Shown piece after piece: positions 1-64,000 of a stretch of DNA of 64,000 bases. How positions within the stretch are numbered: the stretch's first letter is position 1; every line of letters starts with the position of its first letter. Origin of the DNA: Takakia lepidozioides (taxonomy: Eukaryota; Plantae; Bryophyta); the NCBI GenBank assembly GCA_030704615.1, contig CM060731.1, positions 23,684,001-23,748,000 of the forward strand, read 5' to 3'. A model generated the notes under the pieces. The model did no database searches. It had not been told where the DNA came from and worked only from the letters and a program-made list of their open reading frames with translations. The translations under genes were made by a program, and so were the position numbers.

Positions 1-217
1 ATGGCCAATTGTTTCTAGAGATAGATCCGAATAGTGATGGAGACGATGCGTAGCTTCGAAAACCGAATGGAATGATAACCAAGGTAGAGCAAACTTTATG
101 AAAACTGGGGAGAGAGAGGGTGTGGGTTTACGTCTCAATGTGGGTCGAGCAATGGGCCCTTCTACCTAAGCTAGTTGATGCCGATGTGGTTGTTGCTAAT
201 TTGGGGGGAGGATACAG

Positions 218-3200
218 CTACATATTCAACTTGGTGGTCGGCACCGGGATCCTGGCGCTGCCATCTGTTCTTATGGGGGGAGGATGGGTGCGTATCATTC
301 AGCGCTCTTATCACGTGCAGAAAATAACAGCTCATCCCTATTTTGTTTGAGAGGCTCCAATCAAAATGTTAGACAAGACCACCAGAGAGTGAAAGGTGAA
401 GAAAGAGGAGGGAATGTCTCAAAAATACCTAGCCCCTAGATACTTGAGATGTGAAGAACTTTCTTCTGTCCACAGGAGGCCCAGAGAGAGAAAATGAGAG
501 GGAGAGCCCTCACACTCTGATGAGGACTGCCACAGAAATGATAGCAATGGATATGTACCAGCAAAACATAATTTGGCTGAGATTTGGTAATCCAAGGGCT
601 GTCATAAGACAATCTCCTGCATTGAGCTGGGTCATATGTCATTCCGACCAATCCGTCCTCTGAGTGTTCTGCTGCATAAAAGTCCTTGTTAGTGCATGAA
701 TTACACTATGCTTCAAACATGAATTGAAAAAAGAGTTTTGAACTGGACCATGCATGTTGTTTATGAATGCAGATCTTGGGTGGCATCTTCCTGTTGCTAG
801 TCTCTTTTCTCAGGTATGTCGGAATGATGTCATTAATGTTGTTCCTTTGTCTATGATCTACCACATGCTTGACTCCTCATTTACAAGGATATACACCATC
901 CAGCATTTGTTATCAACCAAATATAAATTAGAGATTAACAGGAAGGTCGTGGACGAACCAGATTGGATGGCATAGTGCGCATGGCAGTGGGCTCAAATTC
1001 TGGAGAGCAAACAATATTAGGTGTAACCAATTCTTAGATGTTTCTCTAGCTCTTTTATTAATGTTAGGGGTATTTCCCTTTGATCGATGAAGTTAAACAG
1101 ATGTGCCTGCATGGCTACTCTTACTCTTACTATCGTGTTTGCATCTGAGTTGATGATCTGCTACGTGACACACCATTAACTGGTGATTTATTTATAGTGT
1201 GGGGACATGACTAGTATGGTATAAATGATAGGTCATTCTAAGCTCAGCTGACTTTGATGACAACAACTGCTGGATATCATTAGATCAGTTGTGTGATTTG
1301 GCAATTCGCAAGTTTTGCAACCAATGATTGCCATCTCTTTCTGGTTAATGAATTGCTGCAGCTATGTGACGGTGACATTCATGCTGGAATCCATGGCCAC
1401 AGCCAATGCCCTACTTCGTCTTCTGAGCAAGGTATCTTACTGAGTGAGCACTTTCCTTGTCATGTAGGCTTTTCTGTTTATAAAAGTTGCTCAGAATAGA
1501 GTGTATATTGAGGGCATAAGATAAATGAGAAGACAGTGGTAAGAATGTACTCATAAGAGGTTGTTTGACAGAGCCTTGTGGTAGGCAGTTGTAAGAATGT
1601 GATAGAATGGTATTGCTTTGCAGTTGCTGTCTGGACATCATTCTTACCTCATTTCTGAAGCGTAATTTTTCTGTTTATTTGTTACATGAGCTCAATGTAT
1701 GCTACAATTTTTTATCGTACTATTGGTGCACTCTTTGATGGGGCCAGACTGGGATCGAAGAAGACATAGCTCTGATTGAAGCCTCCGAAATCTTTACAGA
1801 AAGTAGTGTTGTCAATAATGATACACGCCTCCTGCCTTCCCAAAGTGAAAGGGAGTTGTTCCAGATTTCAAAGCGAACAGAGCTGGGTGAAATGGCGGTG
1901 TGTTTTTACTGCTTCATTACTCCACCACAATATTCTGTCAAGTGAATAGAGTTCTTTCTTCGTTGCCCAGGGTCTGGCAGGTTCACTCAGTGAATATAGC
2001 CATGGCCATACTAGACATTGCTGGTCAGTGTCTGCAACTTCGTCATCTGTAAATCTTGACCTTTTATAGGCTTGGCCTAGCTGTTACTAAGAGAGATTTG
2101 CTGGCTGCAGGGCTTGTTCTTCAACCAATGGGGCATTATATGCTTTTACTGTGCGTTAATTGTAATGTCCAAATCTACCCAACCTCCTGCAGTGTTTTCC
2201 TAAGCCAGCCGCGATTGCTATTCTGTAGATATGTGAGTGCAAGTGGAGTAGGTGCATAGATATCACAAAGCCTCTCGGTAGATTTGATAATCTGAAACTA
2301 GGTAAAGCTCAAATCCACACAGGTTATTAATGCAGTGATTTCCTTCTCATTCATTAATGTCAAATATGACGCCGAGTGATAGGGCTATGATGGTGTGGAG
2401 GGTGCAGTTATATTTGTTTGGGGATTCTGTCATTTACAGCACTGTCGTAGCACGCTCGTTGGTGGAATTTTTCTCTGGTTCCATGAGTGCAGCACCATGG
2501 GCATTTGACCTTTGTTTGGTCATATTTCTTGTCTTCAGTTTACCTTTCTGGTACCACATCCTTTGGAATTGTGTCCTATTTTGTTCTATTTCCTGTACTT
2601 ATTTTGATATTGGTTGTATGCTGAATGTAATTTAACTGTACTATATCCATTACAGTATCGAAGTTTGCTTAGTAACTTTCCTCAGCAACTTAGGGGTCAC
2701 CGGTTCACAATGTTCAGTGGAGAAGCAGTATCAGAAGCAATGGTTTGTATTACGGGTCTGGTGATATTGCGAAAGATCAAACGTTTTGCTCTCTGATTTC
2801 TTTTGTGCGCAGCTTTTTCGATTTTCAGAAGACCAAGTCTCTGCAAATTACAACTATGGTAAGTCTGAATCAGCTAAGGAGCATTTCATAGCATCCTTAA
2901 TTACCATATAACTGCCTGCTATAGCCCCAGCTACTCTAGATCCGTCAATCACGCATCATAATTTATTGGGCACTGAGTGTTGGGAACGTTATGTTTTGGG
3001 GAGGCTTGGTGTGCTTATAGGCCAATCCAAGTATGGCAAGGCAGCAGTAACCGTTGTTGGATTCTGGCTTTGATTGTCGTAGTGAGCCCCAGAGGCTGAA
3101 AGAGGGACTACGGTTACATCCGTAGTGACTGCAGAAACCATGTTTGTCATATGGACAATCTAATGTTAGAGGAAAATTTGTAAGTTGTCCTGTTAAATTA

Positions 3201-6200
3201 GTATAAAAAAGATGAACAAAAGTCTGGGCCATGTACACAGTCATGTCTGTCTCATATTTCCAAGGGAGGGGTTCATAGTGTAGTGAGTTCCTGTTGGTTG
3301 CTGTGAGGGCAAAGCCCACACATTTATATCTCAGTCAAGTGCAGTGTGGAATTTATCATGTTGTTGGCGTGCATGGACTCAGGCTATTCGGAATGTTGCC
3401 CTTTACACGTGAGTAACTGCACCTTACCACTTAATAAGGTTTGCATTTGAGAACTTATTTTCTTCCACCAAAATTGCAACTGGAAAAGGAATACCCCTGG
3501 ATTTATGCTTGTGGGGGGTGGGTTGTAGGATGATCATACTGGCAATCCTGAGAGTTGCAAAGAGAGGCCATCTTGCAGAGGAAGTTCCAAGCTTCAATAT
3601 CTCGTAAGCACGTCTGTACCGCAATCTGCTTCATTTGTAGAAGGATGGGTAGAAGCACAGATGCATTAGGGAAACTGCCAATCAGCTGTCAAGCAGCCCA
3701 CTTAGTTCTTTCTAATTTCACAACTGAAACACTAGATTTGTCGCAAGGCTCCAGAGTTAAATGTGTCTGCAGGTTCTTGGCCTGTCTGAGAAGTGCTTGT
3801 GATATGAACTTCTGATTCTCATAGAACTTCACTGTTTCGGCAGAGCACTTCCAAATCTGTTTGGAGGAGCTGTCTACTCTTTCATGTGCCATCACAGGTG
3901 TGTATTTAATAACATCAGTTTAAGGTTTTGATTGGGGGTTTTCCAGGTGTATTGCGTTAGTGTCAAGTAGACATTTCAATGATAGTTCATTTCATCTGAA
4001 TTGCAGTTGCACCAGATCCGTTATCCTTCCGATGTCCTTTTTGTGCGTAGTGAGGTTACTCTCAAAGAATTAACCATGAAGTTGTACACTTTTTGTTAGG
4101 AACACAACTGACGTGACAAGATGGCTTCTGTGTGTGTAGGCAGTTATATGCCTTGGTTAAAGGATTCTAGCCTCTGAAGTTCTATTTCTGAAGATAGGGC
4201 ACGTCCTTTTCTGTACGGCTTATGCTGGGTTGAAAGAAGGCAGCTCTACTAGATTGACTTATCCAAGACAACATGAATATCCAAGACTAGACTAGATGCT
4301 TTCCTGGGTCAGAACATCAATGGTGGCATTTGGGACTTGATGGATGCAGCCTACCAGGCATCATTACACCCATGCAAGACAAATCACATGCATTGCGGAT
4401 TGCAGCCATGTCATTCGTGAGCGTGATTGTGATTTACATGCTTCTCTTCATCTCATGCGGGCTTGCTTTTGGTACATGGCTGCAACCATTATTCCAAGGG
4501 AGAAAAGGGATGCAAGAACATGTGTATAGAGAGCACAGTCTGTATGCAACTAACAAGGGAAAAGCATCAGTAATGTTCTTTTCAACTCATGTACAGAGTA
4601 AAGGCGATGAATTGAACAGGCCTGAGGTGGTCCCTGTTAGAGGTGCAAGCAATATTTTTGTTATAATGTAGCTGATTTTTTCCTTAAAGCTGGAAGGAGG
4701 TGGATCTTTGTAGAGCACAATTGTTGCGCATGGTTTGACTGTAAGCTTCACAAGCATAGTGTTGGCAAGGGTTCTTTCAGTTATTACTCATTGACATTGT
4801 TAGGGGATGTATTTTGTAGGCACTGGCATCATGGATCCAATCACATTCAACTTCCCTCCCGAAAGTATCCATTCAAGAGTTATGAGGGTATGAGGGTGTA
4901 AGCTCAGGTTTATCACAATGTCTCTCAGAAGTTCACTAATACATAACATTAATCTAGTATACTTCACTGCTGGGATGATGTCTCCTGCTTCTGAGGATAA
5001 TCTTAACAGGAGCTAGAGTATGGTGTTGTTGGTGATGCCCTCGTCCTTTTTCCAGGTATGCTCTGCATTTAAGAGATGCCAAACCCCTTGTTAGCCTTCT
5101 CGGTCTTTGTATCTTTCTGAACATTGCACGGTGGTTAGTTTTGTCAGCCCTTCACCTAATTATGTGTACATGTATTTGCAAATGCTCCTTTTTCCCCTCT
5201 CTATCTGCCCCTAAACTTTCTGTTTTTTTAATCCCCAGAATCGGGAAAAGTGTCTAGATTTTTTGTCACCCATAAATAGCCTGTCTAAAAAAGACCTAAC
5301 TAAGTAGTTCTACCAGAATTTTCTAATGTGTCCTCAGGCCTCCAGTGCGCATAGTAGATTGCTGTCTTCTTCTCTCTTCTGTTTTATCCATGCTTGTCAT
5401 TACAGTAAGATCTTGAAAGCAAGGGAAAAGAAGGCCCACTTTAAGGTTTGCTGCTTGCAATCAACTCACAGTTCTGTAAGATATTACGAATTCTTGCAAC
5501 AGAGTATTAGTAGTGTGCACCCCATGGTTGTAGTTCATGAAGGGAGGGTGGGGTCCACAGGCCAAATAGTGCTGCATCTGTATGTCAATTGTCAAGGAGC
5601 TTTCTGATTATGTTCTGTAGGATTGAAAGAGCAATAGACAGTTTTGATGAGAAGGTTGGGAACTTGGTGGTGTCTGGGTGGCCAGTATTCACATTATCGT
5701 CCAATTTCCCAATGCTATCGATCACCTTGCGCAACAATCTTGAGATTCTGTATCAACTTCTCTCTCAAAAAGGTTTTTTCTCACATGGAGTAAATGGAGG
5801 TTATAATTTGTCCTTTCCATAGGTGTGGCTACGAATAGAAGGTTTATGTGTTAGCTCTATGGTTGATGAATGTTGCTTGAATGCTGCATGTGTGCCTAAG
5901 TGGGTGTGTTGTGGACGGGAAAGAATCAAGGTTTTCTATGTTAGTGCTATGCCTTTTGACGGTCGCTTGAATGCTGTGTAATATTAGGAAAGGAATTATG
6001 GGATTCTGTGTGATAATGTTGCAGCAAGGCATGGGTCAATGGAGTTGCAGCCAACAGTAGTGACTGCACACCAAGCAAAGCATGCAGAGAGCGGCTGGCA
6101 AATATTCCTGACATTAGTGGCTGTTGTACCTCCCACATTATTCAGCTTCATTGCTGAGGTTTGTGCCGTTCGTGATGAGGGGTTGAGTTGACACCAGAGT

Positions 6201-7190
6201 GGTCGTGCTTGTTAAGTTAGTGTGAATAATATCACATGCCACTAAGCCGTTACAGTCTCCATGGTCAGCTGAAATCAACTTATGTCTGTGCGGTAATTCA
6301 AGAGTCCATACATGACTCAAAATGTGAAAAATGCAGTGAGGAAAAATTCTGATGGTAGCATGTGATAAAACTGTAACAGTAGTTTAGAATAGCTTGAGAT
6401 CCAATAAGATCCTCAGAGAAATAAGATCCTCAGAGAGAAGCAGGTGTAACACATTGGAAACAATTTGGCAGCATGCAGATATATCAGTGGATGCGCTTGT
6501 TGGGCTGACAGGGGCCTTCGCAGGGTGTGCTGTCATGTTCATCATCCCCGCATCCCTTGTCTACTGCTCCAGAAAGTATGGCCCTTGCTCCGTCCCTGGT
6601 TTGTGGGCATGTCATGCTTAGAAGCCCCACCACCCCCACATCTTCACTTCATGCATTACACAAGAGCTTTCCAGAAGCAGGAAAGTGTGATTTTTTTTGG
6701 CAAATGCAACTCATGCAAAGCCGATTACCCGGCTACCTCTGAAAACGGCCTCTTCCACTGATGTGGATTACACACCATGATCTTAGATCGACTCTTGAAG
6801 TTTTGTCAGACAATTCTTTCTGGGTTCCTTCTCTTCTTGGCATTTCTTCTGTGTGACTGTCCTTGATGTTGTGTCTGTTTTCATCTCTGAAAGCTATCTC
6901 ATTTTTATCTTTGGTAACCACTCAATTTGTCCCCAGAGTTACCGAGCTCTCACATCATATATTTTGTAAAGTAATTGTAAGTGATGTGTTGGCACATGTT
7001 TGATCTATGCAGAGTATTTGAGAAGGCCTACACACTAGTGAGGGGTGCCCATCAGACCAAGGCCACCTTGCCCAAGAATTACCACGCTTCTCCTTTCCGG
7101 GGACAAGGTTGGGTATTTTTAATATTGGCTTGGGCTGGCATAGCTATTCTTTTCAATGCCTTCGAAATGTTGTCGAAGTTTTCTTCGTAG
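218..7190 (+). CDS. TMEM104: Multi-exon TMEM104-like (Aa_trans/SLC38-related) membrane transporter; first exon/start codon not resolved
   Basis: GT-AG bounded exons in order: YIFNLVVGTGILALP (218), YVTVTFMLESMATANALL (~1362), KRTELGEMA (~1870), LYLFGDSVIYS (2409), FFDFQKTKSLQ (~2813), SLPGIITPM (~4348), WPVFTLSSNFPMLSITLRNNL (~5679), LVGLTGAFAGCAVMFIIPASLV (~6496), NYHASPF..WVFLILAW to stop 7190. These match recalled TMEM104 family motifs. Confidence 0.85.
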
Positions 7191-9329
7191 GATTTGTATA
7201 CTAGTGTTGAAGTAGCAAACCAGGGTCATTTCATGCTCGATGGACTGGGGCGGTTGAGGTTTACCCTTGGAATCTTGGACCTCTCATAAATTGGCACAGC
7301 AACCCTGGAGAAACAAAGCCCTTCAACCCCCCAGTAATAAAGTACAGGTCCACTAGGCGTTCTGGTAGTGATTTCTGGTCACCATGTAGTTCAGGTCTTT
7401 ATTGGGGGAGGGTTCTTTCAATTTTCCACAGGCCTTTCTGCTCACATGAAGTGCAAGTAATTTAATTCTACTTCGACTAATTCTTAGTCTAGGTCAGATT
7501 TGCACGGCTGCTCTTGCGAGACTGAGAGTTTGTCATTAATTACCCTGGTTAACCATCTGTAGACTGGAGGAACTGTACTCTTACGCAACTCATTTATTTA
7601 TGACCACAATTATCCAACTGCCCAAAACCCCCTCCCTACATAACCCACCGCAGGCGCTATTACGCTCCCACCCCGAACCTCCCCCACCGCATTAACCTAA
7701 ATACAATTAACCCACCCATACATATGCCAACAACTAGCTCCACCCATATCCATTACGATACTGCAAAAATCACCCCCCATATATTCTCATATATTGCTCA
7801 CCCCCCAAATCTCTCTATCCCTTGACCACTCAAAAGACACCTCCTAACCCACTGTCCACACGGCAGATACCACTGTCGACCCCCTGCATCCAAACACTCC
7901 TACCATTACCCACCGTCCTGCCACAAGACCTACCAACCAGCATGCGCACAGATTATGCTCCTACGCTGCGGGGACATCCACCCCAACCGGGAACCCCTAC
8001 CATCACCAGCATCATTAACAACCTACCAAAAGACCACAAAGAACGATATGAACTATATTTCCAAAAGACACAGACTCTCTAGCTTCTGCATACCAACACC
8101 TAAGCGATCATTTCTCCCTTTTCTCCACAGCTCTTCCACCAATATACGCCTACCCACACAGCGGATAGCCACTTTCGGACTCCCTGCCTGCCAAAACTTA
8201 ACGCTAGTCACTGTCACTTATAAACTTCACCCATACCCAACACATTCTCTTTTCACTAATTATCACCATCTCCCCAATCCCATCAATATGTAACGACTAC
8301 CTGGCAAGCCATGACACACAAACACGCTCACTTCTACCAAAATTACGCAACCTACCAACACACCCCCACATCTCCTACATAACCTTCACGAATCTCTACA
8401 TTTACTACAGACCAAACCCGGCGAAGTCCACCAAATATTAAGTGAGCATTTAGCCGACACATCTACAAACATATAAGAACTTGACACTATCACCAACAAA
8501 TTTCCATTCCTATCACAAAACATCCTCATTGCAACCTTCCAAGCCAAAGCAAGCATTCCCGGATATCAACCTAGGCCCGAGACAACACCAACGACCCCCC
8601 ACCAGCATCACACACACATAGTCCCACCCGAACTCCGCCGCCAGCCTCTCCCCAACTCCCCAGCACTGAGCCACCCACTGTCCCCTCCCAACGTGCACAC
8701 TCACTCAACATCACAACTTGGAATGTAGGTGCATTTGCCACCAGCATTCAAAGTCTAATACATCTCACAGACTCTATCTCACCACATATCATTCTTTTAC
8801 AAGAAACCAAACTCAATACACAAAGACCCAATGGCTTTATATAAGCAAGCTTATCTCAGCATACTACATGTTGTATTGCAACGTCGCACGCGTATACGGA
8901 AGAGCAATGCCTTACCAGACATTCCGTTCCATATCATCCCACTCGTGGTGGAGTTGCTTTCGGTATCTCCGTACACATCACTCTCCTAGTACCACAATCA
9001 AAGTCCCGGTCGCTCCCCATCTTCGATCAAATCTTCAAATCATTAAACTGCTACTCCCCACGCTCCCCCCCATTACACTCATACACTTATACATGCCATC
9101 ACACGTGGATGACCTCCCCCTAATCCCAGAAATCTTACTCACCATCTCCAACACACCCACCCAAAATTTAACTCACCCAGGCGATTTTAACAGGGACACC
9201 GCCCTCATGGGTCATACATACAATGGTACGCATAAACCCCCCTCACCATCAGACCATGAATGGGCAAAATTTACCCAGTCACACCACCTCCGGTACATAT
9301 CCACAGATCACCACTACTCTAGACAAGGC

Positions 9330-9381
9330 AACGCTCCCTTCGGGAGGCGTAATTTATTTTTTATTTTTTATTTTATTTTTT
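9330..9381 (+). mobile_element. 52-bp retroposed insertion (hairpin + T-rich tail) inside the APE domain
   Basis: Flanked by a 12-bp duplication tctagacaaggc (9318-9329) / tctagataaggc (9382-9393). Contains ctcc-cttcgg-gag followed by a (TTTTTA)n-like tail. Confidence 0.75.
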
Positions 9382-9660
9382 TCTAGATAAGGCGAGCTCA
9401 ACTACCCATCCTTAAGTCTCCTAGACGGTTACTACCTCAAAACGCATAATGAGATCCCTACCTTCCTCAATAGTCATGTTCATATCAACAGCTTATGCAA
9501 CTCAGACCACTACCCTGTCTTGGTAACTTTCCCTTTCTTGGTAACTTTCCCTTCATCCATTATTCCCTTCCGGCCTATCCCGACCGTACATGCCCACCCA
9601 CCTCAAGCTATAATCCTATCCCCACTCCCCCAACGCAATATAGCCGCCTTCCTAAAACAT

Positions 9661-10276
9661 CTTTTGGGTTAGTTAGCAGGTGCCCAAGTCGATGTTTGAT
9701 GCAGTCGATAGGTGGGTTGAGGGCAGGATTGAAGATAGCTTTGTGGGCTTTTTTGGGGTGGTCATGTAGGAGCTGGTTAAAGGAGAAGACAAATTTTTTG
9801 TGGTTGTCGGTAGCTTTTTGTTTAGTGATGTTATACGCGGCTTTCTTGGCCTCTCTCCCAGCCTTAGAAAGTGCTATCCAGTTAGGAATTTCATGGGGGT
9901 TGTTAGGTGGAGGAGTAAGTGATTAGCATGTTGTAAGGGAGTTTAAGCAAGATGCGGGGATCCATTTACCAGTTGTTTCCTGGATGTATAGTGGTGGCAG
10001 TGGGTATGATAGTGAGGGCACGTTTGATCATATGGTAGGTGTTGAGGTGCGATGTCCATGCACGTTTTTGTGTGCGAGTGAGGTAGCCTCCATTTTGTTT
10101 GGAACGTGGGGTTTGTGGGATCTCAGGAGGTGCAGAGCACGTGGCAGTAACACATCTTGTCATTTCTTGCATCAAATTTGTGAGTATGGCCTCAGATTCT
10201 AGCCAAGTATTTTTCGGGGTGTGTACTAAATTGGTGTCTGTGAGTATTTCTGAAAGTTTCAGTGTAAGGTGTGAGG
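9661..10276 (-). other. Internal inversion of a LINE segment
   Basis: Strand composition flips from A/C-rich to G/T-rich. Re-inverting gives ...HLLTNPK|DIGCIN, continuous into the downstream RT N-terminal region. Confidence 0.7.
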
Positions 10277-13200
10277 ACATCGGGTGTATCAACCTAGAAA
10301 TATGGACACAAGCATCCTCCACCTACATACCCACAGTTATCAACTGCCTATACCCCAATCTCCACACTGCTCATTGCATGTGTAAAGCTAAACAGTATCC
10401 ATGGCATGACATAGATGGCTTCTCAATAGACAATAGAGGCTCCCCTATAGATTGTATCCTCGACCTTTTTACACACGACCTGTATGAATCATGTCTTAAA
10501 ACATTATCCAAATCTAAAGCCCCAGGCCCCGACCTGATACCCAACGCTATACTTCAAGCACTCGGCCCTCAACTCCATCACCTCCTTTTTAAATTTTTCT
10601 AGCTATGTTATAAACTACAACGCATACCACACACCTGGAAGCACAGTCGTACTATTCTACTCTTTAAAAAATGTGACCCAATGGATCTTAGCAACTACAG
10701 ACCCATAGCTCTAGCCAATACCAGATACAAATTATTTACCAGCACGCTAACCACAAATGTTGTCCAGCTATGGCGAACAACACCGCATCCTAAGTGACCC
10801 TCAAGAAGGCTTCTGAGCTACTCGTAGTACAACCTGACAAATACAATATGTACTATCCGCCCTTGAAGACACTAAACTTACAAAGCAAGATATATATCTT
10901 CTATATATCGATTTTAAAAACGCCTTTGGATCTCTAGACCACGCAAGACTACTCTCTATTATGACTGACCTTGGATACCCCATTGATGCCGTCCAACTCA
11001 TAGGAAACATCTACACTAATAGTACAACGGAGTACTCTGGAGCATATTATGGATCCACTCCACCTATTCCAATATTACGAGGCACTATCCAAGGAGACAC
11101 CTTAAGCCCCTATCTCTTTATTATCTTCTTGGAACCTCTACTCAGATGGCTAGCTCGTGGCAAGCTAGGCTATCAATACAAAACCTGCTCAAGCGACATC
11201 TCCGCCGTAGCATACGCAGATGACCTTGCTATTCTCGCACATAAACCGCAACATCTAAACCGACAAGTCACCAAATTATTCAGATTCAACCAATGGTCAA
11301 GCATGGAGCTAAGCCTACACAAATGTACTATCACAGCTGCCACACTTATAGCCAACTCACTAAAACCTCCATCGCTTCTCATTGTAAACTATATGTCCAT
11401 TACCAAAACAAACCCTTCCCCTTCCTAGGGCCGGATGAGCCATACACTTACCTAGGTATTCAATTATTACCTTCCCTCATTTGGCACATCGAGAAAGAAT
11501 CTACAACATCCAAACTCGTTAACAAAAGCTTGGCCCTACTCAAATCCCCAATTGTCATTCGTCCCAAATTATCAATTATTCAATCAGTTCTATAAACCCA
11601 AATTCAATACGCATTCCACGCTGCACCCTTCTCCTTACCAGATATCAAAAAACTTGATAAAAACATCATTCACCTTACCAAACGAGTATGCGGTTTACCA
11701 GTCAGTACCCCTAATGCCCTAACGCAACTCCCAACCGAAAGCTATGGAAATGGCTCCAGCCCATTAATTATTTCATATGTCGTGCACATACATATCGCTA
11801 CACAACTACATTGCTGTCCAAAACCACACAGCCTGCACAGTTGCAGTGTGGGCATTGTGGCAAGCACGGGCATGGAGAGGCCCAGTGTTATGGTTTGCAT
11901 CCTGAGTTGCGCCCAGGCCAGTTCCAAGGGAACAATGGTGGCCGGGGGCGAGGTGGAGCAGCCCAGAGAGGACGAGGTGGCCAGCCACGAGGTGCAGGCC
12001 AAGGGCAAGCTCAACATGGCCAAGGACGCGGAGGTCAAGGTGTTGACCAAGGCATGGCCAACCGGCTTCAGCAGCTAGTGCAGAGGCTTGCTACCATGGC
12101 TACAGCTCAGGTGGTACCGGCTCTAAGGCCGGATGGTCCACCTCCTGCTCCTGAGGGAGGAGATATGGGAGGCATGGAATTCATGTGTGGAGCAGCACTA
12201 CCACTAGTGCAGGTGGAGTCTGTTGCAGCCGTGACTCGAGGAGCAGCACGAGTTCCTGAGCCACGAGGTGCAGAGGTGGAGTTGGATCCACAGCGTGGGG
12301 AGGCAAGCTGTCAGGCTAGGCTTCCTCAGTCATTCACATTGGCGGAGAAAGTGTCGACGCCATCCATGGCACCTAGTTCTCGCCCGACGGTTGCCGAGGC
12401 GGAGGTTACTATGCCATTGGGGAGAGCTACACGGGTAGCACCACTACCTAGTGTTGCCAAGGCTGCGGCAGCTAGTGTGCTGCTAGGAGCGGCCACATTT
12501 GTGTGCCAGGCTCCATTGTTCTCGGCTACCATGATTGCGACGCTGGGGGTAAAAGCAGCTGAGGTGTTCAGGCTGGCAGCTACACTCTGTGAGAGTGGGG
12601 AGGTTACTTCATCTTCTGTGGAGATAGTGGGAGGTGTAGTGCCGGAGGGATCCTCGGATTTGAGGGTCAAGACTGCCACGGCGGCGCCATGGCAAGCTGC
12701 AGCTGCTAGGTTGATGGAGCTGCTAGCTAGGCCAGCCATTGAGCGCGCCATGGTGACACCTGGAGTTGTCATGTTAGACAACCAGGATGGCATTTTCTGT
12801 TTGAGTGGACCGGCAGGCAAGAGGTACCGGCCACTGCGGGTCTTGTTGGACTCGGGAACTCAGCCATTGATGCTGGGCAGAGCTGCTATTGCAGGCTTGG
12901 GCCTCACGGAGGCGGATATGGAGTCTTGTCCTTTCCAGATACAGACGTCTCTGGGAGGATCGGAGCAGGCTCGGGGCATGACATGGCATGACATGGCATG
13001 AGTTGGCTATCAGACTACGGCCGGATCACCCTACAGATGGCTCAATGATGCGAGCCAAGGCCATTGTGACAGATGAAGTCTCATACGATGTCCTGGTTGG
13101 TGGGGCAGTGTTGTACCCCATGGGCTTCACCTTGGATTTTTGGGAGGAGTCAGCTTCCTATAGGCCTGCATGGCAGTCAGGGGAGGGCCGGCGTGTGCAG

Positions 13201-13572
13201 CTCCCTGTGACATTCATAGGAGGAGTTGCGGTTGCCCAGTGAGGCAAGATGCCGACACTAGCAGCATTCACAGCGGCAGTGAGTTGGCCTAGAGAGTTGC
13301 TTGAGGGCAATGCTCATTCAGAGGATGTACCACCTCCGAGAGAGCAGGATGACATGTATGGTATGGCGGAGTTGCCTACCATGGTTGCTCAGACTCCATT
13401 GTGGGGCACGAGCAAGGATTTGCAGCGGGATGCTGATCGACGGGTGCAACAAGCTTGGGTGGAGGCTTTTGTACCGTCAGGAGAGGAGGAGAGTGTGGGG
13501 ATTGCACCAAGACCACCTCAATTGTCTCCATTGGACACCACACCTATTGTGTGGCAGTATCCGGATGAAGGC

Positions 13573-14500
13573 ATTTGTCTTCTGGACTTGTTTGGCGGGA
13601 TGTGTTACAAGCAGGTGTACGAGTTCGGCGTTACCTGTATGTGGAGAGGGATGAGACTGCACGACGCGTTTCACTTCGCCATGTTGCTCAGTTGGTGCAG
13701 CGGTACCCTGAGTTGTTGTCGGTATCTGCAATTCGTGGATATCAGCAGGCCTTGCCAGCAGACATTTCGTTGCTGGGGGCGCCGGATTTGGAGCGGGTTG
13801 GCTCCATTGATCTGGTAGTGGCAGGTTGGCCCTGCCAAGTGCATTCATCAGCCGGGCATGGCAATGGATTGCGAGACTCGAGGTTGGGTCTGTTTTGGGA
13901 GATGGTGCGGGTTTTGCGCCACTTGCAGCTTCATCAAGCTGTATCTCCAGCATACATCTTGGAGAATGTGCCACTGATGGGCGATTCTCGGACCAGGGTG
14001 ATGGCCAGTGTGCATCAAGTCCGGTCGTGGCTTGGGTCAGCAGTGTTGCTAGATGCAGCTACAGTGGGGTCACGGGCTCATCGTCCACGGCTATGGTGGA
14101 CTAACTTGATGCCACCCGCACTGCTCAAGCGTGCATTTGATGGGGTGCAGCGGCCAGCACATCTCACAGTGGATAACATTTTGGACACAGGGAGGCAGTC
14201 TCAGCGTGTGAGACACGATGACCGTTCGCCTTTGGCAGTGGTCAACAAGGTGGGTCAACCACGAGCAGCATTACCTACACTGCTCAGCTTCCCAGGATCG
14301 CATGTTTTCCGGGATAGTGGACCTGGCCTCCTGTGGGATGCTCAGTTGCAGCAGTTAGTGGAGCCTAATGCTGACGAGCGTGAGCGGGCAATGGGTTTTA
14401 TCACTGGTACCACGGCGGTGTCGTCTCTTTCTGAGGCATCACGTCATCAAGTGTTGGGGCAAGCAATGGATCTCAATTGCTTGACCTGGATTATCAGCTT
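13573..14500 (+). pseudogene. C5-cytosine DNA methyltransferase domain embedded in the Gypsy polyprotein between protease and RT
   Basis: Ordered motifs: I LLDLFGG (~13579, followed by a frameshifting deletion), II YLYVERD, IV DLVVAGWPCQ (catalytic PC 13830-13835), VI YILENV (13962-13970), VIII AHRPRLWW, IX ERERAMGF, X VLGQAMD (~14451-14471). Confidence 0.92.
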
Positions 14501-14927
14501 GGCTCTGGCTGAGCAACGCGGAGTGTGGAGTACACTTCCCTCAATGGTCTCTCTGCCTACCGAGACGGTACAAGCTGTGAGTGGGGGCGAGCATGTGAGG
14601 ACCACGGGGTGCATGCATCCATGGCACACGTGGGAGGTGCTCGACGTTCAGAGGGAGTTGGCAGCCAAGGCGGCTGTGATGGATGAGGTTGGGGATTCTT
14701 CTCGGGTTGAGGAGGTCCTCAAGGATGAGATGATGGGGCAGGATGAGGTCTTGTCATTGACTGAGCAGGCAGGGAGTACTGCTCAAGAGGTTGCAACATA
14801 GCAACCACTGGACGCGTCCTCTACCTCTAAGCCCACTGGACTTAAGGTTGCAGTTACGGAGGACAATTGGGAGCCTGACATTGGACCCATTGTCACCGGA
14901 GGAGAGAGACGACGTATACGGCGGTTC

Positions 14928-16310
14928 TTGAGGGCTTACAGGAATTGCTTTGCCTTCTGTTTGAAGGACTTGGGAGCACTGAAGGGTCAAGAGATCCGTA
15001 TTGAGTTGGCCACTGACACGCCAATCTTTCGGAGACCCTATAGATACAGTGACATGGAGAGGTCTTTGATTCAGATGAGGACTCAAGATCTCTGGGAGGC
15101 AGGTTTGGTGGAGCTCTCTGGTGGAGAGTATGCTTCAGCCACAGTGATGCCAGCCAAGAATGATGTCTATGGCAATTGGACGGAGAGACGTATGTGCGGT
15201 GATTACCGGCCTGTAAATTGTCAGACCAAGTCCGATAAGTATGCCATGCCAACACCAAAGGAGATCTTTGATGCCATCGGGCATGCTAAGGCCTTTAGCA
15301 CTTTGGATTTACGATCTGGATATCACCAGTTGCCAATCAAGGAGGCGGACAAGCAGAAGACGGCATTCTGGGGGATCAATGAGCACGACAAGGATTGCCT
15401 ATATCAGTGGCGGTTCTTACCATTTGGGCTTAAGAATGCTCCTGCAGAGTTTCAGAGAGTCATGGATAGGATTCTAGCAGGGGTGAACTTTGCTCGGTGC
15501 TACATAGATGACATCATCATCTTTAGTGTTACGATGGAGGAGCATGAGAGACACCTTCAGGTGGTATTGGAGCGCTTGAGAGCGCACGGATTGAAGTTGC
15601 ATCCGGGGAAGTGCAAGTTTTTCCACAACCAGATTGAGTATCTGGGTCACATGATATATCATGGAGGATTGGGGGTACAGCAGACTAAGGTAGAGGCCAT
15701 TGCACAAATTCCACGCCCCACGGATGTGAGCCGAGTTCGAGCTTTCATGGGGTTGGCAAACTATTATAGACGGTTTGTCAAGGGATTTAGTACCATTGCA
15801 AAGGCTCTAACCAAGCTGACCAAGGTGGACCAGGAGTGGCAGTGGGAAGATGAGCAAGAACGAGCTTTTCAAGAGCTCAAGGCGAGGTTGACCTCGGCAC
15901 CTATCTTGAGACGACCTATTAGGGGGCGTCCCTTTCAGCTGCATACGGATTGGAGCATGCTGGGGCTTGGAGCGGTGCTCACACAGGTGGATGATGAGGG
16001 AAGAGAGTTCGTAGTGGCTTACGCTAGCCGCTCGAACAACGCTGCAGAGGCCAAGTACAGCTCATATGAGGGAGAGTGCTTAGCTGCAGTGTGGGCCGTG
16101 GCACACTTCAGGTGCTATCTATACGGCAATCTTTTCACCCTTGTCACGGATCACCAGCCACTCAAGTGGTTGATGGAGTCAGACAAGCTTACGGGGAAGC
16201 TTGCACGGTGGGCACTTATACTCCAGGAGTATGACTTTCAGGTTGTGCATCGACCGGGTTTGGTCAATCGGGATGCGGATGGATTGAGTCGCAATCCATG
16301 CATGAGCTAG
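14928..16310 (+). CDS. pol: Gypsy reverse transcriptase + RNase H segment of pol
   Basis: ORF track 14928-16310 with canonical RT/RH motifs; bounded by internal in-frame TAG codons (14799-14801, 16308-16310). Confidence 0.95.
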   Translation: MRAYRNCFAFCLKDLGALKGQEIRIELATDTPIFRRPYRYSDMERSLIQMRTQDLWEAGLVELSGGEYASATVMPAKNDVYGNWTERRMCGDYRPVNCQTKSDKYAMPTPKEIFDAIGHAKAFSTLDLRSGYHQLPIKEADKQKTAFWGINEHDKDCLYQWRFLPFGLKNAPAEFQRVMDRILAGVNFARCYIDDIIIFSVTMEEHERHLQVVLERLRAHGLKLHPGKCKFFHNQIEYLGHMIYHGGLGVQQTKVEAIAQIPRPTDVSRVRAFMGLANYYRRFVKGFSTIAKALTKLTKVDQEWQWEDEQERAFQELKARLTSAPILRRPIRGRPFQLHTDWSMLGLGAVLTQVDDEGREFVVAYASRSNNAAEAKYSSYEGECLAAVWAVAHFRCYLYGNLFTLVTDHQPLKWLMESDKLTGKLARWALILQEYDFQVVHRPGLVNRDADGLSRNPCMS

Positions 16311-16355
16311 CAGGATGACACTGGAGCTCAGTGGCATGGTGAGACGGACGAGGAG

Positions 16356-17936
16356 ATGGTGCCGGGATGGCACGCATCTGCATTTTTGTGTATCTTGGCA
16401 TCGGGAGGTCAGATTGGACCTACAACAGGGATGACTGTAGACGGAGTGTCTGAGGACCCTGAGGCTAGTGATGAGCTAGATGGTGCCAGAGATATACATG
16501 AGGATTCGGCTGTGTTGGACTACCTCCGCACGGGAGACACGGCAGCCATTGTGACTGCCAGGGAGAGGGATCGGATCCTGCAACGAGCCAAGAGGTTCAA
16601 GTGGGAGGGGATACACCTACTTCGAGTGTGGGAGGATGGTTGGGTGAGGATTGTGCCTCACCCCACACAGCGTGCACGGTTAGTGCGGCATGCCCATGAG
16701 GAGTTGGGGCATTTTGGAGTGCGACGCACTCACAGTTTACTGCGGGGGCAGTATTGGTGGAGTGGTATGCATACAGAGGTGCAACAGTTCATGGCTAGGT
16801 GCATGGTGTGTGACAGGGTGCGTGCTTCATTCAACGCCTCTACACCACAGTTGCATCCTTTACCAATCATGGGATTGGGCTACAGGTGGAGTCTTGACTT
16901 CGTAGGACCGTTGCCACTGACTATGCGCCACCACATATATGTGTTGGTGATGGTGGAGCACTTCTCCAAGTGGATTGAGTTGGTTCCATTGCCTGACAAG
17001 GCTAGTGAGGGGGCTGCGTATGCATTCTTGGATCGTGTGCTTAGCCGATTTGGTGCTCCAGCTGAGGTACTCACGGACCAAGGGAGAGAGTTTTTGGGGG
17101 AGTTTCAGGCTTTGTGTGATAAAGCCTTGATAGACCACCGCACCACTTCTCGGGATCATCCTGAGGCCGATGGCGTAGCAGAGAGAGTTGTTCAGACGGT
17201 GAAGAGGGGTTTGCGCAAGTATGGCTTGCAGAAGGGACACCTAGGAGATTGGGATCTTCAGGTTCCTTGGTTAGCCATGGGCTACAGGTTCAGCAAACAA
17301 GCATCACTTGCCTCCTTCTCACCATATTTCCTTCTCTTTGGCCGAGAGCCGGATTTGCCTACAGCCATTCGTAGGGACACTGCTCAAGTCCTTGACCTTG
17401 ACGATCCGGGCGTGTGGGTACGTGCATGTGATCAGCGTGCAGAGTTGTTCAAGAAAGTCATGCCCATGGCTTTTGAGAACCTTGCCATTGCACAGCACCG
17501 TGATACGTTGAGGTATGCCACTATACGTGGTGGAGGATATCGTCCTAGGGTTCGGCGGTTTAGCCCTGGTGACTATGTTTATTTGCAGCAGACTGCTCCT
17601 ACGACTCTGGATGTTACTGCAGGGCGTGTTATTCTGAGGGTTCGAGAGGTGTTGCCCTCAGGGGTCCTGATCTTAGAGGGTCGGGATGGCATGACTTGGA
17701 AGGACCATGTGCGTAATTGTGCACCATGTCACCTTCCCAATGTCGATGGCAGAGTTGACCCAAACTTGGCAGTGGTACCTGCAGGTTTGAGGTGCATGCT
17801 CTGTGGGTCTGCCAAAGGGGCAGCCACCATGCTGGTGTGTGATCGATGCTCAAGGGGTTGGCATATGGGATGCTTGACACCACCTCTTGAGAAGGTACCT
17901 GACGGAGATTGGTTGTGTCCACACTGCTTGGGATAG
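16356..17936 (+). CDS. Gypsy integrase with C-terminal PHD finger
   Basis: HHCC and DDE core, then CMLC..MLVCDRCSRGWHMGCLTPPLEKVPDGDWLCPHC (C4HC3 PHD) directly before the stop. Confidence 0.93.
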   Translation: MVPGWHASAFLCILASGGQIGPTTGMTVDGVSEDPEASDELDGARDIHEDSAVLDYLRTGDTAAIVTARERDRILQRAKRFKWEGIHLLRVWEDGWVRIVPHPTQRARLVRHAHEELGHFGVRRTHSLLRGQYWWSGMHTEVQQFMARCMVCDRVRASFNASTPQLHPLPIMGLGYRWSLDFVGPLPLTMRHHIYVLVMVEHFSKWIELVPLPDKASEGAAYAFLDRVLSRFGAPAEVLTDQGREFLGEFQALCDKALIDHRTTSRDHPEADGVAERVVQTVKRGLRKYGLQKGHLGDWDLQVPWLAMGYRFSKQASLASFSPYFLLFGREPDLPTAIRRDTAQVLDLDDPGVWVRACDQRAELFKKVMPMAFENLAIAQHRDTLRYATIRGGGYRPRVRRFSPGDYVYLQQTAPTTLDVTAGRVILRVREVLPSGVLILEGRDGMTWKDHVRNCAPCHLPNVDGRVDPNLAVVPAGLRCMLCGSAKGAATMLVCDRCSRGWHMGCLTPPLEKVPDGDWLCPHCLG

Positions 17937-18196
17937 TGGCAGTGGACATGACTTGAGGCAGCTAACAAGACATGGGAGGCCAAGCTCATAGGAGTCAATA
18001 CATGAGATCCCAAGCTCAAGTTCACAGGTTGCAAGACGGCGACTAACGATGGGGCAACTCTTGCACCCGGCCTCTTGATCTATCGAGTTTGAGTGTAGTA
18101 GGGATAGTGGTGGAGGACTTAGTGAGGCTATGATCACTATCACATCTTGTGGCTACCTGGACTTAGAGGGACCTAAGCACCAGCTAGGGGGGCGAT

Positions 18197-18713
18197 TGTG
18201 TGGACTAGTGACTGCCATAGTGGGCAGCATAGTGGCAGCCTAGTGACTGACTAGTTGTAGCCTAGTGGTTGGACTAGTGGCTGGACTAGTGGTGGACTAG
18301 TGGTATACTAGTGTGTGGTGTGCACATGTGTTGTGTGGTTTTGGACAGCGATGTAGTTGTGTAGCGATATGTATGCACACGACAGCTGTCAAGTTATTTT
18401 GCCACTAGTGTGAAACTAGCTAGGAAATAGCTAGTTTTTACATATTGACATTTGGGATTGGCCCAAGTGTCAATCCAGGGGTCAAGGTAGATTTAGGCCC
18501 TGGAGTGGTTATCTTCACGGCAAGTGCGGGAGGCTCATCTTTCTCGAGTTGAGCCTCACCGCGCCTAGCTATGGCGCCGTAGTGTGGATTCCCCATGGCG
18601 TGGGGTGCACTTGGCTTGACTTGTATTTGAGTGATGAGGTTATATATGCATGAGTTTATGCTTCAGCTTTGTGAGCTCGCATGAGCTTGTGCTTGTATTC
18701 TTCTTCTTTATCA
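18197..18713 (+). repeat. LTR (517 bp, TG...CA) of the DNMT-Gypsy element
   Basis: Begins tgtgtgg right after the PPT and ends ttatca. Its first 189 bp are repeated at 18715-18903. Confidence 0.8.
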
Positions 18714-18714
18714 T

Positions 18715-18903
18715 TGTGTGGACTAGTGACTGCCATAGTGGGCAGCATAGTGGCAGCCTAGTGACTGACTAGTTGTAGCCTTGTGGTTGGACTAGTGGCT
18801 GGACTAGTGGTGGACTAGTGGTATACTAGTGTGTGGTGTGCACATGTGTTGTGTGGTTTTGGACAGCGATGTAGTTGTGTAGCGATATGTATGCGCACGA
18901 CAG
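18715..18903 (+). repeat. Second, truncated head-to-tail LTR copy (first 189 bp)
   Basis: Near-identical to 18197-18385; separated from the first LTR end by a single T. Confidence 0.9.
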
Positions 18904-19578
18904 AAGCATCGGATTCCCTCTCGCGTGACTGTTACACATAGTCGTTCCCTTATTAGTGCACATGCCAGCAATTGGTGTACAGCTGTTCGTATTCAGTTAT
19001 AGATGTCTCACGTGTGTCGCCCAAAATAAACGGCGTGTTCTTTATTAGAACGGTTTCAATATTTAAAAATAACAGCGAATCCCAGAAATCTTGGCGCACA
19101 GTCTTACACAAATAAATGTAAATGAACAAGAGTTTGATGACAAATCTTGGAATATCATACACGGTCATCCTTGTTAGCCAAACCCCACATTCGTTTCACA
19201 TTTGGAACTTTCCAGGTGCGCATGATCATTGGTAGTAGTATAAAGATACATTTACTTTATTTGCAATCCCATCCTCAGATCCTGTGGCATGCTTCCAGGA
19301 AGTCAGCTTTGTTATTGGGTTTATTGATGAGGTTCTGGTTAACGGTTTAACAGCTGCCGACACTGCTCCTAGGGATACTCTGACCACTGGGCCCACAAGA
19401 AAAGTAATTAAAATGGACGGCTACATATCTGTTAAGAATAACATAATATGCACAGTCGTTGTCTGAGCTTCCTCCGCCATATTCTCTGCTCATTCTTCAA
19501 CTGTGTTCTGGAGACATCAGTAAACCGATTTACACTAGATCTGCGATAGCAAGGTACAAACATACGCGAGGAAGGAAG

Positions 19579-22500
19579 ATGGCTTCCTCTGAAGCGGAGT
19601 TCTTCTCTGACGACAAACCAGTGCCGTTCTCCCAGGAAGTCCTTGACAATGGATTTGCAATTGTTCTGGAACATGTCTTGGCTACCCGTTTTCAGCTGCA
19701 GAATGGCTCCATCTTTTTGGAGAAAGAGGTGTACGATCTTAAAGGGAAGTTGTTGAAATACTCTTTCCAAAACCGTGATGAGACGGCTCATATCAGCCAG
19801 TGGAGAGTGCATCCTGGTCGATACAGAGTACTTGGAGAGCCTCGGCGAAAGTCCCTTGGGTCATATGTGACGCCCGGGACTGCTGCTTCGGTCGTTGAAG
19901 ACAAGAGGGAGGTGGTGGTGAAAAAAGAACAGACGTCCTCCACTCCAATCGTTGAGCTTTCGGATTCTTCCGATGATGACATAAGTGAAATTCCAAATCC
20001 AGTCCTTCCTACTGTGGTTGGAGAAGCTGATGAAGAAGAGATTTGTAGTGTCATTCCAAAATTGCGGGCGATGGGAGGAATGGCTGGATTCAAAAAAGAG
20101 TTGTGGGGAATTGATTGGGAATCTTTGAAGCAGGTGCCTGTGAAGTTCTTGCCTGAGACTTTTGATGGCGATATCCTATTCGAGCTGCCTCCTCCTCCGC
20201 GAGTTGGAGATGTAACAATCATGATGCATGGAATGGACAAGAAACACGACGGGCACCCGTGGTGCAGAACAAAAACATCCAATATTCAGAATGATGACAA
20301 GCTTGTTTTCAGGAGGACAGTTTGCAATGGACACCTTAGGTGTGATAATTTGAATTGCAGACACTTTCTTCAGTCTGGGGTTCATAATCAAAGTGAATGG
20401 GAGGGTCTGGCGGAAAATCCATTTCAGCCTAGGACTGCCCCTCCACCGGCAAACACTTTCGTCTGCAAATTCTGCAAACTTGTGCCATCCTGCTTGGCGC
20501 TCTGCGGAGCAAGAATGTATTATGTTGTCCACCGTTTGAAAACAATGACAAGAGCTTGTGTGCATTTTGGATTCCATAACCATCCTGTCTCGAAGGGGGA
20601 TTACAGGGAGAGTGTTGAGACAGTATCGAGGTTGATTAAACAGGAGTTCGGGAGAAACCCATCCGCAACAACATCTGCAATTGCTCTTGGCGCAAGCAAG
20701 TCCTTCTTGGAAAGTCATATTTTGAGTGAAGGGGATTCTGTGGGGACTAAACTTGACGGTGCAGCATTGGACCTGGTCATGGATCATTTCTCCAATTTAA
20801 GTTCACCGAACATTCGGCATCAGATCAATGCATTGAGAATGGGCTCTAAGATCAGAGGCTACATAGACAATATTTTGGAATTGAAATGAGTGAGCAAGTA
20901 CGATTACATCCAGGACAATGTATTCCCAGGTCAAGGTGCCATCAAAGTTTTTCTTTTCAAAATGTCGACTGTTGGGGAGGGCAATGGGGTTAGCCTCGTG
21001 AAGCGGATGCAGAAGACTGGGGACTTGTAGAACTGTTTTCTTATGTTTGATCATGTGAAACGAGTGAAGGATTGGACGACAATGGCTTGTCATGTCTACG
21101 ATCCAGTGTACCAACGAGTTATGACAATTGCAGTTTGTGACATGCAATCCGAGGATACGGAATCCCAGAAGCTCATGTGGAATTCCCTGATACGTGTCAT
21201 GGGCTGCCATGGGCTGCCATCTCCAAATTTCGCAGGTTTCATGGCGGATAGTGCTCAAGCAAATTTCAATGCTGTTCGTATTGTCTTCGGATCGGGCGAC
21301 CCAAAAGTGCCTATGCCAGGAAGAGAGCGTACATGTCTATTCCATTGGACACAATCTCTGGAAAAACATACAAAGTCGGACATCAAACCAGAGATGCAGA
21401 CTCAGCACCGTAAATTGTGCAAAGAGTACAAAGATGCTAGAACAATGAAGGAGGCGGACACTTTGTTCCAGACAATTCGTGCCTGGTGGTTCTCTTCTGG
21501 AGCTGCATCACTTGAGAGTATGAGAGCATTGGAAGATTGGCTGGCGTTTTGGCACTTCCGGTATAGACAGTGGGGGGCAGCCATGCCATTGGTACGAGGC
21601 TTATATTTATTGTTTTTTCATACATTTGCTTTCCATTTTATTGTGTCCTCGCTTTCTTTATGTTGTTTTCTGTTCACTGTTTTGAAGTGTGGTTCTGCAC
21701 TTTGCAGAACATGTCCATTGAGGAAATGGCGGACATGCCATCTTGCAATTTGGCAGAAACTGTGCACAACGCATGGTTGCAGCAGTCTGGGAAACGAGGT
21801 CAAGATTTGTATGTGGCAACAACAGATGATTTGATACGTGCCTTGCAACAACAAACCCGATACCGTGATTTCTTACGAGGTGGGGTTGGTGGCAAGGGTC
21901 CGAACAAATGGGAGTTGATGTTGCGTGCTGCAAACAGATCTAGGGATCCAATCATGATAGCACGGGCGGTGAGCAAGTATGCCCAGGGAACGCCACTTGT
22001 TTCTAGAGTTCCACATCTTGAAGGGGAGGAGAGATTCGGCTCTTGTAAGAGGAAATTGAACACTCCACCTGGTTCGGATTCAGATTCCCACAGGGCAGAC
22101 CGTGATAACTTCTTGAAGCCTCGTGTTCCTCTGCATGACAGCTCCATGTCCGGAACCTCCATTGTGGAGGAACCTCCAACACGACGGCAAGCTCCAGCAT
22201 CAAACAGTGCCACTGAAATGGTGCAGGAGATAAACAACCCTCTTGATGTGCTTGAGTCCGCATGCCCCGACCACGTTTGGCACATAGAACGCACAAGTGT
22301 AGGGTCTCGTGTGAAATGTACAGCGATCAGGGCAACTAATTTCGAGAAGTGCATTTCATCTATATCCAGAGGTGGTGCCCGAACTCCTGCTCCGACTTTC
22401 ACGGGCTTGATGCGTCCATACGGTCAACCAGAAGCCAAGAACCACAAGTTCTGGTTCTGCGCAGATGATTGTGCCAGATGTGTGCATGGAACTGTGCGTC

Positions 22501-23087
22501 CTTCCGTAGTGATAAAGCCATCTCCTCCAACCGTTTGGCCCGTGAAGGTGGGAACACATCTCAGTTTTCAGGAGATTGAAATGCTGGAGGAGGCAGGTTT
22601 TTCCCTTGCGAGACAACCCCAACTCCATGCATGTGCTACTACTTCTGCGTCCTCCCGGGTCCCCCCGGCAAATCCTGACTTGTGGCCAACCAAACGAGAT
22701 GGAAAGCTCGTTCGGCGTTTCCCTCCAACCGCTGAACACTTTGGCAAAGTGGAGTCCGCAAGAATGCTCCAAGCTCGTGTTGGAAGCACCACGGAAGTAC
22801 CCGATCATGGTCGGGTATTCACAATCATCACTTCCACATCTGCTGTTCATGACAGGACCTACGACATCACGGTTTCCAATTTCCCCAATTGCACATGTCC
22901 TGATTTTGTGAATATGTTATCAACCAGTTTGGGCAAGAGAGGTAAATTCATACCCTGCAAACATTTGTATTTCATATTTTTGAAGAGGATGGTTTGCGAT
23001 CCCAAACGTGACAACTTCATTCACCAGGCCACTATGAGTTTCAAGGAGGTCGATACTCTTTTGCAGCGGGATACAACACATGGGTAG
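19579..23087 (+). pseudogene. Transposase: GCM/WRKY-like Zn domain, MULE-type DDE core, C-terminal SWIM finger; intron 21592-21707; premature stops at 20887 and 21028
   Basis: DGHPW..CNGHLRC..CKFC..C..HFGFHNHP (GCM-like); MFDHVKR, FMADSAQA, TCLFHW (CxxH), NLAETVH (E); CTCPDF..PCKH (SWIM). Confidence 0.85.
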
Positions 23088-23908
23088 CATCAACTATGCA
23101 ATGTGGTATGTGGACGACCATGATTTGAAATGTGTAATTCACATCAATTCGGCGGTGCAATGATATGGCCTCCAACTATACGGAGTGAGCTCTGAGTGAC
23201 AACTTTTAGGTAGTGCACATTTGTCATTGCACCGTTCGAAGTCTACATGTCTTGCTGTCGCTATGCACTACAATCATCTTTTGAAGATGATCCTAACTCT
23301 CATTGTTATTTGAGGAGGGAGGAAGGTCTTCCCGTGGCAGCCTTTATGGCACACACTTTGTGAGGATATTTTTTCGTCCTCGTAATTGTAAAAGTGAAAC
23401 AAGCATTTGTAATTGCACAATGTTGGATGCTGCAATTGTAGGCCTCAACGCTCGTCTTGATTCTATTTAGGCAAGATTCCCTGCATTAATTCCACGGTCA
23501 TAGGACCATCCACGGTTATAGGCGGCGCATGTTAATGCTGACGTGGCAGATGACGGACAGTGCCATGTCATCATTTACCAGATGATTCGCAGGGACACTG
23601 AAGGAGGTGGAAGCACACGGAACGCCGAACCGGGAGAAGGTCCAGAAACCCTAGAGCAGACATAAATTCCAGCAGATGTGAGAAGGAAGAGGAAAGCTGC
23701 AGAAGGGGATCCAATTTCAAAACCTAAGAAGGCGCCAGTAAGTTTTATCTAACTTACATTTCATTGTTGAAGATATGCGTAGAGATTGAGTGGAATGTCC
23801 CAGACAGGGATTGTCGCTACCAACCATCACAAAGGTGATTTGCTTTCTACTCCTCTGCTAAGGGTTTACCGCACAATGAGTGGGTGACTATTGGTACAGT
23901 CATTCACT

Positions 23909-24137
23909 GTTGTTCAGATCATACAGTCTGTCTGATTGCCTTTCAAGGAGTCCTTCCTCTTCCCTTCTTTAGCAGGAACTACTGAATTGCGAGCGTCGTT
24001 AACGCCATTCGATTCTCCTCATGAGATTTATGTACCTATGTGTTTGAAGAGAGAGTGAGGGTCGACATACCGTCAATCATCGTTGTTCAGATCATACAGT
24101 CTGTCTGATTGCCTTTCAAGCAGTCCTTCCTCTTCCC
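23909..24137 (+). repeat. ~55-bp direct repeat in intron 1 of the cargo gene
   Basis: gttgttcagatcatacagtctgtctgattgcctttcaag(g/c)agtccttcctcttccc at ~23909 and ~24082. Confidence 0.85.
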
Positions 24138-26294
24138 ATGCTGGCAACGGTAATCACAGTGGAGTCAATCTGAATTATCTGCACTTACTGTCCGCCCTAA
24201 ACTATACTGAATGTCGTTGCCGCCAATCACTTACACATAGATGTCATTACACAACACCGATCCCGCAGGTCGTTATCTTTTGTGATTGTCGTTAATGCCG
24301 TTCGCTATCGCTCTCGCTTTTGTTTTGAATACGGCAGTATCAGCTTTGCTTGTGTAGATTGTGCTGAATTGTTTCACACCATTCATAGTGAGTTTCTTTG
24401 AGACAGAGTGATGGTCGTTACCGCCATTCACTATTTGCAAATTACTCAGTCAGAACTGAATGGCATCGTGTAGAAAACTGTGAGGTCGAAGCCTACAGGA
24501 TCAGAGGGGAAAGGATCTGGAGATGGGGACGAGTCCGCAAAAAGCTCAGAGAATACAGATGAAGCAGATGAATCTGAAGTGCACTACCTTGACAAGGTGA
24601 AAGAACTCATGTCATTCCAAAAGGTAAACTCTCAGGAGGTTATAAGGGACATGCTCGTATCTGGAGGGCGTCTGGACATCCCTCTGTGCCGGATGATATC
24701 AATGCCTGTTGTGCGTCCACCTCTTTCCCATGACATAACAAAATTGGAGAGTGATTTTGTGCATGGATATAGACTTGGTGCACAAGTTTTTTATGTGTCA
24801 CTGACGGATATAAATGGGAAAAGCACATTAGTGTCTCCAGAGATCAGTGATAACTGGGATGAGTGCTGGAAAGATGCCAATGAGGAGTTCGAGCTGGGCC
24901 TCATGATGGGAAAGAACACCCAGCAATTCTGCAACCACATGTTCTACGTCTGGGACGGCAACCACCGATTGCTGGCATGGATGGGATACATTCAGAAACA
25001 CCATGCGAAAGCCAAAGACAAGCATGTTGCTGTGGAGGCAATGGTTTTGGATCCTGGAAACGACATCGCTAGGCTTCTTATAGCTATGCACGACGTGAAC
25101 AAGTAAGTCATCCAGGAGATTTCATTCCCTCTGTAGTGTCTTATTAATACCCAAAAAATAGTGTTAAGGAATGTAATGTTTCCAATGTTTTTGCAGATTG
25201 ACAGAGAAATCGCATGTGACAACAAGCTTGGTTCACACACTATTCCGAATTCAGAGGATTGGTCTGATGAAGCTGGATGATTTTCGGACAGTACTACCAC
25301 CCAATATCATCAAGAAGTGCGAAACATGAAGAGCTGTAGGCACTTGGTATTCTTTGACACGAGAGGCGTTTCTGGAGTACATGTATGCGGTAAGCCCGAG
25401 TCTGTACTCAATTTACTTTTCGAATACATGTTTGTAGTCCCTTCGGTGCTAATCACTACTTGAATCAATGCAGCAAGAACTGGCAGAGGCAGCTGAGAAG
25501 GGAAAATCCGAATATTACCGCACCACACCAGAGGAACTAAGGACATCAAAGGGTGTGGAAGCTGCAATAAAGAAGGAGTTTGAAATGCGAAGAACCAAAT
25601 TGATGTCCACCTTCGGAAAGCAGCTTAGAATAGTAGATCCTGGACTTGGTTCTGAGTTCCTTCAGCAGATCAAAACACACTATGACAAGCATGTGCATCC
25701 GGAGATGCAGCAGGAGAAATTGCACCGGCTGGCCATATCGATGGTCGACCCACAAACAAAAATAAGGTGGCTGGAGATATGGAACTCAAATCAAACAGTA
25801 AAGGACTTGAATCAGTTCCCAAATAGCACCATACAGCCTGACACAAAGGTGGAAAAAATCAGTGATTTGGTGTTTGATAACTGGCTCCACAAGGCTACAT
25901 TTTGGAGTCAGGTGTGTATTCAAACATGTCGTTTTCTTCTCTTCAAGTATGTGATGAGTATCTTATTTGCAATTCTGACAAATATACAATCTGCAGCTCG
26001 AAAAACGCGCCGTCATTGTGCTGGATCAGACTTTGAAGGATCTGAACATTTCAATTGTTTCGCCTCCCCAAATGTCATTGGAGGCATACATAAGGAAGTG
26101 GAGAGGTCTCACCTGGAGATACTGTTTTTTCCGGGAGTTCTCCAAAGATGGTAACATTTTACGGTCCAACGACTTTGACAGTCAGGTTGGAGGAGAGTGG
26201 GCCATGATGCGAGCTGTTTACAGGTGCAATGTTATACTTGAAACTCTACTGCTTTTTTTGGGAAAATATAAGGATTGCAATCATAGATCTAGAT

Positions 26295-27008
26295 TGAATG
26301 TCGTTGACGACATTCACTTCTTTGTCTGAGTCATTCTTAAGCGAGTATATGAATTCACCTGGTTCTAAGGGTGTAATTATAGTGTCCTTGATTAGAATTG
26401 ATAGTGTCCTTGAATGGCGTTGACGACATTCACAACCGGAGTTGTTGAGAGGTCCTCAGAGTTATGTAAATTTTTATAATGTCCATAGAGGTTACAGTGA
26501 GGGTTCCTCACTTCATTTTGCTGAATGTCAATGCAGACATTCAGTTGTTCTGCATTGTTTTTGCCTCTTGCGAGGAATCTGAAGGCTTGATAAGCTCTGT
26601 TATGAGAAATCCAAAGTGAATGTCGTTGACGACATTCACTTCTGTGTCTGTATTATTCACCAGTGACAATTTGAATTTACACGGATTGGTATTTTTGTGA
26701 ATGGCGTTGACGCCATTCACATACAGTGTTGTTGTGAGGTCCTCAGTGATATGTTTGTTATGAATGTGCATTGAGTTTTCCGGGAGGGTTCCTTACTCGA
26801 GTTTATGATTTCCATCCTGTGATTTTGCTTCATTTGAGGAATAATTAGGCTTGATTAGGAGTGTATTCACAAATCCAAAGTGAATGTCGTTGACGACATT
26901 CACTTCTATGTCTGTGTCATTCCAAAACGATAGTTTGCATTCACCTGGATTAGGGTGTATTTACAGTATCATTGAATGGAATGTTTTGAATGGCGTTGAC
27001 GACATTCA
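26295..27008. repeat. Six palindromes (G)TGAATG(T/G)CG-TTGA-CG(A/C)CATTCA(C) in three diverged ~260-320-bp tandem units within intron 26224-27150
   Basis: Copies at 26295-26316, 26411-26432, 26614-26641, 26696-26721, 26878-26905 and 26987-27008. Confidence 0.95.
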
Positions 27009-30000
27009 CATCTGGAGCAGTCGTGTGGTCCTGAAAGGTCCTTGGAGCAGTTCTGAGAGCCATTTCAATCTATGTTTTTTTCATTCTGTTCTACTTGCAT
27101 CTTACTCACTGAGCGCTTGTGTGGGTTGGGATTTATCTCCTTTTTTTCAGGTACACGAAATATGTGCTCATGGAAGGAAATCACTTGAGCGGAATTCCAG
27201 ACTATCTTGACATGTGGTCGGACCCTGCAAACGATCCAACCATGTATACTGCAGGGATATTGAAGGACTGGAGTCCTTCTCACTTCAGAGACTGTGGGTG
27301 GTACCTTGACTGCCCACCGGAGCACACGACCTTTCAAGAACAACATATGAAATACTTGAACAATAACGCTGAGATGCTGGCGCCTTTGACTGACGAAGAG
27401 TACCAACGAAACATAGCAACATTGGCTGCCAAGGAGCCTGATGCTCAGGGAACGCCGCAGAAGGGAAAGAAGGCGGGCCGTAAACCAAAAGACAAGGCTG
27501 TTGATGTCATAGCCATCTCACCAGCAAAGCCAAAGGACAAAGACAAGTCCAAAGAGAAGGAAAAGGACAAGGGGAAGGAGAAAGAAAAGGAGATGGAGAG
27601 TGGGCATGACTTTACTGCTGGAAGATATACCCGCACTGTTCAGTGCGTGTTCGATGCCAAGCCACACCCTTTCCGTTCTGATTCGGCAGGAGAGATGAAA
27701 ATTGTTAATGAGGGTTGGCTGTCGATGATGCAGAGTCGAAAGAGAGGATACACTGGGGTGCCTTCGCCTACCTGGGACAATATAATCTCATTCCTCAATC
27801 TGGTGAGAATTCCAGTTTCTTTCCTTTTTCTCTGAAAGTTTCGTTGGCAGTATTTCAGTCTCGTTCTTTGAAAACATTCTTGCCATCGTTCTTATAAAAA
27901 ACATGTCTGTTGCAGGTGAGCACAGGTCCCACCTTCGTGTGCGGTGTGCAGAAAACTTATGCGGCCGACATTGTCATTCTCGACATCCCAGATGGCCAGG
28001 CTGTGCCAGAAGTTCTTCCAAAGGGCAAGACGCCAGGCTGGAACAAATTCGAGGACAACTACTGGAGTTGGGTGTTCGGGTTCTGTAATAACTTCCTCTC
28101 TGATGCAGGGACACTTCTGCTTTTTCAGTCATGTGACAATGATAGTCGTCGGGCATTGGCATCATACCTCAAGTCTTCAGGGTTTGAAGTTTTGCGCACA
28201 TGGAATTGTGTGAACAACCTCTACCTTGTGAAAGGGGATTTCCCTGGTCAGCTGGTATGTCGTCTCCCTTCTGCTTGTGCTTTCATGATGAGTTTCAATG
28301 TTCTCTGCAGCTCCACTCTAGTAGAATCTGTTATGATCGACACCGATCATCACCGATTCGTGATAAAAATGATTTTATTGTGTCTGAGTTCTGAATAGCC
28401 GATGTACACACTTCCACTATAGATTGTGTTTACCACACTAACCTGCTATCTTTGGCAGACGAGGATGTTCGAGGCGATCTGCCTGCGGAGGATTCGCACC
28501 TCAAAGACACCATCCTCCATCCGCAACTTTGAGATTTCTGACCAGGGTTGTTTCGTCAACCCCCCTATGAGCCCCATGTCGATGACATTTTGTACAACTT
28601 CATGCAGTCCAGTCAGACTCTGAAGAGACCAGATGGCACTCCCTGGAGAGGTGCAAAGGAAAAGTCCCCAGCGTTCATGCAAATACTGCTGGAGTCATGC
28701 AGCCACCGCTCTACACGGGTGGTCGATCTTTCTGTGTCCACATGTTCGTTCTTTCCCTTCCGAAATTGGTTTTCTTTCAACAGTTTCATCTGCTTAAATC
28801 CCCCCCACCAAACTGTTCATGTCCTCCTGTCTGGTGCAGGAGCAACTTACCATGCATGCAAGGCAGGCGGAAGAAGCCTTTTTGGCATGGAGGGTGATTC
28901 TGACCTCTACAACACAGTGCTCCTCCCCCTTTTGTCTGGCTCCACTTCAGGCACACAGACTGATCGGATTCAAATTCGAAATGATGACGATCCCGAAGAT
29001 AAGCAGGTCGACAACGACTTTTCATGTGAGTAAGTGCTAAACCCTCTTTGGGAGCCATACTCAATTTCTCAATAACATCAAAGTTACAGTAATAACTTTT
29101 TCAGGCTGTCTTTCAGGAAAGGCAGCGGTGGATCTTCAGGAGATACAGTCATTTCTGGCGAGTCTGTTTTCGACAGCCCCCTTTCCAATTTTCTGCTTCC
29201 TGTTTATGCCGAAGCAATGGCACTTCACGCGGCCGAGTCCCTATCCCCTGACTTTTTAGTGGCTAGCTGTAGGTGTATCCAGCGTGGATCCGGTGTTCTA
29301 AAATACTTAGACTTAGATGCAGAGGAAGCGGGGATACATTGTACTGACTCTGAGTCAGACTGAACTATATTCTTTTAATATTCATTTTCATACTATCTGG
29401 AAAACGTTGAATCCCCTTCCTCCACCGTAGTTGTTCCTTTAGAACAAATAATAATCACATAATCAACTTTCATTTAAATTGCAATATGTATGAATCCATC
29501 TCACAAACCTCTCTGACTCTTCTCATATCCATTGTGCATTCATCTATAGTGTATTCATGCGTGTTCCATTCATGAATTTTTTCCTTTGTTCAACATCCAT
29601 TGTACATTCATCCTCTGTACTCTTTAATCCACCCCACAAACCTTCCACACTCATTTCATATACGTTGTGCATTCGTCAAAAGTTTTGGTCATGCATCTTC
29701 CTGTCATGAATTTTTGTCATTCCTCAACATCCATTATACATTCATCCATTTTACTCTTATCCATCCCTCATTCATCCATCTACATTCATTTTTCACACTC
29801 ATCCATCTGTTTATCATCCAACTGTACATTCATCCATCCTTTATTCAATGCCTTTTATTATGTCGTCCAGCTTGTTTCCACGGTAAAGGGTGCCAATCCG
29901 CGGAAATACACTCCACTTCTTTCTGGGCGCGTGGTGACGCGGCCTTCACGTGTGATGACGTGGCGTGAGCACTGTTGCGCTCACGTGACCAGGCTCACGC

Positions 30001-30019
30001 CGAGGCATCCCTGCTTCAG

Positions 30020-32531
30020 AGAGTGCCACATCACCACCCTCACCCAACTTATCACCGCAACAGGCCGCCGACTTTTAAAACCAAGTGAATTCACTACTAA
30101 ATTCTCGCGTGCTACAACCAAAACTAGTCGGTACTTACAACACCTCCGTACACTCTTTTGCCACCCATCCAAAGCCTGCACCCTTGATTGCAATCTTCCC
30201 TGCCTTTACTACCCACACACGGCCCAAGATTTGCTCCCTCAATATAGGACCACCCCAACCGCCTCCATCTACCAGAAGCTTAGCACATCATATGTCGCTA
30301 ACACTCCCACATATACTGAACCTGATCCCCTCTCTCAAGCACATGCCACGCAACATACTATACCAATTAGCAACTCTTCCCTAACACTAGCCTCCCCAAC
30401 TAATATGCCAGACACTCCCACCCACCCCCCACTATCCCCCAAAGTGACCCACCCTACCTCCCCGCATAACTCTATTAACCCTGATGCTTATGTCATTGAA
30501 GCCATACTAGGTATAAGAACCCAAACATCAATTGACGCTTTTGGGGCCACCTGTGTTGACATATACTACCATTGCAAGTGGGCAGGCTACCTTGACGAAG
30601 ACAACACATGGCAAATAGAAGACGATCTATTCGGTCCACATGCTGATTGCGACCCAGACCACAATCTCACCCTTCTCACCACATTCTACAAAAGCACTAA
30701 CATTGACTATTTAACACATATTCACCAACAACACGCCACCCCCGTCCAACACACAGACAATAGATACATTCATAAGCCGATCTTGGCCCCCAATGTACAC
30801 ATATGCATCGCTGAATGCAGACAAAGATATCCAACATGATCAATCACTAATCCGCATGGGCCCCCGCCTTTCTAACATATATGCACAAAATGGCCGCTTC
30901 ATCGGATTTATCCCCAACGATAGATTAACATGGCTATGGCACAAGTACTCTACCCCAAAGCCATACTCACAGGAGCTACTACCACCAAAACAAGATTTTG
31001 CCATAAAAGTTTATTGGCTTATCGACCACTACCTCAAAGACACCCCTCCTAAAAAGCCACGTTCCCTTGTCCGGTTAGCAACGGCAAGCGCACACCATAC
31101 TATTCCCAAAGATATTCTCGCCTTACTTATCAAAACATTCCAGATCACTCACTCATACTACTCTAATCCACTGACATGCCCTATGGAATTGGACACATTT
31201 GCTAGTCCACATCACAAAGATTGCATTTTCGGGGCCACTGGTCATGCTACTCAACATACCTGGGAGAGCCGTGGTCTCGCCCACCCTCCCTCCGGACCCC
31301 CCACCCATGAAGCTCTTCAATGGGCCAAATTTGCCGCGTATTCATCTCCTTGCGCTTCAACTATCCTCATCCTTACACAACAAAACACACCTACCACCTC
31401 CCACCCACTTCTACACCTCCCTACTGGGGTCAAGCTATTAGCCACAATTGACCCAAACCAACTTAAGTATACTCATACCCCTCCTTTTCCAAAATACCTC
31501 TGGCAGAAGAAACCTACCCTAACCCTCATCTTGCATGTCCAAAACCCCCATTATGTTGACATACCTACACCTTTCTTTCGCGAACTAGAACATCTACTAA
31601 CCATAATACACAAAATAAAGGCCATCATCCACCATCCATCTACCCCTCATTGCACAAGCACATCTACCCCCCTCCCTCGAATTAAAACAAATAAAGCCTG
31701 GATTGGGGCACTGCCGCGCCCCCCCCCAGGCCACATTAGCAACCCCCCTCCCCCACATCCCCTCATTATATTTGCAAACCCACACCCTCAAGTACCCAGC
31801 TTCCGCGAACTCTCACTACACTGATGGATCCCTTACTAAATCTAATGCAGGCTACGGTATCTACCATGCAAGAACATGGAGAGGGGTTGCCCTTAGTCTC
31901 CCTGGCCCTGCCACCATTCTCAGGGCCGAGCTTATGGCCATCTACGACGCTTTCCTCCTACTTGACACCTTCCCCCCTCCATACTTTATCTTCATCGACA
32001 GCCTTATCTCCTCATTTCCTATCCGCAACCACATCGCTCGCCCCTCCTCTCACCACCATCATCATGACCATAACCTTATTTCAGCCATTGTAAATGCTGA
32101 CGTCTCTAAAAGACACCCAGTCCACCTACTCAAAGTATGCTCGTACATTGGCATTCAAAGGAATGAGGAGGCCGACCTCCTCGCTCAACTTGGTGCCATC
32201 AAATCCAAAGCTAACCCCATGGACGACCCTATTCACATCGCCCACACCCACATTTTTTGGTTTATACACCCAATTCTGGACCCTACGGCACCACGACCCA
32301 TATGCAATCTCTTGGCCACCCTCACCAGTGAAGCAAACAAACAAGCCGCAGCCTCTATCAGTCATACCAAAGTACATATTAAAAAATGGACCCAATCCGA
32401 AGTACTACACCACAAACTCTCGAACCACTTCTAGCAAACCAAAGCTACCACTAATGCACAAACCCGCCAGACACTCAAATTTAGATACGCCCAATACATG
32501 GGTCACCAACGCAAACACATTTTCTGGCCAC
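30020..32531 (+). mobile_element. LINE middle part: chromodomain, PCIF1-like methyltransferase-fold segment, RNase H
   Basis: YVIEAILG..YHCKWAGYLDEDNTWQ (30489-30629); YYSNPLTC..FASP..DCIFGATG..LAHPP (~31150-31293); HYTDGS (31814), ILRAELMAI, FIDS, GIQRNEEADLLA. Same A/C-rich strand as 7570-11777. Confidence 0.85.
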
Positions 32532-33159
32532 TGTCACGGACATAGCCCAAAAGAACTTACCAGGAGTAAATACCAAAAGTTATCAAGTTACCATGTCATC
32601 ATGATTTACCGTGATTTACTATGATCAACCATGAGTTACCATTAGTTACCAAATTACCGAGAATAACTTGGGAAACTGCACTGGAAACTTCTTTTGAAAG
32701 AAACTTCTCCATGAAGATACCTTCTTTGTTTAACGAAATTTCTTCATCAAGAAATCTTTGTTCAACCTTGGAAACTTCTCCATCAAGAAACCTCCATTGG
32801 AGAAGCTTCTTAGGGAACTTCCTAGTAGCCAATATATATAGGAGGCGAGACTGGACACTCTTCAGTCTCGCCAACACAAGTTCAATCTACTCTTGTTTCC
32901 AGTTCCAGTACTCCAGTTCAGCTTCCAGTACTCTAGCCCAGTTTCCAGTATTTAGCACTCTAGTCCAGTTTCCAGCATTCCAATATTCAAGTTGAGTTCC
33001 AGTATCTTGTACTCTTGTCCATTGTTATAAAGATCATCTTGATTCATGTTTACGCATGATGCATTCGGCCACGCCGACCTTGACTTATTGTCCAGTCTTG
33101 TATCTCTAGTCTGATTTCTTGTTTGTGTTCAGTCATGTTCTTGTCCTTGATAGTTTGGC

Positions 33160-33391
33160 GGGTAGAAGCATGCTGCAGTGGCTCACTTTGTGAAATTTTT
33201 GTCCAGTCTAAACTAGTCTATTTTCATAGGAACTTTAAATTAGGTGTTGCAATTTATTTTTGTTGTCAACTCAATTTGAGATCACCCAAAAATTGGTTTC
33301 CAAACAAAGCTGTTGTGTTTTGAAGATGAAAAATGAGAGTAAGATTAGAGTAGATTGGACAAAAGTGAGCCACTGTAGCATGCTTCTGCCC
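33160..33391. mobile_element. 232-bp MITE with ~40-bp TIRs (GGG...CCC) and 4-bp TSD TGGC, inserted in the chromovirus PBS
   Basis: gggtagaagcatgctgcagtggctcacttt... / ...aaagtgagccactgtagcatgcttctgccc; tggc at 33156-33159 and 33392-33395. Confidence 0.85.
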
Positions 33392-36300
33392 TGGCGAGAC
33401 TAAAGTTTGTTCCTTAGTTAGTTAAGATAGAAGACACATTTGCGGAAATGGTCGCAACATTGCAGAGTCTTCAGCTCCAGATGCAAGAACTTCGTACCTC
33501 TACCACCCAATTACAAGCTGATCAGTCTTAAGATCTTGGCAACGCTCTCCACAATTTGCAACAATAAATTTCAAAGTTAAAGGAGTCGAACAATGGATCT
33601 TCAACTATACGAGTCTATATTGCAACAGCTCCTACTGCAATGGTTCATCTTCAACAGATTACTAGAAAACCAAAGATCAGCATGCCCGAGAAATTTGATG
33701 GACGAGATCAAGATTTCGCGGTTTTGTTCAACAAATACGACTGTTCCTACGACTACATCCACAATGTTACCTTGATGAAGGTATTCAAGTGAGATTTGTA
33801 AGCACCATTCTATCAGGCACTGCCCTATCTTGGTTTGCACCGCTATTAGAAAAAAATTCGCATTTACTATACAATTTTGAAGCATTCATGTCCGAGTTCA
33901 CTGCAACGTTTGGAGAGAATGATAGAGAGAAAGTTGCAGAGACAAAGATGCGAAATCTTCGACAAGGAGCACGTCCTGCTTCTGTTTATGCTGCCGAATT
34001 TCGACCACTTGCGTGCGACTTTGACTGGAATGAGAAGAGCCCCATTAATCAGTTTCGATATGGGCTAAAAGAGGATGTAAAAGATTTGTTGCTGACAATG
34101 CCAAACGTGAGCACACTGAGCAAATTCATCACCCAAGTCATTACATGTGATAATCGTTTGTTCGAAAGACGTCAAGAGAAACGATCTAGATGGTCGACGA
34201 CGCATCATGCCGCTGCTACTACGGCACCAAACACAACGATCCATCAGACATCCGATAGTGATCCTATGCAGATTGATGATGTCCGATTCAAGCCATTGAC
34301 GCCATAAGAAAAACAACCCCAACAAGAGAAGATTCAAAGCTCGGGGCGCAACTCAAGTGTTCGATACGAGGAGGTCGGAAAACGAAGATGTCCAGTCACA
34401 ATAGAGACCATGTGGCTTGACACCACAAATTCCTCACAAAAAATAAGTCTATTTCTACCTCCAGACCCTGCACCTTGCTTTACAGTTCCGGTAAAAATCA
34501 GAGTGCAAAATCAAGATATCTTTGTAGAAGCATTTTTGGACTCTGGGGCTTCAGCACGTTTTATTGACAAAAACTTTGCGAAACAACACAATTTAACGCT
34601 CGTAAAGAAAAAAACTCTCGGCCCACGTTGCAATCATTGATGGACAACCGTTAGCATCAGGAAATGTTGACCATGAAACTCGACCACTTGAAGTAAAGCT
34701 TGAAGATCAAACATTACATATTGTTTTCAATGTCATCCAGTCTCCAACGAATCCTATAATCCTTGGACTTCCCTGGTTCGTACTTCACAATCCTGACATC
34801 GACCGGCGATCGCGAAAAATTTCTGTAAGACAAAAATGTAGAAATATCAAAGGTATTCAACCCCTGTTCCTTGGAGTTAGAGCTTTCCTGAGAGCTACCA
34901 AAAATGATGCGGCATTTGCACTTTATGCGACTCCGATCAAAACCACAACAGACAAAGATACTTCAACATTACCCACTCAATAACAAGATTTCAAGGATGT
35001 CTTCGAGAAGAAAAATGCAGACATATTGCCAGAACATCGACCTTATGACTGTGCAATTGAGTTACAAGAAGGAGCCCAACCACCATTCGACCCAATCTAT
35101 AATTTATCCCAGACGGAGTTGGCTGCATTACGTGAGTACATTGATGAAAATTTGTCGAAGAACGTCATCCGACATTCAAAATCACCTGTGGGGGCGCCTA
35201 TCTTATTTGTGAAAAAGAAGGATGAATCATTACGCATGTGTATAGACTATCGCGGTCTCAACAAAGTCACAATTAAGAATCGTTATCCGTTGCCGCTGAT
35301 TTTTGGACTTCTCGACCAGCTGGGACGAGCAAAGATTTTCACCGAAAAATTGACTTGAGATGAGCTTATAACCTTGTACGGATTTTAAAAAAAAAACAAA
35401 TGAAAAACAGCTTTTCGAACAAGATATTGACATTTTGAATACAGTGTTATGCCTTTCGGTCTTACAAATGCTCCAGCAATTTTCCAACATATGATAAATG
35501 ACATCTTTCGAGAATTTTTAGATGACTTTGTAGTCATCTTTTTGGACGACATTTTGATATTTTCACAGAATGAAGAAGAACATGACTGCCATGTACGTCT
35601 TGTCCTTGATAAATTAAGAGAAAGAGGACTATATGCCAAGTTGGAAAAATGTCTTTTTCATCAATCTGAGGTCGAATTTCTGGGCTACATTATTTCTGAC
35701 AAAAGCGTCTTTATGGATTAGAAGAAAATACAAACCACTATCGAGTGGATTAAACCAACTTCGGTCCGAGATGTACAATGTTTTTTGGGATTTGTAAATT
35801 TCTATAGAATCTTCATCAATGACTACTCCAAGATTGCTGCACCATTGACACGACTCACAAGGAAGAACAAATTTATATGGGACGAGAAAGCTGACCAGGC
35901 ATTTGAAAGGCTGAACCAGACATTTACAACGGCTCCAATATTGGTACATGCAGACCCATCTAAACCATTCTTTTTGGAAGCAGATGCATGGGACTTTGCA
36001 CCTGACGCTATACTCTTTCTATACGGTACGGATGGTCGACTTCACCTTGTTGGTTTTTGTTCTCGCAAATTTTCCGCTGTAGAGATCAATTACGAAATCC
36101 ATGACAAAGAACTTCTAGCGATCATCGATGCTTTTGAGGAGTGACGTCATCTATTGGAGGGAGCTAAACATCAGGTCACTGTCTATACCGATCACAAAAA
36201 CCTCGAATATTTTATGAGTGCTCGTATTTTGAATCGACGTCAAGCAAGATGAGGTATGTCACTAGCATGGTTTGATTTTGTTATTGCCTATCGCCCTGGA

Positions 36301-37294
36301 CATCTTCACTAACCCGATGTTCTTTCTCGACGATCATATCTTGCGCGAAAAAAAATAGATGTAACTTTCGACAAACTTGAAACCAGCAAATCTCCAATTG
36401 AATATGCTATCCATGTCCACCTATGACGATGCAGAGATCATAAAGGAGATTCAGGAAGCACTGAAGAGCGACCAATTTGCTACGACACTACGAAATCAAC
36501 TAAATTGACCTCGAGACAACCCACATATTACAAACGACTTCGAATTCAAAGATGGTTTACTTTATTTCAAGGGACTTCCCTATGTACCTCCAGGACCTAC
36601 ACGACTTCGAATTCTTCAAACATGTCATGATCTTCCGGCTGTAGGACATTTCGGCTTCAACAAAACAATGGAATTGATATCCGGGGACTATTGGTGGCCG
36701 CAGATGTGGAAACTCGTGAAAGAATTTATAAAATTTTGCGACACGTGTACTAGAGCGAAGGGACCACGACATCGACCTTACGGTTTTCTTCAACCATTAC
36801 CCATTCCCAAGGGTCCATGGTCGTCGGTGTCTATGGATTTTATTACGGACCTTCCAATTTTCAAGACCACCGATTCAATCCTTGTTATTGTAGATCGTTT
36901 TACGAAGATGACACGTTTCATTCCATGTAATAAGACGGTTACCGGCGAGGAAACTGCACGACTCTTCCTCAATAATATCTACCGCATTCATGGACTCCCG
37001 AAGAACATCGTATCTGATCGAGGACCACAGTTCATATCAAATTTCTGGAGGGGATTATTTCACATATTGGATACGAAGATCAACCTGGCTACAACTAATC
37101 ATCCACAGACTGATGATCAAACCGAACGCTTAAACCAGATTTTGGAGCAATATCTTCGCTGTACGATAGATTATCACGAAGATAATTGGACGGACCTTCT
37201 ATCATTGGCTGAGTTTGCCTACAACAACACTATACATTCTTCGACCAAGCAAACTCCATTTTTCTCCAATTATGGTCATCATCCTCGAGCAAAC

Positions 37295-37658
37295 CAATGT
37301 TGGGCGGTTATTTGAATTTCTCTCTAATACCCGGCGGTTACCTATCCAGTTATATATATATATATATATATATATGACCGGCGAAGGTGAAAAAAAGAAG
37401 TAACCGGTCCAGTTAGGAACAGGCGGAGGTCACGCATTCAAATAACTGAGCAATAAACCTCTTAAAGAACCGCCCAATACCCGTGGTTATTTGATGAAAA
37501 TCACCGGTTATTTGAGATTTTTGTAAGTAACCGTAACCGCTGAGGTTATATTTAGCCATAAAAAATTTAATAACCGCAACCGCGGTTAATAGTTTCCTAA
37601 AATTCGAAACAACCGAAACCGCCAGTTATGAAAAAAATCAAATAACCGCCTAACATTG
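37295..37658. mobile_element. hAT-type MITE inside the chromovirus integrase
   Basis: TIR caatgttgggcggttatttga / tcaaataaccgcctaacattg; perfect 8-bp TSD gagcaaac (37287-37294, 37659-37666); many aaccg subterminal motifs. Confidence 0.92.
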
Positions 37659-39387
37659 GAGCAAACCCTTTCTACATGAAGACTGTTGGAAGCGTTGCTG
37701 CAAAAAACCTTGCTACTCATCTTGCTACGATTCACAAGGAGATTACATTCCACCTCGCAGAAGCTCAAAAACAATACAAGCAGTATGCAGATTAACATCG
37801 CCGACTCCAACCCCAGTTCAAGGTCGGAGATCGTGTGTGGCTTCTTCGACGGGACATATAAACCTCGCGACCATCAAGGAAGTTGGATTATCAAAATTAT
37901 TCGACAAATAAATCCAGTCAGTTTTCGACTTGAACTCCCACGAAGTATGCACATCCATCTAGTCTTTCATGTTTCATTATTTGAGTTGTATCATCCATCG
38001 AATATTCCAAGGAGAGTCTCCGTACCACCTCCACCAATCGAAGTCAATCGGGAAATCGAGTATGAAGTCGACGAAGGCCTAGACTCTCGCATCAAGTATA
38101 AATGTCTCGAGTATTTCGTACATTGGAAAGACTAAGATATCAACGAATGAACATGGGAACCTTCATCCAACCTCCAATGCATCTGACAAAGTCCAAGAGT
38201 TTCATCAACGATATCCAGCTAAGCCCCAAGCTACACGTCAATAAGACGTCACAACGATGATGTCAGCCAAGTTAGCTTCAAGGTGAAGACTCCACATTCA
38301 GTGTACCTGATATACGTTAAGGTGGGAGGAGCACCACACATCAGTACATATAGCTACACTTCCAGCACTCTTGCATCTTGTATTGGCAGCATGGAGTCAC
38401 AAGAACTAGATACATTGGAGCTGTCGCTTAACCGACTAACAGATCAGCCGTTCCGACTCTCACGACCTTCAACATCACGCCGACGCTCTCGAGACGATGG
38501 GCCACCAATGTGACGCGTACTTTCTCGTCTGGACCCCGTATGATGGCAAGGGGAGCCTACTCGCCAAGTATTTGGCTCTTCGTTCTTGACTCAAATGATT
38601 TATAGGTCCCTGCAACCATCGATAGTGTCCAACACCTTCAACTTGAGACCACGCAGTGATTTGAGCATTCTGATTTTCGAAGCTGCCTTCAAACATGATT
38701 TCGTTGCCCTCTGGGTCCAAAGCCTTAACCTCCAACAAGATTATCAGATAAGTATCATTCGCTGGATTTTGGATTTTCTCCAACTCTAAGCAAGTCCAAG
38801 ATTTTACCGCTCATCTTGGAACTCGGCGCTAGAGGAGGGGGGTGATGTCACGGACATAGCCCAGAGGAACTTACTAGGAATAAATACCAGAAGTTACGAA
38901 GTTACCAAGTTACCATGTTATCATGTGATTTACTATGATCAACCATGAGTTACCAAGTTACCGGGAGTTTACCAAATTACCGAGAGTAACTTGGGAAACT
39001 GCTCAAGAAACTTCATTTGGAAGAAACTTCTCCATCAAGAAACCTCAATTGGAGAAGCTTACCGGGGAATTTCCTAGTAGCCAGTATATTTAGGAGGCGA
39101 GACTAGACACTCTTCAGTCTTGCCAACACAAGTTCAAACTACTCTTGTTTCCAGTTCCAGTACTCCAGTTCAGCTTCCAGTACTCTAGCCCAGTTTCCAA
39201 CATTCCAATATTCAAGTCGAGTTCCAATATCTTGTACTCTTGTCCATTGTTATAATGATCATCTTGATTCATGTTTACCCATGATACATTCGGCCACGCC
39301 GACCTTGACTTCTTGTCTAGTCTTGTACCTCTAGTCTGATTTCTTGTTTGTGTTCAGTCGTGTTCAGTCATGTTCTCGTCCTTGACA

Positions 39388-40257
39388 ACCACATCTTTTT
39401 CCATCACCTTAGTGCCTACTATGCTCCATAACCTACAATGCACGTGATACCCGACCGCACCTCCTGAGCCAATGTACACATCCGGTCATCCATGGTCTTC
39501 GTATCACTCGACACAACCAAACAGTCTGGCATCTCCACAAACTATTCACAAACGCGCCGAAACCCGATGGTTCACACTCATTTACGCCGATACCTTCCAG
39601 GGGAGGCAACCAGACCACACTGTGCTGCCATGGTTTATACCATCACATGCACCCAACCACCCTGCTCATGCCCCGCCCGGCTATGCCCGGACATACTCAT
39701 TATCTAGGGACTACCCGTTAATGCCTCACCACCTACCTCACCATCCCCACAGTTCATCATCCACTTTATTGAGTTTACATTCTGCCACGATCGATACCCC
39801 AACGATTCAATCTTAGAAAAACGACAAAAATACGTCCCACTCATTCTTGCAATTTGTCGACAAGGATGGAAGACTGGCCCACTCACAGTCGTCGCTGCTG
39901 GAACTCGGGGCGACATACACTACGCCAGTCTCAATGATTTACATGATAACTTCAAAATACCCATTCTCCCAATCCATCAATGCTTCAAAGCAATCCACCT
40001 TACAGCTCTCTGCTCCTTTACAACCATTATCACCAACAAATGCCAACTCGAAGCTAGCTTTTCTAGTGCATCCTGGGTCCCCCTGGGAACCCAGGGGGTT
40101 CATAGCAGACCCCTCCCTCTCTCTCCTCGGTTACCTGATGTACCATAGGACACCCTTTCTTTTATAGAGCCCACCTCCGAAAGGGGGCAGTAGCCGCAAG
40201 GCGAAGTGACTCTTAGTTACGCCGGCTACGGTCGGAGTCTTCTCTCTCTCTCTCTAG
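39388..40257 (+). mobile_element. LINE 3' part: CCHC knuckle, restriction-like endonuclease (RLE), structured 3' UTR and (CT)n tail
   Basis: Removing the chromovirus restores RKHIFWP|HLFPSP*CLLC..DTRPHLLSQC..ITRHNQ. Then RLCPDILII (PD 39687-39692), IEFTFCHDR, KRQKY, GW..VVAAGTRG (frameshifted). Confidence 0.88.
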
Positions 40258-41100
40258 CTGTGAGAGAACGGAGCGCCGTGAGGTGGATAGCTTTACAACA
40301 TTTGTGTATAGGGGGATTTGGGATTTTAAAGTTCTTGTAGAGTGCAGAAACTAACATTGTGGATGTCATCTTTGGTTTTGGCAGTGATGACGGTTAGAGG
40401 GCCGGTACTGGTCCAACCTCATTGGCGGATAGCTAGGATAAGCGAAGCATATTTTTGTCGTTTGTCGAGGAGCTGGGCTAGCGATCGTGGCAGTCCGTGA
40501 ATTCAATAAAGTGTATGGTGAGGTTTGGGGATGGGGCATTGGGTGGCGTGGCGTTTATGGGCAGACCCTGTACAAGCAGGATATCCGGGCATAATCTAGT
40601 GGGGCATGTGCAAGGTGAACTCGTGGGGCCGACAAGTACATGGGAGTAGCCATTGTGGTACAGAGTGATCAGGAGGTCTGCCTTGGTAGGTACCGGCGTT
40701 AATGAGTGAGAACCAGCGAGTTTCAATGCGGCGTAAGAGAAGTTTGTGCCAGACTATAATAGGGCCCACCCTCAAAAAGGGGCAGTAGCCGCGAGGTGAA
40801 GTGACTCTTAGTTACGCCGGCTTCGGCCGGTGTCTTCTCTCTCTCTCTATCTGTGCCAGACTGTATGGTTATGTCGGGTTATACAAGCCATGAATGACGG
40901 GGTGAGTATATTGGCTGAGGAGGTGGGCCAGGTATCATGGACCATGTGGGTGTGTTAGCAAAGTGGACAGTTCGGGGATGCGTATAGAAGTGGCTAGAAG
41001 ATGTGTTTGCGTTGGCAAAAGTCCCATCCAACTGAAACACAATTTTTTTATGTAGGACCTTTGGTGTGGAATGATGTATACAATGATCGCAAGAATCTGC
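40258..41100 (-). mobile_element. Fragment of a related RLE-bearing LINE on the minus strand
   Basis: CTCPTRLCPDILLVQG..IHFIEFTDCHDR (ORF 40478-40726) parallels the plus-strand copy. Confidence 0.8.
40759..40851 (+). mobile_element. ~95-bp 3'-end-only retrocopy of the LINE structured tail
   Basis: Homologous to 40147-40257; flanked by duplication tgtgccagact (40745-40755, 40852-40862). Confidence 0.85.
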
Positions 41101-41475
41101 AATCAAAGTAACATTTGTGGGCACTTAGAAGCCAAGGGCTCAGTAGAGCAACTTGGGGTCAATTTGCCCCCCATACTTCATCTACAAGCACCCCCTCCCC
41201 CTATATTTTTGGTGGTTCATTCTGATATTTGCTGAGAGCACATGGTATATGCCCCAAATCCAGAATATGGAGGCCAATCACTCAACAAAAATTTGTAACT
41301 GGTTTTCAATTCGTTTTTAATTTATGGTATGTTGTTTTGGTATAATATCCCATTTACAACGATCAAATCTCCTAAGATTTTCTCCTTGTTGATCTTGTCA
41401 GTAGGGATGTCATTGTCTGGATCATCCATGTGAATGTATGGGTTTAGGAAGTTATAGCTAGGCAACGTAGGGTAT

Positions 41476-42042
41476 ATAGTGCGGGTCCGGGTTTTGGACA
41501 TGGGTACCCGGCGGATACGGACCGAGACCCGTGTAATCTCAAAAAACCCGACCCCGGACCCTAAAATGAACCCAGACCCGGACCCGCTTGCTAGGTCTAA
41601 AACCCGTTAAACACGCCAAGTCCAGAACCCGTTAAACCCGCTACCCATGGCCTGTATAGCATAACAGGTCAGGGTCCGGGCTTTAACTTTTAATAAACAA
41701 ATAAATAAATAAATAGAAATTGTTTCTAAAAATTAAAAATGTATTATTTATCGGACATTTATTTATTTAAATATGATAGAAAAAATTATTTCTAATTAAT
41801 CTTATTTTTTTAATTTATTTAATCAATTAATCAGGACCCGGATCCGAACCCATGAACCCGTCAATTTTTTCCAGCAACTACCCGGACCCGGACGAGACTC
41901 CGTCTTCAAAAACCCGGACCCGAACCCGGACCGGGATTTTCCAAATTTCAAAAACCCAAATCCGGACCCGGAGTAGGCTCCAAAAAAATACCCCGACCCG
42001 GACCCGGCGGGTTCCTTAAAAAGGCACAACCCGCACAACACT
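41476..42042. mobile_element. Probable hAT-type MITE rich in (g/a)acccg repeats
   Basis: Ends agtgcgggt... / ...acccgcacaacact, gtatat on both flanks, dense gacccg motifs, AT-rich core. Confidence 0.6.
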
Positions 42043-43399
42043 CGTATATACAGTTTTTGTCGAAAAGCACGTTTTGTCTTGTGGCAACATTTCCTCTACC
42101 TAGCAATCCAGTCTGCATAGGAATGGTAGGGGTCCGCGCTAGATAGGATGAGGTGGCGAGAATGAACAAATAGTGTTATTTTCTTGACCCGTAGTCTGTG
42201 ATATGATGATTTATGTGAGATGAAGTGAGTAGAGAATGGGAGATAAGTATATACGATGTGGGGAGTAACGACGTGATAATGGTAATTGTCATGGTAAATA
42301 TCATGGTAATTGTCATGATAATGGTGATAGTCATGGAGTAAAGTCATGGAGTAAAAGTATTTGTGTAAAATTGTTTGAGGAGAGTAGTGCATGCTTGAAA
42401 TTGATAGAACGAGAGATGGTCACTTTGCCCACATTGCTTGTTGAGAGGAGGACGGAGATGTTTGATAGTCCGTGTTTGGGAGAGAGCCTGTAAAACAGAG
42501 ATGAGGGTTAGATCGATGTACAGTCAGTGCGAAGCAAATATGGGGGGCTACATTTTGGAGCGCGCGGGGTACATTAAGGCAGCACTAGTAAGGGAGAAAT
42601 AGATAAGTTGAGTTGGTGACCTGTGCTGAGACTAAGCTCAGGCAGATATAAATTGAGAGGTCTTGTACTTAGATAAGTAAATTGTGTTACCATGGATGGC
42701 GGTTGACATGGGGAAGTCTGATGAGATTGCTGGTCTTGAGCAACAGAGTGCCTTTGGAGTTTGTGTGGCTGATCCTGCTGGACAGTGGGTTGCCACTTGA
42801 ATTTGGGAGGCCATCTAGGACATAATAACTGTACATCAGAGAGTGATGACAATATATTGTATGCAATGCGAAGTATTTTTATCAAGGAGGAGGGGAGTAG
42901 CCAAGACTGGGGAGAGGGGTGAGTGTGCTCCCTGAGAGTAAAGCGACATTGAGATGATTGGGGATGAAGGTGGAGCCGCCACTGCTACCACTGCCAGGGC
43001 TCCGGAGTGCTCTTACTGGCAGCTGCCTTCCTGATGCTGTTGTGCTGGTGCTGAGGATGCATTGAGGCACGGGCAGGGACGATGATCCAGCGGGAAGACA
43101 TGCGAGTGGAGGGAGTGGTGGGCGAGCTGGGAAGGTTGAGAGGCCAACAGTTCGGGGTGGCGCCGTCCTTAGGGCAATGCTGCTTGGAAGAGAGAGTCAC
43201 TCGAGCATGGGAGTAGCTTTTGAAGTCCCAAACATAAGACAGAGCGCTGTTTGCTGCGACAGCAGGGCTCTTCATAGAGCAAAAATACTCAGACTGGTGT
43301 CTCACATGAGCTGTGCTATGGAGCCTTTGTAGCAGGAAGTTACTGATGGCTGCAATCCTGTCATGTTTCCTGAAGCACTTGACATGCGTCCCTGATGGG

Positions 43400-43999
43400 G
43401 TGAGCGACCACAGAGATGATATGAGGTGAGAGGGTTCCCTGCGGTAATAAGCCCCATGTGCTTGTTTTGTACTCCATGGTTATAGGTCCGTTCGTGTCAG
43501 ATTGACCCTGGGAACGTGAGCAATATTTTGCTCACAAAATTTTCTGCTCTCGTGAGCTGCTCACACTCTAGCATTCCCCCTTGCGAATGGGCACCTGCAC
43601 TTGCTTTGAATCAGCTCTCTTAACATGGATCATATGTCGCTGGATGCCCAGCAGGGCATCTGTTTGCTGCAACCAATCCAAGCCAAGTAACAATAGCTGA
43701 CAATGGCCAATACATCAGCTGCACATGCATCTTGCTAAAGCTATGGTGGCCTTCACTAAACCCAAGGGAGAATAGGTGGTACTATCAACAATGGTGACAG
43801 ACAGGCCCTTAGCACTCATGAGCTTGCTACCCATAAGTTGAACAAGTAAGTGTGGAAGGGTAGTGACAGTACAACCTGTATCTATAATACATGAATGGGA
43901 TATGTCATTCATGGTACATCTAGCAATCCATGGTTGGGCAGTGGTTTTCCTACCAGCCTTGGCACTCCTACAATTAAAAATTTTGAACTCTCGACACAT
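43400..43999 (-). pseudogene. Retroelement aspartic protease remnant
   Basis: SCIIDTGCTVT (DTG) followed downstream by LLLGLDWL. Confidence 0.6.
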
Positions 44000-44020
44000 G
44001 TTTGCCCCCTATCTCCACCA

Positions 44021-44458
44021 TGTAATTGTCGTCATATAACTATTCGTGGTTAGCACGACAGGGGAGGTTGTGCATGTTGTGGGACTTAGTATTGAGCATG
44101 CGATCAAGCCAAACCTAGCGGTGTTGTCAAAGAAGATGAGGCACAGCGTCTAAGTCCCCTGGTGTACTTGGTCTCTCAGTTGACAATATACGAATACTTT
44201 GAAGAAGTTGTCACACACAGTAGATCACACAGCCTTGTACACAAAATCACACCACCCTGTAGAGGTCCGGTAGTGTCTTTTATACTAATCAGCTTATACC
44301 GTTATACAACAGCCAAAAGCCTTAAGTATTTGTCAGAGTGATCTGTCATCATCTGACTCACGTTCAACAGCACTGTCTAGGTAGTTATACCACCAGATCT
44401 GAACAAGGATATCTAACTCGTTATAGGCGGTGTATATATATATATATATACAATAACA
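44021..44458 (-). repeat. Possible LTR of the protease-bearing remnant
   Basis: TG...CA bounds; minus-strand tggtggagat next to 44021 resembles a tRNA 3'-end-complementary PBS. Confidence 0.3.
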
Positions 44459-45033
44459 TTAAGGTGTTGTAGACCCAAATCAATACTACCTACTTCCAAT
44501 TTTTTTTAAATAAAGATAGTCTTAGAAACTTAGTCAAAAAAATTAAAAAAAAAATTAAAAAAAAAAAAAGTGGGACGAAGGCCCTGTTAACATACTACCT
44601 TCTAATGTTAAGTCCAAGCTACTTTTATAATTGTTGCCCAAGTCAATAAAACCCCCACTTTTGGCAATAAAATATAGACGCCTCCGAAGGGACGGTAAAT
44701 TATGGTGCCTCTTCACAACAAGGGCTACCACCTTCCAGCTGAAAGGTGGACACCTTCATGACACACCAGACTGCGGTTTGAACCCACAACCACATCCAAC
44801 CTGGTATGTGCCCATTACCACTAGGCTACATGTTGGGTGGCAAACACACCAAATAAAGGTTAGGGATGAACGGAGCAGTAATCACAAGGTGAAGTGCCTC
44901 TTAGTTACGCCAGCTCTGCCCCAAGTCTTCTCTCTCTCTCAGGGATGAGCTCAAAGCATGATACAACAAAAGAGGACCATCCAAAGCAAACAAGGCACAT
45001 GAAGAAGACACGTGAAAGACACACATGAAGCGG

Positions 45034-45321
45034 CAGTGTTTATAAATCTAGCGAAAAATCGCCAGATTTCGACCTGAAAAATGGGTCGACTACCTTTATA
45101 AAGGAATTACAGGAGTAAAAATAAAAAAATTCGCCAGAAAGCACCATTGGTTAAATTTCTGGAGCCAAAATTTTCCTACGTGGACCTATTAAATATGACA
45201 CCTGTTATATAGCTACATTTCTAACCTTGCCACCTCGTTATTCTCGCCATATGGGCACTGGGTAGAATTTACATGTAGCCTTTGTGGTGATTTAGGAAAA
45301 GTTTAAAAAAAAAACACACTA
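45034..45321. mobile_element. Probable hAT-type MITE
   Basis: cagtgttt...aaacacacta termini; 8-bp near-duplication tgaagcgg/agaagcgg; tcgcca motifs. Confidence 0.5.
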
Positions 45322-47160
45322 AGAAGCGGCTAGACGGGTATGGCTCCTTGTTGCGAATAGTGAAATCTACTTTCATCCATAATAAACCTCATCCCTTTAT
45401 TTTTCATAAAGTATTAGGATAGCCTATGCCGTTGGCCCACGTGTTTAGTGTCATCTAAGTCCAAGTGCAATCCCCTATGTATCCAAGTAAGTATGCTATG
45501 TTGGGGGCATTTGAGCCCAAGTGCAATATTCTATGTACCGAAGTGCATCTCCCATGTACCCTGCACATGTCTTTTTGGTTGACATGCCTTGCTCCGGAGG
45601 GACAGCCTGGGCAACCCCATCAAACTACCCTGCACATGTCTTTTTGGCTGACATGCCTTGCTCTGGAGGGACCGCCTGGACAGACATACACCACCTTACC
45701 CTCACGCCATAAATGCAGGCAGTCGTGTTTTTTAGTCACTCCAGCATGTCCGGCCGGGCCTAGAGGGCCTATATCCAGGAGAAAAGTAGGGTGCGGACCA
45801 GGTCCGGGGGCTCCTTTGCCGTTGCTAGGGCATTTATGGACCCCCCTGGAGATGCTCTTAGATTACACATGCTTGGGCCTCTAGTTTGATGGGGTTGCCG
45901 CTAGGGGAGGGTAGTGTTGGAGGCCGTAGGAGGTTATCATTGCAGTGTACCCCCGGTGGAGATGCTCTAAGCCCAAGTGCAATCTCCTAGTATCCAAGTA
46001 CTTCTCCCATGTCAAGGCACAATTAATTCTTTTCCATGAATTTAATTGAATAATAATATATCCAATCATTATTGATATATCGCTTGTTGAGGCTCCAATC
46101 ATTGTCCCAAGAAAGCCCACTTTGCTATTTTTCCCGAATTTCCAACGACCAAAAGTACTTGAAATTCCACATCTCCTCCTCCTCTCACGGAGGGCTTTCC
46201 AACGGTACCAAGCACCACAGCTGGGCCTTGCGGTTCGGGACATCTCAATATCTCAACACTACAAAACAAACAAACGAACAAACGGCAATTGGCTCTCTTG
46301 CTTTGCTTTGGCACAACATAAGAGGAAGGTAAGACTAGGGAGCATGACTCAGCAAAACACACCAATCAGCGTCTTGACACCTGACACCATGTAAGGTACT
46401 TTCTCCATTGACTTGCATATCTCCGCAAAGTCTCTCTCTATGAGAGAGTCAACAAACTACCTTGCTTCATATATTGATTCAATAAGAAACATGTTATTTG
46501 AGGGATTACCTTGAGAAACATACGAGTAAGTAATTTTCAGCAAAGGAGAGGAGATAATGGCACAACTGGGGCTTAGCAATTTTTGACACCGATGCGTATA
46601 AAGAGAAGCCTACAAAGAGGTAGAACAAAGGCTAAAAGACTACCTAGTCAAGGATGGGGGCTCAGCTAGAAACCATGACTAGTTAAAATCATGAGAGCCC
46701 ACAAAGTAAGAAGCAAAAAAGGAAACAAGCCACAAGAGTCAAAAGCATCCATTTAGCAAGCGGATTTTTTCAACGCTAGAAGCTGAGCCTTGCATCCCAG
46801 TGAGGGGCTTGCGTCCCACTGACTTAGAGCTGGTATTCAAAGGAGTCACGGCAGCAGCGGGGGTTTGGAGTTTGGAGCTCTTGTCAATCGGTGGGTCAGA
46901 TCGCTGGAGAAGTGCTTCGGCATAGCGAGATACTACAATTCATAGCAACCCGGACACTGAAGCATTGCTTGGAAGAAACCTGGCTCCATTGACATACTGA
47001 CAGAAATGTATGAAAGAATGAGAAAGAAAGCTGGGCAGTAGTCTTAGTGCTGACACAGGGTCCCAAAGTAGGTGGTGAGGAGTAGTAAGCAGTAGAATTG
47101 TACTGTCGCTCCGAGCATATAGCAGCTAGCTTGAGAGGAGAAGAATAGCTGGGGTTGGCG

Positions 47161-48231
47161 ATGGCAGGCAGAGTGGTACAGGTGGCGCAGGATGGCAGTG
47201 GGCACTTCAACACCGTGCAGGCTGCCATAGACGCCGTTCCTCTCTGCAATACGCAGCGGATCGTCATTCAGCTGGCACCCGGCGTGTATCGGCAGCCCAT
47301 CTATGTGCCTAAGACCAAGAATCTTATCACTCTCCAGGTATGCCCTGCGATCTAGCTCTCCTTGTGTTGAATGAAAACGTGCTTTGGTATAGCATGGGAA
47401 GATTCACAATTGTCGTCGCCTAAACACATGATCCCGATCGAGCTGCAGGCCGCTTGTCCGCATAGCACCATCCTGACTTGGTCCAACACCGCCACTAGCA
47501 TCGAGCACCATCAGGCATCCCGCGTGATAGGAACGGGTACCTTTGGCTGCGGGTCTGTCATTGTGGAGGGTGAGGACTTCGTAGCCCAGGGAATTACCTT
47601 CGAAAATGCCGCACCACAGGGATCAGGTCAGGCTGTGGCGATCAGGGTAACTGCGGATCGGTGTGCATTCTACGGGTGTCGCCTCCTAGGCTGGCAGGAC
47701 ACGGCATACTTGCATTATGGCAAGCAATACTTCAGAGATTGTTACATTGAGGGCAGCGTGGACTTCATCTTTGGTAATGCACAGGTGCTGCTGGAACACT
47801 GCCACATCCACTGCAAGTCTAACGGCTTCATCACTGCCCAACAGCGCCGCAATTCCTCGGAACCCACGGGCTATTTGTTCTTGAGGTGTGTGGTCACTGG
47901 CACTGGCTCCGGTTCCCCTTACATGCATCTGGGCCGGCCATGGGCACCATGCGCCCGAGTCATATTCGCTTACACCTGGATGGATTCCTGTATAGTGCCC
48001 GTTGGCTGGAACAATTGGAATGTCAAAGCCAACGAGAAGACAGCCTGCTTCATGGAATACAGGTGCTCAGGTCCCGGAAGCAACACATCCAAACGTGTCC
48101 CATGGGCTTCGCAGTTGGAGGATGTTGAAGCAACCAAGCTGCTTTCTGTTGATTTTATTGATTCCCAGAGATCATGGTTGACAAATCCAGCCAAGAATGC
48201 TCCCTATATCCCCATTCCGTTGTCAGCTTAG
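47161..48231 (+). CDS. PME31: Pectin methylesterase, PME31-like (no signal peptide/PRO domain); exons 47161-47337 and 47449-48231
   Basis: VAQDGSG..VQAAID, GVYRQ, HHQASRVIGTGTFGCG, QAVAIRV, GWQDT, EGSVDFIFG, LGRPW; clean GT-AG intron 47338-47448. Confidence 0.93.
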
Positions 48232-50258
48232 TCTTCGTACCTTTCTTACAGCACACTGCTGGCTTTCAAGCATGTTGTACAGAGAGAGAGAGACAGAGTC
48301 TTCACAGGCTCAGCTGTAGCCAAATGCTGTGGGAAGGTTGAGAAACTGCCTTAATCCAGTGCTTCAATACTTCTAGTCTGGATGTGTATGTGCAAGAGGG
48401 GGCAGAAGAGTGAAACCAGCAGAAGAGAAGTACCTGCAGCTCATCGGATAGCCACATATGGTTATGGATTTGCATCCTCCCAATTGTGCTGTGCAAGTGT
48501 CAAGTATGACTCACTTGCTATGAAGGTAGAGCAGATATGTATGGACATGTCTCCTTCAAGCCATCCTTACTGATGGTGTTTTCATTCATGAAGGCAAGGA
48601 ATTTTCGCTGTGGATCTTGGGTTTTCCTCAGCATCATGGCTGAGGCTTAGAGTGAAGAGCTCTACTGAGATGGCACCCAACATTTCTTAGAGTTCATTTC
48701 CTCAGTACCACTGATTTTAGTAATGCCCCACTGAGATCCTAGGCCCACTTGCTACTTTGGAAGGCCAAAACTATTGGGAGGCGATGCACTGATAGAAGGT
48801 AGTATCCCTCTGGTAAACAGATTAGATCTTCCCCAACTTACTAGATGCCACACAACTTCATGCTGCTTCGTCTTCTCGGTCTCTCCCTATGACACCAAGC
48901 ACAGACTTCCCAGCAGACCATCATGCAAGTAACATAGACTCTCTCATCTTCTGTGGACTGCTTGTCTGCAGACTTGAGCACAGTATGTTCAAAAGTCTTC
49001 AGTATGGCGAACAAAAACTTCTTCTGAATTTGAACACAACAATGGAAGGTTAGGTTTGCTTCTCCTGAGCACCATACTGTTTCAACTTGCTTGCTTGTGC
49101 TACGTGGTTATTTCCACATTCACAACTTCAGAAATCAACCTGCCCTCAAGGTTGATGATCGCATCAGAGCAAGGTCTCAAGGACAGGCTCACAATAGAAC
49201 AATATGTTATACAGAAAGAGGCCTCTGCTTATGGCTTATACCATCTTTCGGGCATCAAAGACAGGATGGCTGGTGAAAGTAGACTGTCATGGTGTTTTCT
49301 TTACTCTGTTCGAAAGTATGTGAACAAACAAATATGCTTCCCCAACCTCAACAATGAACTACCTCATATTTGTCTAACTTCACATTCTTGAACATTTGAT
49401 GGGCTGTTGGGGTCTGTGATGATCTTGTAGACTACATCTGAATCCGCCTGGGATATGCTGCTTGTGATGATCACAAAGGATGAGGCTGTCCATTTTGCAT
49501 TTCTGCGGTGGATCAATGTAGTTCATTTAGGCAACTGTTGTTAATAGAAAAATCCTCTGAATACGCACGTTCTAGAAGCATTCACCTCTAGAAAGAGCAT
49601 GCTGGAAGATCTGCTGGTGTCCCTCAAACAGGCCACATGAGATAACTTAAGAGTGACTTCAGGTGTGGGCTACTTGAAAGTTAGCCCGGCCACCGAAATT
49701 TACTGGTAATTGATTAGAAAGTCAGTTGGTGTATCTGCAGATTCTTGGACAAATTGATTGCTAAACAGGTCTTACACTCAACAGAGTGGTCTTGTGATGA
49801 TCAGTACAATCAGTGCTTAGAAATCATATTTAAGTCTGCATAAAGACATTCAGAAAACCTTGGCAAAATGACTCCTCGACAAGAATCTTGAAATCATCTT
49901 CAACAGGCAATCAGTTTGTCTTCTGAAGCCAAAAATCTTTCAGTGATTCCCCCACTTTAAAAACTTAGGGGGAACCAAAAAGTTGCACATCAACACTGAC
50001 CAGTACTTAGGGTGTATCCCACGGACAAGACCAAAGAAATACAAATCACACCTCCATATCCATTTCTCCGTACACCATGTGCCTTTCCTAGCCTACAACT
50101 AGTAAGAGTTGAACCTAGAAACAAACCTCCACACAAGTGCCTCTAAAACCCTCTGCATTCTCCATGTCTCTAGATCTAAGGAGTTTTGCTGACCAAGTAA
50201 ACGTCCACCCAAAAATTGTCCCCAACCACTCAGACACTTGTCTTCTTGTCAACGAGTT

Positions 50259-52089
50259 TTACATTGCTGTACCTGAAGAAAATGACAAAAACAGTGAAAA
50301 TTGGTGACCAAACAACCACAGTCAAGATCCACCCTTAATCACTGTCCTAGACGAAAGAAGAATGCTGGAGGGGGATGACCACAAAGTTTTAAGTTGCCTA
50401 CAGTGTTTAAATGGACACCTATGCGGAGATGAAGCAACACAAATCCCTATTGATGGAAGCCTGCCTAGAAGGTTCACCAGGAGTGTCCAGGGCAGTCACT
50501 ACCCAGGGTTCTAATATGGTCCCTAAAACTAATATTGCATTTCTTAGATGTCTCCAATTGGAGTAAAAACCATATCCTGCCATCAGGGCGATGAGCATTC
50601 AACTGGACCCTCCCTGATAATTACTGAGGAAATCATTGCAAATGAACTTCAGGCTCAGCCACATTGAGATATTTAGCTTCTTGCCATCCCAGAGAGGACA
50701 AGAGAGGTGTACCAGATTCACGGGGAGCGCTGCACCGGTAGCATTCCATGCGGCTTGCAAAGTTGTGCTCATTGCAACCAGATCTGCTTTCTTACAAGAC
50801 AAATCCAGTTAGTTACAGCAATCGCCAAAATTAAGGCTTGCTTAGGTGCTCCAGTGTCATTATTCTTACCTCCACAACAGGTGGAAGAAGATCCTTGGTC
50901 TTAAATATCCTTGGTCTTATGTGACAAAAACCCGAAAAGCATTAAGTGGCCATAGAGAATTTCATTGATAGCCAGCAAACCATGAAAGCGACACTCTAAA
51001 ATCGTCTGGAACAATTCGACAGAGATCCAATGCCAATTTTCACTACCCCAAGGGTAAACCAGCTTTACTGTCCACAAGTGAAGCCCTTGCCCAGAACCCC
51101 TACATTCATCTTCACACTACAACAGAGAAAATCCATCATTCATGCTCAAACAAATTGCAGTTCCAAACTTTAAGGGGACACAATTTAAGACACCAAGACA
51201 AGGTATAACTACACTTTGAATTGGATGCCTCCCCATCTGAATACAATATCACACTAATGGCCACCCTCAACCCTAGCTGTGACTGGGGTTGCCAGAGTTT
51301 TGAAGTAATTCTGTGATTCTATTCCTGTTGGAGATGAAAGACTTCTACATACATGCTAGAAAGCAAGTAGTTGGCTACTTTTGCCTGAACAAGCATGTAA
51401 CTAGACTCCTAATATGTGTCAGACATTGCTGTGGTTCTCGGGTAGGAGAAGTGGGCAAGAGGGTCAAGGAGAGCATAAACGAACGACAAGGGAAACAAAC
51501 ATTTTCACCTGCCGCATATCCAATCACCAGACTTCCATCCTTGACGAGCACCGCCACCGCCACCGCCACTTCCACCTGCATTGTACGATGAGCCAAATCC
51601 GAAGTTCCCTCGAGACCCTCGGCCTGTGCTTCCCGTAGAATCGTAGCCTGGCGGCAACCCCCCTCCAGAACTCAAACCTTCGTCCTTGAATGCCCCACAC
51701 TTGAAACAGTTGTTCCTACTTGCGAAATTGTGAGCCCCGCAGCCAGAGGCCGGGCAGTACCAATCACCGGGTCTGACGCCCGTGTCTGAACCTCCCCCAA
51801 ACCCTCCGAAGTTGCCACCATAGCTGCGCCCGCCGTAATCTCCCCCGGAACCTCCACCTCCTCCCCCGCTGCTGTAGCTTGATCCAAAGCCATATGATCC
51901 TCCACCACCACCACCTCCTCCTCCTCCACCACCTCCTCCTCTGTTGTAACTAGAGTAGTCACCCCCCTCTGAACGGCCTCCAGACCCACCGCCTGGCCTT
52001 GCATCACTGCAGCGTTGACATGAGTCACGCCTGCTGAAGTTCAAATGCTGGCAGGAGGGACAGTTCCAGTCTCCAGGTTTTCGGTTCAT
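50259..52089 (-). CDS. Glycine-rich protein with three RanBP2-type zinc fingers; exons 52089-51509, 50783-50713, 50272-50259
   Basis: GDWNCPSCQHLNFSRRDSCQRC, GDWYCPASGCGAHNFASRNNCFKC, and GDWICGR|SGCNEHNFASRMECYRC across a GT-AG intron. Confidence 0.9.
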
Positions 52090-55000
52090 GCTTGTCTTCG
52101 CCTTCACTCAGGTGACAATGCCTGCACCGCTGTTCTACAGCTTTTCGGAACACGAAATATGCAGGCAGCCCCTGACCAAAACAACAGCTGTAGTGGTACG
52201 CTGATGCACCCCAACCAAAATTCCACGGCAGCAGGCCCCTGAGAGCAAAGAAGTGTGAGTAACAACTTCGATCACAGAACTTTCCGGGAAAATTGCTGCA
52301 CCAACCCTTCAGAAATGCTAAGTGTGTACGAAGACTAAGTACCAAGTACCAAGTACCAAGTGTACGTAACATTGCCACCAATCTGACAGAGATACCTGTC
52401 ACAGTCTCTCTGTTTCTATCCGTCAATCACGGCAAACAACTATTTTAATTAAGCCACACCACAACACAATATATGCTCTTCTCCCTACGATACGAAGATA
52501 CACGCCACAGACGCGCACACGCAATGCAATGCTTCACCAAATTTCTGCTGCAATGCAGACTCAAAGATCTCTTGGAGCGCGATACTAATCAATGTCTCTT
52601 GTCTCCAGGAAGTTTTACAATCTGTATCATGAAATGCCAACTCTAATGCATTGTCCACAACTCGATTCCCGCTATTCCCCACAAACAGACAAGAAGCAAC
52701 AAATGACCACCTCATAACCAGCTCCAAATTTACGAGGCTTGGCCAATACCTACATCCAAACTGTACGCTTCTCCCACACAGCACACCACAAATGAACACC
52801 TCAAACTTACCCGAACAGAAAAAAAACGCGCTTCCAACTAATCTTGCAACCAGGTCACCAAACTTCTCACAACTTCACAAAAAAAATAGATTCTACCACA
52901 AAAAACGCATCAATCCCTCTTCCACAACACAACAAGGATTGCAATTGTGTACCAGAAATGCAGCGCAGATCCGATGGCGCGCGAGAGTGTACAAAGAAAT
53001 CGCTAGCGAGAGCTCCCTGGCTCGCAAAGAAGTGATGGTGGTGACTAGTAACTAGTAACTAGGGTTATCCCCCCCTACTCACTTAGTCAGCTTGCGGACC
53101 GTTGTCTCTTCTGTTCATATGTTCCGCACGCGCAGATGCCATCCCCCACCAACGCTTCCTCGTCGATGAAAACCGTCCATGTCCCTAATCCCAGCCCTAA
53201 TCACCACTCTAATTGGGTTTGTGAGCCGGGGTTATCCCCGCTTAGCAGTGCTGGCCTAAGACGGTGGATGTTCATCCATCCTGGTCGGTGGACACGGTTA
53301 GTTATCCACACGGTAGGCAGGCGGGGTGGTGATTGGCCGGGTGTGGCCCACGCATTTATCTGCGGTGGGTCCGGCAAATAGCAGCACGCCACAGCGGCTT
53401 TATCCGCTCCACGCGATTATCTCGCTGCTTTGCGTTGGGCCCTCGTCATAGTGTCGGTGGAAATACGTGGGTGCTAAATCCCATAGCCTTTACACTGCCT
53501 TACACTAGAGACAAAAACTTGTTCACGTCCTCCATTATGAATGCCAAGTTTTGTTCAACTTCCGCCTTTTGAGGTTTGCGATCCATGCCTAAGGGTTTCC
53601 AACTTTTTTCTTTTCAGCCTTTTTTTTTTTTTTAAAGAACAGGGGGATAGTAGCCCTGGAAATTTTTATTAAGGTCAGGAAAAAATAACCTTACAATGGC
53701 CATAAGGCTGAGAACAGAGCTGGCACACAGAGCGGGGCGGAAGGGAGAAGAGAACCTGCGAGGGTAACAAGGCAGAGACAAATACTGCCAAGAACAGAGA
53801 AAAACAGCCCAAAATATATAAAGGAAACTAGGGAGCGCCAGCCCACAATTCAGGCCCTTGAGGAGGGGGGAAAGTTAACCCCCTTTCATTTATGGCCTAT
53901 GGAGACCTACAGGACGATCGATGCCGAGACAAACCGTCACGAACAATCCCACACACGGGCAGGCTGCGGGTTTTTTCTTTTTTCTTTTTTCTTGAGAATA
54001 TTTTCCACATTTTATTATGAGAGGGGAAAAAGGTAAACCCCTGTGGGGCCATAAGGCAAACACACCTGACGGTGAGGGACGAACCCAGGGTATTTTTTTT
54101 ATTTTTTATTTTTTAATTATGTGAGGGGAAAAATAAGCCCATGTGGGGCCATAATGCAAACACACCTGACGGTGACGACGAACCCAGAGTACTTTTAACG
54201 GAGGGAAAACCATCCCAGAGGATGAGGTGGAATGCAACGATTAAGAACAACAGCTAGGAGACGGCCAAGAACGAATCTAGAGCTCACGAGATGCAAGCTC
54301 CAAACTGAGGGCAAGGGTATGCCTACTAGCCCTGACATATTCCTACCACTGCGATCAATGAGAGGAGTAGCCTATAAATGAACGTGCAGTTAGAACAAAG
54401 AAGCCAGGATCGGCTTGAGAGAAGAAAGCAGTGGAAAGAATAGTTGTGAGCGATCCACATCAAACAGGGATTGGAGCCTGAGAGAGAAAAAAATAAAGAG
54501 AACACTAGAGTGAAGCGAACTTGGAGACAGAGAAAAAGGAGAATGGAACAACAAATGGCGTTGGAGGTCGCTACTTGCCGAAGCTAAGCCGAGTCGAGTT
54601 TCTGCCATTGATGTGTTTCCAATTAATTTCCCTGTCGAACTCCGGTGAGTCATGGTAGTGCAGTGATTGCCCCTTGTCAGGAGTTTGGTGGGCTTCTGGC
54701 CCAGAGACAGATTGCCGACGAAGAGCAGCTACATATGATGTTGTCTTTCCCCCAAGAGCATTTGGCAAAACTTTTTGTCAAATGGTAGCCTTGTTAGCTT
54801 CCATGTGCAAATTTGGGATTTGAACACGGTGGACCTTGTATTTGGTTTGATACTGGTTATTGGTAGCTCAAAGGAAACACATACTTTGGCTTCAATATTG
54901 TGTTATTTGGAAAAGAATTGATATGTATGGAAGACCAAAATAAAAATGTAGTAGTTCTTTGTAGTTAGACTGCCATTGTGTGCATTACAATTATCAGTTC

Positions 55001-55265
55001 ATTTAGAATCAATATGTCCAAAGAAGTTTCAACAAATTGCCAATCTATACCTCATGTTCTATCAACAGATGTCATCAGTGACTCTCTCTTTTCTTTAAAC
55101 CTCAAATTCCTTCTGCCTTACACACCCTGCAACATCAAAGCTGGAAACATGCCAGTGACTTCAAACCCATATTCTGCAAATTTACTTGTCATGGTTTTAG
55201 TCATGGTTATCTAGAATTACCTACTTCTAGTTAACTATGACATTTTAGATATTTATATTATATTT

Positions 55266-55606
55266 TGTGTGTTGGGACTTCATTGCGTCTCACATGCCAA
55301 GTGAGGTGTCGAGCCTCACTTGGGACATGAGGATAGGTTTTCCCCTTGTGAGGATGGAGGAGGCTCAACTTCTTGTAGTTGAGCCTCCATGAGCCTCTCT
55401 CACCTCCATAGCTCTAGGTATTGAGAGGGAGTGTGTTGAGGGCTTTGTAGGGTGGATTCCTTAAGCAAAGATGTTATTGGCTTGACTTAGTTTATGTGAT
55501 AGAGTGGATTTCACTTGGAAGGACTACGGCTTGTTCTTAGTGTGATTGCTTCATGCTTAGAGAGCTTTCATTGTCTTCCACTTCTCTCATTTCTCATCTC
55601 TTATCA
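55266..55606 (+). repeat. Degenerate LTR-like segment resembling the DNMT-Gypsy LTR
   Basis: TG...ttatCA bounds; shared blocks gctca..agttgagcctc, gtggattcc, ttggcttgactt in the same order as 18530-18625. Confidence 0.45.
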
Positions 55607-56921
55607 CTACAAGAAGATCATCTTATGCTTATGAGTGCGGAGTGTAAGGATTAGTTTTGCACTTGTATGTTAAAGAGGTTGAGAGCTAGGAGAATTTAGC
55701 TCTTGTATCACAAGGCTTGCAAGGGGTTGCAAGGAAGGGTGCTTTGGTGTTGCATGCACCAAGGAGTTGGAGAGCTTAAGAAGAGAGCTCTTGAGTCACA
55801 AGATTTTGCAAAAAGATGAAGTTTTATGTGTGTGGAAGCATATATTCTAGGATTTGATAATCTTTTGTATACATTACGGAGTCAATGGTGTGTGCCATGG
55901 CTTGTGGAGAGTGACTAAAGGCTTGTTAGTGCTCATTTCACTATCAAGCTAGGGTTAAGCAAGTTCAAAGTGTGGATGTTGTGGAAGAGAAGCCAAGGAG
56001 CTACATATGCTTGGGCTTGAAGACAACAAGGGCAAGCACTTGGAGAGCACTAAGAAGCTCAAGAGGTTTTGAAAGGGAGCAAATGAATAAATCTTTCAAT
56101 CATGGTGATGTGGAGCCAAGCTTAAGGCGCCATTAGAAGGGCTTGGAGAACATATGGTGGGAAATCCTAGAAGGGAAATCATCATTCAATGTATGCATAG
56201 CTTCACCCTAACTATGTAATGTGACAAGAGGGGGAGGCAATACTTGGCTATTCATGCTCTTGGTAGTGCGAGCTTTGTGGTGGATAGTTGACCAAGCAAG
56301 TGGTGCATGTGTGGAGCATGCTCTCTTGAGTTTGTAAGTTCAAGTTTGAGAATGGGAGCTCTTGAACTAGCAAGAGATGAAGGCCTTGAGATCCATTTAC
56401 AAGTGTGTGAAGTGGAGAGGTGTTGATTCATGTTATGATGAAGGAGAGCCACACATAGGCCAAGAGGTCATGGAACATGCATTCAAATGACCAAGGGGAG
56501 CACATGGATGATGGATTGGTGCAAGACCCCAAATGAGGCATATGGCGTGAGAGTAGGATCCAAGGCGGATTGTTTGGGAGCATTATTGTAAGTGACAAAC
56601 ATTGCTCCTACACAATGAGATAATTTGTGTTGATTTGGAGCAATTGTCAAGTGATGAGGAGACAAATGCACGATTGCTTGGCAATAGAGATATGGTAGTT
56701 TGCAATCAAATCCCAAGGACTAAAAGGGGGATTGACTTGGTGGACAATGACTTGCAAGTTGAGTTGGACCACTCTTGGTTGCATATTGGGGTGGAAGAGA
56801 GCAAGAAGATGCCTCTTACGACCACCTAGAGACCATATTTTTGCTTGAGTAGAAGCATAGAAGTCAAGGACTTGCATTCTAGCTCTTCATTACAAACCCT
56901 AGTAGTGTATGCTCAGATACA

Positions 56922-57303
56922 TCTGTTAGTATATCAAACAGGAGCTTGTCCCTTTTACTATACCTCTTTTGAGGTATCACCATATGTGAACCCTAATCAG
57001 CTCAGACTGTACCTCTGTTAATATACCAAACAGGAGCTTGTCCCTTTTACTATACCTCTGTTGAGGTATCACCATATGTGAACCCTAATCAGCTCAGACT
57101 ATACCTCTATTAGTATACCGAACAAGAGCTTGTCCCTTTTACTATACCTCTGTTGGGTATCACCATATGTGGACCCTAATCAGCTCAGACTGTACCTCTG
57201 TTAGTATACCAAACAGAACCCTCATTTTCAGACTATACCTCTGTAAAGGTATCACCAACATAAGGGACCCTAGCAACCTCAGACTATACCTCTGTTAAGG
57301 TAT
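56922..57303 (+). repeat. ~92-bp tandem repeat (about 4 units)
   Basis: Units start at 56922, 57014, 57106 and 57197; each has an atacct-N5/6-aggtat mini-hairpin. Confidence 0.9.
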
Positions 57304-58490
57304 CTACATTTAAAGGCCTTAGTGAAATTTAAGGGACTTTAGATGATTGTTTGGAAGATATTTAAGGGCCCTTGGAGGAGTGTTTGGAGGATCTTTGGGG
57401 TCCTTGGAGGAGTATAGGAGGACCCTTCGAGGAGCTTTGGTGGACAATGTTGAAGAGCTCTTGAAGGATTGATTGAGGGATATTTGAAGGATACTTGCCA
57501 CGGCCATACAAACAAGTGGATAGAGACAGGAGGGAGAGTGGTGGGATGAGAGCATTTTGGGGTTAGGAATTGCTTTAGTTTCTCTTCCCCATAGTCTTTC
57601 ACCATCTCTATAGGCCAAAACCTTTCCGTAGGTGGAGGCAAGAGTCAGTCCGGGTTTGGGCCGGGGTGTCCTTGCAGGAGCGACACTATAGAATGCTTTT
57701 GGTGTGGGGGAGTTGCTGTCTTTATTTTCTTGTGTTTGGATCCCCTCTACACCTGCATGCTTGACTGTGCGCCATGTTAGCTTTGTGTGGGCGCTTGTTT
57801 TTTATCACCGGCCAATCCTAGAGTATTTTGTCGGTGGTGAGGCTGGAGTAATGACCAGCAAGACCACCAGTGTTTCTTCTATGATGAGGCTGGGTTGATG
57901 ACCAGCAGACCATAGGAGTGCTTGCGGTGGATGCAGGTGCAGGTACAGGTCTACGTTAGAAACCTATTTTTTCTGCTTGAACCAGTAGCCGCAACATATT
58001 CTCTACCCGATTACCTTGTGGAAAGTGGGGATTAGAGACAGGTTGACAACCGGTTGGGTTGTAAGTTTTCATCACGGAGGTGCCACCAGTTACTAAGGGG
58101 AGTGCCGGTACGAGCACCAACGATACTAGTGGGTACACAAGATGAGGTGTGCGGCTCAGGCCACCTTCACCTTCAGTGTCTTCTGAGGAAGGTTCAGACT
58201 CGGAGTCAGGAGGATTCTCGCCGAGGGTGCAAGTCATTTCCGTGCCATTGTTGTGGGACACAATGGAGGAAATGTATGGAGCTACCAAAGGGCGGCAAAC
58301 AAAGCAAAATTCACACATTTGCAAAAGGCATACGCTCCTGCACACCCACTCCATATGCAAGGCCCTGTCCTCTCGTTTGGATCATACGAGAGGCCTCGCA
58401 TCATGCCGAGCTGGAAATGATTTCGCACAGGACGAATTTCTTCATGCCCCGATTCTAGGGTTTGAGTCCATGTCTGGCCCCTATCCCCCT

Positions 58491-58658
58491 AGCTCCGCTC
58501 GTCGTCTCTCATGACCAGACTCGATCCTAAAACAAAACAAACATAGCTCCGCCCTGTTCGACGTCTCTCATGATCAGACTCGACACTAAAAGAAAGCAAA
58601 CACAGCTCCGTCCTGATTGTCGTCTCTCATGATCAAACTTGACACAAAGAAAACAAAC
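58491..58658 (+). repeat. ~55-60-bp tandem repeat x3
   Basis: agctccg...cgtctctcatga(c/t)ca(g/a)act(c/t)ga...aaac repeated three times. Confidence 0.85.
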
Positions 58659-60764
58659 AGATGGTAGGGGAGACAAAAAAACGCTAAGTCCCCTCTACTC
58701 ATGACTGGATGGATGAGAAGACATTACCTTTATCATGGTAATTCCACTGTGGAGCGATTGAGTTAAGAATCTAAGATCGTTATTTTTAAGATATGAGCCA
58801 GGCATGAGTCCAGGGAATTCTTAGGGAACCAGGGAACAGGGAACCAAGACAAATTATTGAGAATAGATTTTCCCTTGTATTTTTTTTATTTTTTTTAAAA
58901 AGGGTGTTATGTTTAAAGAGCCTGGTTGGTCATATCTTTGTCAAATGAGCTCCGTTTGACGCAGTTTTTGGGGGGATAGCTGCAGAAAGGGGATCTGACC
59001 AAAAATCTATAGAATTTTTCTAATGTAAATTAGATCCTCGATAGATGGATGGATTTTGGGTTTTCCATCAATACATCCATCCATTCATTTGTTTTTCCAT
59101 TTTTTGGCCATTTTAATTATCCATTCATCCAAAATAAATCTTTAAATGAGTTTCACTATCAGTTCATCCAATTGTTGTCAGCTCAGCATTTGCATTATCA
59201 TTCGTTCATACGTTCATCCAGTGCACAAAAGTTATGTTTGATACGTTCATCCAATAGTTGCCAGCAAGGCATTTGTGTATCATTCGTTGAGATAATACAG
59301 TTGTTTTGTTTCACTAACCTTAACCAGCAGTCGATTAGTTTTACTGTTAATCTGCTGGGTCAATGAAACAGTAGTTAAATATTTTTATTACTTATTATCC
59401 TCATACTTAACGCAACCTAACAACCCTAAATTCGAGCACATTCATCCTAATTCATCCTAATCATTCATTCATCCACTCATTCATTCACAGGGTGTGGCTT
59501 AGTGCCCGCGAGCAATGATATGTTGACACATCGTCATTTGCAATCACATCCTGCATATGTTTCATCCATTTATGTTTGCATCGTCCACGTAGACACTCCT
59601 TGGGCAACCGGCAATCGCCACGTGCAGTTGTGAATACTGGCAGTCATACATTCCCATGCCCACGTCATCCTGCTGCAGTTTTGGCCATGACTCCTAGTCG
59701 TATCTACCATCTTCCCCTATCTGGTCAAACGTGTTTGACCGCAGATCCTGACGTGGCGGAGGTACAAGGTGGCATATACGACTTCTGTTGGTCACAAATG
59801 GCAACTAGGACTGCCCCCTTGCACTTTGTAGACATATATGCTACAACTGGGCAAATGTGGCAGACGTTAAAGCCGGAATATGTTAATGCGATCCATCAGC
59901 AGGTCACGGGGGCGCGCTCCCAGCTCGCTCAAACAGCAACAAAAAACAAAACGACATAGAAGAGGGAGAGAGAGAGTGAGGGAGAGGGATTAGGGCGAGA
60001 GGGAGAGTGAAAGAGAGGGCACGCGCGGGTTTGAACGCCGTGGCGCATCAGTGTTGCGTCACCACCGCCGGAAAACGCTCCGGCGCACGGGGGTAGTTGC
60101 GTCCGGGAGAGCTCGAGAGCAAAAACAAAACAAAGTAGGGATGGAGGGAGGGGAGGGAGGAAGAGTGACAGGAGGAGGGTGAGGGAGAGAGAGATCAGAT
60201 AGAGAGATTGAGAGGGGGAGTGAGAGGCGGTCGGTGCAGCTGCGGCGCGCCAGTGTGACGACCCCACCGGAAAACCTCGGCGGCGATCAGGCGCCTTCGC
60301 GAAGGGGAGAGAGAAGGGGAGAGAAGGGCGGCCACCTTGGCAGGAGGAGGATCCGCTGCGACGTTGGGGAATCGCACGAGCGTCGCTGCCTCAGGGGGAC
60401 GTCGCACGGCAGTTGCAGATCTGGCGCAAAGGTGAGTTAAAGAGGCATCTCATTTTTTATTTTATTTTTTTGGTTTTTTGGGTTATGGGGTTTTGCAAGG
60501 ATCATTTGGGTTTTTGGGTCTTTGGCTCTTAGGGTTTTAAGGGTTACATAGTTTAGTTTAGGGTTAGTTATAATATAGTTAGTTTAGGATTAGCTGCAAT
60601 ATAGTTTTGTTTTTAGGGTTTTGTTTTTTGGTGGGGTGGGGACATATGGCTTTACGTTTGTAGGGTTTTTTTTTTCAAGTTTTTCCAAGGGTTGGGAGTG
60701 TAACTCCTCCGGAGGTTACAGTGGGTCACAAATACAGTACTCTACCTCTTTCTCGTGCTAGGTC

Positions 60765-62564
60765 ATGCCGCATGTTTATCGACGTGTCACGCTTGAGGAT
60801 TCGTTGCCGGCTGTGCCACAACCACCTGCTGAGGGCGAGACAGCACGTTCGCCTAGGCGGCATCGCCATGTCCGCACAGCTTTGCCCCCACGGCCACCAC
60901 CCCGAGGTTGTAGGCCACCAAGTCCAGAGGCACGAGCCCCGGGGAGACCCCGCCGGGACCGCCTCCCCAAGATTGAGTGTTGGTACAGTTGGTGTTGGGC
61001 ACGACTACCGGTTGGGCGGACCACACCGATGATGCGGCGACCCCATGTTGTGCAAAAACATTACGCCAAGTACGAGATTGCTGATGCAACAAAGGTAAGT
61101 CGTCCATATATCTTCTCACGTACTCCTCAATTAAAAGTACTATATCTAATGAAACCTCACGTTTGTGAATTGAGTATTGATGCATTTCATATCATGCATC
61201 TTGCAGCCCCCGTCTTGATGTCCAAGCTCGCAATTTTTTTGCTGAAGAGGCATACCGATGCGGGTTTCTTTCTTCTTACGAGCCCCACCCCGTTCCGGAT
61301 GTGAACATTTTTTTCTCGCAACATGACGTAGATGCAGTTTGTGAGGTAGCGGGGTATGATGCGTGTTTTTCTATTTTTGGGCACCGGGCTAGGCGCTTGT
61401 CACCTACGCACACACATTCGTCATCCCCGACATCGGCACCCCCATCATCACCATCATCCGCATCGTCTGTTCCTCCTATTGTAGATGGTCTTTCCTCATC
61501 ACCATTGCCATCCAAGGTTCCTCATACCGACCGGCTACGTGTCCCTTCCCCTCCATTGCCGAAACCACAGCCGCCACCGAGTCCGAGTTTGACATCCTCG
61601 ACATGGGCACCCCCATCATCACCATCATCCGCATCGTCCGTTCCTCCTATTGTACATGTTCTTTCCTCATCACCATCCCCATCCCGGCCATCTCGGCCAG
61701 TACTACCTCCACGCAAGATCCCTCATACCAACCTACATTTCCCTTCCCCTCCATTGCCGAGACCACAGCCGCCACCGAGTCCGTATCCGGGTCCTCCGGC
61801 AGAACCCAGATGGATCCCACCACCTTTGGGGACTGTGTATGACTGGGACCGATGGATCACTAGGTTCCCACTCCGGGAGAAGGGCCCCCGAAGGTGATGG
61901 ACGGGCGCCGCCCCCTAGGAGAGGTGGACCGAAGTTGTTTCGCACGGTTGGTCCGCGCCTTCGCCGGCCTGATGACGGCACCATACATCATCGTGGTGCT
62001 AGAGCTATTCACGATGGGAGTCCAACCCCATTTCTACCAATGTCTTGTGCCTTGTCCAGTTCCGATTCCCGAGGGTGAGCCCTTTTTTTTTTTGGGTCGC
62101 ATGTATTGCGTGATGGAGGCAATGGACTATAGTATGGGTCGCGGACTTTTCTTTATGGAGGATGTAGTTTTGAGGGGAGGAGAGGATTCTGTGGATTTGT
62201 TCCCCTATTTTGGGCCGAGGTACACCCACCGGGAGTGGCAATTATTGCAGATACACGGCCTTGGGTCCTTGATCCATCCTTACATCCTTGTTGTGAACGA
62301 CAATGATGTAAGGGCAAGAAATTTGGGCCGCAAAGCCCATATTTATTGTGACGGAAACCCCGATGTGTATGGCAACGTGGCTGGGCTCATCAACAGTTCA
62401 GTTACCTTACCGCCGGGCCACACCGCCAACGTGTTTTGGGATGAGCGCCATGACGGGGATAGTAGATTGGACCCTAACATTACCACTTTTGTGATGACAT
62501 GTGTGCAAGGAGGACTATTAGGGCTGGAGAGGAGTTGTTTGCAGAGTATGACTTTAGGCGTTAG
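60765..62564 (+). pseudogene. Proline-rich + SET-domain (lysine methyltransferase-like) gene upstream of the CACTA transposase; 5' exon structure uncertain
   Basis: MGRGLF (62134), LFPYFG, YCDG..YGNVAGLINSS..ANV; after a TG-duplication frameshift near 62500, CARRTIRAGEELFAEYDFRR* (stop 62562-62564). The Pro-rich region contains a ~175-bp duplication (~61420-61780). Confidence 0.75.
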
Positions 62565-62929
62565 CCGACTTTCATCATGTGTAAATGGACGTAGGAAGAC
62601 ATTTTGTACATTGAGGTGGCTTCCTCCACCGTGTATATATATACATAGGCATTGATGTGTATTTGGATGCAGTTTTTCATGCTATATTGAAGAGAGTTTG
62701 GGTGGACGTTATATGTGAATTTGGGTATTTTGAATTATATAGTGTCTCCTTCATGTGGTGAAGCAATGTATGTATTCCCCTCGTGTGTATAATGTGTACT
62801 TTGGGTTTTATCTTGTATGATAATGAACAACGCCATGTATGGAAACTGATAATGACATGGTTGTTTTTGGCATCTTAGGATGCCGGCCATAACCCCACGA
62901 CGTTAATTCATGAAGTTCATGATCTTGTC

Positions 62930-64000
62930 ATGAACCGGGATTTTGTTCCTTCGAAGGGGGGGGGGGGGGGGGGGGGACAAAAGGACCCGGCCCCGTCTGA
63001 AATGGCGGTCTCCGATGATGAGGATAACAATGACAATGGAATTATGCATGAGGATGTGGCAGCAATGGAGGACCTCTTAATGCATCAGATGGTAGATGAG
63101 GACACAGACTCTTTGAATGACATGGAAAAAGAAGCCAAAACTCCCTTATATGAAGGGGCCAAAGTGAGTAGACTTTCAACCATCTTATTGTTGCTGAATT
63201 TGCAAATCTGGTTTGGCATAAGCAATGTGGGTATGTCCGCCATAATGCGGACTATTGCAGACTACATCCTTGCCCCACATTCGAAACCGAAAATGCCACG
63301 ATCAAGAAAAGAGGCAAGAGCAGCCTTGGATGCTGTGGGGATGGGCTATAAGATTTTTCATGCATGTCCATGTGATAAAACCCTGTACTACGGAGAGGAT
63401 GCGAAACTCACCAAGTGTCCAAAGTGCAACAAAGACCTATATCGGGATGATGTTCAAGGGAAGAAAGCCCTGCGCAAGGTATACCCGCGCCACAATACAC
63501 TTGTATATTGCATTCTACCTTTTTGCAACCGCTGCAAGACGTAAGGTTTTACTTAGAGATATGAATGACACTGATTATGATATGGGGCCGACATGGGGAT
63601 GGTGCCAGAAAATGCACTACTTTCCAATCATCTCGCGACTGCAGGCACACTATCGAAGCCCCTCATTGGCAGAACTGATGAGATGGCACGCCTCGCATCG
63701 GAGCCCCCCGGGAAAGGTGTGCGGGCCACAAGATTCACAAGCATGGAGGCATACTGAAGAGATGTGGCCTTTTCTCTTGGAGGACCCATGACATGTCCGC
63801 CTCGGCTTCTCCTCGGATGGGGTCAACCCATTCTCTGTCCAGTCATGTAGTCATTCCACTTGGCCGGTGACCATGGTGAATTACAACATCCCTCCGTATC
63901 TTTCAATAAAAAAATGCCATATCATATTGGCTGCCATTGTACCGGGTGAGTGTTCCCATTTCATGCTTATTATTACTTTGGATTTTACATTAATTTTCTT
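62930..64000 (+). mobile_element. CACTA/EnSpm TnpD (Transposase_21-type) transposase, decayed, runs off the window end
   Basis: TPLYEG, IFHACP, CPKC, YFPIISRLQ, LMRWH, DSQAW, DP*HVRLGFSSDGVNPF, STWPV, YNIPP. Confidence 0.93.

Follow-up and report, generated by a model that had tools for sequence, protein, structure and literature searches.

A likely transposon nest with methyltransferase-like and chromatin-reader domains in a streptophyte genome

Results

The window, meaning the whole stretch of 64,000 nucleotides that was analyzed, contains the two parts of a putative LINE, a Gypsy-type retroelement, a large transposase gene, a multi-exon ParB-methyltransferase gene with palindromes upstream of and inside it, a chromovirus-like LTR retrotransposon, and a CACTA transposase gene (Table 1).

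Table 1. Features of the 64,000-nucleotide window.
Feature	Position	Strand	Remarks
5' part of decayed LINE	7800-11777	+	Weak APE endonuclease start 8575-8841; RT fragment 10838-11425
Gypsy-type retroelement	11778-18902	+	DIRS-like repeat layout; gag, Dnmt3-like DNMT, RT-RNaseH, integrase-PHD; dead copy
Dnmt3-like C5 cytosine methyltransferase domain	13243-14798	+	Two reading frames; PF00145
RT and RNase H	14802-16307	+	RVT_1 E 7e-33; RT_RNaseH E 4e-36
Integrase (zinc-binding and core) with C-terminal PHD finger	16311-17933	+	PHD at about 17793-17927
Large DDE-type transposase gene, SWIM-like C-terminus	19447-23084	+	Two in-frame stops, one frame change
Three degenerate copies of a 22-nt palindrome	23988-24430	.	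Upstream of ParB exon
Multi-exon ParB-methyltransferase gene	24474-29030	+	ParB/sulfiredoxin fold and CcrM-like beta-class domain
Exon with ParB/sulfiredoxin-fold domain	24474-25103	+	Conserved motif F.VWDGNHRL.AW
Middle exons of ParB-methyltransferase gene	25177-25326, 25453-26151	+	Collinear in other loci
Seven-copy array of palindrome TGAATGKCGTTGACGMCATTCA	26295-27008	.	Inside gene, probably intronic
Beta-class (CcrM-like) methyltransferase-like exons	27113-29030	+	Family profile matches
LINE ORF, P/T/H-rich linker and chromodomain	29628-30836	+	Chromo at about 30489-30629
PCIF1-like (DIRS-MT-like) domain	30715-31821	+	AHPPS replaces NPPF
RNase H domain, LINE 3' end	31619-32431	+	PF00075 E 1.2e-8
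Decayed chromovirus-like LTR retrotransposon	32532-39365	+	LTRs 32532-33140 and 38846-39365
ORF claimed as SET domain	61864-62652	+	Loose motif resemblance only
CACTA (En/Spm) transposase gene	62879-64000	+	Continues past window end

In the Gypsy-type element, a 53-nt inverted terminal repeat at 11778-11830 pairs with both 18332-18384 and 18850-18902, and a 191-nt direct repeat is found at 18195-18385 and 18713-18903. A sequence-only reading of this DNA had placed a C5 DNA methyltransferase (DNMT) and a PHD finger within a Gypsy element, and the Pfam profiles bore this out. PF00145 matched ORF 13569-14798 (E 1.9e-11), RVT_1 and RT_RNaseH matched the ORF that follows, and the integrase ORF was matched by Integrase_H2C2 (E 1e-15), rve (E 8e-15), and PHD (E 1.9e-10; 41 bits, with the cut-off at 24), with the C4HC3 pattern visible. 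The solved structures nearest to the DNMT are those of DNMT3A (best, E 1.9e-6) and DNMT3B, and the motifs FGG, PCQ, ENV, RPR, and GQAMD can be recognized in the element. The RT-RNaseH ORF is in frame with the DNMT ORF, and one stop codon (14799-14801) lies between them. This stop is probably native because the ORF of an intact relative, L087, terminates at the equivalent position. The L087 ORF (1360 aa) is of the gag-protease-DNMT kind, with a zinc knuckle, a protease, and a DNMT that is 50% identical to the one in the window. Relative to L087, the window DNMT carries a frameshift, a short deletion near 13600 just past the FGG of motif I, and this copy of the element is inactive.

The same reading had paired a beta-class amino-methyltransferase with a ParB domain. 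A Pfam search of the ORFs of this gene returned no match, and both domains were supported by fold comparison and by family and NCBIfam profiles. For an AlphaFold2 model of the ParB exon (pLDDT 88), the 34 best PDB matches in Foldseek were without exception ParB, Noc, KorB, sulfiredoxin, or SbnI (best match E 0.014, probability 0.99). A profile built from the family's methyltransferase region matched CcrM (6pbd; E 5e-4) and DpnA (E 0.07), and the NCBIfam CcrM model matched the homolog P0177 (E 3.6e-4); the AlphaFold2 model of this region was of low confidence (pLDDT 43). The motif IV position, within 27898-28395, reads DIPDG, and motif I, within 28542-29030, is split by an intron. The ParB exon was matched by 524 sequence clusters and is under purifying selection (median dN/dS of 0.105 in 40 pairs). 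L001, L002, and at least 10 further loci show the exons in collinear order, and fused ParB and methyltransferase gene models are present in Adiantum ferns. No ParB exon was found within reach of the methyltransferase part in L087 and L088.

At the 5' part of the LINE, Exo_endo_phos was matched with E 0.0026 and RVT_1 with E 6e-15. The RT fragment is of LINE type, and its nearest solved structures are R2 and LINE-1 ORF2p. In the downstream part, Chromo (E 2.4e-5; 24.6 bits, just under the cut-off of 25.1) and PCIF1_WW (E 9e-4; 19.3 bits against 31.1) were matched, and no solved-structure match was found for the PCIF1-like domain. The single homolog, P0197, scored 36.6 bits for Chromo and 24.5 bits for PCIF1_WW (E 2.3e-5), and the chromodomain and PCIF1-like module occur in one ORF at L089, in a second genome. 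The proposal of a PCIF1-like fold with a chromodomain in a LINE was therefore upheld in part by the LINE-type RT, the near-threshold domains, and P0197, with PCIF1_WW remaining below the Pfam cut-off.

The element at 32532-39365, previously labeled "Tcn1", has LTR pairs that are 86-94% identical and profile matches to gag, protease, RT, RNaseH, integrase, and SH3_Tf2-1. Its claimed chromodomain was recognized by eye only, as a frameshift-broken remnant after the integrase SH3 domain (about 38040-38200), where Pfam Chromo had no match. This is an ordinary chromovirus-like element with nothing new.

The usual catalytic residues are absent from two of the claimed methyltransferases. In the beta-class family, motif IV is D-[I/L]-P-[E/D], lacking an aromatic residue, where DPPY is expected; the LINE domain has, in each of its two known copies, AHPP(S/N) where PCIF1 has NPPF, and judging from its residues this domain is probably non-catalytic. 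With the window DNMT frameshifted as well, there is an appreciable chance, though one that we put below even, that the methyltransferase-like domains are pseudoenzymes or relics that serve as binding modules or go unused, such that no transposon-encoded methylation takes place. The DIRS1 methyltransferase domains are likewise considered likely inactive in the literature, and the published yeast assay of KnitGypsy-Dnmt3 was inconclusive. Within the beta-class family, however, conservation reaches at least 90% for the D and P of motif IV and extends to motif I, the selection on the ParB exon is strong, and the intact DNMT of L087 retains FGGIG, PCQ, ENV, and RPR.

A SET domain had been proposed beside the CACTA transposase. 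The transposase was matched by Transposase_21 in ORF 63792-63998 (E 6.3e-17), whereas ORF 61864-62652 had no match in Pfam at E up to 10, in NCBIfam, among solved structures, or among homologs. In view of these searches, it appears doubtful that this ORF encodes a genuine SET domain of the element that has strongly diverged or decayed, even though it loosely resembles SET motifs (G-R-G-L-F... and ...G-N-V-A-G-L-I-N-S-S...), sits on the transposase strand about 230 bp ahead of that gene, and has precedents in the SET-bearing accessory genes published for CACTA-type elements, such as red-algal Plavaka, and for Harbinger elements. A SET domain could not be demonstrated in the CACTA element, and the earlier count of four methyltransferase classes was thus too high.

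From strand composition and a possible 8-nt duplication, we infer that the RT fragment at 10838-11425 is continuous with the part at 29.5-32.5 kb in one LINE. Both halves are on the same strand and share an unusual C-rich skew (GC skew of -0.19 to -0.35 in the 5' part) that is absent from the intervening DNA, and an 8-nt match, ATTTCATA, occurs at 11770-11777 and 29653-29660. The RNase H is of PF00075 type, and its position downstream of the RT is consistent with plant-type LINEs. The halves are separated by 17.9 kb of other elements, no reading frame is traceable across the putative join, and the literature treats PCIF1-type methyltransferase domains as characteristic of DIRS1 elements; the chromodomain, PCIF1-like domain, and RNase H could accordingly come from another retroelement, of DIRS-like or different type. 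We regard this as rather unlikely; no tyrosine recombinase or second RT was found nearby.

For the transposase beside the ParB-methyltransferase gene, the Pfam search gave a weak SWIM match below the cut-off (E 0.0058) and no MULE or Transposase_mut match. The "MULE-like" designation of this carrier thus has no profile support, and what stands is its recurrent physical linkage to the ParB gene. Homologs adjoin ParB genes in L029, L041, L046, L050, L057, L060/61, and L068/70/71; among the informative loci, defined by at least 5 kb of upstream sequence, this is the case in nine of 13, with a spacing within 1-8 kb and about six distinct families represented. All copies of the transposase in metagenome loci have stops. 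An improbable alternative is that the ParB-methyltransferase gene belongs to the host, or moves on its own, and only happens to neighbor the transposase here. For the DNA transposon, neither terminal inverted repeats nor a target-site duplication could be located, and no termini enclosing both genes were found. In L001, L002, L028, L048, and L065/67, the surroundings of the ParB gene revealed no transposase, and the 255-330-nt direct repeats of L001 bound an 11.3-kb unit without it. The two genes also share a strand in the window but are on opposite strands in the metagenome loci. The linkage across families argues against this alternative, as do the hundreds of diverged and often decayed copies, which suit a mobile element, and the published cases inside Sola1, Plavaka, Mutator, and Zisupton, where the gene is often on the strand opposite the transposase.

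Of the seven TGAATGKCGTTGACGMCATTCA copies, six match the degenerate pattern exactly and the seventh (26522) came from an exact-arm scan; none is expected by chance. Equivalent arrays of different palindromes were found in L001, L011, and L064-67, such that each of four families has its own array at the same position.

Discussion

The Gypsy-type element is most similar to KnitGypsy-Dnmt3 of Klebsormidium nitens (de Mendoza et al., 2018; PMC5890265). Both carry a Dnmt3-like DNMT inside the coding region, the DIRS-like repeat layout matches the published description, and intact members of both retain the key DNMT motifs. They differ in that the DNMT here closes a gag-protease-DNMT ORF that stops ahead of the RT, that the window copy is dead, and that a PHD finger is located at the integrase C-terminus, of which the text of PMC5890265 makes no mention. 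A reader at this position is also known from chromoviruses (Ty3/Gypsy, with an integrase chromodomain) and other transposon-reader fusions (Grau-Bove et al., bioRxiv 2021.11.30.470311); it is a PHD finger in this element and a chromodomain remnant in the chromovirus-like one. Among the related systems compared, we found no published description of a PHD finger and a DNMT together in one Gypsy element.

Proteins that combine a ParB-type domain with a DNA amino-methyltransferase have been described as algal transposon accessory proteins, namely, the ParB-like N4C/N6A DNA methyltransferase proteins of Ectocarpus Sola1-1 (PMC12477816), PAG2/PAG3 of red-algal Plavaka (bioRxiv 10.1101/2025.02.11.637652), and the chlorophyte ParB-HTH Dam (PMC4738411). 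The gene in the window shares with them the inverted-repeat arrays beside the gene and, in most related loci, the position opposite the transposase strand. In contrast, its hosts belong to the streptophyte lineage and relatives occur in Adiantum ferns and moss or peat metagenomes, its partner is a SWIM-type transposase, and its motif IV is non-canonical. In red algae, the fusion partner of ParB is a 2OG oxygenase and that of the methyltransferase is a SET domain, and the pairing therefore differs from that of the window gene. The chlorophyte ParB-Dam belongs to an M.EcoKI/TaqI-like group (PMC4738411), whereas the domain here resembles CcrM and DpnA.

As in DIRS1 (Iyer et al., 2016; PMC4738411), the LINE has a PCIF1-type methyltransferase-like domain with a degenerate catalytic motif in a retroelement polyprotein. 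The combination with a chromodomain is as in the published DAM-chromovirus among the DAM-DIRS, DAM-LTR, and 'EpiLTR' elements (bioRxiv 10.64898/2026.05.21.726589), and the likeness is one of domain combination. The domain here would lie in LINE ORF2 between RT and RNase H, in the order chromodomain, methyltransferase, and RNase H, unlike the order of RT, RNase H, and methyltransferase in those elements.

Taken together, the window is likely a stretch of streptophyte genome in which transposable elements are nested, and three of these elements come from lineages with chromatin-related cargo: a Gypsy-type lineage with DNMT and PHD, a DNA transposon with a ParB-methyltransferase gene, and a LINE with a chromodomain and PCIF1-like domain. 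In profile searches, the DNMT and PHD passed, Chromo and PCIF1_WW fell below threshold, the ParB-methyltransferase ORFs had no Pfam match, and SET failed. The domains, repeats, linkage, and selection were observed, and the biochemical activities that follow are predictions. In the Gypsy-type element, an ORF1 of gag, protease, and Dnmt3-like DNMT would be followed, after the in-frame stop, by RT-RNaseH and integrase-PHD; the DNMT may methylate cytosines in the DNA or cDNA of the element itself, and the PHD finger may tether integration to a histone H3 state. The DNA transposon would consist of the large SWIM-type transposase and one multi-exon ParB-fold/CcrM-like accessory gene. We propose that its ParB domain binds the family-specific palindrome arrays of the element and would therefore bring the methyltransferase domain onto it, where the CcrM-like domain could add 6mA or 4mC marks or have a non-catalytic role, the latter a possibility considered because motif IV is non-canonical. 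In the LINE, ORF2 would place the chromodomain, PCIF1/DIRS-type pseudo-methyltransferase, and RNase H all after the RT, with the chromodomain guiding targeting and the PCIF1-like domain serving for binding instead of catalysis.

Each kind of cargo found here has already been described, and the idea of a transposon-encoded "toolkit" has already been published. The cargo extends beyond single copies, with an intact DNMT-Gypsy relative in L087, the ParB-methyltransferase in hundreds of clusters, and the chromodomain and PCIF1-like module in a second genome. The suggestion that transposons repeatedly carry methylation and chromatin modules thus holds for at least three families, though not as four methyltransferase classes, and these are not one-off captures. 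Nor do they look specific to this lineage; rather, the modules resemble old and widely spread transposon lineages, and they were described earlier in Klebsormidium and DIRS elements as well as in green, red, and brown algae.

Three transposon lineages with chromatin-related cargo

The carriage of chromatin-related cargo by three transposon lineages in this region is real and recurrent. A sequence-only reading had credited four transposon superfamilies with four methyltransferase classes, and three elements with histone readers; four methyltransferase classes proved to be an overcount. As judged from their motifs, canonical catalytic residues are missing from two of the methyltransferase-like domains, and enzymatic activity is putative for all of them.

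The window is eukaryotic, transposon-rich, and CpG-depleted (CpG observed/expected 0.36-0.9). The ratio is 0.36-0.63 nearly throughout; the exceptions are the CACTA region, at 0.76, and the old chromovirus, at 0.9. Such a general depletion would fit widespread CG methylation of the genome. A Pfam scan covered every window ORF of at least 150 aa, and two bulk scans then covered all stop-to-stop ORFs from 18.9 to 64 kb down to a minimum length of 55-64 aa. The exons of the ParB-methyltransferase and pectinesterase genes were searched singly. Rfam gave no match anywhere in the 64,000 nt.

Positions of the features discussed
Feature	Position	Strand	Remarks
LINE, reverse transcriptase (RT) side	7800-11777		RT fragment at 10838-11425
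8-nt match	11770-11777; 29653-29660		ATTTCATA
Gypsy element	11778-18902	+	53-nt repeat at start
Gypsy DNMT ORF	13569-14798	+	DNA_methylase
Gypsy RT ORF	14802-16307	+	RVT_1, RT_RNaseH
Gypsy integrase ORF	16311-17933	+	Integrase_H2C2, rve, PHD finger
Inverted copies of 53-nt repeat	18332-18384; 18850-18902		inside duplicated 191-nt 3' unit
Transposase gene	19447-23084	+	SWIM
Degenerate palindromes, three copies	23988-24430		directly upstream of ParB exon
ParB-methyltransferase gene, six exon ORFs	24474-25103; 25177-25326; 25453-26151; 27113-27832; 27898-28395; 28542-29030	+	collinear in other loci; ParB exon first
22-nt palindrome, seven copies	26295-27008		TGAATGKCGTTGACGMCATTCA
LINE, 3' part	~29.5-32.5 kb		chromodomain, PCIF1-like domain, RNase H
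LTR element	LTRs 32532-33140; 38846-39365		LTRs 86-94% identical; gag, protease, RT, RNase H, integrase, and SH3_Tf2-1 inside
95-nt repeat, three copies	40159-40253; 40754-40848; 44847-44941		each ending in CT run
Pectinesterase gene exons	47149-48228	+	plant-type; best solved relatives are carrot and tomato enzymes
ORF with two RanBP2-type zinc fingers	51508-52107	-	long glycine-rich runs between fingers
Tandem repeats	56917-57246; 58492-58668		92 nt x4; 59 nt x3; otherwise unannotated DNA upstream of CACTA region
Duplicated 97-nt and 51-nt units	61417-61783		
SET-like ORF	61864-62652		
CACTA transposase gene	62879-64000		Transposase_21 in ORF 63792-63998

The pectinesterase gene is a host gene amid transposons and the best clue to a plant-lineage genome, and the RanBP2-type zinc-finger ORF is probably a host gene for an RNA-binding protein. 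The copies of the 95-nt repeat are surrounded by fragments like the neighbourhood of the LTR element, and this repeat is probably a further decayed family.

A ParB-methyltransferase gene with its own palindromes

The ParB and methyltransferase parts are probably a single gene, because the exons are collinear elsewhere and, in gene models from Adiantum, ParB and methyltransferase-like parts are fused. Adiantum ferns have relatives of this cargo, and so do metagenome contigs from JGI, ENA, and Logan; the JGI contigs we take, from their identifiers, to come from moss or peat samples. None of the contigs resembled human sequence.

The first exon carries the sequence F.VWDGNHRL.AW, with the DGNHR motif present, and has 524 cluster representatives at E of 1e-3 or lower in a library of 1.84 billion proteins. 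This exon has no Pfam match, and phmmer and profile searches of solved structures with the exon and with the ParB family found no match. An AlphaFold2 model built from an alignment of 48 homologs reached a pLDDT of 88, and when it was compared with the PDB by Foldseek, the 34 top-ranked matches were without exception ParB, Noc, KorB, sulfiredoxin, or SbnI, at modest scores (best E 0.014, probability 0.99, TM-score only 0.33-0.57). A ParB/Srx fold of the N-terminal domain is supported by this predicted model.

The 22-nt palindrome within the gene, for which no copy is expected by chance, recurs in degenerate form ahead of the ParB exon. Other loci carry other palindromes. Locus L001 has a like layout with about 18 copies of ATGGTCGG-N2-CCGACCAT, and just 5' of the ParB exon are found GAGGTGCC-N6-GGCACCTC in 10 copies at L011 and TGAAGAAC-N4-GTTCTTCA in three copies at L064-67. 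Inverted-repeat arrays adjoin the ParB gene, a feature of ParB-methyltransferase transposon accessory proteins, and the palindrome differs from family to family, as we would expect of cognate pairs of ParB and site.

In 35 of 79 loci, no stop interrupts the ParB exon. The dN/dS comparison proposed in the sequence-only reading was run on this exon and indicates purifying selection: the median is 0.105 among 40 pairs with dS of 0.05-1.5, all below 0.5, where the pairs are non-independent and drawn from stop-free copies only.

For the methyltransferase part, naturally uninterrupted homologs (L001:9872-11131 and the protein P0177) served as stand-ins for the joined product. The former, of 420 aa, has 26 relatives, none of which has a Pfam domain; likewise, Pfam gave no match, PF01555 included, for the ParB and methyltransferase ORFs and ten long homologs. 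A family profile that includes the window exons matches CcrM, a beta-class N6-adenine methyltransferase, along 200 residues with E 5e-4, and it matches DpnA with E 0.07; the NCBIfam CcrM model matches the C-terminus of P0177 (E 3.6e-4). The motif order is that of a beta-class N6A/N4C domain, with the motif IV region placed before PWRG..EK, which aligns with hPTQKP of CcrM, and then motif I. The motif IV position has D-[I/L]-P-[E/D] as its consensus, and the window reads DIPDG there; D and P are at least 90% conserved, and the aromatic residue is absent. The canonical tetrapeptide (D/N/S)PP(Y/F/W) is not found in the family, and only the Adiantum protein P0048 reads DVPFG at this position. Catalysis by the domain is uncertain because motif IV is without its aromatic residue. 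The AlphaFold2 model of P0177 had a pLDDT of 43, too low for fold matching.

The family has another methyltransferase-like gene at L088:7360-11173, whose neighbours are a 519-aa ORF and a DUF7869 protein (E 1e-39); no ParB exon was found within 10 kb of this gene. From this arrangement, the methyltransferase module may be mobile without ParB as well.

The probable carrier of the ParB-methyltransferase gene

The ParB domain was retrieved from 80 metagenome loci, of which the 13 whose upstream sequence extends for 5 kb or more entered the linkage count. In 9 of these 13, from about six distinct families, homologs of the window transposase lie 1-8 kb from the ParB exon. The gene is tied to a DNA transposon by this linkage, which for this cargo is the co-occurrence with a transposase that the sequence-only reading proposed to check. 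The transposase copies in the linked loci all contain stops. They are on the strand opposite to the ParB gene, whereas the window transposase is on the same strand.

The same reading had placed a beta-class methyltransferase and a ParB domain in a MULE-like element. Both domains stand, through the family profiles and the predicted fold, and the MULE assignment found no match in profiles or termini. In the transposase gene, no MULE or Transposase_mut profile was found with Pfam at E up to 10. SWIM (PF04434) was the sole match and a weak one: its E is 0.0058, and its 16.6 bits fall short of the cut-off of 19.6. A CxC...CxH pattern is visible. Comparison of 18.9-19.6 or 11.0-11.8 kb with 28.9-29.9 kb returned only noise, with no terminal inverted repeats and no target-site duplication of ~9 bp. 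MULE-like stays a motif-level call because SWIM is weak and neither a MULE profile nor termini were found.

In L001, direct repeats of 255-330 nt that are 91% identical (L001:3253-3581 and 14585-14946) bound an 11.3-kb unit. It contains the ParB-methyltransferase gene, has densely packed short repeats in subterminal position, and shows no recognisable transposase. As a carrier, this unit may be non-autonomous or of a different kind.

Precedents for such a gene exist in several algal and fungal groups. In Ectocarpus, Sola1 encodes a 1104-aa accessory protein with ParB and an N4C/N6A methyltransferase, on the strand opposite to the transposase (PMC12477816). In red-algal Plavaka, Mutator, and Zisupton elements, PAG2 combines an N6A methyltransferase with SET, and PAG3 combines ParB with a 2OG oxygenase and is adjoined by inverted-repeat arrays (bioRxiv 10.1101/2025.02.11.637652). 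A Dam family fused to ParB-HTH is known from chlorophytes and chytrids (PMC4738411).

A Gypsy element with a Dnmt3-like methyltransferase and a PHD finger

The claim that a Gypsy element carries a C5 DNMT and a PHD finger was confirmed by Pfam domains and the repeat layout, and the element is a member of a published kind. DNA_methylase (PF00145) matches with E 1.9e-11, and the closest solved structures are DNMT3A, the best, DNMT3B, and DNMT3C, ahead of M.HhaI. The window copy has the motifs PCQ, ENV, RPR, and GQAMD, and motif I is intact in a relative, L087; the domain is thereby a Dnmt3-like C5 domain with catalytic motifs. This DNMT lies inside a Ty3/Gypsy coding region with RT, RNase H, and a DDE integrase. 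The PHD finger scores above the Pfam cut-off (E 1.9e-10) and has a complete C4HC3 pattern. The repeats at the two ends of the element form a DIRS-like layout, as in Gypsy-Dnmt3, rather than plain LTRs.

The window copy is interrupted. A short frameshifting deletion lies directly 3' of the motif I FGG, near 13600. The frame is also broken at ~12990 and again at ~13240, and 16308 is the site of a second in-frame stop. The relative L087 (ENA ERZ25039475 contig_837) has a single 1360-aa ORF that encodes a zinc knuckle, an aspartic protease, and an intact DNMT, 50% identical to that of the window; this sole relative obtained is too diverged for dN/dS. When L087:1-3677 is set against the window, the end of this ORF is only a few residues from the first in-frame stop of the window (14799-14801), and because it ends there, the stop between DNMT and RT is probably a native boundary between gag-protease-DNMT and pol rather than decay. 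The predicted arrangement is that DNMT closes the first ORF and that pol is probably expressed via readthrough of this native stop.

KnitGypsy-Dnmt3 of Klebsormidium nitens combines DIRS-like repeats with Gypsy-like domains (De Mendoza et al., 2018; PMC5890265), and its repeat layout as described is identical to that of the window element. The text of that paper does not mention a PHD finger. Fusions of PHD fingers and transposons in general have already been published.

In a second genome (L087:1-11400), the Gypsy-DNMT directly adjoins a ParB-methyltransferase unit and seems to truncate its ParB half, which mirrors 11778-29030 of the window. The repeated adjacency could be chance or could come from an insertion preference of the PHD-bearing integrase.

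A probable split LINE with a chromodomain and a PCIF1-like domain

The RT fragment has R2 and LINE-1 ORF2p as its best solved relatives, and the start of an APE endonuclease upstream of it gives a weak match (E 0.0026); a LINE-type RT with an APE endonuclease identifies the element as a LINE. The regions 8-12 and 28-34 kb are read as one LINE split by nested insertions because they share a strong negative GC skew that is absent from the intervening DNA. The two halves are on the same strand with 17.9 kb of nested elements between them, and no intact copy was found. The 8-nt match that flanks this 17.9-kb block could be a target-site duplication around it or chance.

The claim of a PCIF1-like fold and a chromodomain in a LINE held for the LINE RT, and the chromodomain came near the cut-off. 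Chromo (PF00385) has a cut-off of 25.1 bits; the window sequence reaches 24.6 bits and the homologous protein P0197 reaches 36.6 bits. The PCIF1 assignment stayed below threshold: PCIF1_WW (PF12237) reached 19.3 bits in the window and 24.5 in P0197, under the gathering score of 31.1. RNase_H matches the 3' part (E 1.2e-8). The chromodomain, PCIF1-like domain, and RNase H of the window copy are in three overlapping frames; P0197, from contig L089, is the one homolog with a full chromodomain and the PCIF1-like part in a single ORF. The PCIF1-like ORF and its two-sequence profile had no match among solved structures. The catalytic motif NPPF is absent from the window and P0197, which have AHPPS or AHPPN. 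As a motif-level observation, this fits the published view of the PCIF1-derived methyltransferase domain of DIRS1, which is reported to be degenerate and is regarded as inactive (PMC4738411).

According to a 2026 preprint, adenine-methyltransferase domains moved from DIRS to LTR elements, and "EpiLTRs" combine DAM, DNMT, and chromodomains (bioRxiv 10.64898/2026.05.21.726589). None of the texts consulted reports a chromodomain with a PCIF1-type module in a LINE.

The CACTA region and the LTR element

A SET domain beside a CACTA transposase had also been proposed, and the transposase half of this claim is sound: Transposase_21 (tnp2) matches with E 6.3e-17, which marks a CACTA element that exits the window end. 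The SET half found no support. The upstream ORF has stretches loosely reminiscent of SET motifs, and every profile and structure-sequence search for SET in it was empty, with no match in Pfam (E up to 10), NCBIfam, or solved structures and no homolog. In a GC-rich (54%) stretch just upstream, the duplicated 97-nt and 51-nt units encode a proline/serine-rich repeat within another ORF.

The LTR element that had been named "Tcn1" is an ordinary decayed chromovirus. Of its claimed chromodomain there is a frameshift-broken, chromodomain-like stretch after SH3_Tf2-1, seen by eye only, and Pfam Chromo gave no match to this remnant.

Implications for plant-lineage transposons

Interest in transposons with chromatin writers and readers of their own is recent and began with a few algae and protists, and the idea of a transposon-encoded epigenetic toolkit is already published. 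What is new is membership. The ParB-methyltransferase accessory gene is placed among streptophytes, and its relatives occur in ferns and in metagenomes that are presumably of moss or peat by their contig identifiers. Comparative evidence adds palindromes that differ between families, an array of its own for each ParB, and measured, strong purifying selection on the ParB exon. The joining of a PHD finger to the Gypsy-Dnmt3 type is also new, and so, likely, is the LINE version of the chromodomain and PCIF1-type module that the domain matches suggest.

Read jointly, these elements would describe plant-lineage transposons (of ferns, mosses, and relatives) with self-addressed, ParB/CcrM-like marking, alongside a Dnmt3-PHD Gypsy and a LINE with a chromodomain and a DIRS-type methyltransferase; we consider this joint reading, drawn from sequence comparison, rather unlikely and put it forward tentatively. 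The ParB-type domain would read a palindrome array specific to its own transposon family, and its binding would bring the variant CcrM-like methyltransferase onto that element alone. This would leave the element with a DNA mark of its own, 6mA or 4mC, or with a protein coat of its own, and either would counter host silencing. In the same genomes, the Gypsy element would pair Dnmt3 with a PHD-guided integrase, and the LINE would have acquired a chromodomain and a DIRS-type methyltransferase module. If true, this would overturn nothing and would offer a compact and testable example of epigenetic marking addressed by sequence.
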